Positions 1 through 46,793 of a DNA stretch of 46,793 nucleotides are shown here, one piece after another. The notes under the pieces were generated by a model. The model did not search any database and was not told the DNA's origin. It worked only from the letters and a program-made list of their open reading frames with translations. Both the position numbers and the translations under genes were made by a program. The DNA comes from a bacterium (GTDB taxonomy: Bacteria; Patescibacteriota; Minisyncoccia; Phycocordibacterales; SBAW01), in NCBI GenBank assembly GCA_021839985.1, contig JAKBZO010000003.1:1-46793 (forward strand). The letters run 5' to 3'. How positions within the stretch are numbered: the first letter of the stretch is position 1; each line of letters opens with the position of its first letter.

Positions 1-58
1 AGACGAGATGGTATATGAGCACGCTCACGTTGTGGCTTTTGTGCAGGTAGATGCTCAC
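1..58 (-). CDS. tnpA: IS200/IS605-family Y1 transposase TnpA, N-terminal fragment (runs off window edge)
   Basis: Manual translation from GTG at 58 gives MSIYLHKSHNVSVLIYHLV, the characteristic N-terminus (HKSHNVSVLxYH) of IS200-like TnpA. Not in the ORF track because it is truncated. Confidence 0.8.
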   Translation of the reverse strand, partial: MSIYLHKSHNVSVLIYHLV

Positions 59-114
59 AGCTCTACTCTAACACCGCAGCAAGCTGCGGGGTATTTACCC
101 TAAGAGGGAATAAA
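1..114 (-). mobile_element. Left end of IS200/IS605-family insertion sequence
   Basis: Subterminal hairpin CCGCAGC-AA-GCTGCGG (74-89) and a small CCCT-AAG-AGGG hairpin (98-108) lie upstream of tnpA. TTTAT on the minus strand (114-110) resembles the AT-rich left cleavage/target motifs of this family. Confidence 0.7.
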
Positions 115-243
115 AGGTCCTCGCAGTAGCCAAGTGCCGTAGTAGGCTTTTCATTCACGATTTATTTTGAGATAGGTTCTAAGCACCAAACACCGCACCG
201 CCGACGTATACATAGACATTAAACAGATCCTTAGTTCATAACT

Positions 244-669
244 ATGCAAAAAATAAATAACACGACAAAGTGGGTCGCCGGTCTCATCGTGGTCGCTCTT
301 ATTTCCTTCTACGCCGGCACCATGTCTGCCTCTAAACCCGCACCTCAGGCAGGCTTCGGCGGTCAGTATGGCGCGGGTCAGAATGGCGGTGCGCGCAGCG
401 CGAGCCGCGGCGGCATGGGAGGTTTCGTGAGCGGCTCGATCGTCTCGATCGATCAGAACAGCATGACCCTCAACACGCAGAACGGCAGCTCGAAGGTCGT
501 CTTCTTCGCCACATCGACCGAGGTGATGAAGAGCGCAACCGGTTCGATCTCCGATCTTTCGGCAAATACGAACGTGGTCGTCACCGGCTCGGCGAACGCC
601 GACGGCAGCGTCACCGCGCAATCGATCCAGATCCGCCCGGCTCGGCCGCAGCAGCCAGCTGGTCAATAA
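244..669 (+). CDS. Membrane-anchored/secreted beta-rich protein (DUF5666-like)
   Basis: N-terminal hydrophobic helix, Gly-rich linker, then VSGSIVSID...VVVTGSANADGSVTAQSIQI pattern; followed by a terminator. Confidence 0.7.
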   Translation: MQKINNTTKWVAGLIVVALISFYAGTMSASKPAPQAGFGGQYGAGQNGGARSASRGGMGGFVSGSIVSIDQNSMTLNTQNGSSKVVFFATSTEVMKSATGSISDLSANTNVVVTGSANADGSVTAQSIQIRPARPQQPAGQ

Positions 670-685
670 CTTCTCTTCACTCTCT

Positions 686-720
686 AAAAAAGAACCGCCT
701 GCAGGGGCGGTTCTTTTGTT
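686..720. terminator. Bidirectional intrinsic terminator
   Basis: AAAAGAACCGCC-loop-GGCGGTTCTTTT between convergent genes. Confidence 0.8.
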
Positions 721-2366
721 TACAGATCCAAATGCTTCATCGATTCTTCCCACGTCGTCCCGACTTTTTTCCCGGGGTTGAATATGTTGAGGGGGTCGAA
801 CATGTGTTTGATATCGCGAAAGAGCTCGGTCATATCGGGACCGAACATTTTCTCGACATACGGCGTGCGGATCATGCCGTCATTGTGCTCGCCGGTGATC
901 GAACCGTGATACGAAAGCACAAGGTCGTACACGCGATGCGAAAGCTCATCGATGATATGCATGTCGTCCTTTCGCTTCGGATCCATAAGCGGAATGATAT
1001 GGAAATTGCCGTCGCCGACATGCCCCGCGATCGTTTCGAACAGATCATAGTTCTTGAGGATCGCTTGCAGCTTCGGCAGAAATTCCGGAAGCGAGGCAGG
1101 TGGCACTACGAAATCGTCGATGAACGGTGCGGTGCGCATATTGCGAACCTTCTTGCGCAGAAGGTTGAAACTCTCGCGGCGGATGACCCAGTACTTGCGT
1201 GCCGCCTGCTCATCTTTTGCCACGCGCACTCTCACGTGCGGGCGCATGGTATGGATATCGTCGGCGAGTTTTTGCGCGCGCGCCGTCGCCTCTTCTTGCC
1301 TATCCGCGCGGAACTCGACCATGAGCACGAGCTTGGGAATACCGCCGGAGAGAAGCATCCACACCTCGGGCAAGAACGCGAGACCGAGTTTGAGAAGACC
1401 CATCTTCATTTGCAGTGCGAATTCGGGGAAATATTTTGCGGCAAGCTTGAAGGTATTATCGTCGTATGACTCGAAACTATCCGGCTTGTACGTGAGCACG
1501 TCCGGAATGATCGCACCGAGATCGTTCAGATCCTTGAGCATGATGATGGTCATCGCGGAATACTTCTCCGGTTGCACGAGTCTGAAGTCGATCTTCGTGA
1601 TGATGCCAAGCGTACCCTGTGCGCCGCACATGAGACGCGCGAGATCGAGCGAGCGCACGCCGTCGCCGATGTCCCACAGCGCATAACCGGATGAATTCTT
1701 CGACACGGCCGGCCGTGCATGTTCGATGACCGGGCCATGGCTCGTGAGCAGCTTCGACACGCGGCGATACAGATCGCCCTCGAATGAGAGTTCCTTCAAC
1801 TTCGCCACCAGTGCGTCGCCTTCGAGCCGCTTGAGCGTGTGCACCTCGCCGTCGGCAAGCACGACATCGATCGACTCGAGGTACCGGCTGGTCTTGCCGT
1901 ATTTGAGATTCTTCTCGCCACCCGAATCGTTGGCGACCATGCCGCCAACGGTATTGATCTCGCGAGAGGCGGTGTAGCTCGGCAGCTCAAGTCCGTGCGC
2001 CTGCGTCGCTTTGTCGAAGTCGCGGAAATACACGCCGGGCTCGACGATCGCAGAATCCTTCCCCACCTCGATGATGCGGTTGAAATGCGGCGTCATATCG
2101 AGCACGATCGAATCGGTGAGCGGACCGCCCGACATGTCAGTACCGGCGGATCGCGCCGTAAGCGAGACATGCGCCTGCGGGTCGGCCGTCTTCTTTGCCG
2201 ATGCAAACTTCACGAGCGCACAGATATCCTCGGCGTCCTGCGGCGCCACGACCGCTTCCGGCTTCACCACAAACAAACTTGCGTCGCGGCTCGCGCGCGT
2301 GAGCGTCGCGTCGTCGGTCTCGACTTCACCGCGCACGATACCTCGCAATTCGTCTGCAAAAGACAT
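720..2366 (-). CDS. FAD-binding oxidoreductase, GlcD/D-2-hydroxyacid dehydrogenase (FAD-linked oxidase) family
   Basis: RSAGTDMSGG FAD-binding segment, VEPGV, TVGGMVAND, GTLGIIT, GHVGDGNFH, GEHNDG, FDPLNIFNPGK motifs. Confidence 0.9.
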   Translation of the reverse strand: MSFADELRGIVRGEVETDDATLTRASRDASLFVVKPEAVVAPQDAEDICALVKFASAKKTADPQAHVSLTARSAGTDMSGGPLTDSIVLDMTPHFNRIIEVGKDSAIVEPGVYFRDFDKATQAHGLELPSYTASREINTVGGMVANDSGGEKNLKYGKTSRYLESIDVVLADGEVHTLKRLEGDALVAKLKELSFEGDLYRRVSKLLTSHGPVIEHARPAVSKNSSGYALWDIGDGVRSLDLARLMCGAQGTLGIITKIDFRLVQPEKYSAMTIIMLKDLNDLGAIIPDVLTYKPDSFESYDDNTFKLAAKYFPEFALQMKMGLLKLGLAFLPEVWMLLSGGIPKLVLMVEFRADRQEEATARAQKLADDIHTMRPHVRVRVAKDEQAARKYWVIRRESFNLLRKKVRNMRTAPFIDDFVVPPASLPEFLPKLQAILKNYDLFETIAGHVGDGNFHIIPLMDPKRKDDMHIIDELSHRVYDLVLSYHGSITGEHNDGMIRTPYVEKMFGPDMTELFRDIKHMFDPLNIFNPGKKVGTTWEESMKHLDL

Positions 2367-2399
2367 GCTTTCAGTATAGCAGGTGTTTTCAGTTGCGCT

Positions 2400-3905
2400 C
2401 TACTCCGCCATGAGCAGTTGTTCTTCTTGTTCCTGTGTGATCGGCAGATCATGATCGAGTTTCATAAAGAGCGCCGCGAACGCGCCGACGGCGACAAGCA
2501 TTGAAGCTATCAAAAACACGTCTGAGTATGCCGCAACCTGCGCTTTCAGTTCGATAAGAGCGATGCCTTGCTGTATGACCTCTGGATTGGTGCTTCGAAT
2601 AACGCTGTTCTGTGCGATCGAGAGCACACGCACCTTTTCTGAATATTGCAGGATCGTGCCGAAGAGCGCGATGCCGAATGCGCCCGCCGTGTTACGCACA
2701 AGCGCGAGGATCGCTGAGGCGATGCCGATCTCGCTCTGAGGAACCGCGGCCGCAACAACGGCGGTGCGCTGTGCCATGCCGAAGCCCATCGTGAGCGACA
2801 TGATCGCCAGCGGTATCGAAAGTTCAAGCACGGTCGATTTCGCATCAATGAACGTGTACAGATAGATGGCAAAAGCGGCACCGAGCGTACTCCAGAAGAT
2901 GACGATGTTCGCTCTCACGCGGCCGATGAGTGAGCCGCCGATCGGCGCAGCAAGCATGAGGCCGACCGCCATCGGAATGAAAAGCATGCCGGTCTGTGTC
3001 GCGTTGTAACCGAGGAATGTCTGCGCGAAGATCGGGATCAGGAAAATACTTCCCATGAGTCCGACGAACATGATGAAGTTGTTCGCAAGCGCGTTCACGA
3101 AAAGCGGTATCGTGAAGAATTTAAGATCGATGATCGGCTCGGTATGATCGCGCTCGATCGTATAAAAGATCCATGAAAAGACCGCGATCGTACCGTAACA
3201 CAGCAGACTGTTCACCGAGAGCCAGCCCCAGTCCATACCCTTGTCGAGCACGAGCACCATCGCAGAGAGCACGATGCCGAGCGTCGTGGCGCCCCACCAA
3301 TCGAACACGACGGTCTTCTTTTCGGAAGTCGATTCATGGATGAACGTGAGCGCCATCGCAAGGCCGATAAGACCGACCGGCAAGTTGATAAGGAAGACGG
3401 AGCGCCAGCCGAACAGGTCGATCATGGGGCCGCCAATGAGCGGGCCGAAGACCGATGCGGCTGCGAACGAGCTCGACCAGATGCCGAGCGCCTGCGCGCG
3501 TTCTTTTCCCGCCGGAAAGGTCACGGCTATGATCGCCATCGCGGTCGGATAATCCGCCGATGACGCGATTGCTTGAATGATGCGGAAGACGATCATCGAA
3601 CCGAAGTTCCACGCGAATCCGGCGAGCACGGAACCGAAAATGAAAATGGAGAACCCGAGAACATAGATCTTCTTACGGCCGATCGTGTCGCCGAGTTTGC
3701 CCCAGATCGGCACGAAGATCGCATTGGCAAGAATATACGCGGTCGCGATCCAGCCGGCGGTCGAGACCGTGATGCCGAAATCACTGATCATCTTCGGCAG
3801 CGCCAGGTTGACGATGTTCTGGTCGATACGACCAAGAAAGGTGCCGACGATCACGGTCGCCAGCACCCACCATTTGAGTGAAGGATTTTCGTTTGTGTTC
3901 GTCAT
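2400..3905 (-). CDS. DHA2 (EmrB/QacA) family MFS efflux permease
   Basis: About 14 TM helices, IDQNIVNLALP, GKLGDTIGRK (MFS motif A), WRSVFLINLPVG. Confidence 0.9.
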   Translation of the reverse strand: MTNTNENPSLKWWVLATVIVGTFLGRIDQNIVNLALPKMISDFGITVSTAGWIATAYILANAIFVPIWGKLGDTIGRKKIYVLGFSIFIFGSVLAGFAWNFGSMIVFRIIQAIASSADYPTAMAIIAVTFPAGKERAQALGIWSSSFAAASVFGPLIGGPMIDLFGWRSVFLINLPVGLIGLAMALTFIHESTSEKKTVVFDWWGATTLGIVLSAMVLVLDKGMDWGWLSVNSLLCYGTIAVFSWIFYTIERDHTEPIIDLKFFTIPLFVNALANNFIMFVGLMGSIFLIPIFAQTFLGYNATQTGMLFIPMAVGLMLAAPIGGSLIGRVRANIVIFWSTLGAAFAIYLYTFIDAKSTVLELSIPLAIMSLTMGFGMAQRTAVVAAAVPQSEIGIASAILALVRNTAGAFGIALFGTILQYSEKVRVLSIAQNSVIRSTNPEVIQQGIALIELKAQVAAYSDVFLIASMLVAVGAFAALFMKLDHDLPITQEQEEQLLMAE

Positions 3906-3919
3906 ACCATGCTCAGGGA

Positions 3920-4043
3920 TAAGGCTTTCATTTTCGGATGCAGTGCAAGAAGAGCGCGAGGAGCGAAGCGAGCCTTACTTCGTCGTAAGGTGAGCGAGCC
4001 CCGGAGCGCTCGACGACGCAATACGCCGAAAATGGAAGCCTTA
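3920..4043 (+). repeat. 124-bp structured repeat, copy 1
   Basis: 18-bp terminal inverted repeat (3920-3937/4026-4043, one G-T). Core GAGCCTTAC...CGTAAGGTGAG is shared with 26321-26444. Confidence 0.8.
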
Positions 4044-4682
4044 TTTGGTGTAGATCCACATTCTCGCACTCATCCCATTCTTAAGTTCCGGATGCGCCGC
4101 GACATCGAAGCGTGCCTTCACTGCGAATTGTTTCACTTCGCGCTGATCCGAGATATTGAACACGACGCCCGATTCATTCGACGACGGTGCAACTTCGTCG
4201 ACCACGCCCTGGAATTGTTCGCTCCCAAACGCGTCGACCGTGAAGACGACCGTATCGCCGACCGCGATCCGCGAGAGTCCCTTGTCTTCATCGACATTGC
4301 CGACCACGCGCAGCGCCGAAGGATCGATCATGTCGACCACCGCTTCGCCCGGCGCCACCGCCGCGCCGATCTTATCCGGCACGCTTACGATGACACCCGA
4401 TACTTTCGTTTTGATCAGCTCATTCCCGACCTGCGCCACGGCCTCATCCGCTCTGACCGTGTCACCCTCCTGTACGAAGATCTCCTGCAGCGTCCCGCTT
4501 CCCTGCGGCGAAAGTTCGATGATGGGCGCCGCGATCGACGCCTTGTCGGTATACACGCGTGAGCCTGAAATAATGAGGTACGCGATAAGACCAGCTCCTG
4601 CCGCGATCACGAAGACGGCCGCCAGCGTTTGTATCCACACGCGGCGTGAAAATGTTTTTGAAGTGTTCGTTGGTGAGTCCAT
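4041..4682 (-). CDS. HlyD/EmrA-family efflux adaptor (short, little alpha-hairpin)
   Basis: N-terminal TM, lipoyl-like VQEGDTV / IKTKVSGVI halves, beta-barrel, LKNGMSA end motif; directly upstream of the DHA2 permease. Confidence 0.85.
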   Translation of the reverse strand: MDSPTNTSKTFSRRVWIQTLAAVFVIAAGAGLIAYLIISGSRVYTDKASIAAPIIELSPQGSGTLQEIFVQEGDTVRADEAVAQVGNELIKTKVSGVIVSVPDKIGAAVAPGEAVVDMIDPSALRVVGNVDEDKGLSRIAVGDTVVFTVDAFGSEQFQGVVDEVAPSSNESGVVFNISDQREVKQFAVKARFDVAAHPELKNGMSARMWIYTK

Positions 4683-4690
4683 AAAAATAA

Positions 4691-6187
4691 TTACTGTGCG
4701 CTAGTGCCGAACGCCGCGACGCGATCTCCCTCCGAGATACCGGAGACGATCTGCGCGTTGCCAGAATTGTCGATCGTGCCGACCACCACCGGCGTCAGCG
4801 TGCGCACGCTACCCTTGATGACGAGCACGTACGTCTGCGTGCCTTGCGTGATGATCGCGCTCTGCGGAACAACGAGCGTATCATTCGCACCGCCGATGTC
4901 GATCGAGAGATTCGCCGTCAGCCCCGCCTTGATGCGCGCATCGGCATCGGTGAATTGAACGGTCACCTTATATGCCGGCACGCCGCTCGTGATCGTGGCC
5001 GAGGGATCGATCGCAACGACCGTCGCACTGAAGGTGCTGTCCGGATACGCGTCGAGGCGCACGGTTGCCGTTTGTCCCACCTTTATCTTCGCCATGTCGA
5101 CTTCCGACACCAGCGTCTTGACCTCGAAGTGAGCGTTTGAGTTGAGTGATATGAATGATTGTCCGGCCGCGACTACTTCTCCCGTGTTGCCGTCCTGTCG
5201 TACGATCGTACCTGCGATCGGCGCGCGGATGACCGAGTGTGCTAGATCGACGTTCGCTGCGTCGAGTGACGCCTGCGCCGCCGCGACCGCAGCCTCTTGT
5301 GCGGCGACCTGATCCGACGTAGCTCCAGCAACATCGAGCGCCAAATGGCCTTCGGCGCTATTGAGCGTTGCGAGCGCTGCAGAAACATTCGCGCGCGCCG
5401 CCGCGATATTCGTCTGATATCCGTAAAGGACCGCGCTTGAGTTGGTGTTCGCCGGGATCGCGGAGGTGAGCGATGCAGCGGCAGCATCAAGCAGCGCATT
5501 CACGTCATCAAGATGGTCGCGTGCCGTCTTGGCGTCCGCGATCAGATCCGTGTCGAGCACGTTCGAAAGTTCTGGGAGCGTATCATGCCATGACGAAAGC
5601 ATCGACTCAGCTGACACCCGCAGCGCAAGCGTATCCGTCGTGATCTGTTGGTTGGTCGTCAAGAAAGTGAGCGTTGGCTGCACCGTGCGCGGATTGTTGA
5701 TGAACTGATCGACTTTGTTATGAACGGCGTCATCGGCAGCGATGTAGCCGCTTTCGATCGCCTGTTCGACCGCGATGCGCGCCGTCGCGAGTTCTTCCGG
5801 TCGCGCACCCGCCTGAAGATCGGCGAGCTTTGCCTGCTGCGCCTCAAGCGCGGCCTGCGCTCCATCGCGCGCTGCCACGAGATCACCGTTTGAAAGCGTT
5901 GCGAGCACTTGCCCTGTCGCAACCTGAGAACCGACGCTAACCGGCAGCGTGCCGATCGTACCACCGCGGCTAAATCCGAGATCGATACTCTCCGTTGCTG
6001 AAACCGTTCCGGTCGTCTCGACCGCTCCCGTGACCGAGCCGCGCGTCACGACCACGGTCTGTGCGCTCGGCGTGCGCGAAGCATATATAGAGACGAACAA
6101 GATCGCCAGACACGCCAAACCAAAAGCCGACCCGATAACCACGGGCGGCGTCAAGAATGTCTGAGCTTTCGACAAAATACCTTTCAT
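4691..6187 (-). CDS. Efflux RND/HlyD-type periplasmic adaptor with long helical insert
   Basis: TM anchor, VSVGSQVATGQVLATL, IRAPIAGTI, VSEVDMAKIKVGQ, IKAGLTA, GISEGDRV. Start placed at ATG 6187 (MKGILS). Confidence 0.85.
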   Translation of the reverse strand: MKGILSKAQTFLTPPVVIGSAFGLACLAILFVSIYASRTPSAQTVVVTRGSVTGAVETTGTVSATESIDLGFSRGGTIGTLPVSVGSQVATGQVLATLSNGDLVAARDGAQAALEAQQAKLADLQAGARPEELATARIAVEQAIESGYIAADDAVHNKVDQFINNPRTVQPTLTFLTTNQQITTDTLALRVSAESMLSSWHDTLPELSNVLDTDLIADAKTARDHLDDVNALLDAAAASLTSAIPANTNSSAVLYGYQTNIAAARANVSAALATLNSAEGHLALDVAGATSDQVAAQEAAVAAAQASLDAANVDLAHSVIRAPIAGTIVRQDGNTGEVVAAGQSFISLNSNAHFEVKTLVSEVDMAKIKVGQTATVRLDAYPDSTFSATVVAIDPSATITSGVPAYKVTVQFTDADARIKAGLTANLSIDIGGANDTLVVPQSAIITQGTQTYVLVIKGSVRTLTPVVVGTIDNSGNAQIVSGISEGDRVAAFGTSAQ

Positions 6188-6253
6188 ACCACAGCGATTT
6201 GACAAAATCACTGTAGCATATTATTTCATGTTTCGCAAGGAATACGCGGCTTC

Positions 6254-7795
6254 TTATGCCAAGCCCGGGAAGAAATCTTTTTTGATGCGACGGCGCGGCA
6301 CACCCATAGAACGAAGCGTTGCGTCCATTGCGGAGACCATGCCGTGCGGACCGGAGAGATAGAATGTGCGCTGCGCATGGTCTGGTATTCGTTTCTCTAT
6401 GAAATTACGATCGATAGTACCCATATACGTATCACCTGGCGTCGACAGTGAAGCCACCTCCCCCGAAAGCACGTAAGTGGTCTTCATGCCGAAGAGCTCT
6501 GCAGCTCGATCGAACACGTCGCGATATGCGATCTCGTCGGCTTTTTTGTTCGAGTACAGCATGACCACATCACGCGATTCTCCCGAATCGATCATGTGGC
6601 GCGTCATGCTCGCAAAGGGCGTCACGCCGATGCCGCCTGCAATGAAGGCCAGCTTGCGTTTCGGATCACGCGGCATAACGAAGTCGCCCGAGAGATGCGA
6701 CGCGGAGATCACTCCGCCGATCGGCAGCTTGAAGATCGCTTTTTTGAAAGAACTCGGCGCGTCGTACACTTTCACGCCGATGCGTATGTACTCGTCCTCA
6801 GGCGATGACGCGATCGTAAAGTAGCGCCGATTGCCGCGCGAGTCAGGGCGCGAATGACCGAGTGTCCATTCGATATATTGCCCCGGCGTGAACGCGAACG
6901 CTTCCCGTCTATCGCTTGAGAAGACGAATTCATATACGCCGTTTCCAAGCTTGTTGCGCTCGACGAGCGTGAGCATGAATCGCTCTTTCGGACTCATCAG
7001 GAATGAGAAGATGTTGCCCGCAAGAAGCGCGAGCTCCGGCGTGAAGAAGAAGCCGAAGATGTTCACGGCGGGGGCAAGAAGAACGCCAACAAACCCTCCA
7101 TAGAGCACGCGTCGGAGTGCGGTCGGTGGCGTCGTGAGCGGCTCCGAGAGCATCGCGAATGCAAAGAAAAGCACCGGCGTGTAGAGCAGCGCTTGCACTG
7201 AGGTGGTCACGGCATCACTCGACGTGAGCGCTATTGCGGCAAAGAGGGCGCCAAAGAAACCGAACATGAGATCGAAGCGGCGGATCTTGCGGACCACGAG
7301 CAGACCGCCGACCGTGACGAACGGCAAGAGCCAAAGACTGCCACCGATCCACCACGTCGCCGATTGACCGATCATGAACGATGAAATCGCCACGCCGAAG
7401 GCGGCGGGGTTGAAGATATGCTTGCGCCGATAGGCAAAGATGAATTTCGACGCCATCGCCCACACGGAAGCGAAGACGAGTCCGGCGACACCCGCCGCGT
7501 CGGTCCACGATACCGGGTTCATGATGAGCACTATGACCAGCGCGGTGATATAGGGCGACTCGACATTCGCTGGCGCATCAAAGCCCCACGCAAAGACCCA
7601 ATTCGCGAGTGCCGAAACCGCGAGGATGAGCGCTGTCGAAAAGAGAAGTTGGAGCGGAGAGAACGCCAATAGTCCGAAGAAGCTCAGAGCGAATGCGACG
7701 ACGATCAGCAAGGCGGCATAGTAGAGCACCACGCGATACATAGTGATGCGATCGAGCTCGCTGTCGATGGTCTTAAATAGTTGCAACATGGTCAT
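6254..7795 (-). CDS. RnfD/NqrB-like membrane domain fused to FAD/NAD(P)H-binding ferredoxin-reductase domain
   Basis: Polytopic N-half with KHIFNPAAFG and AMLSEPLTTP (RnfD/NqrB-like). C-half has RRYFTIASSP, AFIAGGIGVTPF, YLSGPHGMV (FNR-like). Confidence 0.85.
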   Translation of the reverse strand: MTMLQLFKTIDSELDRITMYRVVLYYAALLIVVAFALSFFGLLAFSPLQLLFSTALILAVSALANWVFAWGFDAPANVESPYITALVIVLIMNPVSWTDAAGVAGLVFASVWAMASKFIFAYRRKHIFNPAAFGVAISSFMIGQSATWWIGGSLWLLPFVTVGGLLVVRKIRRFDLMFGFFGALFAAIALTSSDAVTTSVQALLYTPVLFFAFAMLSEPLTTPPTALRRVLYGGFVGVLLAPAVNIFGFFFTPELALLAGNIFSFLMSPKERFMLTLVERNKLGNGVYEFVFSSDRREAFAFTPGQYIEWTLGHSRPDSRGNRRYFTIASSPEDEYIRIGVKVYDAPSSFKKAIFKLPIGGVISASHLSGDFVMPRDPKRKLAFIAGGIGVTPFASMTRHMIDSGESRDVVMLYSNKKADEIAYRDVFDRAAELFGMKTTYVLSGEVASLSTPGDTYMGTIDRNFIEKRIPDHAQRTFYLSGPHGMVSAMDATLRSMGVPRRRIKKDFFPGLA

Positions 7796-8511
7796 TGAAA
7801 TGAGGAGGTCATCGTCGCGACCCCGTCAGTATCTATCATATACGCTTCGAGCCCCGGGAGCGACTCGATGAATGCTGCGCCACGCTTCCCCATCGCGAAT
7901 GCTGCGGTCGCAAAACGATCCGCTTCAAGGATATCCGGACCGATGACCGTGATACTCGCAACATCGTGCGCTGCCGTATGAGACGCGCGCGGATCATAGA
8001 TATGACCGCCGCGCATGGAGGAGCCGGAGGTGGCGACGCCGCGGCCGCGCGGCACGACGACCTTCACGATCTGCTCGAAGTCGAACGGGTTGCGAATGCC
8101 GATCCGCCACTCTTCCCCTTCGGCGCTGCGTCCTTCCGTGTGAATATCTCCGCCTGCGTCGATAAGAAAATCATGGTAGCCGCGAGCGCGCACGATATCC
8201 GCCGCTTTTTTTATCGCCCAGCCTTTGGTGATGCCGGAGGGATCAATGCGCCCATCCGCGCGCACGATATCGAAGTAGCCGTCCGTCTCCTGTTTTGTCT
8301 TTTCTGCGATGATGAGGATCTCCTGAAGCTCAGCGCTCGTGGCGCTCTCGCCGCGGTTGAGTGCGGCGACCTCGCTATCATCGCGGAAGAAGCTGAATCG
8401 TTTTTCGACTTCGGTGAGGAACGCGAACACCTCATTGAGTGCGTCCGCGTTATGCGCGTCGACGATATCGACGACGATCGGCATGGTCATGATGACGCGC
8501 GTTTCTTTCAT
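7792..8511 (-). CDS. apbE: FAD:protein FMN transferase (ApbE family), short form
   Basis: ITKGWAI, DAGGDI, VATSG, HIYDPR, ADRFATA motifs; 4-nt overlap with the downstream gene. Confidence 0.9.
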   Translation of the reverse strand: MKETRVIMTMPIVVDIVDAHNADALNEVFAFLTEVEKRFSFFRDDSEVAALNRGESATSAELQEILIIAEKTKQETDGYFDIVRADGRIDPSGITKGWAIKKAADIVRARGYHDFLIDAGGDIHTEGRSAEGEEWRIGIRNPFDFEQIVKVVVPRGRGVATSGSSMRGGHIYDPRASHTAAHDVASITVIGPDILEADRFATAAFAMGKRGAAFIESLPGLEAYMIDTDGVATMTSSFQ

Positions 8512-8522
8512 AGCAGATCAGT

Positions 8523-9092
8523 TTAGTTAAGACCGGCTTTCGTCAGCGCAGATGCCAGCGATTGTATGAACGCCCTGCTGGTGTGTGTCGCGCCGGAGAC
8601 CGCATTGACCTGCGCGCTCTGCGCTGCGATCGCTTCTTGCGTGAGGATCGGCATCGCGTAGTCGTTGATCTGCTGCGACGTACTGCGATCGCTTGGATAC
8701 TGCAAGAATTGCACGTCAGTGAGTTTTCCGCAGGAGACGGTCGCTTGTACCTGTACGGTGCCGTAGTACGCATCGGCCGTAGCGCCGGTATACGTGCCGC
8801 TTGTGCCGCAGCTGTTCATCATGCCTCCGCCCATTCCCATGCCGCTTCCAGTTTGAGTTTGTACCTGTGTCTGAGTTTGCGTCTGGATTCTCGTTTGGGT
8901 TTTCGTCGGAGTGCTCGCGGCTTTTCGGGACACAATAATAATAGAAGAAGATGTGGGTTGCGACACGGCGGGCGGTATCGTCCGAGTAGGCAGATTATCT
9001 GCCACATACGTCAGCGTATTGCCGGCATACTGATAGATCGCATAGACGATCGATGCGACTATAAGAGAACCCGATATGAAAAATCGCTTCAT
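8523..9092 (-). CDS. Membrane-anchored FMN-binding (flavinylated) domain protein
   Basis: N-terminal TM, low-complexity Q/T linker, C-terminal FMN_bind domain with flavinylation motif VNAVSGATHTS. Confidence 0.9.
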   Translation of the reverse strand: MKRFFISGSLIVASIVYAIYQYAGNTLTYVADNLPTRTIPPAVSQPTSSSIIIVSRKAASTPTKTQTRIQTQTQTQVQTQTGSGMGMGGGMMNSCGTSGTYTGATADAYYGTVQVQATVSCGKLTDVQFLQYPSDRSTSQQINDYAMPILTQEAIAAQSAQVNAVSGATHTSRAFIQSLASALTKAGLN

Positions 9093-9119
9093 AATAGTAG
9101 GTACGCGCTCGCGCCGAAA

Positions 9120-9833
9120 TTATTTCATGTCGCGCGCCTCTTCCTGCACGCCATAGGCATGTACGACGCCCTGCTGATCGACATCGCCAGCGACGAACAA
9201 TTCCTCGCCGACGCGAAGCGCGCTCAGGTCGAACCCGGAAGGCGGCATGACCACATGGGAAAGATCGTCAGCGTCGGCGTCACTATCGTTATGGACGAGC
9301 ACGAAGGTCGAGGTCGCGACCGACTGGACCGCTCCTTGGAATACGCCCTTGTCCTCATGCTTAGCATGGATGTCTTCGTACCAATCGCCGATGAACGGCA
9401 GTGCGTGTTCGTCCGCCTGCGAGAGAAGCGTGGCATGAAGCGGCGTTCGATCGACCACCATACCAGCAAGGATCGTAAGCGCCACGACGCCGCCGAAGAG
9501 ATAGAGAAGCGGCATGCGATACGCGAAGCGCAGAGAGCGCAGCGCCCATTCAAGCGCGACGACCAGCACCACCATGATCGCAAAGAGGGTCCACGGGAAA
9601 AGCGCCGCGAACGTTTCAAATCCGCGCAGACCGAATCCGAGCAGCATCTGTTCCCCGCTTTCCCGCAGTGCGAACATGATGCCGCTTGCAAGAAATGCCG
9701 CGAGCGCAAGGATCACCAGCACAAGCGCCGCGACACCGACCACGCGCAGCGCGAAATACCAGCGCGGCAAAGGAGCAACCTTTCCGCGATGGATCTTCTC
9801 AAGTACCTGCTGTTGTAGTTCGTTCTTCTCCAT
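9120..9833 (-). CDS. Membrane protein, possible anti-sigma/ECF partner
   Basis: Starts MEKNELQQQV 16 nt after the ECF stop; 3 TM segments plus C-terminal beta-rich extracellular domain. Anti-sigma role is inferred from position only. Confidence 0.65.
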   Translation of the reverse strand: MEKNELQQQVLEKIHRGKVAPLPRWYFALRVVGVAALVLVILALAAFLASGIMFALRESGEQMLLGFGLRGFETFAALFPWTLFAIMVVLVVALEWALRSLRFAYRMPLLYLFGGVVALTILAGMVVDRTPLHATLLSQADEHALPFIGDWYEDIHAKHEDKGVFQGAVQSVATSTFVLVHNDSDADADDLSHVVMPPSGFDLSALRVGEELFVAGDVDQQGVVHAYGVQEEARDMK

Positions 9834-9849
9834 AGTGTTATCAAAATGA

Positions 9850-10422
9850 TCAATACTCCGGCTGAGTCTCCGCAAGTGTCTTCTTGAGCGCTTCGCGCGC
9901 GCGGCGCAATCGCACACCGACCGTCCCGACCGGAATATGCAGTACGTCGGCGATGTCCTGATATCCAAGCTCCTGCATATAATAAAGGATCACGATCTCG
10001 CGATATCGCGGCGAGAGCGATGCCACGCCGTCCTCGACCATCTGTCGCATGCGCTCTTCCTCGATCACATCGCGCTCCGGCTCAGGCGACGGGAACGCGA
10101 CCATCGCATCAAGATCAAGCAGAACGATCGGATCACGCTCGCGCTCTCTGATCACGTCCATGAACGCGTTGTGTGCGATGCGATAGATCCAAGGTGAGAA
10201 TCGGCGCGTCGTGTCGAAGCTGTTGATATTGCGATAGACCGAGATGAAGATATCCTGCACCGCGTCATCGACCTGTTCGTCTCGTTTAAGGAACTTTCTG
10301 CCATAGCGCGTCATCGCCGCTTGGTACCGATTCATGAGCGCGGTGAACGCATGTTCATCTCCTCTCTGAACAAGCGCGGCGAGCGCTTCATCGGAGATAT
10401 CATTAACTGATTCGGACGGCAT
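9850..10422 (-). CDS. ECF RNA polymerase sigma-70 factor
   Basis: Region 2 (DAVQDIF...FSPWIYRIAHN) and region 4 (LSPRYREIVILYY...YQDIADVLHIPVGTVGVRLRRAR). Confidence 0.93.
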   Translation of the reverse strand: MPSESVNDISDEALAALVQRGDEHAFTALMNRYQAAMTRYGRKFLKRDEQVDDAVQDIFISVYRNINSFDTTRRFSPWIYRIAHNAFMDVIRERERDPIVLLDLDAMVAFPSPEPERDVIEEERMRQMVEDGVASLSPRYREIVILYYMQELGYQDIADVLHIPVGTVGVRLRRAREALKKTLAETQPEY

Positions 10423-10434
10423 ATCACCATGATA

Positions 10435-11673
10435 CTACCTCCGCGGCGTCTCCTGCATCATGGCGCTCTCGAGCCGCTCCAGCGCGATCACGAACGCGCC
10501 GCGACGCAGATCGGTGTGAAGCTCGCCTGCGCGCGCCAGCACGGCGCGCGCCTCGCGCGACATGATCTCCTCCAATCGCGCGTTCACGTCCGCCTCGCTC
10601 CAATGCTCGCCCTTAAGATTCTGCTCCCACTCGAAGGTCGAGACGATCACGCCGCCTGCATTGGCGAGAATGTCGGGCACGACCGGAATGCCGCGCGCAA
10701 AGAGTGCGTCATCAGCCTCTGGCGTCGTCGGACCGTTCGCCAATTCGAGGATCATGCGTGCATGGATGCGGCCGACATTCTCTCCCGCGATCTGATCCTC
10801 AAGCGCCGCGGGGATCAGAACATCGACCGGAAGCTCAAGCAGGTCTTCATTGCCGATCGGCTGCGCGTTCGGGAATCCGTCGAGCGTTCCGTGTTCTTGT
10901 TTGTATGATTCGACCGCGTCGACATCAAGACCATCCATATTGACGATGCCGCCACGAGAATCCGACATCGCGACGATGCGCGCGCCGTGCTTTGCGAAGA
11001 TACGCGCCGCATTACCGCCCACGTTACCCATTCCCTGTATCGCGACCGTCGGCTGAGCCGGCACGCCAAGCGCCTCTCGGAGCACATCGAATACGAACCA
11101 GCCGCCGAGACTCGTGGCAAGCATGCGACCTTCCGAGCCGCCGCGATCAAGCGGCTTGCCGGTGAACGTCGCGCCGGTCGTGTCGCCGGTGAGTTTTGAG
11201 TATTCATCGGTCATGATCGCCATGATCGCCGGGTTGGTGTTCACGTCGGGCGCCGGTACATCGATATGCGGACCGAGTATCGGATAGAGTGCTCGCACCC
11301 AGCCGCGCGACAGCGCTTCCAGTTCTCGCGGCGACAGCTTCTTCGGATCGACGGTGATGCCGCCCTTGCCGCCGCCCATCGGAATATTTGCCACCGCGGT
11401 CTTGATCGTCATCCACAGCGCCAGCGCCCGCACTTCATTTTTATTGGTGTCTGGATGAAAACGGATCCCGCCCTTGTACGGACCGCGCGCATGATCGTGC
11501 TGCACGCGATAGCCTTCGAATAGCTGCGTCGATCCGTCATCCATGACGACCGGTATCGCGACCGACACTTCGCGCTCGGGAGTTTGGAGCCGCAGGAGGA
11601 CATCTTCGCGGATCGGCCGCAGTGCTACCGCACGAGTAAGTTGTAACAGAGCGTCTTCAAATGGGTTGTTCAT
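10435..11673 (-). CDS. gdhA: Glu/Leu/Phe/Val dehydrogenase (glutamate dehydrogenase)
   Basis: RGPYKGGIRFHP, GGGKGGI, DVPAPDVNT, IQGMGNVG, PDILANAGGVIVS motifs. Confidence 0.92.
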   Translation of the reverse strand: MNNPFEDALLQLTRAVALRPIREDVLLRLQTPEREVSVAIPVVMDDGSTQLFEGYRVQHDHARGPYKGGIRFHPDTNKNEVRALALWMTIKTAVANIPMGGGKGGITVDPKKLSPRELEALSRGWVRALYPILGPHIDVPAPDVNTNPAIMAIMTDEYSKLTGDTTGATFTGKPLDRGGSEGRMLATSLGGWFVFDVLREALGVPAQPTVAIQGMGNVGGNAARIFAKHGARIVAMSDSRGGIVNMDGLDVDAVESYKQEHGTLDGFPNAQPIGNEDLLELPVDVLIPAALEDQIAGENVGRIHARMILELANGPTTPEADDALFARGIPVVPDILANAGGVIVSTFEWEQNLKGEHWSEADVNARLEEIMSREARAVLARAGELHTDLRRGAFVIALERLESAMMQETPRR

Positions 11674-11676
11674 AGT

Positions 11677-11862
11677 TAGTAACTGTCTAACATCTCACCG
11701 CATATAATTAATAAAACGACGCTTGCTGTTCAGAACAATGAAATTTCGGCTGCAAAACTTCGCTTCGACGCTCGCCATATCTCGATATGGTTCGGTCCCC
11801 ATCTCGTTTTTCGCCTGATATTTCATTGTTTTGATTCGGCATGAGATCTTAGACAGTTACTA
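11677..11862. mobile_element. 186-bp MITE-like element
   Basis: Perfect 14-bp terminal inverted repeats TAGTAACTGTCTAA / TTAGACAGTTACTA extending inward (ATCTCA/TGAGAT), nested internal stems, no ORF. Confidence 0.75.
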
Positions 11863-11876
11863 TTGTTACGCTGCCG

Positions 11877-13628
11877 CTACTCTTTTATTTCAAAGAGCAG
11901 CCGTGCGAGACGGATCGTGTCGTAGGTGTAGGTGCCGCCGAGTCGCTCGAAGATCGGCGTGAGTTTCTCGTGTCCGACCTTCTCCATGGCATGGTGGATC
12001 TCCTCGATCCCGTCTTCGGTGCCGTCTTTAAGATGTGCGACGTCGCGCAGATTGAGCAAGCCTTCGGTGCGCAGATCTTCGAGATGTTTGAAAATAGTGC
12101 CGACCGTCTTGTTCTGTTTTTTCGCCGCTTCTTCTATCGTGCCGCCTTCGCGGATGAAGGCGAGCGTTTCAAGGCACGGATGGGTCTTTGGCGCCGCGGT
12201 CGGGCGCGCGGGGCTTCGCCCCGCGCGCCCCTTTGCGCCCCTCTTCACGCCTCCATCCACAGTGCCTCCGCACGCCCGAATGAAATTCTCATGCATCACC
12301 TCGATCTCGCGCGGCGGCAGCGCCATGAACGCCTCAACTGCCGCATCCGACTGCTCGCGGAACTCTGCATCGCGCGCGCGGATGTCCGGGTGCACCTGAA
12401 GCGCGCGTTCATTGAGTCCGAGCAGGTGCAACCCTTCAAGCGAGCGCACGCGCGAAAGCGCCACGTATCCTTGTCCATATTCAAATGCGCCGGAGAGATC
12501 GATGACCGCGCTGTCGAGCGACATGCCCTGGCTCTTATGCACCGTGATCGCCCACGCAAGCCGCAGCGGCACCTGCAGCACGCGCGCCGCTTTCTTGCCA
12601 TCGTTCTCTATCGACCACTCCGCCACTTCCGCCTCCACCGTGCGGCCCTCTCGCGTGCGCACAACCGGCGTACCGTCGGAACGGCGGAATTGCGTCACCT
12701 CGCCGGTCGTCCCATTCACATACCTGCCCTCAAGATGATTGCGCGTGAACATCACCTTCGCACCGGTCTTGAGCTCGAGCCGCTCCGGCGAAAGACAGTT
12801 GCGCCTGAGCGCTTCGATAAGAGGCGGCGCGCCGTATCCCTGCATGGTGAACACACGCGACGCGCCAGAGAGTTTCGCGAGCGCCGCATCATTCACGCGA
12901 TCGACGTTCACATTATGTGGGAAAAGCCTCGTCGTGTTCTCGAGCTCGATCGAGTCTTCATTGATGCGCCTTCCTTCAAGCAGCGCTCGATGCTCGCGAT
13001 CGACACTCCCCGAGCGCAGCGCTGAAAGCATGCGCAAAAAATCTGCATCTTCCTGGCGATGTTGTTCAGAGAGATAACACACGATCGGATTGATCGTGTT
13101 CCAAACTGATGACTGATACGCGAACACTGCGCCGCCCATTTCGGGCGAACCTGTGTCATCAAACGACATCTGCGCGCTTTCCTCGCGCTTGACGATCGGC
13201 GGCAATTGGAAGAAATCACCGACCAGCACCACCTGCAGACCGCCGAACGCTTTGCTTGAGCGGCGCACGCTGCGGCATACCGCCTCTACCATCGCGAGCA
13301 CATCGGCGGAGAGCATCGAAACCTCATCAATAATGAGTACGCGCGCGTTTTGGATGCGGCGCACCGTGCGCTCGTTCTGCGCGATCTGATCGAGATCATA
13401 GTCGGTGAGTTGTTTGCGCACGCCGATACCGCTCCACGAATGAATGGTCGTGCCGCCGACATGCGTCGCCGCGATGCCGGTCGATGCGGTGATCGCCGGT
13501 TCAACGCCGTGATCGCGCAAATACGCGACGTATTCGTTGATCGTATACGTCTTACCACTCCCCGGCTCGCCGGTGAGAAATACATTCGCTCCCGTCTTGA
13601 GAATGGTCAGCGCCTCATCCTGCGTCAT
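11877..13628 (-). CDS. Pif1-like SF1B DNA helicase with C-terminal HTH domain
   Basis: TGEPGSGKT (Walker A), IIDEVSM, GDFFQLPP, AWAITVHKSQGMSL, YVALSRVR. Confidence 0.9.
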   Translation of the reverse strand: MTQDEALTILKTGANVFLTGEPGSGKTYTINEYVAYLRDHGVEPAITASTGIAATHVGGTTIHSWSGIGVRKQLTDYDLDQIAQNERTVRRIQNARVLIIDEVSMLSADVLAMVEAVCRSVRRSSKAFGGLQVVLVGDFFQLPPIVKREESAQMSFDDTGSPEMGGAVFAYQSSVWNTINPIVCYLSEQHRQEDADFLRMLSALRSGSVDREHRALLEGRRINEDSIELENTTRLFPHNVNVDRVNDAALAKLSGASRVFTMQGYGAPPLIEALRRNCLSPERLELKTGAKVMFTRNHLEGRYVNGTTGEVTQFRRSDGTPVVRTREGRTVEAEVAEWSIENDGKKAARVLQVPLRLAWAITVHKSQGMSLDSAVIDLSGAFEYGQGYVALSRVRSLEGLHLLGLNERALQVHPDIRARDAEFREQSDAAVEAFMALPPREIEVMHENFIRACGGTVDGGVKRGAKGRAGRSPARPTAAPKTHPCLETLAFIREGGTIEEAAKKQNKTVGTIFKHLEDLRTEGLLNLRDVAHLKDGTEDGIEEIHHAMEKVGHEKLTPIFERLGGTYTYDTIRLARLLFEIKE

Positions 13629-13670
13629 GTCCTCTACTCTATCACGCCAACAACTCTCGAAGAATGAGCT

Positions 13671-14150
13671 CTATTCACTGATGGTCACGCTCTCAATCGT
13701 CATCGGTTCAACAGGCCGATCATTCATGCCGGTCGCCGTGCCCTCGATAGCACTCACCGCTTCCATACCTGCGACCACGCGTCCGAAGACCGTGTGCTTA
13801 GGATCAAGAAAATTGTTATCGGCAGTATTGATGAAGAACTGACTACCGTTAGTGTTCGGACCGGCATTTGCCATTGCGATCGTACCGATCGCATTATTGT
13901 TCTGCGGCGTGATCTCATCGGCAAAGGTATAACCCGGACCGCCGGTTCCCCAGCGCGCTATGAGCGTGTCGTCCTTGCTCTGCGGATCGCCGCCCTGGAT
14001 CATGAAGCCTGCGATAACGCGATGGAACTTGGTGCCATCATAAAAACCATTCTTTGCGAGTTTGATGAAATTCGCAACCGTGTTCGGCGCCAGCTCCGGC
14101 AAAAACTCGATAACGATATCTCCCTTCGTGGTGTGTAGTGTCGCGTGCAT
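13671..14150 (-). CDS. Cyclophilin-type peptidyl-prolyl cis-trans isomerase
   Basis: FYDGTKFHRVIAGFMIQGGDP, AMANAGPNTNGSQFFI, HTVFGRVV. Confidence 0.95.
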   Translation of the reverse strand: MHATLHTTKGDIVIEFLPELAPNTVANFIKLAKNGFYDGTKFHRVIAGFMIQGGDPQSKDDTLIARWGTGGPGYTFADEITPQNNNAIGTIAMANAGPNTNGSQFFINTADNNFLDPKHTVFGRVVAGMEAVSAIEGTATGMNDRPVEPMTIESVTISE

Positions 14151-14206
14151 AGTGTTAATTATTTATTTAAATGAACTGAGAGCTAAACGCTTCCAGATCA
14201 GTTGTT

Positions 14207-14426
14207 TGTGACCCTACCGGGATTGTCCCAGAATCACGGGTCCTTTGTTCGCGCTCTGCGCTCCAAAGTGATCTCGTGTTCCTGGACGGCGCCTCGTATT
14301 TCCCTCGCTGTGATCGCTCGGAAAATATACTGCGGCGCTTCAAATCCCGACAGAAAGCGCGCAGGCGCTTTCTTGTAAGTTCACTCACAGAAAAACGGCG
14401 CTCATCGCGCTCATTTTTTCTGCGTG
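14207..14426 (-). repeat. tRNA-Glu-linked structured element (mirror copy plus direct copy of tRNA 3' end)
   Basis: 14207-14224 is identical to 14425-14442. An inverted tRNA 3' copy at 14339-14395 is interrupted by the hairpin AGAAAGCGC-GCAG-GCGCTTTCT (14352-14373). Confidence 0.8.
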
Positions 14427-14499
14427 TGACCCTACCGGGATTTGAACCCGGGTTACCGCCGTGAGAGGGCGATGTCCTAGACCACTAGACGATAGGGCC
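14427..14499 (-). tRNA. tRNA-Glu(CTC)
   Basis: GGCCCTA...TAGGGTC-A cloverleaf, anticodon loop CT-CTC-AC, T-loop TTCAAAT; CCA not encoded. Confidence 0.95.
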
Positions 14500-14500
14500 G

Positions 14501-14627
14501 CTATCGCGACCATATATTCGTTGCTCGCTCGGAAATCCGCACTGCGCTCGTCGGAATATGAAAACGAGTTTTCCATTCCTCCTCACTTGTGCTCACATTT
14601 CTCTCGCTTCGCTAGGATATAGGGCCG
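14501..14627 (-). repeat. Structured leader element starting with a copy of the tRNA-Glu 5' end
   Basis: ATAGGGCCG at 14619-14627 repeats 14492-14500. Minus-strand ends pair (CGGCCCTATAT/ATATATGGTCG); internal hairpins and AGCGAAGCGAG motif. Confidence 0.55.
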
Positions 14628-14705
14628 ATGAAAATAAAATAGCATAGAAAATTCCATTTGGAAAATCGTTTGTTTTATCGTAGTATTGAATTTGTTCGCA
14701 AATAC

Positions 14706-14833
14706 GGAGAGGTGGCTGAGTGGATGAAAAGCAAACTTCTTTGCTTTTCATCCGGTCCCGAGGCTTTGCGAGGGAAAACCCGTTGTTGAGCGAATGCGAA
14801 ACAGGGCTTAGGTGGACGAACTTGTTCGATCAC
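14706..14833 (+). repeat. Structured element starting with an 18-nt copy of the tRNA-Ser(CGA) 5' end
   Basis: GGAGAGGTGGCTGAGTGG at 14706-14723 equals 14895-14912; then perfect hairpin 14722-14753 and GAGCGAATGCGAA-type hairpin; no tRNA 3' half. Confidence 0.65.
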
Positions 14834-14894
14834 GGAGTTGAAGATCTTGCTATCTGTTCAGTGTGGCGCGCGGTTGGTACAATCACATAAACAT

Positions 14895-14984
14895 GGAGAG
14901 GTGGCTGAGTGGTCGAAGGCACCTGACTCGAAATCAGGCGTACTCGAAAGGGTACCGAGAGTTCGAATCTCTCCCTCTCCGCCA
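14895..14984 (+). tRNA. tRNA-Ser(CGA)
   Basis: GGAGAGG...CCTCTCC-G-CCA, anticodon loop CT-CGA-AA, long variable arm; extended -10 TGGTACAAT just upstream. Confidence 0.95.
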
Positions 14985-15025
14985 ACACAAAATAGCGCTT
15001 CCGGGCGCTTATTTTGTTGGTTGGT
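14982..15025 (+). terminator. Terminator hairpin after tRNA-Ser(CGA)
   Basis: CAAAATAGCGC-TTCCGG-GCGCTTATTTTG; nearly identical to the hairpin after tRNA-Ser(GGA). Confidence 0.7.
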
Positions 15026-15056
15026 GTATAGGACATCCGCCCTGTGGATAAGTATG

Positions 15057-15086
15057 TTGACGACTTGTCAATAAACTGGGGATAAT
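15057..15086 (+). promoter_or_regulatory. Sigma70-like promoter overlapped by TTGAC-N5-GTCAA palindrome
   Basis: TTGACG-18-GATAAT with TTGACgacttGTCAATAA; perfect DnaA box TGTGGATAA at 15043-15051. Confidence 0.5.
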
Positions 15087-15091
15087 TATCA

Positions 15092-15272
15092 TCAGACGCT
15101 CAAAAAACAGGGATTCGGTCAATATTGTGATGGTCTGTTGAAAAACAGCCGGCCGCAGGGGTGGTCAATAAAACGACGCCCCCATAACGTAGGCGAGAGC
15201 CGTAGACCAGAAGAACAGTTTTGGAAGGAAGGATGGGCGCCCCGTATTCAAAACCGAGGGCGCTATTCTTTT
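15092..15272 (+). ncRNA. Candidate small structured RNA 1
   Basis: Lies between the promoter and a GCGCCC/GGGCGC + U-tract terminator (15237-15272); several hairpins; no convincing ORF. Confidence 0.35.
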
Positions 15273-15344
15273 GCCTGGCAAGACCCGCCCACACGTCACC
15301 AACCCCTTTATTTACAACGTAAATCGTACTAAATCACTATAGAC

Positions 15345-15373
15345 TTGACATACCGTCAATAATCTGATAACGT
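15345..15373 (+). promoter_or_regulatory. Sigma70-like promoter overlapped by TTGAC-N5-GTCAA palindrome
   Basis: TTGACA-17-TAACGT with TTGACataccGTCAATAA. Confidence 0.6.
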
Positions 15374-15379
15374 TTAAAT

Positions 15380-15530
15380 AGGTAGCAACGACGGAAGAAG
15401 TAGATTCATCGTGAGGGTTCATAGGTGACCCGTTGAAGTCGATCGAAAGATGGCTTCCATAGATAGAATATCAACTCTTCCCCACTGAACATGCGGGCGC
15501 CAGCGGAATTCAAACGCGGCGCCCCTTTTG
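15380..15530 (+). ncRNA. Candidate small structured RNA 2
   Basis: GGAAGA(15393)/TCTTCC(15476) stem encloses two hairpins (one GAAA tetraloop), followed by GGGCGCC/GGCGCCC + T-tract terminator. Confidence 0.45.
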
Positions 15531-15622
15531 TTTGTATGCATGAACCTATACTTTTGGTCTTCTTGCTATCTGCCCGCGACTACGAGACACTTAAAGGAGT
15601 TGTTCTCGCTCAAGGAGGCATC

Positions 15623-15979
15623 ATGAGTCAAAATGTCCTGCAACATCTCGCTGCGGGCGTGACGGTGCGGATCACCTGCGACGGTACGGTCATCAGCACG
15701 ACGCAAAAGACAAAAGAGGGGCGACCTTTTAAGATAGTCTGCAAAAGGTCGATCGTCGATGAAGGGATGATCCGATACGTCGGATCACTCCCCCAACCTC
15801 GCATCAAGATACAAGTCTTTTCAGGACACTCCAAGGGTAACTTTGAATTCGTCTTCATTAGGTCAGACGATCTGGCACAGCGAGGGTGGCGCATGCTCCT
15901 GAAAGATTCAAATGGCGGGAAGGACCCCTGCTTCCGCATCAACTCCCCCACCTACCGGTTCGAAGTCATCGAGACGTGA
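15623..15979 (+). CDS. Orphan hypothetical protein (118 aa)
   Basis: Strong SD AAGGAGG before ATG 15623; terminator-like hairpin at about 15993-16020; no recognised family. Confidence 0.65.
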   Translation: MSQNVLQHLAAGVTVRITCDGTVISTTQKTKEGRPFKIVCKRSIVDEGMIRYVGSLPQPRIKIQVFSGHSKGNFEFVFIRSDDLAQRGWRMLLKDSNGGKDPCFRINSPTYRFEVIET

Positions 15980-16055
15980 ACCACCTCAGGTAACCGGCTG
16001 CTTCTCGCAGCCGGTTTTTCCTTGCTGCATATCGCGTGTATAGTATATGCACATC

Positions 16056-16532
16056 ATGCAGCCGATCGAGCTCATACTCATCCTCCACGATATCCGCAGC
16101 GTGCACAACGTCGGCTCGCTCTTTCGTACCGCCGACGGTGCTGGGGTCGCGCGCATCATACTCTCCGGCTGCACGCCGACGCCGATCGATCGGTTCGGCC
16201 GCGAGCGTCAGGACTTCGCTAAAGTATCGCTCGGCGCGGAAAAGACCATGCCGTGGTCGTATGCGAACAACGTCCACACTGAACTCGATAGACTCAAAGA
16301 AGATACCTATACGATAGCGGCACTTGAGCAAGACGCTCGATCGTCTTCCCTTCTGGGGTGGCGGCCAGAGAATGCTCGCGTTGCACTGATCCTTGGCAAT
16401 GAGGTGGGCGGTATCGCACCGGACCTGCTTGATCGCGCTGACGTCATTCTTGAGATCCCGATGTATGGCCTCAAAGAATCACTCAACGTCTCGGTCGTCG
16501 GCGGTATCGCGCTTTTTGGCATGAGATTCTAA
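16056..16532 (+). CDS. TrmH/SpoU-family RNA 2'-O-methyltransferase
   Basis: LHDIRSVHNVGSLFRTADG, LILGNEVGGI, IPMYGLKESLNVSV SPOUT motifs. Start 16056 preferred over 16047 because of the TATAGT -10 position. Confidence 0.9.
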   Translation: MQPIELILILHDIRSVHNVGSLFRTADGAGVARIILSGCTPTPIDRFGRERQDFAKVSLGAEKTMPWSYANNVHTELDRLKEDTYTIAALEQDARSSSLLGWRPENARVALILGNEVGGIAPDLLDRADVILEIPMYGLKESLNVSVVGGIALFGMRF

Positions 16533-16541
16533 AAAGATCGC

Positions 16542-16577
16542 AAACAAAAACCGCCCCTGACGAGCGGTTTTTGTTTT
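16542..16577. terminator. Bidirectional intrinsic terminator
   Basis: AAACAAAAACCGC-loop-GCGGTTTTTGTTT between convergent genes. Confidence 0.8.
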
Positions 16578-16595
16578 TCAACTCAGAGAGATGGA

Positions 16596-17405
16596 TTACT
16601 GCGTTGAGGTCGTGGCGGTCTCCTGCGTCGTCGTTGCTTCGCGAGCCGGCTTCGGAAGGGACTTGCGGATCGTGTCGATGTCTTTGCGCGCGGCATTGAG
16701 ATCGTGCTGCGCCGCAACGATCTTGCTGCGCGCATCTTTGAGCGCCGCGAGATTGGACTGCAAAATGGTCTTATCGCCATTGTCCGGCTGCAATCCTGAC
16801 ACTTCACTCTGTGCTGCCTGTGCTTGCGTCTGCGCATCGGCGACCTTTGTCTGGTAGTCAGCGAGCGCCGCCTCAGCCGCAGTCACATTCGCACCTGATG
16901 TGGATGCGTTGGTAATGAGCGTCTGAAGCTTGGTGCCAACGGTCTGCATCGCCTGAACCAGTCCGGTGATGCGGCTTGTCGCTGCCATGATATTCACCCT
17001 CGGCTCAAGAAGCGCATACGTTCGGAACGACTTGGTGATCGACTGAAGGTCGGTCTTGAGGGTCGTCGACGCGTCAGTGCCGATCTTACCTTTCAGATCG
17101 GAAAGTTCCTGGATCTGCGCCTGCACCTCACTGCCGAGGGTGTCTTTGGTGGTTGATGATATGCGCATCGACGCGATGCGCGTGTCGAAATTCTGGAGAG
17201 AAGTAAGACGATTATCGATCTCCTTGTTTGCCTGGTCCTGTTCCTTCGTCATGCGCAGCGCCGTAGTCGACGCTATGCGCGCCTGGATAGCTTCTGCGCG
17301 CGTTCGCGCATTCGCGCCTGACTCTTGAGCTAGAGCCGGAAGTGCAGCGCCACAAAGGATCGCGATCGCCGCAATACTGGAAATACGAGTTGCTATTTTG
17401 TTCAT
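16596..17405 (-). CDS. Secreted alpha-helical/coiled-coil protein (269 aa)
   Basis: Signal peptide MNKIATR...LPALA-QE, Ala/Gln/Thr-rich heptads; start placed at 17405. Confidence 0.75.
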   Translation of the reverse strand: MNKIATRISSIAAIAILCGAALPALAQESGANARTRAEAIQARIASTTALRMTKEQDQANKEIDNRLTSLQNFDTRIASMRISSTTKDTLGSEVQAQIQELSDLKGKIGTDASTTLKTDLQSITKSFRTYALLEPRVNIMAATSRITGLVQAMQTVGTKLQTLITNASTSGANVTAAEAALADYQTKVADAQTQAQAAQSEVSGLQPDNGDKTILQSNLAALKDARSKIVAAQHDLNAARKDIDTIRKSLPKPAREATTTQETATTSTQ

Positions 17406-17439
17406 GATGTCGTGCGTTAAGTTACGTCTGGTAATGATC

Positions 17440-17727
17440 TTACTGCTGAGCGGCTGCGCTCGTGACGCTCTGATCCACTGCTGATGCGTCTGAATTAAGA
17501 CCATTGAGTTGTGCGTCAATAGCCGCGGTGTCGGAATCAAGCGCTGCGCTCGACGTGTCGGTTGCCGCCGTCGAGAGGATCGGTTGTGCCGTCGCGCTCG
17601 ACTGCTGCACGCCGCCGTGATCGGCCTCGCGAACTCCACCCTGCTGCTTATCCCAAACGACCCACACCACACCAATGATCACGAGCACAATGACAACCCA
17701 CATGACCGTTTTATTGGCAGATGACAT
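17440..17727 (-). CDS. Small single-pass membrane protein (95 aa)
   Basis: MSSANKTVMWVVIVLVIIGVVWVVW TM, then low-complexity S/A/D/Q tail; co-oriented with the downstream secreted protein. Confidence 0.7.
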   Translation of the reverse strand: MSSANKTVMWVVIVLVIIGVVWVVWDKQQGGVREADHGGVQQSSATAQPILSTAATDTSSAALDSDTAAIDAQLNGLNSDASAVDQSVTSAAAQQ

Positions 17728-17872
17728 GTTATGAATGTAATTATTGGTAACTTCCGCTTCATTATACCTCGACCTGTGAACCGTCGATAACAGCATCCTG
17801 TGGACGGGTAGCACGTGGAATGAAAATACGGTATATTCTTAAATACGTTCGGTTCTTGTAGATATTTCATAT

Positions 17873-17945
17873 GCGCGGTTAGCTCAGTTGGTAGAGCATT
17901 CCCTTGACGTGGGAAGGGTCGCAGATTCGAGTTCTGCACCGCGCA
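17873..17945 (+). tRNA. tRNA-Val(GAC)
   Basis: GCGCGGT...ACCGCGC-A cloverleaf, anticodon loop TT-GAC-GT; T-stem closes with A-T instead of G-C. Confidence 0.93.
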
Positions 17946-18003
17946 CATTGCTTTTAAAAACCTCACAGCCGCAAACGATAAGCGACTGTGATATCATGAC
18001 GCC

Positions 18004-19092
18004 ATGCGCGTACTCGCCATTGAAACTTCCTGCGACGAGACCGGCGTCGCCATCCTTGAAGGCAGCTCCTTTGCCGACAGTTTTTCATTTACGGTCCTTG
18101 GCGAAGCATTGCTCTCGCAAGCGGAGCTTCATCGCGACTACGGCGGCGTGTATCCGACCCTCGCCAAGCGCGAACATGAAAAGAATCTTCCGGCCATTCT
18201 CGCCGAAGCGCTGAAGAAGGCAGGCATGAAAGAGCCTGCTGATGTCGACGCGATCGTCGTCACATCCGGACCCGGGCTTGAACCGGCGCTGTGGACCGGC
18301 ATCACGTTCGCGCAAGATCTTGCAAAGAAATGGAGGAAGCCGCTCTTTGCGTCTAATCATATGGAGGGTCACTTGGTCGCTTCGCTGGTGCAGGACGGGC
18401 TGCTCTCCGGCATATCCTTCCCTATTCTTGCGCTCCTCGTCTCCGGCGGGCACAGCGAGTTCGTTCGTGTTGATGATTGGTTCAAGTATTCGATCGTCGG
18501 ACAGACGCTCGACGACGCGGTCGGCGAATGTTTCGACAAAGTTGCGCGCATGCTCGGGCTTCAGTATCCAGGCGGACCGGAGATCTCGCGGCTTGCCAAG
18601 CACGCGCGCGACAACGATCTCCCGCAATCCACCGCGGCGCTCCCGCGCCCAATGATCCACACCGACAACTGCGACATCTCTTTCTCCGGACTCAAGACCG
18701 CGGCACTCTACGCGCTGCGCGACATGGGCGGCATCGAAACACTCTCGGAGAACGACAAGGCGGCGTTCGCGCGCGAGTTCGAAGATAGCGTTGCTGAAGT
18801 ATTCGTGCACAAAGCGCGCCGCGCGCTCGTGGAAACCGGAGCGAGCATGTTCGCACTCGGCGGCGGTGTGGCGGCAAACAAGCACCTGCGCGAAGCGCTC
18901 GCCGACGCGATCAAAAAAGATTTTCCCGATGTCGAGATCCGCGTACCAGATCCATCTATGACTGGTGACAATGCGATCATGATCGCGCAAGCAGCACTCT
19001 TACACCTCCTCATCGGCGGCTGGAAACTCGACCGCCCTCACGCCGACATAAAAGCAAACGGTAACCTCAGTCTAGAACCGTCAGATATCTAG
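18004..19092 (+). CDS. tsaD: tRNA N6-adenosine threonylcarbamoyltransferase TsaD
   Basis: LAIETSCDET, HMEGH, LVSGGHS, TLDDAVGECFDKVAR, SFSGLKT, GGGVAAN, DNAIMIA. Confidence 0.95.
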   Translation: MRVLAIETSCDETGVAILEGSSFADSFSFTVLGEALLSQAELHRDYGGVYPTLAKREHEKNLPAILAEALKKAGMKEPADVDAIVVTSGPGLEPALWTGITFAQDLAKKWRKPLFASNHMEGHLVASLVQDGLLSGISFPILALLVSGGHSEFVRVDDWFKYSIVGQTLDDAVGECFDKVARMLGLQYPGGPEISRLAKHARDNDLPQSTAALPRPMIHTDNCDISFSGLKTAALYALRDMGGIETLSENDKAAFAREFEDSVAEVFVHKARRALVETGASMFALGGGVAANKHLREALADAIKKDFPDVEIRVPDPSMTGDNAIMIAQAALLHLLIGGWKLDRPHADIKANGNLSLEPSDI

Positions 19093-19125
19093 CCAGGGCA
19101 TCGATCTTGGACTATAGTCTATGAT

Positions 19126-21276
19126 ATGGTCCCCGAAAAATTCCTTAAGCCGTACGATCCAGCCGCGACGGAGCCCTCTTTATATACACAGTGGGAGCAA
19201 AGCGGGTTTTTCAACCCTGACAAACTCCCCGACCAGATCGAGCGCACCGAGCCGTTCACGATCATCATGCCGCCGCCGAATGCCAACGGCTCACTCCATG
19301 CCGGCCATGCGCTTTTCGTCACGCTTCAAGACATTATGATCCGATTCGCGCGCATGCGCGGCAACAAGGCGCTCTGGCTTCCGGGCGCGGATCACGCCGG
19401 CTTCGAGACGCAGGTCGTGTATGAAAAGAAGCTGGAGAAAGAAGGTCGCTCGCGCTTCGAGATGGAGCCGCGGCAACTCTACAACGAGATCCTTGAGTTC
19501 ACGCTCGCCAACAAATCCTTCATGGAAGGACAGCTCCGCCAGCTCGGCGCATCGTGCGATTGGTCGCGCGAGCTTTTCACGCTCGATGAACGCGTTATCA
19601 AGACCGTATACGGAACATTCAAGAAACTCGGCGAAGACGGTCTCCTCTATCGCGGCAAACGCATCGTCAACTGGTGTCCGAAGCATCAGACCTCCCTTTC
19701 AAATCTCGAAACGATCTATCAGACGCGCACCGAGCCGTTCTACTATTTTCAGTACGGTCCGTTCGTGATCGGCACCTCGCGCCCCGAAACCAAGTTCGGC
19801 GACAAGTATGTCGTGATGCATCCTGATGATGAACGCTACGCGCAATATTCAGAGGGTCAGAAGATCGATCTTGAGTGGATAAACGGGCCGATCACCGCGA
19901 CCGTGCTCAAAGACGAAGCGATCGACATGTCCTTCGGTACCGGCGTCATGACCATCACCCCATGGCATGACGCGACCGACTTCGAGATCGCCAAACGTCA
20001 CACCCTGGATTACGAACAGATCATCGACTGGCGCGGCAAACTCCTTCCTGTCGCAGGCGAGTTCGCGGGCATGAACATCAAAGAAGCGCGCCCGAAGATG
20101 GTCGAGAAACTCAAAGAAAAGGGGCTTCTCGTGAAGATAGATGAAAAGTACACCCACGAAGTACCGGTATGCTACAAGTGCGAGCGCGAGATCGAGCCGC
20201 AGATCAAGGCGCAGTGGTTCGTGACGATGGAGCCGCTTGCGAAGAAAGCCCTTGCCGCCGTCGATGCGGGAGACGTGCGCATACTCACCGAAAACCACAA
20301 CAAGATCTTCCACAACTGGCTTGAGAACATCCAAGACTGGAACATATCTCGCCAGATCGTTTGGGGTATCCCGATACCAGCTAAGCTCTGCAGTAAGTGC
20401 GACGGGGGCTTTGTCGATATCGATGACACGATGCATGGTGTATGCCCGAAATGCGGCGGCAAGCTTGTGCAAGACCCTGACACCTTCGACACGTGGTTCT
20501 CATCCGGCCAGTGGCCGTTCGCAACCCTTGGCTATCCTGACTCACCCGATTTCAAGGAGTTCTACCCGACCTCGGTCATGGAAACAGCCGCTGATATTCT
20601 TTTCTTCTGGGTCGCGCGCATGATCATGCTCGGCCTCTACCGCACGGGCGACGTGCCCTTCAGAAACGTCTATCTCCACGGAATCGTGCGCGACGCCAAA
20701 GGCCGGAAGATGAGCAAGAGCAAAGGCAACGTGATCTCACCGCTTGAGGTCTCGAACGAATACGGTACCGACGCGCTGCGCATGGGACTCATCGTCGGCA
20801 ATACCGCCGGCACCGATATGAACCTTGACCCGCGCAAGATCGGTGCGTACAAAAAGTTCGCCAACAAGATCTGGAATATCGCGCGCTTCCTGCTTGAGAA
20901 TATCGATGAGATCGACATCACCGCACCTTTCACTGCGACCGACTCAGAGCGACGCGCCCAAATGCAAGCGATCGCACAGGACGTGACCGACGATCTCGAG
21001 AACTATCGTCCGTACCTCGCCGCCGAAAAGCTCTATCATTATCTGTGGGATGTCTTTGCAAGCGACCTTCTTGAAGAAAGCAAACCGATCTTCAAGACCG
21101 GCACGCCGGAAGAGGTTGCGTCTCGGAAGCGCCTTCTGATGCAAAACTTTGCCGATTCGCTCAAACTCCTTCATCCATTCATGCCGTTCGTCACTGAAGA
21201 GATCTGGCAGAGCCTGCCTGCGGTGCTCCGCACGCAAGACATGCTCATGGTCGAGCGTTGGCCGATCGTGAAATAG
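19126..21276 (+). CDS. valS: Valine--tRNA ligase (short, 716 aa)
   Basis: PPPNANGSLHAGH (HIGH), DWNISRQIVWG, DTFDTWFSS, FFWVARM, KMSKSKGN, LLHPFMPFVTEEIW. Confidence 0.95.
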   Translation: MVPEKFLKPYDPAATEPSLYTQWEQSGFFNPDKLPDQIERTEPFTIIMPPPNANGSLHAGHALFVTLQDIMIRFARMRGNKALWLPGADHAGFETQVVYEKKLEKEGRSRFEMEPRQLYNEILEFTLANKSFMEGQLRQLGASCDWSRELFTLDERVIKTVYGTFKKLGEDGLLYRGKRIVNWCPKHQTSLSNLETIYQTRTEPFYYFQYGPFVIGTSRPETKFGDKYVVMHPDDERYAQYSEGQKIDLEWINGPITATVLKDEAIDMSFGTGVMTITPWHDATDFEIAKRHTLDYEQIIDWRGKLLPVAGEFAGMNIKEARPKMVEKLKEKGLLVKIDEKYTHEVPVCYKCEREIEPQIKAQWFVTMEPLAKKALAAVDAGDVRILTENHNKIFHNWLENIQDWNISRQIVWGIPIPAKLCSKCDGGFVDIDDTMHGVCPKCGGKLVQDPDTFDTWFSSGQWPFATLGYPDSPDFKEFYPTSVMETAADILFFWVARMIMLGLYRTGDVPFRNVYLHGIVRDAKGRKMSKSKGNVISPLEVSNEYGTDALRMGLIVGNTAGTDMNLDPRKIGAYKKFANKIWNIARFLLENIDEIDITAPFTATDSERRAQMQAIAQDVTDDLENYRPYLAAEKLYHYLWDVFASDLLEESKPIFKTGTPEEVASRKRLLMQNFADSLKLLHPFMPFVTEEIWQSLPAVLRTQDMLMVERWPIVK

Positions 21277-21318
21277 ATGATCGAATAGACAGGTGTATTT
21301 CTGGGTTACAATGACTTC

Positions 21319-22005
21319 ATGGATTCTCTGCATTTGATCGGCTATTCCGTGATCGGCGGCTTTGTTCCCGCACTGATTTGGCTCGCCTTCTGGCTCACCG
21401 AAGACCGCTGTCAACCGGAACCGAAACTCCGTCTCCTCCTCACGTTCCTCGCAGGCATGGTCACCGTCGCGATCGCGATACCGCTTGAGAACGCGGCGTC
21501 TTCTTTTACGACAGGAGCTCCTCCGCTCTTGATATGGGCGAGTATCGAAGAGATCCTAAAACTTCTCGCCGCAGCGACCTTTGGCCTTCTTAGCGCGGAC
21601 TTCGACGAACCGATCGACGCGGTCATCTACATGATCACCGCAGCACTTGGTTTCGCCGCCGCTGAAAATATTCTTTTCTTGTTCGGCACCATGTACCAAG
21701 GTGACATACTGCAAGGTCTCATCCTTGGCGATACGCGCTTCGTGGGCGCGACGCTTCTTCACTCTCTGTCATCGGCGACGGTCGGTCTCTTTATGGCACT
21801 CGCATTCTATCGCAGCGCGACGATGAAGAAGATCGCGCTCGCCGCCGGAGTTATCCTCGCTATTTTCTTGCATACCCTCTTTAACTTTTTTATACTGGCA
21901 CAAGGAGGCAGTTTGGCGGTGTCCGTTTTCCTGTCCATATGGGCAGGCATCATCGTTCTGCTCTTTCTTCTGGAGCGTGTCAAAAACGCGAAAGATTACT
22001 GTTGA
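21319..22005 (+). CDS. prsW: PrsW-family intramembrane metalloprotease
   Basis: EP motif, IEEILK, LGFAAAEN, LLHS, FLHTLFN. Confidence 0.88.
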   Translation: MDSLHLIGYSVIGGFVPALIWLAFWLTEDRCQPEPKLRLLLTFLAGMVTVAIAIPLENAASSFTTGAPPLLIWASIEEILKLLAAATFGLLSADFDEPIDAVIYMITAALGFAAAENILFLFGTMYQGDILQGLILGDTRFVGATLLHSLSSATVGLFMALAFYRSATMKKIALAAGVILAIFLHTLFNFFILAQGGSLAVSVFLSIWAGIIVLLFLLERVKNAKDYC

Positions 22006-22055
22006 TGGTACCCCGTTTCTTTTCCTGACTACTAACCACTAATAATCAAACCTTC

Positions 22056-22580
22056 ATGGCGCGCGATAAAAGATCACTGTTCGAATGGCTCACCGGCTCC
22101 AGCAACACCTCAGACGATTTTTCTTTTGATGATCTTGAGAGCGGCACTGCCTTTTCTCGAAACATACCGGCGACTCATTCCGAACCTCAGCGCACCATCT
22201 CTCCAACCATCGCGGCAGACGACGCAGAATCGAAACCGGTCGAAGAACCGGCCGGTGAGCTCGCGGTCGACGTATACCAAACCCCAACCCACATTGTCGT
22301 GAAGGCAATGATCGCCGGCGTACGGCCTGAAGATCTTGAGGTCTCGATCACTCGCGACATGGTTACGATCCGCGGCAAACGCGAACGACACACCGAAGGC
22401 GGTTCCGATGACTTTTTCTTCCAGGAGCTGTATTGGGGCGCATTCGCCCGCACTGTCGTTCTTCCTCAAGAAGTCGACATCGAGGGCGCCGAAGCTATGG
22501 AAAAGCACGGCCTTTTGGTCATCCGACTTCCGAAACTTGATAAGGGGCGGCAGGCGAAATTGAAGGTCAAATCAAATTAG
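22056..22580 (+). CDS. Hsp20/alpha-crystallin family small heat-shock protein
   Basis: VDVYQT, AGVRPEDLEVSI, WGAFARTVVLP, GLLVIRLPK. Confidence 0.92.
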   Translation: MARDKRSLFEWLTGSSNTSDDFSFDDLESGTAFSRNIPATHSEPQRTISPTIAADDAESKPVEEPAGELAVDVYQTPTHIVVKAMIAGVRPEDLEVSITRDMVTIRGKRERHTEGGSDDFFFQELYWGAFARTVVLPQEVDIEGAEAMEKHGLLVIRLPKLDKGRQAKLKVKSN

Positions 22581-22618
22581 AGATTCGGTCACGCAAACAC
22601 CCCCTATTTCACTTTATA

Positions 22619-22830
22619 GCTCAGGGCCGGGCTCGGGGTCAAGTTTCTAAACTCATCGTTCGCGCTTCGCGCTCAAATTCGTTAAGAACTTCCTCCCCGG
22701 ACTCGCGGTCTTGTTCGCTGAAAAGCTCACAAGACAACGCTCCGTCTTTCGAGCCCGGACGGAATGTGCGCAGGCACATTCCTCCCTGAGCACAAATGTA
22801 AAGGCCGCTCTTAAGCGGCCTTTACATTTG
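22619..22830 (-). repeat. tRNA-Phe-linked structured element (mirror copy plus direct copy of tRNA 3' end)
   Basis: 22619-22635 is identical to 22832-22848. Inverted copy TTCGAGCCCGG (22748-22758) [GGAATGTGC-GCAG-GCACATTCC] CCCTGAGCACA; perfect 25-bp inverted repeat 22784-22808/22815-22839. Confidence 0.85.
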
Positions 22831-22903
22831 TGCTCAGGGCCGGGCTCGAACCGGCGACCCCCTCCTCTTCAGGGAGATGCTCTACCAACTGAGCTACCTG
22901 AGC
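22831..22903 (-). tRNA. tRNA-Phe(GAA)
   Basis: GCTCAGG...CCTGAGC-A cloverleaf, anticodon loop CT-GAA-GA (G37). Confidence 0.93.
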
Positions 22904-22943
22904 GTAGCAATAGAATAGCATGGAGACGCCTCTAACTCAACGA

Positions 22944-23261
22944 TCACAGCGCCGGTATTTTCTTGACGGCGTTCTGTACATTTTGCAGATAATTCTGCGC
23001 ACCGGTCGTCGTGGTCTGCGCCTTATTGAGATTTGATTGTAGGCTGCTGTAAGCCTGTTCAAGTTGCGTCAGATACGGAGTGACGAATGTATACGAAACA
23101 CCAAGAATGCCGAGTATGATGATCCAATAAATAACACGGGATACCATCTCGAAACGCGCGCTTCGGCGCAGTGAATGCACGGCCTTATTCGTATCTTTCG
23201 CGATCTCCAAACTTTCCGCGACCATGCGCTTGAGTTCGGCAATATCCTGATCTGTATCCAT
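22944..23261 (-). CDS. Hypothetical single-pass membrane protein with coiled-coil segments
   Basis: Central TM (VIYWIIILGILGVSY); -10 TACTAT 6 nt upstream of ATG. Confidence 0.7.
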   Translation of the reverse strand: MDTDQDIAELKRMVAESLEIAKDTNKAVHSLRRSARFEMVSRVIYWIIILGILGVSYTFVTPYLTQLEQAYSSLQSNLNKAQTTTTGAQNYLQNVQNAVKKIPAL

Positions 23262-23283
23262 ACAAGAATAGTAACACGATCTG

Positions 23284-23354
23284 TGCGGGTAGGGAGAATC
23301 GGACTCCCGCTTGTTGCTTGGGAAGCAACTGTCCTACCACTAAACGATACCCGC
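23284..23354 (-). tRNA. tRNA-Gly(CCC)
   Basis: GCGGGTA...TACCCGC-A, anticodon loop TT-CCC-AA; T-loop TCCGATT (C55), discriminator A. Confidence 0.9.
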
Positions 23355-23440
23355 AGCGCACGACACATCTTGATTTGAAGCAAGCCGTGCTCTCTATGGT
23401 ATACTGAAGCGACTACTACTAGCAATAGCGCTTACTATAT

Positions 23441-23677
23441 ATGGAACACATCATCACTATCTACACGACGCCGACTTGCCATTTCTGTCACATGGCAAAA
23501 GATTTTTTCAATTCGAAAAATATCAAATATACCGAACACGATGTCGTCTCCGATATCGCCAAGAGACAGGAAATGATCCAGCTTACCGGACAGCTCGGCG
23601 TCCCGGTCATCGTGATCGATGGCGAGCCGGTTGTGGGTTTCAATCAGGCTGTCGTCGCCCAGAAACTGGGTTTATAA
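23441..23677 (+). CDS. Glutaredoxin-like (NrdH/YruB-type) protein
   Basis: YTTPTCHFC CxxC, GQLGVPVIVIDG. Confidence 0.92.
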   Translation: MEHIITIYTTPTCHFCHMAKDFFNSKNIKYTEHDVVSDIAKRQEMIQLTGQLGVPVIVIDGEPVVGFNQAVVAQKLGL

Positions 23678-23691
23678 CAACCAAGTGCGAC

Positions 23692-23729
23692 AAAAAAGAA
23701 GACGAGCTTTAGCTCGTCTTCTTTTGTTT
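23692..23729 (+). terminator. Intrinsic terminator
   Basis: AAAAGAAGACGAGCT-TT-AGCTCGTCTTCTTTT. Confidence 0.8.
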
Positions 23730-23761
23730 GATATGATACCGTGGTGAGGTGTAGACCTATA

Positions 23762-23833
23762 GCCTCGATAGTTCAATGGATAGAACAGCTCCGTCCTAAG
23801 GAGTAGATGTAGGTTCGATTCCTACTCGAGGCA
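23762..23833 (+). tRNA. tRNA-Arg(CCT)
   Basis: GCCTCGA...TCGAGGC-A, anticodon loop GT-CCT-AA, T-loop TTCGATT. Confidence 0.92.
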
Positions 23834-23887
23834 CAACGAGCGAAGCGAGTGTGTCTCGAGAGCATGCCAACTGCTTGGCTGGCATGC
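23834..23887 (+). repeat. tRNA-Arg-linked mirror element (short form)
   Basis: GAGCGAAGCGAG, then TGTGTCTCGAG (23850-23860, complementary to 23825-23835 with one G-U), then hairpin with CTGC loop (23871-23874). Confidence 0.7.
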
Positions 23888-23934
23888 GCCCTGCGTCTTT
23901 TCACCACGATCTACACGTTCTACGTACTTACACA

Positions 23935-24330
23935 TCACCACGGCCAGAGCGTGTGGATGAGATCGCCCCAAAAGCCGGTGGATGATGTGGTGGTGGCATC
24001 GGACGGCGCGCTGGAGCGATCGACGATCTGGATGACCCCCTCGCCCGGTTTCACCACACCGTAGCGCGATCGCAGCGCCGCTTCCACCCCAAGCGACGAA
24101 GAAAGCTCTGCCATGTCTGTCTTTGCCTTGGCGTCTTGCGCTGAGACGAGAGAAAGCTGACGTTTCGCTGTGTCTGCGTCGCTTGTTGCCGATTGGAGAC
24201 GGCCATACATGCGCCACGCCGCAAGTATCGCGCTAACGGCAAAAAAGAGGATGAGGAGCGCGCCGAATACGAGCAGCGTGGTGCGTACGAACAATTCTGC
24301 TCGAGTCTTATACTTCCCACCCGGAGGCAT
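23935..24330 (-). CDS. Septum formation initiator (FtsB/DivIC-like) family protein
   Basis: TM, short coiled coil, GVEAALRSRYGVVKPGEGVI (xxxLGxVKPGE-type motif). Confidence 0.7.
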   Translation of the reverse strand: MPPGGKYKTRAELFVRTTLLVFGALLILFFAVSAILAAWRMYGRLQSATSDADTAKRQLSLVSAQDAKAKTDMAELSSSLGVEAALRSRYGVVKPGEGVIQIVDRSSAPSDATTTSSTGFWGDLIHTLWPW

Positions 24331-24358
24331 ATGCCGTATTATACCATGTATGGTTCAT

Positions 24359-24466
24359 ATGTTTGGAAAAAATAGAGAGCGCGGCATGCGTATCGTTGGC
24401 TGGCTCTTTGCCATCTCTGCGATCGCTGGCATGTTTGCACTCTACTTCCCTGTTCTGTGGAGATAA
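24359..24466 (+). CDS. Small membrane peptide (35 aa)
   Basis: MFGKNRERGMRIVGWLFAISAIAGMFALYFPVLWR: basic N-terminus plus one TM; divergent from the ftsB-like gene. Confidence 0.5.
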   Translation: MFGKNRERGMRIVGWLFAISAIAGMFALYFPVLWR

Positions 24467-24507
24467 ACGTTGGTATGGCGTTGGTATGGCGAATGAATGC
24501 ACTTGAA

Positions 24508-26301
24508 CTACTCGCTCTTCACCATCTTCATAAACACCTCCTCGGGGATCTCTACCTTGCCGGTAGCTTGCATGCGCTTCTTGCCGCGCTTCTGTTTCGC
24601 CCACAATTTCATTTTTCGCGTTCTGTCGCCGCCGTAGAGATAGCCGGTCACGTCTTTAGAAAGCGCTGGGAGTGTGCGTGAGGAGAGGATGCGGCCGAGC
24701 GCGATGCCATGTATCTTGGTGGCGAACATCTGCCGCGGCAAGATCTTATAGAGTTTTTCGACCGCCGCGACCGCTTCCTCGTACGCGCGCCCTTTCGCTA
24801 CAATGCGCGAGAATGCCGGCTGCACTTCTTCGGCGACCGCAATGTCGAGACGCGCCACATCGGCCTGCCGCATGTCGCGCATCTCATACGAAACCGACGC
24901 ATAGCCCGACGACACGGTCTTTATCTTGTCGAAGAAATTGCGCATGAGTTCGCGCAGCGGCATGATGACGCGGATGATGACGCGACCTTCAGAGAAATTC
25001 TCCGTCGCCTCTGCCACTCCTTCATGATCGAACAAAAGCTGCATCACCTGGCTTACATAGTCGGTCGGCACCACGACGCGAGCCTCCACATACGGCTCCC
25101 AGATCGTTTGGATGTTGCCGAAGTCCGGGAATTGCGACGGCGAATAGACCGTGTGCCGCTCCCCGTCGCGCGTTTCGACTTCATAGGTGATGGTCGGCGT
25201 GGTGACCACGAGCGCAAGACCGTGTTCGCGTCGCAAGCGCTCGACGATGATCTCAAGATGGAGCATGCCGAGGAATCCGCAGCGAAACCCGCGGCCGAGC
25301 GTGCCGGAAGATTCTTCTTCGAACGAGAATGACGCGTCGGAAAGACGTAAGCGGCCGAGCGCTGAGCGCAGTTTGGGAAAATCATCTTGGCTCTCCGGAT
25401 AGATACTCGCCCAGACGACTGGCTTCGGCTCTGCATAGCCTTCGAGCGCCGGCGCACGCGAGAGTGCGGTGCGCACCGTATCACCGACGCGCGCGAAGCC
25501 CGACTCTTTGATACCAGTGACGACATAGCCGATCATTCCCTCCTCCAATCGATCGATCACTTGCGGCTGCGGCGCAAAGACGCCGACCTCAAGCGCGGCG
25601 AATGATCTGCCGCTCGCGGCGAACTCGAGTTTGTCGCCCTTCCCGATCGCGCCGTTCATGAGACGGATGAAAACGATCACTCCTTGATGATCGGAGTATT
25701 GGAAGTCAAAAATGAGCGCGCGAGTGCCGGCGACCGACACGCTGGACGCAGGCGCCTCCGGCGGTGGCACCTTCTCCACCACCGCGCGCAGTACATCCTC
25801 AACGCCTTCGCCGGTGCGTCCTGAACAGCCGTAGATCTCGTCGGGCGCAACGCCAAGCAGCTTACTCATTTCTTCTTTTACGTCGTCGATGCGCGCGAGC
25901 GGCGAATCGATCTTTGAAATGACCGGAATGATCACGAGACCTTGTTCTTGCGCGGCGCGCAGCGTGGTAAGCGTCTGCGCCTGCACGCCCTGCGTGCCAT
26001 CCACCAGCAAGATCGTGCCCTCCACCGCGGTGAGTGCGCGCGACACTTCGTATGAGAAATCGATATGGCCAGGGGTGTCGATAAGATTGAGCAGATAATC
26101 TTTTCCGTCCGAGTGCCACACCATACGGACCGGCTGCATCTTGATGGTAATGCCGCGCTCGCGTTCAAGCTCCATGGAGTCGAGCACCTGCTCTTTCATT
26201 TTGCGCTTCTCGATCGTGCTGGTCACCTCAAGAAAACGGTCGGCAAGCGTCGACTTGCCGTGATCGATATGAGCGATAATGGAAAAATTGCGGATGTTCA
26301 T
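24508..26301 (-). CDS. lepA: Translation elongation factor 4 (LepA)
   Basis: IRNFSIIAHIDHGKSTLADR, ERERGITIK, DTPGH, GFRCGFLGMLHLEI, YGGDRTRKMKL; start 26301. Confidence 0.96.
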   Translation of the reverse strand: MNIRNFSIIAHIDHGKSTLADRFLEVTSTIEKRKMKEQVLDSMELERERGITIKMQPVRMVWHSDGKDYLLNLIDTPGHIDFSYEVSRALTAVEGTILLVDGTQGVQAQTLTTLRAAQEQGLVIIPVISKIDSPLARIDDVKEEMSKLLGVAPDEIYGCSGRTGEGVEDVLRAVVEKVPPPEAPASSVSVAGTRALIFDFQYSDHQGVIVFIRLMNGAIGKGDKLEFAASGRSFAALEVGVFAPQPQVIDRLEEGMIGYVVTGIKESGFARVGDTVRTALSRAPALEGYAEPKPVVWASIYPESQDDFPKLRSALGRLRLSDASFSFEEESSGTLGRGFRCGFLGMLHLEIIVERLRREHGLALVVTTPTITYEVETRDGERHTVYSPSQFPDFGNIQTIWEPYVEARVVVPTDYVSQVMQLLFDHEGVAEATENFSEGRVIIRVIMPLRELMRNFFDKIKTVSSGYASVSYEMRDMRQADVARLDIAVAEEVQPAFSRIVAKGRAYEEAVAAVEKLYKILPRQMFATKIHGIALGRILSSRTLPALSKDVTGYLYGGDRTRKMKLWAKQKRGKKRMQATGKVEIPEEVFMKMVKSE

Positions 26302-26320
26302 ACAATGAGAGTGGTACGGA

Positions 26321-26444
26321 TGGATGCGGTGAAGATCGATGACATGCAAGGCGCGAGCGAGGAACGAACCGAGCCTTACCTAGACGTAAGGTGAGGGAGT
26401 ACCGGAGCTCGCAACACAGCAGGTCGCGATCTTCACCGCATCCA
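26321..26444 (+). repeat. 124-bp structured repeat, copy 2
   Basis: Perfect 18-bp terminal inverted repeat (26321-26338/26427-26444); same core and same length as 3920-4043. Confidence 0.8.
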
Positions 26445-26474
26445 CCACAAGACACTGTACGTTAAAAACGTCCT

Positions 26475-27725
26475 TTACGGAAGCATCATGATCGGCGGCA
26501 GTGACGCTTCATCCGGCACGCGTCGCGAGATGGGGTGATGATAGACATACGCGGCCGTCACGATCGTTACGAAACACACGACCGCGAACATGCCTTGCAG
26601 GCCTGCCATATCGGCGACCGCACCGGCGATGACCGGCGTTATCATCGCGCCGAACTCTTTGATGCCGTCTATCGCGCCGGTCACACTGCCATACTGCTGC
26701 CGCGGACTGATCACGGTGATATACGCCTGCACAATGAGATCGACGCACACGACGATCACCTGCATGACGAATGCAGCAAGCACCTCTATCTCATAGGACG
26801 GCATCAGCGCCACCGCCAAGAATGAGAGCGGAAGTGTCGCGAGCAGCACGATCAGGGCACGGTGTTTATCTATGCGATCGACCACGTTCGCGATCGACCA
26901 CGCACCAAGCGCCGGAATGGTGAAGATGACGGTCATGAGAATGACCTGCTGAAGGTTAGCGCCATTCTCATACGCAGCGATCGGCAAGAAAAATGAGCTC
27001 ATCGTCGAGACGATCGAGATGAGCAGTGCGATCCAAGCCGCACGATACTGTCCCGTGTGCCAGGTGCGCATACCTTCAAAGAAGACCTGATAGGAGTGGA
27101 ACACGTGGGCTGCGCGAGTCGTATTCGGTTTGCCGTCGCGAAGATGAAGGATCGGGAGAAATGCGAGCAGCGACGTGGGCACTATCATAAAAAGCAGCCA
27201 GTGGATCGGCACGAATTGAATGAGAAAGAAACCGATTATCGCCGCCAATAGCCAGCCGAAATTGCCCAGCGACTCAACGTAACCGAACGCCGCTGCCTCC
27301 GAGTGAACTCCAGCGGAGCGGCGCAGATAGGTATCGATGCCGATCGTATCAAGACACCACGCCAGGCCATTGAGACCGCGCGCAATGATGATGAAAAGCG
27401 CCAAACCGGTCAAACCAGCGAACAAATAACTTGCGCCGGTGAAGAGATACGCGACAAGTGCAAGCACGAGAAGCACCTTACTTGAAAGTTCATCAGCGAA
27501 CATGCTGACAACCGGCAGCGAGACGAGGAAGATCACGTCATAGATCGACTTAAGCATGCCGGTCTCAGTGAACGAATGCGAGAAAGATAGCAGAAAGATC
27601 GGGATCAGTGATTCGCCGAATCCCCACCCTATCCAACGGATCGTGCGCGACCAAGCTACTTTCTTGATGCCACGCGGCACTTCGCGAAGATGATCAAAAG
27701 CGAGAAATCGGTTGAGTGGTTCCAT
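26475..27725 (-). CDS. MFS transporter
   Basis: About 12 TM, motif A-like ADELSSK and VDRIDKHR, ARGLNG. Confidence 0.8.
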   Translation of the reverse strand: MEPLNRFLAFDHLREVPRGIKKVAWSRTIRWIGWGFGESLIPIFLLSFSHSFTETGMLKSIYDVIFLVSLPVVSMFADELSSKVLLVLALVAYLFTGASYLFAGLTGLALFIIIARGLNGLAWCLDTIGIDTYLRRSAGVHSEAAAFGYVESLGNFGWLLAAIIGFFLIQFVPIHWLLFMIVPTSLLAFLPILHLRDGKPNTTRAAHVFHSYQVFFEGMRTWHTGQYRAAWIALLISIVSTMSSFFLPIAAYENGANLQQVILMTVIFTIPALGAWSIANVVDRIDKHRALIVLLATLPLSFLAVALMPSYEIEVLAAFVMQVIVVCVDLIVQAYITVISPRQQYGSVTGAIDGIKEFGAMITPVIAGAVADMAGLQGMFAVVCFVTIVTAAYVYHHPISRRVPDEASLPPIMMLP

Positions 27726-27740
27726 GGAAAGCTGAGGGAG

Positions 27741-29435
27741 CTAGATCGCTGATTCGATATCGGTCGGTTCGAGCGCGACGCGCTCAGTTCGCATGAAGCG
27801 TTGTCGCAAGGCTCTCCAGATCTCAGGGAGCTCTTCGTTGCCCAGCAGATGCAAGAGTACGGCAACCACTGCAAGACCGACAACGCCCGCCGCGAATCCT
27901 TGCGCAAAAACGCCGAACACTTTGTTCATATTCACGAATGTGCCCGTGAACGCCAGGACCCAATACGCAACCGTACCGCCGACGATCGAGGCGGAAAGAC
28001 TCTGGAACGTCAGCCGACCGATCCGAGCAAGCGGTATCGAAAAATCTTTGACGAAATAGATGAACGCGATGATCGCTTCAGCGGTGGAGCCAAGCGCATA
28101 GCCGAGCGCGAGCATGAGCACGGTCGTGCCGCCCGCAACGCTATCGACGCGCAGCAGCGACTCCACGAACATACGCACGAAAAGATATTTGTGGAAGAGA
28201 CCGGCGAGTGCGAGCGCCGAAGAGATCGATACGACAATGTCGGCGATACCGAAATACAGCGGCTTGCGCGAGTTCCCTGCCGCATAATACGCGCGCGAAA
28301 TGAGCAGTGTAAGATTTTGCGCGGCGAGCGAGATGATGAACAGCGCAAGCGCTGCCGCGGTGAGTTTGGTTGCGGTCCAATCGAACACGCCCGCGCCGAG
28401 AATGACACGCACCAGCTGTGCGCGCAGTACGATGACGAATATCGTCGCGGGGATCGACCAAAAAAGAATATGGCGTATGGCTGCTTCGATGTACGTGACC
28501 AGCGCGCCATTCTCACGCTTTGCGTAAAGCCGCGCCAGAGTCGGAAACGCCGCGACCGAATACGACACGCCGATGATCGTGAGCGGCACCGCCTGCAGGT
28601 TGTAGGCAAAGGAAAATATCGTGATCGAACCTTTGGCGAAGTACGACGCGATCGCCACAAGCGCGACCAGTGATATCTGTGTGCTCGCAAGAGCGAGCGT
28701 GCGTGGGATCGAAAGAGCGAGCACTTCGCGCAGATGCCGCAGTGCTTGCGAAAGCGGCATGCGCGTGCCCCTCGGCTCCTGCGCAAAAAATGGCACCTGG
28801 ATGAGTGCGTGGAGCGCGGCGCCGAGCACCACGCCGACGCCGAGACCCATGATCCCCATGTGCGGATACAATGCGACGATGCCAATGATGATGCCGATAT
28901 TGTAGAGGAGCGGACTGATCGAGTAGAGCAGGAATCGATGCCGCATCTGGGTGAGGTTGGCCAAGATATTCGAAGCGCCGAGCAAGATCGGCTGCAGCAA
29001 AAGAACGCGCGTCAGGAGCAAAAGCTGCGCATACTCCGGTGTTCCATGCACAAAACCAGGAGCGAGAAGCGCGAGGATCTGAGGCGCGAATACGAATACG
29101 ATACCGGAGATCAGGCCCATGCCAACAAAGAATAGCAGGAGCATCTGACGCATGAACGACATCATCGTGTTCTCGCTCTCCTCCTCAAGGCGCGAGAGCG
29201 TCGGCATGAGCGCGTACAGCGAGAGCAGCGACGCAACGGTCGCAAAAAGAAAATCCGGCACGCGGAACGCGGCGTAATAGATATCGAGCGTACTGCCGGC
29301 ACCGAACGTGCCCGCGAGAAGTCGATCGCGCACCAAAGCGAGCATCTGCGACAAGAACGCGAATATCGCTACAAGATACGCGGCCTCATGGAGACCGCGC
29401 ACTTCAAGCCCGACCACCGCGAACAAGCGACGCAT
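27741..29435 (-). CDS. murJ: Lipid II flippase MurJ (MviN)
   Basis: SQMLALVRDRLLA..FGAG..LDIYYAAFRVPD, SPLLYNIGII, SVAAFPTL, SRAYYA; start 29435. Confidence 0.9.
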   Translation of the reverse strand: MRRLFAVVGLEVRGLHEAAYLVAIFAFLSQMLALVRDRLLAGTFGAGSTLDIYYAAFRVPDFLFATVASLLSLYALMPTLSRLEEESENTMMSFMRQMLLLFFVGMGLISGIVFVFAPQILALLAPGFVHGTPEYAQLLLLTRVLLLQPILLGASNILANLTQMRHRFLLYSISPLLYNIGIIIGIVALYPHMGIMGLGVGVVLGAALHALIQVPFFAQEPRGTRMPLSQALRHLREVLALSIPRTLALASTQISLVALVAIASYFAKGSITIFSFAYNLQAVPLTIIGVSYSVAAFPTLARLYAKRENGALVTYIEAAIRHILFWSIPATIFVIVLRAQLVRVILGAGVFDWTATKLTAAALALFIISLAAQNLTLLISRAYYAAGNSRKPLYFGIADIVVSISSALALAGLFHKYLFVRMFVESLLRVDSVAGGTTVLMLALGYALGSTAEAIIAFIYFVKDFSIPLARIGRLTFQSLSASIVGGTVAYWVLAFTGTFVNMNKVFGVFAQGFAAGVVGLAVVAVLLHLLGNEELPEIWRALRQRFMRTERVALEPTDIESAI

Positions 29436-29476
29436 GCGTATAAGTATACGGGGGAAAGGAAAAAGTAGAAAGTCAT

Positions 29477-29519
29477 AAAAACCGCGCAGCTCCGCCAGTT
29501 GGCGGAGCTGCGCGGTTTT
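29477..29519 (-). terminator. Intrinsic terminator
   Basis: AAAACCGCGCAGCTCCGCCA-GT-TGGCGGAGCTGCGCGGTTTT inverted repeat. Confidence 0.75.
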
Positions 29520-29533
29520 ACTTCTCGTCCGAT

Positions 29534-31975
29534 CTACCTCGATAGCGGAGTGGCGCTGGCTGTCGCCGGCTTGATGTAACTCTTTGAACCAGCGAACGGG
29601 TCGATCCCCCACCGCATGTTCTGAAGAATATGCGCTACATCGGTATTGGTCGGATTATCATTTTGTATCTGAGTGAAAATAGTTATCGCGTCCTGCGCGC
29701 GTCCTTGCTTGTAATACGCAAGGCCAAGGAAGTATTTTGCGTTCGCATACGACGGAACGAGCGCCACCGCCTGTTCGAGTGCCGGGATCGCATTCTGCAT
29801 ATTCCCCGCTGAATAATTGAGCAGACCGAGTTCAAGCCATAGCGGCGCTTGGTCGGGGGCGGATTGCACCGCTGCCTCGATCGCTCGCGTTGCTTCCGGA
29901 AGATTGTTTTGGGCTACCTCAACTTGTTCGGCCAGCAAGAATGCGTCGGTGTAATTACTCTTGAGCTGAAGCGACTGAGTAATGAGCTTTTGCACCTCGT
30001 TCAAATTTCCTTTGAGATCATCCGTTGCCTCAAGACGCGCGAGAAGGAGCGGTAGAGTCGGATTGGTCGGATCACGCATGATCGCCTGCTGGTATGCTTG
30101 ATACGCACCATCATACGCGCCTTGTATCTTGAGCGGGTACAAGAACTCATAGATCCGCGCAAGGTCGACATACGGACGATAATCATTGACGCTCAGCTGT
30201 GCGGCCGTCTGTCCTTGCTGGATCGCGCTGACCAGTGTCTTCTGGAAGTTATTGCGGATCTCGGTAATATTGGACGGTGAGCTTGATGCTTCATTTGCCA
30301 ATTGCTGCAATTGTGCGAGGCTTATTTCAGCTCCCGTGCGCATGTTGTCGGTCGTGCGCTCAATGCCTTGAGATGCCGCGATGGCTTGTGCCGCTCCATC
30401 GACATCATTCTGAGAGACTGCATTCAATGCTAGGCCCTGATACGCAAGCGCCACGAACCGGCGGACCGCTAAGAACGCCGGAATGATCACCGCGATAATG
30501 ACAAGCACCATCAAAACCTTACCGACTGAACGGATCGGTTTGAGCTCAGACGCTCTCATGACATGCTGCGTTGAGACGAAGCCTGCAAGCGCACCGAAGA
30601 GCGCGAATGCCAACAGCACCATGCTCTGACTTGAAGAGTAGCCGGCCAACACCGCCCACACGAAAGCCGCCGCGATCCACAGTTCGATAATAAGAGATCG
30701 ATCGTCTGACTCCGATCCCAGCCAGGTGCGCCACACTCGCACGAACATAAGACAAAGCAGGAGGAGCGGAAGCGCCCACACGATAATACCAACGAAACCG
30801 ACCGAGACAAGGGCTGTCGACATGACACTGAAGCCGGTAACAAAGTCGACGCTCCAGAACTGCGTTGTGTTCACATCGACCGGTTTGAAGTGCAGCCAGG
30901 CAGTGCCGAACGTATTGGGTCCAGTGCCGAACAGAGTGTGCTGCATACTATCGCTCGTCGCACTGCGTGCAATATCATACGTGGTCGACATCGAAGGACG
31001 GACGTCGAGTGACGTCACCGACACCGTCGAAGGAAGTTTGGCACCGATCGTAGTGCCCCACATGATGAAGATCGCTGAAATAACGATCACACCATAGGCA
31101 TACCATGCCGCCTCAGGAACTGCCTCCGTTGAGACTGCGGCAACGCTCAAGGATGCTTTTTTCCATACTCGAGCACGGAAATATTTTATGAGTGCGATCA
31201 CGAATGCGCCAACACCTAAGAACCACCAGATCAGAGAGAAACCGATAACAACGAGGAGACCGAGAAGAAGCAGTGCGCCGATGAAGCAAGTGACCATACG
31301 CCACTTTTTCTGTTGTGATTTACCGAACTCTGCGCGCACGAGCATGAGCAGCACGACCAAAGCGACCGCCATACCGAGATCGTTCCACTTGCCAATGAGG
31401 TTGACGGTCTTATCCGAGAACACAGTATTTTGCCACAGAGTACTGCCGAATAAGATGTTCACATATTGGAATACTGCCGCCAGAGTGATCGCTGCTACCA
31501 CAAAGCGAAGTAGCGTTCGTGCACGCTCAGCCGAATGAACAAAGATAAGACCGAGCACGAACGCCACATATGCGATAACCATGAAGAACACGGTGTCAAC
31601 TTCGCTGCCCACTCCCATAAAGCCGAGATATCGGTCAGACGCTAAAGCGTAAGACACAAGATAGGCCAGAGGCAGAAGCCCGACGAGAGCGGCATACACG
31701 CGCGATGAGCGCAGCGGTTCGAATACCGGTGCGCCACAGAAGCGCGCCAATGCCAGAGAGACGACCGACAAAGCAATGCCGACCGCAACGATAGCAAGTT
31801 TCAAAGGCGCAAAGGGCATCCACGAAAAGGGCGTCGACGCAATGATCGCGAGCGCTATAGAAGCGACGAACACCACCCAGCCGATGCGCTCGAACATAAA
31901 AGCCCATCGCGCTTTTTTCTCTCCCGAAGAAGGAGTGTGCACGTGCGTCTCTACTGATGGTTCTGTTGGTGGCAT
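29534..31975 (-). CDS. O-antigen-ligase (Wzy_C)-like polytopic membrane protein with C-terminal TPR repeats
   Basis: About 12-13 TM, LFGTGPNTF periplasmic-loop motif, TPR repeats (ELGLLNY...ALEQAVALVPSYANAKYFLGLAYY). Confidence 0.75.
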   Translation of the reverse strand: MPPTEPSVETHVHTPSSGEKKARWAFMFERIGWVVFVASIALAIIASTPFSWMPFAPLKLAIVAVGIALSVVSLALARFCGAPVFEPLRSSRVYAALVGLLPLAYLVSYALASDRYLGFMGVGSEVDTVFFMVIAYVAFVLGLIFVHSAERARTLLRFVVAAITLAAVFQYVNILFGSTLWQNTVFSDKTVNLIGKWNDLGMAVALVVLLMLVRAEFGKSQQKKWRMVTCFIGALLLLGLLVVIGFSLIWWFLGVGAFVIALIKYFRARVWKKASLSVAAVSTEAVPEAAWYAYGVIVISAIFIMWGTTIGAKLPSTVSVTSLDVRPSMSTTYDIARSATSDSMQHTLFGTGPNTFGTAWLHFKPVDVNTTQFWSVDFVTGFSVMSTALVSVGFVGIIVWALPLLLLCLMFVRVWRTWLGSESDDRSLIIELWIAAAFVWAVLAGYSSSQSMVLLAFALFGALAGFVSTQHVMRASELKPIRSVGKVLMVLVIIAVIIPAFLAVRRFVALAYQGLALNAVSQNDVDGAAQAIAASQGIERTTDNMRTGAEISLAQLQQLANEASSSPSNITEIRNNFQKTLVSAIQQGQTAAQLSVNDYRPYVDLARIYEFLYPLKIQGAYDGAYQAYQQAIMRDPTNPTLPLLLARLEATDDLKGNLNEVQKLITQSLQLKSNYTDAFLLAEQVEVAQNNLPEATRAIEAAVQSAPDQAPLWLELGLLNYSAGNMQNAIPALEQAVALVPSYANAKYFLGLAYYKQGRAQDAITIFTQIQNDNPTNTDVAHILQNMRWGIDPFAGSKSYIKPATASATPLSR

Positions 31976-32117
31976 ATACCTAAAAATTAACTGATACGAA
32001 TGAAATCATTATAAACGAAAAACTAAAAATCAATACCGGTCATGTGTGAAGAGCGCACGTATAAATGTGCGCGAAAAAGAAAAGGTGCCGCTGTTCGCGA
32101 CACCTTTTCATACTGCT

Positions 32118-32591
32118 ATGCGCCGATAAGCCGAATTCTGTTGAAGCTGAAGCTTCATGACAACTATTTATCTGGGCGATGTGTCGCCACATCGCTCGAG
32201 CGGCACTCCCCGCGCGCAGCGCGCAAGTTGAAAGTTCATAAAGTTCAGAAGTTCATAAAGTCATGCAGCGCGTTCTTATCCTTACCGTAACCGCTGAGTT
32301 CTGCAACTTTACGAACTTTTTAACTTTACAAACTGCGCGCTACGCGCGGGGCACGGCCTTGCACTCAAGTAAGGGTTTTGCCGTTTCACCTCTCGTGTTA
32401 CCACAAGAGCTATTCCCGAAGGAATCCGAGAACCTTTCGGACTCGGCGTCTCTGCTCGCACCTCTGCCGCGGCAGTCGCGGCGACAGGCGTTACCTGCTA
32501 CTCCTGCGATATCCGAAGACATCGCTGAGTGTTCGGACTTTCCTCCCCATCACTACCCTATAGACAATGACAGAGCAGTTGTCTGGCGCAC
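32118..32591 (-). ncRNA. rnpB: RNase P RNA
   Basis: Minus strand contains GAGGAAAGTCCGAAC, GGTGAAACGGCAAAACCC and ACAGAATTCGGCTTAT; ends pair (GTGCGCC/GGCGCAT). Confidence 0.95.
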
Positions 32592-32619
32592 GAAAACATT
32601 GTGCCATACCATTATGAAG

Positions 32620-32660
32620 AAGGCAAGGGCGCGCGGGCTTCGCCCGCGCGCCCTTGCCTT
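32620..32660. terminator. GC-rich palindrome/terminator between aox and rnpB
   Basis: AAGGCAAGGGCGCGCGGGC-TTC-GCCCGCGCGCCCTTGCCTT. Confidence 0.7.
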
Positions 32661-32679
32661 ATGTCTCCCATTTCGATCT

Positions 32680-33372
32680 CTACGCCTTGAACTGATGGAT
32701 CGACGTATTGCGATGGATGATCTCGTCATTGCGCACCGACATGAAGAAATCGTACTGGTCGATCGGATTGCGGCCGTACCAATTCAGATACTCACTCTCT
32801 ACTTTTCTGCGCTTGAGCACTTCCCCGCGCAGTTTCAAGAAGAGCGAGTACTGATCGAACGCATGCTGCTCGAACATATAATTGAGTTCGAACGACCACC
32901 TCGAGTTGATGAGGTACAGGAAGTAGGACATCCAGAAATAGAAGAATGCGAACAGGAGCGGGATGATCGTGTGGCGGATCACGCCAGCTTTTTCTTCGCG
33001 GCGCGTCAACTCCGATATGACAACCACGTGCATGGTCTCGTTGTCGCGAGCGAAGCGAGCGAACTCGGAGGTCTTGGAGAATCGCAGTGCGCGATCCGCG
33101 TCGGTATAGAACATGGTGAGCAGCGTGAACGACGCCGACTCCCACGAATGATACGGCACGCGCGCGATCACTTCGACGGCGCGAAATTTCAGATACGATG
33201 GAGTGCGGCCGTACACAAAGTTGCCGCACACCACCAGCAACTTACCGAGCAAGCGCGGCAAAAGCGACACGCGATAGGTATCGAGCGGTTTCTTATACGT
33301 CTCGAGGGTCTCCGGATCATTCAACTGCGCGACCAGTGTTTCGTATTCTCGATCATCGCCTGATATCTTCAT
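32680..33372 (-). CDS. Alternative oxidase (AOX/PTOX-like di-iron quinol oxidase)
   Basis: AVEVIARVPY, DNETMH, LNYMFEQHAFDQY, RNDEIIH give the E / ExxH / E / ExxH di-iron ligand pattern. Confidence 0.85.
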   Translation of the reverse strand: MKISGDDREYETLVAQLNDPETLETYKKPLDTYRVSLLPRLLGKLLVVCGNFVYGRTPSYLKFRAVEVIARVPYHSWESASFTLLTMFYTDADRALRFSKTSEFARFARDNETMHVVVISELTRREEKAGVIRHTIIPLLFAFFYFWMSYFLYLINSRWSFELNYMFEQHAFDQYSLFLKLRGEVLKRRKVESEYLNWYGRNPIDQYDFFMSVRNDEIIHRNTSIHQFKA

Positions 33373-33426
33373 GGTAAAGATTTAATAACTAGTGCTTTTA
33401 GTATACTAGAGTATACTGCTTTCACT

Positions 33427-34197
33427 ATGACCGTACGCACAAAAACTGCAAAAAGGCGAGCGCCAGCGCCCAAAAAAGACGCCGACGTCTTCCCCATGCG
33501 CATCAACAAATATCTGGCGCTCCAGAATTACGCCACCCGCCGCGGCGCCGATGAGCTCATCGAAAAAGGGTTCGTCACGATAAACGGCAAGAGGGCAAAG
33601 CTCGGCGACATCGTGCATGAGAAAGATGAAGTCGCGGTAAAGAGCAGCGCACCGAAAAAGAATTACGTGTACTTCGCGTACAACAAACCGCGCGGCATCG
33701 TCACCCACGGCGCACAAGGGCACGAAGAAGAGATCGGCGAAGTGGTGGAGAAAGTACCGGAGCTGCGCGGCACCTTCCCGGTCGGGCGGCTCGACAAAGA
33801 CTCGCACGGACTCATCATTCTCACCAACGACGGACGCGTCACCGACCGACTCCTCAATCCGAAATTCGATCACGACAAAGAGTACGAGGTTATGGTGCAT
33901 AAACCGCTACGCAACAATTTCAAAGAGCGCATGGAGAGCGGCGTGAACATCGAAGGATACCTGACGAAAGAATGCCATGTCGACGTGGTCGGTGCCATGA
34001 AATTCCGCGTCACGCTCCATGAGGGCAAACGACATCAGATCCGCCGCATGGTCGCCGCGCTCTACAATACCGTCGCCGACATCAAGCGCGTACGCGTTCT
34101 CAACATCAAGCTCGGCAAGACGCCCTCAGGCGGCTTCGCCGCGATCAAAGGCGACGACCTCAAGATCTTTTTACAGAAGCTCGGGTTGGAGAGGTAG
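33427..34197 (+). CDS. rRNA pseudouridine synthase, RsuA/RluB/RluF family
   Basis: S4 domain RINKYLA...RRGADELI, YNKPRG, VGRLDKDSHGL, EGKRHQIRRM. Confidence 0.93.
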   Translation: MTVRTKTAKRRAPAPKKDADVFPMRINKYLALQNYATRRGADELIEKGFVTINGKRAKLGDIVHEKDEVAVKSSAPKKNYVYFAYNKPRGIVTHGAQGHEEEIGEVVEKVPELRGTFPVGRLDKDSHGLIILTNDGRVTDRLLNPKFDHDKEYEVMVHKPLRNNFKERMESGVNIEGYLTKECHVDVVGAMKFRVTLHEGKRHQIRRMVAALYNTVADIKRVRVLNIKLGKTPSGGFAAIKGDDLKIFLQKLGLER

Positions 34198-34200
34198 GGG

Positions 34201-34270
34201 TCGGTGAGTAAAGCAGTTCGCTCGCTCGTCTCCGCCAACAAAATATGCGCCCGAAGGCGCTATTTTTTGT
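34201..34270 (-). repeat. tRNA-Ser(GGA)-linked mirror element (short form)
   Basis: CGTCTCCGCCAACAAAA (34227-34243) is the inverted copy of 34265-34281, preceded by hairpin GTGAGTAAA-GCAG-TTCGCTCGC. Confidence 0.7.
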
Positions 34271-34358
34271 TGGCGGAGACGGCGAGATTCGAACTCGCGA
34301 GAGGTTTCCCCCTACTCGCTTTCCAAGCGAGCGCACTCGACCGCTATGCGACGTCTCC
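34271..34358 (-). tRNA. tRNA-Ser(GGA)
   Basis: GGAGACG...CGTCTCC-G-CCA, anticodon loop TT-GGA-AA, long variable arm. Confidence 0.95.
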
Positions 34359-34428
34359 AATATGTACGAACACAACATGAGCGACCGGAGTCGCTCAATT
34401 GTTATACCAAAAAAATAGTAGTGGCGCA

Positions 34429-35343
34429 CTATTTGGCGGCAACGACCGCCTGAGATCGACCCTCCCCGTCGGAATCATCCTCATCGTCCGGGAACACCTC
34501 CTCGTATGACTTGATCGTATGTCGTCCGCCACGTTTCGCCTCGTACATCGCCGCATCGGCACGCTCGATAAGCTTCTCATGCGTCTCCCCTTTGCGCAGC
34601 GCCGCAAATCCGATGCTCGCTGACACGTTGTGATCTGCTGCAGGGTATATCTCTTGGTATTTCTTCGAACACTCCTCCTTCGCTTTTTCTGATCCGCGAT
34701 CGATCGCGGCTATCAACTTCTCCGCCAAAAGACGCGCATCTCGTTCTTCGACATCAGAAAGCACGACTGCAAACTCGTCGCCGCCGAGGCGCGCCAAGAC
34801 GTCGGTCGGACGATGAAGCACGCTTCTCATTTCATGAGCGACCGTCTTAAGATAGATGTCGCCCGCTTCATGGCCGAGTTTATCGTTCACCGACTTGAAC
34901 TTGTCGAGATCGATGAACAGGACGAATATCTTAGGCACATATTCGTCAGGACCCGCCGCGTGCCCGACCTTCTTCTCGACGTTTTTCTCAAAACGATGCA
35001 CGCGCGACACTTCAGCATATGCCTTTTCCATGAAATCAGCGCGGTTCGAAAGACCCGTAAGAAAATCGAACTTTGCACGAGACTCGATCGACCGCACCTC
35101 CTCAAGCAAAACCTTGAAGTGCGTCCTCATCATGCGCTGATCTGCGACTGCTTCAGCTATGCGTCCGGGGTCGCCGCTTTCAAGTGCGTTAAGAGTGTCG
35201 TTGTATTCGAGCCAAAAATCATGAAGATGTCCGGATACCGAGTTTGGATCATAGACGAATATCTCTCGATGCGGCGCCTCAAGGTGCTTTGATGGCTTCA
35301 AACCCGCTTCTTTTGTATGTTTTTGACCGCCTTCCATATTCAT
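34429..35343 (-). CDS. Diguanylate cyclase (GGDEF domain)
   Basis: DFLTGLSNR, FIDLDKFKSVNDKLGHEAGD, RPTD I-site, ARLGGDEF, ADAAMYEAK. Confidence 0.92.
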   Translation of the reverse strand: MNMEGGQKHTKEAGLKPSKHLEAPHREIFVYDPNSVSGHLHDFWLEYNDTLNALESGDPGRIAEAVADQRMMRTHFKVLLEEVRSIESRAKFDFLTGLSNRADFMEKAYAEVSRVHRFEKNVEKKVGHAAGPDEYVPKIFVLFIDLDKFKSVNDKLGHEAGDIYLKTVAHEMRSVLHRPTDVLARLGGDEFAVVLSDVEERDARLLAEKLIAAIDRGSEKAKEECSKKYQEIYPAADHNVSASIGFAALRKGETHEKLIERADAAMYEAKRGGRHTIKSYEEVFPDDEDDSDGEGRSQAVVAAK

Positions 35344-35382
35344 GGTTTTTATTGTACACCCATGTTCGAAATGTGCCAGGCG

Positions 35383-36273
35383 TTAGCCGACGAGCGCTTT
35401 GATGCGGTCCTCGATCGGCGGATGGGTTGAGAAAAGCCGCATAAGAGTATTTTTTGCAGCATGTGAACCGAATGGGTTGCTGATGAAGAGATGCGCGGTG
35501 GCGTTGCTCGCGTGCTGCATCGGTGCGCTATACGCTTCGAGTTTGCGCAATGCTGAGGCAAGACCCTCCGGATAGCGCGTGAGAAGCGCGCCGGATGCGT
35601 CGGCGAGAAATTCACGCCGGCGCGAGATCGCAAGTTGCAGGAGCGTCGCGACGATCGGCGCGAGGATCATCACCACGATCACCATCGCCGCCGCGATCGG
35701 ATTCTGACGTTCTTCGCTGTCACCACCTCCCCACCACATCGAGCGCAACGCGATGTCGGAGAGCATAGCGATGAAGCCGACCAGTACGACCGCGATCGTC
35801 GATACCAGGATGTCGCGATTGCCGACGTGCGAGAGCTCATGCGCAAGCACGCCCTCAAGCTCGGTTTTGTTCATGATCGCAAGCAAGCCGGTCGTGACCG
35901 CGATCGCCGCATGTTCTTTGTCGCGGCCGGTCGCGAAGGCATTGGGTGCCGGATCATTGATGATGTACACACGCGGCTTGGGGAGCCCTGCGGTGATCGC
36001 AAGATTTTCGATCGTGTTGTGGAGATCATGATACTCACGCTCATCCGCTGGCTGTGCGCGCGAGAGCGAGAGTGCTACCTTGTCCGAGTTCCAGTAGCTC
36101 CAAATGTTGGTGAGGAGCGCGAAAACGACCGCGATGTACAGAATGCCGCGCGCGTTGAAGTACCACGATGCCGCAAAACCGACCGCCACCACCACGCACA
36201 AGAATACCGCCATGATAAGCCATGTCTTGGCAACGTTTTCGTCTTGATGTGTGTAGAGATTTTGTGTAACCAT
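35383..36273 (-). CDS. htpX: Zinc metalloprotease HtpX (M48)
   Basis: PNAFATGR, LAHELSH, SRRREFLADA, FSTHPPIEDRI. Confidence 0.93.
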   Translation of the reverse strand: MVTQNLYTHQDENVAKTWLIMAVFLCVVVAVGFAASWYFNARGILYIAVVFALLTNIWSYWNSDKVALSLSRAQPADEREYHDLHNTIENLAITAGLPKPRVYIINDPAPNAFATGRDKEHAAIAVTTGLLAIMNKTELEGVLAHELSHVGNRDILVSTIAVVLVGFIAMLSDIALRSMWWGGGDSEERQNPIAAAMVIVVMILAPIVATLLQLAISRRREFLADASGALLTRYPEGLASALRKLEAYSAPMQHASNATAHLFISNPFGSHAAKNTLMRLFSTHPPIEDRIKALVG

Positions 36274-36275
36274 AA

Positions 36276-36653
36276 TTATTTTTCTGGAATACCTTGCGGC
36301 GTTTCATTGCTGGTATATCCAGAATCGCTCGACCAATGAAGGAACAGTCGTTTAGCAAACCCTCCCTTTCTCTCCTTATTCTGAGCGCGCGCCGCACGAA
36401 TGTCTTCTTGAGAAATTCCCTCATGCTCCACAAGCGTATCGAGTACTTCAAGGAGATCCGCCATTTCATCAAGCAATGCCTCCTTACTGCGCACCCGAGA
36501 AAGACCGATCGCTTCTTCAGCTACTTTCTTGAGAAGCTCCTGACCGAATTCAGCGTCATCTTCGATGCGGCGCGTGTCATACTCTCCGCCACCCTTCCGG
36601 ATCTTGTCCGGAATGGCGTCACCGATGAGTTTGTTGTAATAGACGCGTTTCAA
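36276..36653 (-). CDS. MazG-like / phosphoribosyl-ATP-pyrophosphohydrolase-like NTP pyrophosphatase
   Basis: YNKLIGDAIP, KVAEEA, DEMADLLEVL, KERKGGF; TTG start 2 nt after the lemA stop. Confidence 0.75.
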   Translation of the reverse strand: MKRVYYNKLIGDAIPDKIRKGGGEYDTRRIEDDAEFGQELLKKVAEEAIGLSRVRSKEALLDEMADLLEVLDTLVEHEGISQEDIRAARAQNKERKGGFAKRLFLHWSSDSGYTSNETPQGIPEK

Positions 36654-36655
36654 GG

Positions 36656-37216
36656 TTAGAAGCTTACTTTCACTGGCTCTCTTTCCGCACTGTCGCCCTC
36701 TCCAAGTTCAAAGAATTCCATCTTTGAGAAATTGAACGTACCGGCGATCATATTGTTCGGGAAGACCGCGAGTGAGGTATTGAGGTCGCGCACGTTGGTG
36801 TTGTAGAAACGGCGCGCCGCCTGGATCTTGTTCTCAGTGTCGGAAAGCTCGCCCTGAAGCGCAAGGAAGTTCTGATTGGCTTTGAGCTCCGGATACGCTT
36901 CAGCGACCGCAAAGAGCGACTTGAGTGTTGAAGAGAGTGCGTTCTCTGCCTGACCTTTGTCGGCGAGAGACGTTGCGCCCATTGCCGCTGCGCGCGCCTG
37001 CGTCACATTTTCGAATGCCGTCTTCTCGTGCGTCGCGTATCCCTTCACGGTCTCGACGAGATTCGGGATGAGATCGTAGCGGCGCTTGAGCTGAACATCG
37101 ATATCCGCCCATGCCTCCTTCGCACGCTGTGTCATGCGCACCAAATGATTGAACGCACCGATCGCCCAAAGAATAATCACTACCAGAACACCAAGAACGA
37201 TATAGAAGGTCGTCAT
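36656..37216 (-). CDS. lemA: LemA family protein
   Basis: AWADIDVQLKRRYDLIPNLV, AEAYPELKA, TENKIQAARRFYN; start 37216. Confidence 0.94.
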   Translation of the reverse strand: MTTFYIVLGVLVVIILWAIGAFNHLVRMTQRAKEAWADIDVQLKRRYDLIPNLVETVKGYATHEKTAFENVTQARAAAMGATSLADKGQAENALSSTLKSLFAVAEAYPELKANQNFLALQGELSDTENKIQAARRFYNTNVRDLNTSLAVFPNNMIAGTFNFSKMEFFELGEGDSAEREPVKVSF

Positions 37217-37316
37217 ATGGCGCTCATTATATAACACACCACGAATTTATAAAAAGAACCCCACGGTCCGTACAGTGGATACGGAACGTGGGGTTTGCGA
37301 CATGACGTCGCGAAGA

Positions 37317-37916
37317 CTAGGCCTTCGGAGAGAGCGGCTTGAGAGCGATGGTGCCGAGAAGCGGCGCGGGCGTGAGGATGTAGTACCCTTCGCCTGCCGC
37401 AAGCTTCTTCGGACGGTGATTGCCGTCGCTGATGGCGAGCCGATGATCCGGCGTCGCATTCGCGGTCTTGAGGGGATGGAGATCGACGAAGAGGAACGCG
37501 GCCATGCTACCATCCGCCCGCTTGATCGTCTTCTCCCACACGCGGACGCGCGCGACCACCGTCTTGCCGGCATAGCGACTCGCCGTAGCGCCGCGAAGGT
37601 AGATGTTCACCAGACCTCCCTTCACCGGCCTGCAGAACTGCAGGAAGTGCACGTCTTCACCGGTCTTCTCGTCCTTCGCCTGACCCGACTTGGCGCCGTG
37701 CGGGATCTTGATCTCGGCGATCGGGCCCTCAAGACGGAGCGCGCGGCTGATCGGCGGTTCGTCAGGTTTCGACACCTTCGGCTCCGCAGTCTTCGCCGGC
37801 GTCGTATCGACCAACGTAAGCTTGGTCGGCGCTATCGGCTTCTTGTGGAGCTGCTTTCCCTTAACGACCGGCCCTTGAGCGAGCGCGGTCTCCAAGGCTT
37901 GAGCAAATGCATTCAT
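37317..37916 (-). CDS. Orphan hypothetical protein (199 aa)
   Basis: SD GGAAGG before ATG 37916; promoter TTGACT-17-TAACGT (38029-38001); downstream hairpin at about 37255-37297. Confidence 0.7.
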   Translation of the reverse strand: MNAFAQALETALAQGPVVKGKQLHKKPIAPTKLTLVDTTPAKTAEPKVSKPDEPPISRALRLEGPIAEIKIPHGAKSGQAKDEKTGEDVHFLQFCRPVKGGLVNIYLRGATASRYAGKTVVARVRVWEKTIKRADGSMAAFLFVDLHPLKTANATPDHRLAISDGNHRPKKLAAGEGYYILTPAPLLGTIALKPLSPKA

Positions 37917-38027
37917 GGCTTTTTCCTTCCATAGATCAGTGCTTCGAGGAAAACACATCGCCCAACAGACCACGATACTGTGTGGTACTGTCTGCGCAAG
38001 ACGTTACCATGTTTTTAATTGAAAGTC

Positions 38028-38067
38028 AACAGGCGCGGATCCGTGAGCTCACGGATCCGCGCCTGTT
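38028..38067. terminator. Perfect 40-bp palindrome downstream of groL
   Basis: AACAGGCGCGGATCCGTGAG|CTCACGGATCCGCGCCTGTT. Confidence 0.7.
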
Positions 38068-38134
38068 ATTTTGCTTGGGTTTTCGGTCTTGGTTTCCCTA
38101 ACACCTACAACCTATTCCCTACAACCTTGGCTTA

Positions 38135-39888
<1,754 letters not shown>

Positions 39889-39898
<10 letters not shown>

Positions 39899-40296
39899 AT
39901 TTTTGCCAGAACATTACTCTCACTGATGATGTAATATTCGACGCCGCCGACCTTCACTTCATCGAAACCATATTTGGAGAACATCACGCGGTCGCCTTCT
40001 GAGACCTCGACCGGACGCACCGAGCCGTCGTCGAGAAGCTTGCCATCGCCAACCGCCACCACAATACCCTGCTCCGGTTTCTCCTTCTGAGCGGTGTCCG
40101 GAATGATGATACCGAAGCTCGTGGTCGTTCCCATCTCCTCAGATGAAAGTGGGCGCACGAGAACGCGATCCGCGAGCGGCTGGACGCCGACGCCGGTCTT
40201 CACCGTAGAGGTTTTTGCGGCAGCTCCTTTTTTGACCGCTTTCTTAGCTGGCTTCTTCGCAACCTTTTTTGTAGTCTTCTTCACTTTCTTCTTCAT
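39889..40296 (-). CDS. groS: Co-chaperonin GroES with Lys/Ala-rich N-terminal extension
   Basis: QPLADRVLV, GIIIPDTAQKEKPEQGIVVAVGDG, GDRVMFSKYG; upstream of groL. Confidence 0.93.
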
Positions 40297-40429
40297 ATAT
40301 AAAAGACGTTAGAACTAATAAAGACGGGTCCAAAAGCCCTTTCATGGAGATACTATAATCGCGCGGCGGGTAGCATGCAAGGGCAGAAGAAAAGCCGACG
40401 CATGGTCGGCTTGTACAGCTCAGTTCGGG

Positions 40430-40759
40430 TCATTCATTGGTGACGAGAACCGACAGGGCGGGCGGGAACACCTCGCGGGTGATCTTCTCCCAGTCGATGC
40501 CGAGATCTTGATCGTGCACAAAGATCACGACCCTCCACGGTTCGCCTTCACTCCCCTGCACCTTGATCGAGATGATCGACCGTCCCCGGTCGAAGATCGG
40601 GTACAGGGTGACACGTCCCTTTGCTCGGTTGAATGAAAAAGCGATGATGCGCCCCGTTCGCACCGTGAGGATCCTCGCAAATCGCGCGATATCGCGGATG
40701 AAGCGTGCGATGTAGTGAGCGGGCGTGATCCCAAACCACAGTTCCACTGCTGTCAGCAT
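40430..40759 (-). CDS. Orphan hypothetical protein (109 aa)
   Basis: SD GGAGG before ATG 40759; promoter TTGCTC-17-TATGGT (40836-40808); hairpin at about 40392-40412. Confidence 0.6.
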   Translation of the reverse strand: MLTAVELWFGITPAHYIARFIRDIARFARILTVRTGRIIAFSFNRAKGRVTLYPIFDRGRSIISIKVQGSEGEPWRVVIFVHDQDLGIDWEKITREVFPPALSVLVTNE

Positions 40760-40877
40760 AAGATGCCTCCGTTTGTTTGTGAACCACGAAATGTAACCTC
40801 TGCGCAGACCATACCACTCACGACCACTCCGAGCAAGTGTTTGCACCTAAAAGCTACCCATGCTACTATGGGACGCA

Positions 40878-41108
40878 ATGACAGGGAGCGGTATATTACC
40901 GTATGTACAGATAGTGTTGTCGATCCTCCTTATCGTGTCGGTGCTCTTGCAACAGACCGGCGCATCTCTTGGAGGCGCTTTTGGCGGTGACAACTTTACG
41001 GCCGGCTATCACACGCGCCGCGGTCTTGAGAACGTCTTGTTCTACACGTCCATCATTCTTGGCATCCTTTTTGGCATCTCTGCATTTCTTGCACTCATAC
41101 TTAAATAG
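40878..41108 (+). CDS. secG: Preprotein translocase subunit SecG
   Basis: Two TM, LLQQTGASLGGAFGG, TRRGLE. Confidence 0.9.
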   Translation: MTGSGILPYVQIVLSILLIVSVLLQQTGASLGGAFGGDNFTAGYHTRRGLENVLFYTSIILGILFGISAFLALILK

Positions 41109-41171
41109 CTTTTAGCTGGCAGGTGTTAGCGGGCAACCCCGACCTCCAAAGCTTGTTGGCTGTTCATCTTC

Positions 41172-42962
41172 ATGCTCTCTAAACTCACCACTCCACTCCG
41201 CACCCTTTTTGTGCGCGCGAAAGAGATCGTCCGCTTATTCAGTGCAAGCGGCCGCGCGCTCTTTTACCTGCTCGCGTTTCTCATCATCGGCAGCTCGCTT
41301 GGTCTTTTGTTCATTCTCAATGAGAGTCTCAAGGTCGACGTGCCGGTGCGCGGCGGCTCATACTCAGAGGGTGTGATCGATACGCCGCGATTCATCAATC
41401 CCGTTCTCGCGATCTCCGATGTCGATCAGGATCTCGTCGCGCTCACCTACGCTGGTCTCCTCAAACAATCGCCGGACAACACGATGGTGCCCGACATGGC
41501 GGAAAGTTATGACGTATCGCAGGACGGCAAGACCTATACCGTGCACATCGACCGCACGGCGCGCTTCCAAGACGGCACGCCCGTTACGGCCGACGACGTG
41601 GTCTTTACCATAAACAAAGCGCTCGATCCGGCGATCAAAAGTCCGCGGCGCGCTGATTGGGAAGGCGTGCAGGTCTCCGAGGTCGATCCCTACACCGTAC
41701 AGTTCACGCTCGCCAAACCGTATGCGCCGTTCGTCGACAATCTTTCGATGGGCATTCTTCCCAAACACCTGTGGCAGAACGTGAGCGCAGAAGAATTTCC
41801 TTTCTCCGAACTCAACACGACGCCAGTCGGCTCCGGCCCGTACCAAGTGACGTCGATCTCTCGCACGTCGTCAGGCATTCCGTCGTCGTACACGCTGACC
41901 GCCTTCGCGAACTACACGCTCGGCGCGCCGTACATCACCACGATCACGCTTCGTTTTTATCAGAATGAAAGTTTGCTGGTCTCCGCACTCATGCACGGCG
42001 ACGTCGAGGCCGGCAGCGCCATCTCCCCCGCATCTCTTACCAACCTGCGCAGTCTCTCGGGCTCGCACGCGGTCTCCATTCCTCTCAATCGCGTGTTCGG
42101 TGTATTCTTCAATCAGAATCAAAGCGCCGTGCTACGCGACAAGACCGTGCGCCAGGCGCTCTCCGCCGCGATCGACCGCAATGCGCTCGTGGCGCAAGTA
42201 CTCGGTAATTACGGAAGCCCGCTCACCGGACCGATCCCACCATCGCTTCTCGGACAGACCGGCATCACACAAGATGGTTCAAATGCCACGGCAGCGTCTG
42301 CGCCCGCTCAACCCGACGCGAGCACGACCGATCCGGTCGCCGCAGCGCGCGCCATGCTTATCAACGCCGGATGGAAACCGGGCCCTGATGGCGTCCTGCA
42401 GAAGAGCGTCAACAACGGCAAGTTCACGCAGACCGTTCGACTCGCTTTCTCACTTGCGACCGGCAATGTCGACGAACTCACCTCAGCCGCACAATTCGTG
42501 AAAGACGCGTGGACCCGCATGGGCGCCGACGTCACCGTCAACGTGTACGATCAGGGCGACCTCTCGGAGAACGTCATCCGTCCGCGCAAATACGATGCGC
42601 TGCTCTTCGGCGAGATCGTCGGACGCGGTCTCGATCTGTACGCGTTCTGGCATTCAAGCGAGCGCAACGACCCAGGACTGAACATCGCCATGTACGCTAA
42701 CCCGACCGTCGACGCGCTTCTTGAAAAGTTGCGCGCGGCAGACGACGACAGTACACGCCAGTCGATCCTCTCAAGCATCGCAACGCAGATCAACAATGAT
42801 CAGCCGGCCGTATTTTTGTACTCTCCCGACTTCGTGTATGTGACGCCCGACACCGTGAAAGGCATGTCGTTCGGCATCATCGAAGATCCGAGTGACCGCT
42901 TTGCAACCGTCGCTTCCTGGTACAACCAGACGGATAGCGTATGGAGAGTGTTTGCACGTTAG
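41172..42962 (+). CDS. Family 5 (peptide/nickel) ABC substrate-binding protein, TM-anchored
   Basis: PRFINPVLA, FQDGTPVTADDVVFT, PVGSGPY, VRQALSAAIDR. Confidence 0.88.
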   Translation: MLSKLTTPLRTLFVRAKEIVRLFSASGRALFYLLAFLIIGSSLGLLFILNESLKVDVPVRGGSYSEGVIDTPRFINPVLAISDVDQDLVALTYAGLLKQSPDNTMVPDMAESYDVSQDGKTYTVHIDRTARFQDGTPVTADDVVFTINKALDPAIKSPRRADWEGVQVSEVDPYTVQFTLAKPYAPFVDNLSMGILPKHLWQNVSAEEFPFSELNTTPVGSGPYQVTSISRTSSGIPSSYTLTAFANYTLGAPYITTITLRFYQNESLLVSALMHGDVEAGSAISPASLTNLRSLSGSHAVSIPLNRVFGVFFNQNQSAVLRDKTVRQALSAAIDRNALVAQVLGNYGSPLTGPIPPSLLGQTGITQDGSNATAASAPAQPDASTTDPVAAARAMLINAGWKPGPDGVLQKSVNNGKFTQTVRLAFSLATGNVDELTSAAQFVKDAWTRMGADVTVNVYDQGDLSENVIRPRKYDALLFGEIVGRGLDLYAFWHSSERNDPGLNIAMYANPTVDALLEKLRAADDDSTRQSILSSIATQINNDQPAVFLYSPDFVYVTPDTVKGMSFGIIEDPSDRFATVASWYNQTDSVWRVFAR

Positions 42963-43018
42963 TTTTAACTCAGTTTTAAGTTCGTTTTAAAAATTACTCA
43001 TTATTAACCATTCATTAT

Positions 43019-45103
43019 ATGGAACATCAGAATAATCATCAGGGCGGCGATCGATCGAGAGGCCGCAGCGGCAGCGCACGAGGAGGCTCTTCAGGAGCGC
43101 GCCCAGCTCACCGTCCGAACGTTCTTGCGTCTGCTTCAGGCGACGGCAAGACCGAACTCTCCGGCGCCGGCGCGCGCATTGCACGGCACACGCCGTCCCC
43201 GCGCCCCGCGCACGCGCCGCGAAGACGACCTCTCGCACGAGGCGGTGGCGCAGGTAGTACAGCGCCCGCACAAGCTCGCCCGCACACGGGCGCGCGTCCG
43301 GCCTCGCGCAGCGTCGCCGGAACCGGATCTCCGCGCCGCGGCAAACAAGCCCGCATGTTCACCATGCCGCCCGCACCGAAATCACTGCGCGAGGTTGAGC
43401 GAAAAACTCCGGGGAAGCCGCTTTCAGAACTCGCCGCAGGCGACGTACGCATCGTGCCGCTCGGCGGTGTTGAAGAGGTCGGCCGCAACATGATCGCCGT
43501 CGAATACAACGGCGACATCATCATCTCCGACTGCGGTTTCCAATTCGAAGACGAAGACACGCCCGGCATCGACTACACGCTTCCCAACACGTCGTACCTC
43601 GAAGTGAATAAACATAAGATCCGCGCGATCTTCATCACGCACGGCCACCTCGACCACATCGGCGGTATCCCCTACATCATGGATCGTATTGGCAATCCGC
43701 CGATCTACACGCAGTACGTCACGTCGCTGATGATCAAGAAACGCCAGGAGGAATTCCCTCATCTGACGCCGCTTGGTCTCAACATCATCGAAGCAGGTCA
43801 GCGCATCAAGATCGGCAACACGTACGTGGGGACTTTTCCGGTCACCCACTCGATCCCCGACTCAATGGGTATCGCGATCGAAACCGTGCATGGCCGCGTC
43901 GTAATTTCAGGCGACTTGCGCCTCGAACATGAAGGCGGCGTTCCGACGGAGAAAGAAAAGAAGAATTGGAGTGAGGTCGGCAAAGAAAAGAATCTTATTC
44001 TCATCAGCGACTCGACCAACGCCGAACAGCAAGACTTCTCCGTGCCGGAGAATCGCGTGTACGAAACGATCGAAGGCATCATCAAGAACACCAAGGGTCG
44101 TCTTATCATCGGCACCTTCGCCAGCCAGTTCGAACGCATGATCCACATCATCATGCTCGCAGAGAAATACGGCAAAAAAGTGGTCGCTGAAGGACGCTCC
44201 GTGAAGACCAACTTGGACATCGCGCAGTACGCGAAGCTTCTCACGCCGAAGCCGGATACCTTCATTCAGGGCCAGGACATCAGCAGCTATCCGCCCGATA
44301 AGATCCTCATCATCGCGACCGGCGCACAGGGCGAAGAGAACGCGGCGCTCATGCGCATCGCAACCAAGCGTCACAAGTTCATCACCTTCAATGAGCGCGA
44401 TACGATCATGCTTTCGTCGTCGGTCATTCCGGGCAATGAAGTTTCCGTGCAGCGCCTCAAGGACAACTTGTATCGCTATAATCCGACGATCATCCATTAC
44501 CGCACCAGCGACGTGCATACCAGCGGTCATGGCAATATCGGCGAACTGATCTGGATCAGAGAGCAGGTGAAGCCGAAATTCTTCATGCCGGCGTACGGCT
44601 ATCACTCGATGCTTCGCTGCCACGCCAACGCGCAGATCGCATCCGGTTTCCCCAAGGAGAATGCCATCGTGCCGGACAACGGCATGGCGATCGACATCCT
44701 GGGCGGCACCAAGCTTCACATTCAGAAAGACGCTGTGCCGTCCGAGCCGGTAGCGGTCGACGGTTTCAGTGTCGGTAATGTGCAAGAAGCGGTCGTGCGC
44801 GATCGCAAGACGCTCGCACAGGAAGGCATGTTCGTGATCATTGCGACCGTCGATCCGAAGACCGGCAAACTGCGCAAGAGTCCCGACATTATTTCGCGCG
44901 GCTTCATCTATCTGCGCGAAAATCAGGAGACGCTTCAGCAGGCGCGCATCATCATCAAAAAGACGATCGAGGACACGACGCGCAATATGCATCCGGTCAA
45001 CTTCGATTATGTGAAGAACAATGTCACTGATGCGGTAGCACGTTTCCTCTTCGAGAAAACCAACAAGCGTCCGCTCGTCATTCCAGTCATCTTGGGGCTG
45101 TAA
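43019..45103 (+). CDS. rnj: Ribonuclease J with long basic disordered N-terminal extension
   Basis: PLGGVEEVGRNM, THGHLDHIGG, HSIPD, DSTN, TGAQGE, HTSGH, SRGF. Confidence 0.95.
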   Translation: MEHQNNHQGGDRSRGRSGSARGGSSGARPAHRPNVLASASGDGKTELSGAGARIARHTPSPRPAHAPRRRPLARGGGAGSTAPAQARPHTGARPASRSVAGTGSPRRGKQARMFTMPPAPKSLREVERKTPGKPLSELAAGDVRIVPLGGVEEVGRNMIAVEYNGDIIISDCGFQFEDEDTPGIDYTLPNTSYLEVNKHKIRAIFITHGHLDHIGGIPYIMDRIGNPPIYTQYVTSLMIKKRQEEFPHLTPLGLNIIEAGQRIKIGNTYVGTFPVTHSIPDSMGIAIETVHGRVVISGDLRLEHEGGVPTEKEKKNWSEVGKEKNLILISDSTNAEQQDFSVPENRVYETIEGIIKNTKGRLIIGTFASQFERMIHIIMLAEKYGKKVVAEGRSVKTNLDIAQYAKLLTPKPDTFIQGQDISSYPPDKILIIATGAQGEENAALMRIATKRHKFITFNERDTIMLSSSVIPGNEVSVQRLKDNLYRYNPTIIHYRTSDVHTSGHGNIGELIWIREQVKPKFFMPAYGYHSMLRCHANAQIASGFPKENAIVPDNGMAIDILGGTKLHIQKDAVPSEPVAVDGFSVGNVQEAVVRDRKTLAQEGMFVIIATVDPKTGKLRKSPDIISRGFIYLRENQETLQQARIIIKKTIEDTTRNMHPVNFDYVKNNVTDAVARFLFEKTNKRPLVIPVILGL

Positions 45104-45120
45104 TAATTCCTCTGGGTGTT

Positions 45121-45168
45121 CAACAACAAATGCGGCTCCGCCTTATGACGGAGCCGCATTTGTTGTTG
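45121..45168. terminator. Intrinsic terminator after rnj
   Basis: CAACAACAAATGCGGCTCCG-loop-CGGAGCCGCATTTGTTGTTG. Confidence 0.8.
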
Positions 45169-45227
45169 ACAGAATCTCACCGCAAGTGCATGATCACAGT
45201 CAGCGGTACATTACAGGAGGAGACCTC

Positions 45228-45503
45228 ATGGCTAAAGTTTTGATCATCATCGAACCAGCTGAAGAATACCGCGAGAAAAGAAGGCGCATATCGCGCGCCG
45301 CGTACATGGAACATCTGCCGCCGATCGGCTATAGCATGGCTCCGTCAGCGTTCATGTACACGCTTCCGGTGATCCGAGCAGCCATGTTGCTGCAAGGCGA
45401 TGGGCCGGAGGAGACAACGATCTTTCTCTCCGCCCCGTCAGGGATAATCGACCGCATCATCGAAGGAGATCGAATCAACCAGTGGATCGTCGAAGACCTG
45501 TAG
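45228..45503 (+). CDS. Orphan hypothetical protein (91 aa)
   Basis: SD AGGAGG before ATG 45228; promoter TTGACA-17-CATGAT (45166-45194); hairpin plus T-tract at about 45531-45566. Confidence 0.65.
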   Translation: MAKVLIIIEPAEEYREKRRRISRAAYMEHLPPIGYSMAPSAFMYTLPVIRAAMLLQGDGPEETTIFLSAPSGIIDRIIEGDRINQWIVEDL

Positions 45504-45567
45504 TCCGCCGACCGCCTCAGTCTGCCGCCAAGAACCGTCCCGCATCACCGGACGGTTTTTTCTTTTC

Positions 45568-46380
45568 TCACACTACCGAGTATGCACCGCGTGCAGCAGT
45601 GATAAGTTTATCCTTTTTAAGACTCGCGAGCTCGCGATCGATGTCTTCTTTCTTGCGCTCAAGCAAGCGCGTAAGTTGCGCTAGTGTTGCCGGTGCCTTG
45701 AGAAGCTCTCGCAAAATAGCGGCGCGAAGCTGGCGCGTCGAGCCTTCGAATTTTGTCTGCTTGGCGTAGTGGGCACTCTTATGATTGAGCCGCACACCGA
45801 TCTTTTTCAGATATGCGCCGTAGTCCATCCATCGCGCATAGAGATCGCGTGGCTCCACGTGTGCGCTAGCGAGAACATCCGCAACGATCGGCATCAATTC
45901 ACGGTCGTTTAGTTTTGTCGCTCCATGCGCGCGATGATGAAATATGACCGTGCGGATGTTGGTCTCGACGAACACTTCCTTGCTGTTGAACGCGAATGTG
46001 GCGACCGCGCGCGCCGTGTAGGGTCCGACGCCGGGCAGTGTCTCGATCGCCGCCGCCTCGCGCGGGAATCTTCCGCCAAAGTCCGCGGTGATCATCTTCG
46101 CTGCCTCATGCAGATATCTGGCGCGACGGTTGTAGCCAAGTCCCTGCCACGCATGCAGCACATCGGCGAGTTTCGCGCGCGCAAGCGCCTGCGAGGTCGG
46201 GAACTTTTTCAAGAACGCGCGGTAGAACAGCACCACGCGATCGACCTGCGTTTGCTGAAGCATTATCTCTGAAACGAGGATCTTGTAGGGATCCTTCGTC
46301 TTTCGCCACGGCAAATGATCCCGGCGGGGATAGATACCGCTCTCCAGCGCTGCGATGATGTTGTGCACCTCTTTGGACAT
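45568..46380 (-). CDS. mutY: MutY-like HhH-GPD adenine glycosylase lacking the Fe-S cluster motif
   Basis: LPWRKT.DPYKILVSEIMLQQTQV, WQGLGYNRRA, LPGVGPYTA; no Cys cluster after MDYGA. Confidence 0.8.
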   Translation of the reverse strand: MSKEVHNIIAALESGIYPRRDHLPWRKTKDPYKILVSEIMLQQTQVDRVVLFYRAFLKKFPTSQALARAKLADVLHAWQGLGYNRRARYLHEAAKMITADFGGRFPREAAAIETLPGVGPYTARAVATFAFNSKEVFVETNIRTVIFHHRAHGATKLNDRELMPIVADVLASAHVEPRDLYARWMDYGAYLKKIGVRLNHKSAHYAKQTKFEGSTRQLRAAILRELLKAPATLAQLTRLLERKKEDIDRELASLKKDKLITAARGAYSVV

Positions 46381-46393
46381 GCACGTATCATAA

Positions 46394-46425
46394 CAAAAAG
46401 CCCCGCACGAAGCGGAGCTTTTTGT
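46394..46425 (-). terminator. Intrinsic terminator after the RRM gene
   Basis: CAAAAAGCCCCGC-loop-GCGGAGCTTTTTG. Confidence 0.7.
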
Positions 46426-46437
46426 GAGAGAGACAGC

Positions 46438-46695
46438 CTATCGCTGCTCCTTCGGACGTGCTTCAGAGACGGAAAGCATGCGGCCGCCGAAATCCTTGCC
46501 ATTCCACATAGCAATTGCATTCTGCATACCTTCTGCTGTCGCCATCTCGACGAAACCGAAACCGCGTGAGCGGCCCGTTTCGCGCTCGATAACGATCGAA
46601 GCGGAAGTCACTTCGCCCGCCTTCGCGAACGAATCGCGGAGCTCATCGTTGGTCGTCGAGTACGGAAGACCGCCGACAAAGAGTTTATTTGGCAT
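46438..46695 (-). CDS. RRM-domain RNA-binding protein
   Basis: RNP2 LFVGGL and RNP1 RGFGFVEM. Confidence 0.95.
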   Translation of the reverse strand: MPNKLFVGGLPYSTTNDELRDSFAKAGEVTSASIVIERETGRSRGFGFVEMATAEGMQNAIAMWNGKDFGGRMLSVSEARPKEQR

Positions 46696-46793
46696 AATAC
46701 GCGAAAACTCTTAACTGTTAACAATTCGCGTAAGCCGACCTTCCCTCTTATTATGCGCAAAGCACACAAACATGGAGATACTTAGCACGAACG

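Follow-up and report, generated by a model that had tools for sequence, protein, structure and literature searches.

At four tRNA genes of one small bacterial genome, the DNA directly downstream mirrors the 3' end of the adjacent gene, and it was asked what such sequences are and how they came to be fitted to each gene. An earlier note, made by reading the letters, had described them at tRNA-Glu, -Phe, -Arg and -Ser(GGA) and offered three readings: a minimal tRNA-targeting mobile element, a read-through RNA controlling tRNA 3' processing, or a shield or decoy for integration sites. The window (the whole stretch of DNA analysed) comprised 46,793 nt of contig JAKBZO010000003.1 from assembly GCA_021839985.1, a 94.6%-complete genome of 736 kb.

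Distribution and layout of the elements

The four elements were real, and the same type proved far more widespread. Elements were counted by hand at 28 of the 48 tRNA and tmRNA genes of the genome; hand reading gave 22 full elements, 3 truncated and 3 displaced by islands. The remaining 20 genes had none, and tRNAs without an element carried a hairpin alone. In a genome from another family (G215, GC 0.44), 16 of 44 tRNAs were flagged, 12 of these at the threshold for a full element.

Elements are non-coding, approximately 130 to 220 bp in size, and are located at the 3' end of the gene as discrete insertions bounded by copies of its tail. In the tRNA sense they comprise a hairpin (H1), an inverted repeat (IR) that is the exact complement of the last 17 to 21 nt of the gene and is often interrupted by a CUGC-loop branch hairpin, a conserved two-hairpin core (at least three core families were distinguished), and a directly oriented copy of that tail (DR2). 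The direct repeat measures 13 to 21 nt and is in every case the tRNA tail.

Table 1. Coordinates of the elements and tRNA genes at the four window loci. tRNA positions were taken from ARAGORN and Rfam.
Feature	Position	Strand	Remarks
tRNA-Glu(CTC) gene	14426-14499	-	ARAGORN, Rfam; target tail (DR1) spans the final 17 nt, 14426-14442
Glu H1 hairpin	14386-14424	-	terminator-like, A-rich and T-rich arms
Glu IR part 1	14375-14385	-	complement of acceptor 3' strand
Glu branch hairpin	14351-14374	-	CUGC loop
Glu IR part 2	14339-14350	-	complement of T-stem 3' strand and T-loop
Glu family-A core	14225-14338	-	two hairpins with GAGC...GCGA apices
Glu DR2	14208-14224	-	exact direct tail copy
tRNA-Phe gene	22830-22903	-	ARAGORN, Rfam; tail 22832-22848 is DR1
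Phe H1 hairpin	22794-22829	-	
Phe IR part 1	22784-22793	-	
Phe branch hairpin	22759-22783	-	CUGC loop
Phe IR part 2	22748-22758	-	
Phe family-A core	22636-22747	-	
Phe DR2	22619-22635	-	
tRNA-Arg(CCT) gene	23762-23834	+	ARAGORN, Rfam
Arg truncated old element	23837-23888	+	mini-hairpin 23837-23849, IR part 1 23851-23860, branch hairpin 23861-23888
tRNA-Ser(GGA) gene	34271-34358	-	ARAGORN, Rfam
Ser(GGA) truncated element	34203-34270	-	H1 34238-34270, IR part 1 34227-34237, decayed branch hairpin 34203-34226

At Glu and Phe the direct copies described earlier are exact 17-mers at a spacing of 218 bp and 213 bp, respectively, and the inverted copies are split by a CTGC-loop hairpin as reported. 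The Arg and Ser(GGA) elements retain the left part only (hairpin, first half of the IR, branch hairpin). The branch hairpin lies within one base pair of the acceptor/T-stem junction. Its stems differ between elements, as the earlier note had stated, and its loop is CTGC in 12 of the 20 elements scored. The reported absence of an adjacent integrase was correct; the window has no recombinase gene, and all Resolvase and Y1_Tnp matches were on other contigs.

The elements had not been recognised as a named family, and searches agreed with this. Against Rfam 15 at gathering score, seven tRNAs and nothing else matched in the window; in E-value mode, 16 element loci returned tRNA, tmRNA and chance-level matches far below gathering. 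No description of the class was found in the literature searched.

Properties of the arms and the core

That the arms follow the identity of the adjacent tRNA was borne out by 42 elements from 13 genomes. Tail recurrence was scored where the 14-nt variable part of a tail recurred 100 to 300 nt downstream with at least 12 of 14 positions matching. This occurred for the cognate tail at 14 of 48 genes and for 23 of 2256 non-cognate pairs, mostly neighbouring tRNA genes or isoacceptors with near-identical tails; cognate recurrence is above chance. Positions departing from the tail numbered 36 in the IR alone, 41 in DR2 alone and 1 in both. With 1 compensated position against 77, each arm is simply copied from the gene and decays on its own, and no co-evolving helix is maintained between them. 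The built-in target complementarity proposed earlier is thus accurate as a description but not as a co-evolving helix. The suggested enrichment of arm mismatches for sense-strand G-U was not obtained (10 sense wobbles, 13 antisense wobbles, 18 other). The G-U excess resides in the core helices, with 43 G·T or T·G pairs against 8 A·C or C·A.

A degenerate tandem tRNA copy or tRNA-like gene was also considered and rejected. Of the 44 positions where the tRNA's own 5' strand differs (G·U or mismatch), 39 carry the tail's exact complement in the IR and 4 repeat the 5' strand, in a comparison where some rows derive from tRNAs whose T-arm was possibly mis-parsed by the script. The G3·U70 pair of tRNA-Ala becomes A-U in the element. 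CCA is present in DR2 solely where it is encoded in the gene.

Covariation is strong in the core helices, and the tRNA-sense strand is the one that folds. For 24 copies of family B, 96.7% of cells were paired compared with 79.1% in shuffles (0 of 500 reached the observed value), double-change cells numbered 125 compared with 38.6, and slid controls gave 30 to 39%. For family A, including the Glu and Phe copies of the window, compensatory change was found at 14 of 17 predicted pairs. The sense fold, which contains G·U and tandem G·A pairs, was more stable than the antisense fold in 13 of 14 elements.

Evidence for insertion, and comparison with known elements

The truncated element at tRNA-Arg(CCT) is conserved in a genome of the same genus (G002), and there a family-B element separates it from the gene; in the window it adjoins the gene directly and the family-B element is absent. 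Of two tRNA-Ala(TGC) paralogues, the copy on C23 is filled and that on C26 empty, with flank homology beginning immediately after the tRNA. Tandem arrays are present at Tyr, Glu(TTC) and Ala(TGC), in which the newest copy adjoins the tRNA and older copies are truncated and decaying. Cores are independent of the tRNA that they follow. The family-B core was found behind at least 17 tRNA species in 12 genomes with arms matching each local tRNA, the same cores follow different tRNAs in related Parcubacteria/Kaiserbacteria genomes, and the closest relative of a core is usually at a different tRNA. Mean core identity was 0.779 within a genome at different tRNAs and 0.770 between genomes at the same tRNA. 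Core matches (73-91% identity) were obtained in 11 of 400 other genomes of the order, from several families, and none in a 400-genome sample of the phylum in which the order was thinly represented.

Filled and empty alleles, tandem arrays and cores independent of tRNA identity together point to insertion with retargeting. Among the three readings offered earlier, a tRNA-targeting mobile element is therefore best supported, by the alleles, the tandem accretion and the patchy spread, over families, of cores that are 85-91% identical. Transcripts probably read through in at least one tRNA operon; control over 3' processing is conjectural. The shield or decoy is unsupported, as three serine-recombinase islands lie between a tRNA and its element, which hence did not block integration beside the tRNA. 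Copies within the genome are 75-92% alike and no near-identical pair was found, so recent transposition is conjectural. Differences in presence could be losses by recombination between the two direct repeats and not gains, and concerted evolution of ancient resident elements could imitate retargeting; excised circles or empty-site joints were not seen in assembled contigs. A host function would also be consistent with the conserved structure and with the probable transcription together with tRNAs.

Several known classes resemble the elements in part. In the attC site of an integron, a variable centre that folds lies between two core sites, the first inverse and the second the same as that at the insertion point; attC acts as a folded single strand, and integron arrays grow at one site with the newest unit beside it. 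The IR-core-DR2 layout and single-site growth are alike, but the attC core is a fixed 7 nt whereas the element repeat is 17 to 21 nt and differs per target, the cargo is merely a hairpin, and the target is the tRNA end and not attI. An integron cassette was rejected as the arms are tRNA tails and not the RYYYAAC...GTTRRRY consensus, and no Phage_integrase match, hence no integron integrase, was found in the 94.6%-complete genome. The one or two Phage_integrase genes in each of five relatives are probably Xer-like, judged by size and copy number. CTXphi and IMEX phages use XerCD at one fixed site, dif, which is mimicked by the folded ssDNA attP. There too, a single strand bears two inverted target copies, which pair to reproduce the chromosomal site as a duplex; here, ~200-nt elements occupy dozens of tRNA tails.

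IS200/IS605 elements and their PATE and REPIN relatives are moved by Y1 HUH transposases with fixed guides of 4 to 5 nt. They share strand-specific single-strand hairpins, internal guide pairing with flanking target and small non-autonomous derivatives, and the genome encodes both an IS200-type TnpA (at a contig end, C30:14159-14401; no TnpB) and a RAYT (C5:26453-27076). They leave no target duplication, unlike the long one seen here, and the RAYT is flanked by its own REPIN palindromes (ACAAGGGGCACCCTTGT), which do not match the tRNA elements, so that REP/REPIN-RAYT was rejected. Because 221 of 401 genomes from the order have RAYT homologues, their presence is not diagnostic. The bridge RNA or seekRNA of IS110/IS1111 is likewise a structured non-coding RNA (~150-200 nt) with target-matching, in principle reprogrammable segments. 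It is encoded beside a DEDD recombinase, its guide is fixed per element and long direct repeats are lacking; the tRNA elements carry such a repeat, and rejection followed from the lack of a PF01548 (DEDD_Tnp_IS110) match in the genome. tRNA-primed cDNA or a retroelement primer-binding site was rejected because copies lack CCA unless gene-encoded and RVT_1 gave no match in the genome.

A MITE was rejected because the left end, formed by the A-rich arm of H1, is no inverted copy of the right end, where the final core hairpin contributes its 3' strand, the direct repeat is neither short nor of fixed length, and no autonomous relative was found in the genome; the inverted repeat is internal and mirrors the target. 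A plain intrinsic terminator would account for H1, which is terminator-like, but not for the IR, core and DR2 that follow, and a simple scan showed no excess.

Islands, rival explanations and a candidate mechanism

Roughly even confidence is placed in the reading that these are an undescribed class of small, non-coding, non-autonomous integrative elements of one order of Parcubacteria (Paceibacteria), in which a folded strand carries a replica of the target duplex. A unit-length single strand would read tail-H1-IR-core; pairing of tail with IR would form a duplex replica of the element's own target, closed at one end by H1 and at the opposite end by the core. Such a strand, as ssDNA or read-through RNA, may be the form seen by a trans-acting enzyme, possibly by way of a circular intermediate. 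Strand exchange within the tail would place the element beside the tRNA, regenerate the tRNA end and leave a second tail copy. On transfer of a core to a different tRNA, both arms would be written anew from that target; to our knowledge, no simple reaction rewrites an inverted and a direct arm together. A bolder form, self-retargeting nucleic-acid-guided integration by a ~200-nt RNA or ssDNA with a host or island enzyme and both guide arms rewritten per target, is a tentative possibility; holding both the complement and a copy of the target's 17 to 21 nt, the strand could then pair with both strands of the tRNA tail. No enzyme was linked to the elements.

It is somewhat unlikely that the elements are instead host-useful RNA modules, co-transcribed with the tRNA and spread by duplication and gene conversion. 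The IR:DR2 arms would then form a minihelix like the acceptor/T-arm, in which the branch hairpin takes the place from which the D and anticodon arms emerge in a true tRNA, a position that it matches closely; the minihelix would guide RNase P- or RNase Z-type processing, make the precursor more stable, terminate it, or give rise to a stable small RNA. The sense-strand fold, the conservation of the cores across families with compensatory change and the age of the copies are in its favour, as is the Cys-Leu-Lys cluster, where ~9 nt separate element end and next tRNA so that transcription must traverse the element. Presence nevertheless varies among species of one genus and among paralogous loci, 20 of the 48 genes are unoccupied, and older copies are truncated and decaying. 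The arms show neither compensation nor wobble bias, and G3·U70 is replaced. The IR also pairs the discriminator and the following base, which is unfavourable for RNase P processing.

An improbable alternative is that the elements are remains of large-serine-recombinase islands that use the same tRNA ends, or cis-mobilisable satellites that the recombinases of these islands would move, in the manner of ICE-derived CIMEs or SCC cassettes without ccr. Large serine recombinase genes numbered five, and four were beside or near tRNA 3' ends. All three islands with both ends on one contig abut a mini-element, and the Asn island is bounded by a 16-nt tail repeat. The tandem accretion is similar to that of CIME and SCC arrays. 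A test for CIME-like ends gave a loose right-end motif common to islands and family A (TTAGNAAC...GACC), which may instead reflect decayed older elements, whereas island left ends lack H1 and IR. With 28 of 48 genes occupied, abutment in three of three would be expected in about one case in five by chance alone. Serine integrases recognise particular sequences, but 28 different tails are occupied; att sites have no counterpart of the folded core; and an IMG/VR record with tandem family-A copies has no Resolvase match. tRNA-targeting islands and their remnants (CIMEs, tycheposon-type arrays) share 3'-end insertion at tRNA and tmRNA genes, tail duplication, accretion and decay of older copies, but lack an inverted tail copy and a conserved folded core; here one element type is tailored to many tRNAs.

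Far less probable is the absence of any unit, with the structures as by-products of palindrome-driven template switching at tRNA terminators plus old integration remnants. Tail-H1-IR does form a single long palindrome, the T-loop TTCGAA is itself palindromic and arrays show deletion of internal palindromes. This reading is largely refuted by the cores, which recur at different tRNAs and in different families with compensatory changes and conserved loops. H1 is missing from empty alleles and so arrives with the element.

If the integrative reading holds and the elements are mobile, they would be the first small elements known with a full-length mirror of each target that changes from target to target, which implies templated reprogramming of target specificity. 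This would bear on the origin of bridge-RNA-like and attC-like systems and could be adapted; if self-retargeting is true, the elements would be a natural programmable insertion module without a recombinase gene of their own. Were they host RNAs instead, they would be tRNA-linked structured RNAs of a large family not known before. Roughly half of the tRNA genes are occupied in genomes of merely 0.6-0.8 Mb, the elements probably lie inside tRNA precursors, and they mark entry sites of serine-recombinase islands; in the candidate phyla radiation they are therefore relevant to tRNA expression, to annotation and to the plasticity of genomes.

Layout and prevalence of the elements

Contig C2 of a 736-kb genome (G000; 38 contigs, GC about 0.56, 94.6% complete) makes up the window, and seven tRNA genes were located on it with ARAGORN and Rfam. 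The description in the earlier note of the elements 3′ of tRNA-Glu(CTC) and tRNA-Phe was exact. Their parts are listed in the table below, together with the large islands of the same genome. At tRNA-Arg(CCT) and tRNA-Ser(GGA) only the first hairpin (H1), the first half of the inverted copy of the tRNA tail (IR) and the CUGC-loop branch hairpin that splits the IR remained.

Parts of the elements at tRNA-Glu(CTC) and tRNA-Phe, and recombinase islands at tRNA 3′ ends
Feature	Position	Content	Sense
Part 1	3′ of tRNA-Glu and tRNA-Phe	Hairpin H1, outer arms A-rich and T-rich	tRNA sense
Part 2		IR, reverse complement of the last about 20 nt of the gene	tRNA sense
Part 3		9-bp hairpin with CUGC loop, interrupting the IR	tRNA sense
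Part 4		About 112 nt, two-hairpin fold	tRNA sense
Part 5		DR2, exact 17-nt direct copy of the tail; distance to the original 218 bp (Glu), 213 bp (Phe)	
Island	C10:20900-32470	Exactly at tRNA-Asn 3′ end; large serine recombinase	
Island	C18:9850-24800	Exactly at tRNA-Met 3′ end; large serine recombinase	
Island	C37:15922-21780	Exactly at tRNA-Glu(TTC) 3′ end; large serine recombinase	

For the prevalence survey, ARAGORN was run on the whole genome, every tail was compared with its own downstream sequence, and counts were made by hand reading. The 48 genes comprised 47 credible tRNAs and the tmRNA; one doubtful ARAGORN call (C32:4245-4340) was left out. Elements were present at 28 genes (22 full, 3 truncated, 3 displaced by islands). 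The displaced elements belonged to the Met, Glu(TTC) and Asn genes and lay 6-15 kb off, beyond the inserted island. At a fixed threshold of 12/14 in the variable part of the tail, DR2 was detected for 14/48 cognate genes versus 23/2256 non-cognate pairs, the latter mostly neighbouring tRNA genes or isoacceptors. When all downstream regions were searched against the genome by BLAST, no element-like sequence was found other than behind tRNA and tmRNA tails or their displaced copies.

The cores fall into no fewer than three families, A, B and C. The CUGC hairpin is present in family A, to which the window copies belong, and absent from family B. The tRNA-His element was odd. A family-A element also lay behind the tmRNA gene (C4:21824-22205, minus strand, tag ANSVTSPYFSAQEFAFARA), and its arms matched the tRNA-like 3′ end of that gene.

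CCA is mostly not gene-encoded in this genome: tRNA genes end in discriminator-C-A, typically ...CAC|A (e.g. window 22830, 14426), and the full CCA is encoded by four or five genes only. Exact overlaps of 97-127 nt are common to most contig ends (e.g. window 1-115, 46667-46793). Two multi-copy repeats interrupt the assembly, at seven places each.

Folding of the core and origin of the arms

Family B was aligned from 24 copies, 9 from G000 and 15 from 11 other genomes. Compensatory change was seen at 20/28 predicted pairs. Cells of the alignment were paired in 96.7% of cases versus 79.1% in column shuffles (reached by 0/500 shuffles), and 125 double-change cells were counted versus 38.6 in shuffles. 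When partners were slid by 1-3 columns as a control, 30-39% were paired. Among these pairs, G·T/T·G numbered 43 versus 8 for A·C/C·A, and one G·U was kept in 17/24 copies. Tandem G·A pairs (GAGC...GCGA), impossible on the complementary strand, occurred in several helices. Folded as whole elements, 13/14 were more stable in tRNA sense. Compensatory change was also found at 14/17 predicted pairs of family A, in a rough 13-sequence alignment that included the window Glu and Phe copies. The branch hairpin had a CTGC loop in 12/20 elements, on unrelated stems. Because of the covariation, the G·T excess, the G·A pairs, the stability of the sense fold and the branch-hairpin loops, it is the tRNA-sense strand that folds. 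The core is thus a folded single strand, either RNA or single-stranded DNA.

The arms were compared in 42 elements over 686 aligned positions, five weak rows being left out. Tail, IR complement and DR2 were all identical at 607 positions; DR2 alone differed at 41 and IR alone at 36, and the two agreed against the tRNA at 1. Several arm mismatches had been noted earlier as G-U on the tRNA-sense strand; the IR mismatches were without wobble bias (10 sense wobble, 13 antisense wobble and 18 other). Since differences fell on single arms (41 and 36 versus 1) and showed no such bias, the arms are independent copies of the tail and not a helix kept by compensation; with a shared change at one position only, IR:DR2 as a selected helix is not supported. 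IR identity peaked in the T-arm part (0.93-0.97) and dropped toward the tRNA end.

The IR was an exact complement of the tail at 39/44 positions that the tRNA's own 5′ strand does not complement, as with the A opposite U70 in tRNA-Ala. This rules out a decayed tandem tRNA duplicate. A terminal CCA was seen in DR2 only at genes that encode one; this rules out an origin from mature tRNA or by priming of the primer-binding-site type.

Signs of insertion and turnover, and distribution

Insertions were read from comparison with a genome of the same genus (G002). There, tRNA-Arg(CCT) is separated by a complete family-B element from the truncated element, which in the window adjoins the tRNA directly. 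At its tRNA-Phe a different core comes first and then what is left of the Phe element of the window; at tRNA-Asp a new element is followed by the core of the element seen in G000. Where elements stand in tandem, the intact copy adjoins the tRNA and the older ones have lost the palindromic centre made up of DR2, H1 and IR. Within G000, one copy of tRNA-Ala(TGC), on C23, has elements behind it, and the paralogue on C26 has none. Homology of the flanks begins immediately behind the tRNA, which makes H1 part of the insert; an origin of H1 as native flank, copied by fold-back, is ruled out by its absence from empty alleles. The two regions (C23:1-3300, C26:9900-12640), each of which includes tRNA-Ala(TGC), are about 85% identical; they are either true paralogues or derived from two strains in one bin.

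Mean core identity was 0.779 within a genome at different tRNAs (n=41), 0.770 between genomes at the same tRNA (n=4) and 0.722 for the remaining pairs (n=231). Nearest-neighbour cores were usually at another tRNA. Cores do not track tRNA identity. No near-identical pair was found, which counts against recent activity, and as a source for the Arg(CCT) element of G002 the best other copy in the genus was 77% identical. The sequencing runs listed for the region were four DNA runs of one study and none of RNA; their assembled contigs showed no clean element-skipping joint or circle junction, a result that bears on mobility neither way.

A family-B core query gave matches in 24/401 genomes of the same order, a tally that takes in G000, 12 genomes matching only the tRNA-Ser tail of the query, and an unpublished genome (G271) on which no conclusion depends. 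With G000 and the tail-only matches removed, the core was present in 11 other genomes of several families at 73-91% identity. It again lay 3′ of a tRNA, which varied by genome (Arg, Leu, Val, Asp, Ser, Gly and others). In these relatives, too, the arms fit the local tRNA, in keeping with the earlier proposal that they track the host tRNA. In a genome of another family (G215; single contig, GC 0.44), 16/44 tRNAs were flagged and 12 reached the full-element threshold. An exact-motif scan with one genome per species returned 28 loci, under record titles of Candidatus Kaiserbacteria, Adlerbacteria, Nomurabacteria, Yonathbacteria, Paceibacterota/Parcubacteria and MAGs labelled Saccharibacteria. In a phylum-wide sample of 400 genomes, few of them from the order, there was no match.

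Viral contigs gave 0 matches to the family-B motif and 4 to that of family A, 3 of them in unrelated coding sequence. The fourth is at the end of a predicted viral record (IMGVR_UViG_3300033463_005745), where two family-A elements stand in tandem and share the arms of a single tRNA tail. The last 3.3 kb contained no tRNA and the record no Resolvase match; it might mark the boundary of a prophage in a Parcubacteria genome.

Candidate enzymes and interpretation

Enzymes were sought in G000 by six-frame Pfam searches. RVT_1, DEDD_Tnp_IS110, TnpB zinc ribbon and Cas1 gave no match, and neither did Phage_integrase (Xer-type) in this 94.6%-complete genome. Since 5/5 element-bearing relatives have one or two copies of Phage_integrase, its gene probably lies in the unassembled part; from size and copy number, the relatives' tyrosine recombinases are probably Xer-like. 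An IS200-type TnpA gene was cut by the end of C30. A single gene (C5:26453-27076; L062:1501-2124 in the extracted locus) encodes a RAYT-like Y1 (HUH) transposase. On both sides it has its own REPIN-type palindromes, ACAAGGGGCACCCTTGT... (L062:1325-1375, 1465-1490, 2135-2185), which are unrelated to the elements, and as their partner it is not supported. Its co-occurrence with the core (10/11 core-positive genomes) is uninformative because homologues, frequently multi-copy, occur in 221/401 genomes of the order.

Five large serine recombinases were found in G000, four of them beside or near tRNA ends. In all three tabulated islands the recombinase ORF is oriented toward the tRNA end. Long ORFs (396-968 aa) in the C18 island were taken from size and order to be a putative type I restriction-modification system. 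Each of the three, with both ends on the contig, lies between the tRNA and an older mini-element. This shows shared use of the insertion site by islands and elements, with mobilisation of the elements by the recombinase as a candidate role. That the elements are satellites of such islands is kept as a rival explanation and is not established.

On another reading, the elements would be a host RNA-processing module. In the Cys-Leu(TAG)-Lys cluster the Cys element stops about 9 nt short of the following tRNA. A promoter has no room there, so by this arrangement the following tRNA would have to be transcribed through the element. A simple promoter and terminator scan was uninformative, with no excess seen. 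An unlikely further reading is that the elements are mere by-products of palindromes. The absence of a named family proposed earlier was borne out in Rfam 15, searched with the window at gathering score and with 16 element loci in E-value mode. No description of such elements was found in the literature consulted, which included PMC11602168 and covered few subscription journals, so an earlier description may exist.

The elements are best read as a new kind of non-autonomous integrative element. A unit-length single strand would fold so that the tail pairs with the IR, and this duplex, flanked by H1 and the core, would replicate the target. An exchange inside the tail would then give just the order observed (tail, H1, IR, core, tail) and leave the tRNA intact. 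Integron attC and the folded attP of CTXphi appear similar in layout, and the internal complement may be likened to IS200/IS605 guides and bridge RNAs. We know of no precedent for both arms varying from copy to copy to match the local tRNA while cores switch specificities. Such rewriting of the arms could proceed by heteroduplex repair against the target, by hairpin-templated palindrome correction, or by a polymerase that switches template at TTCGAA, the palindrome in the T-loop.
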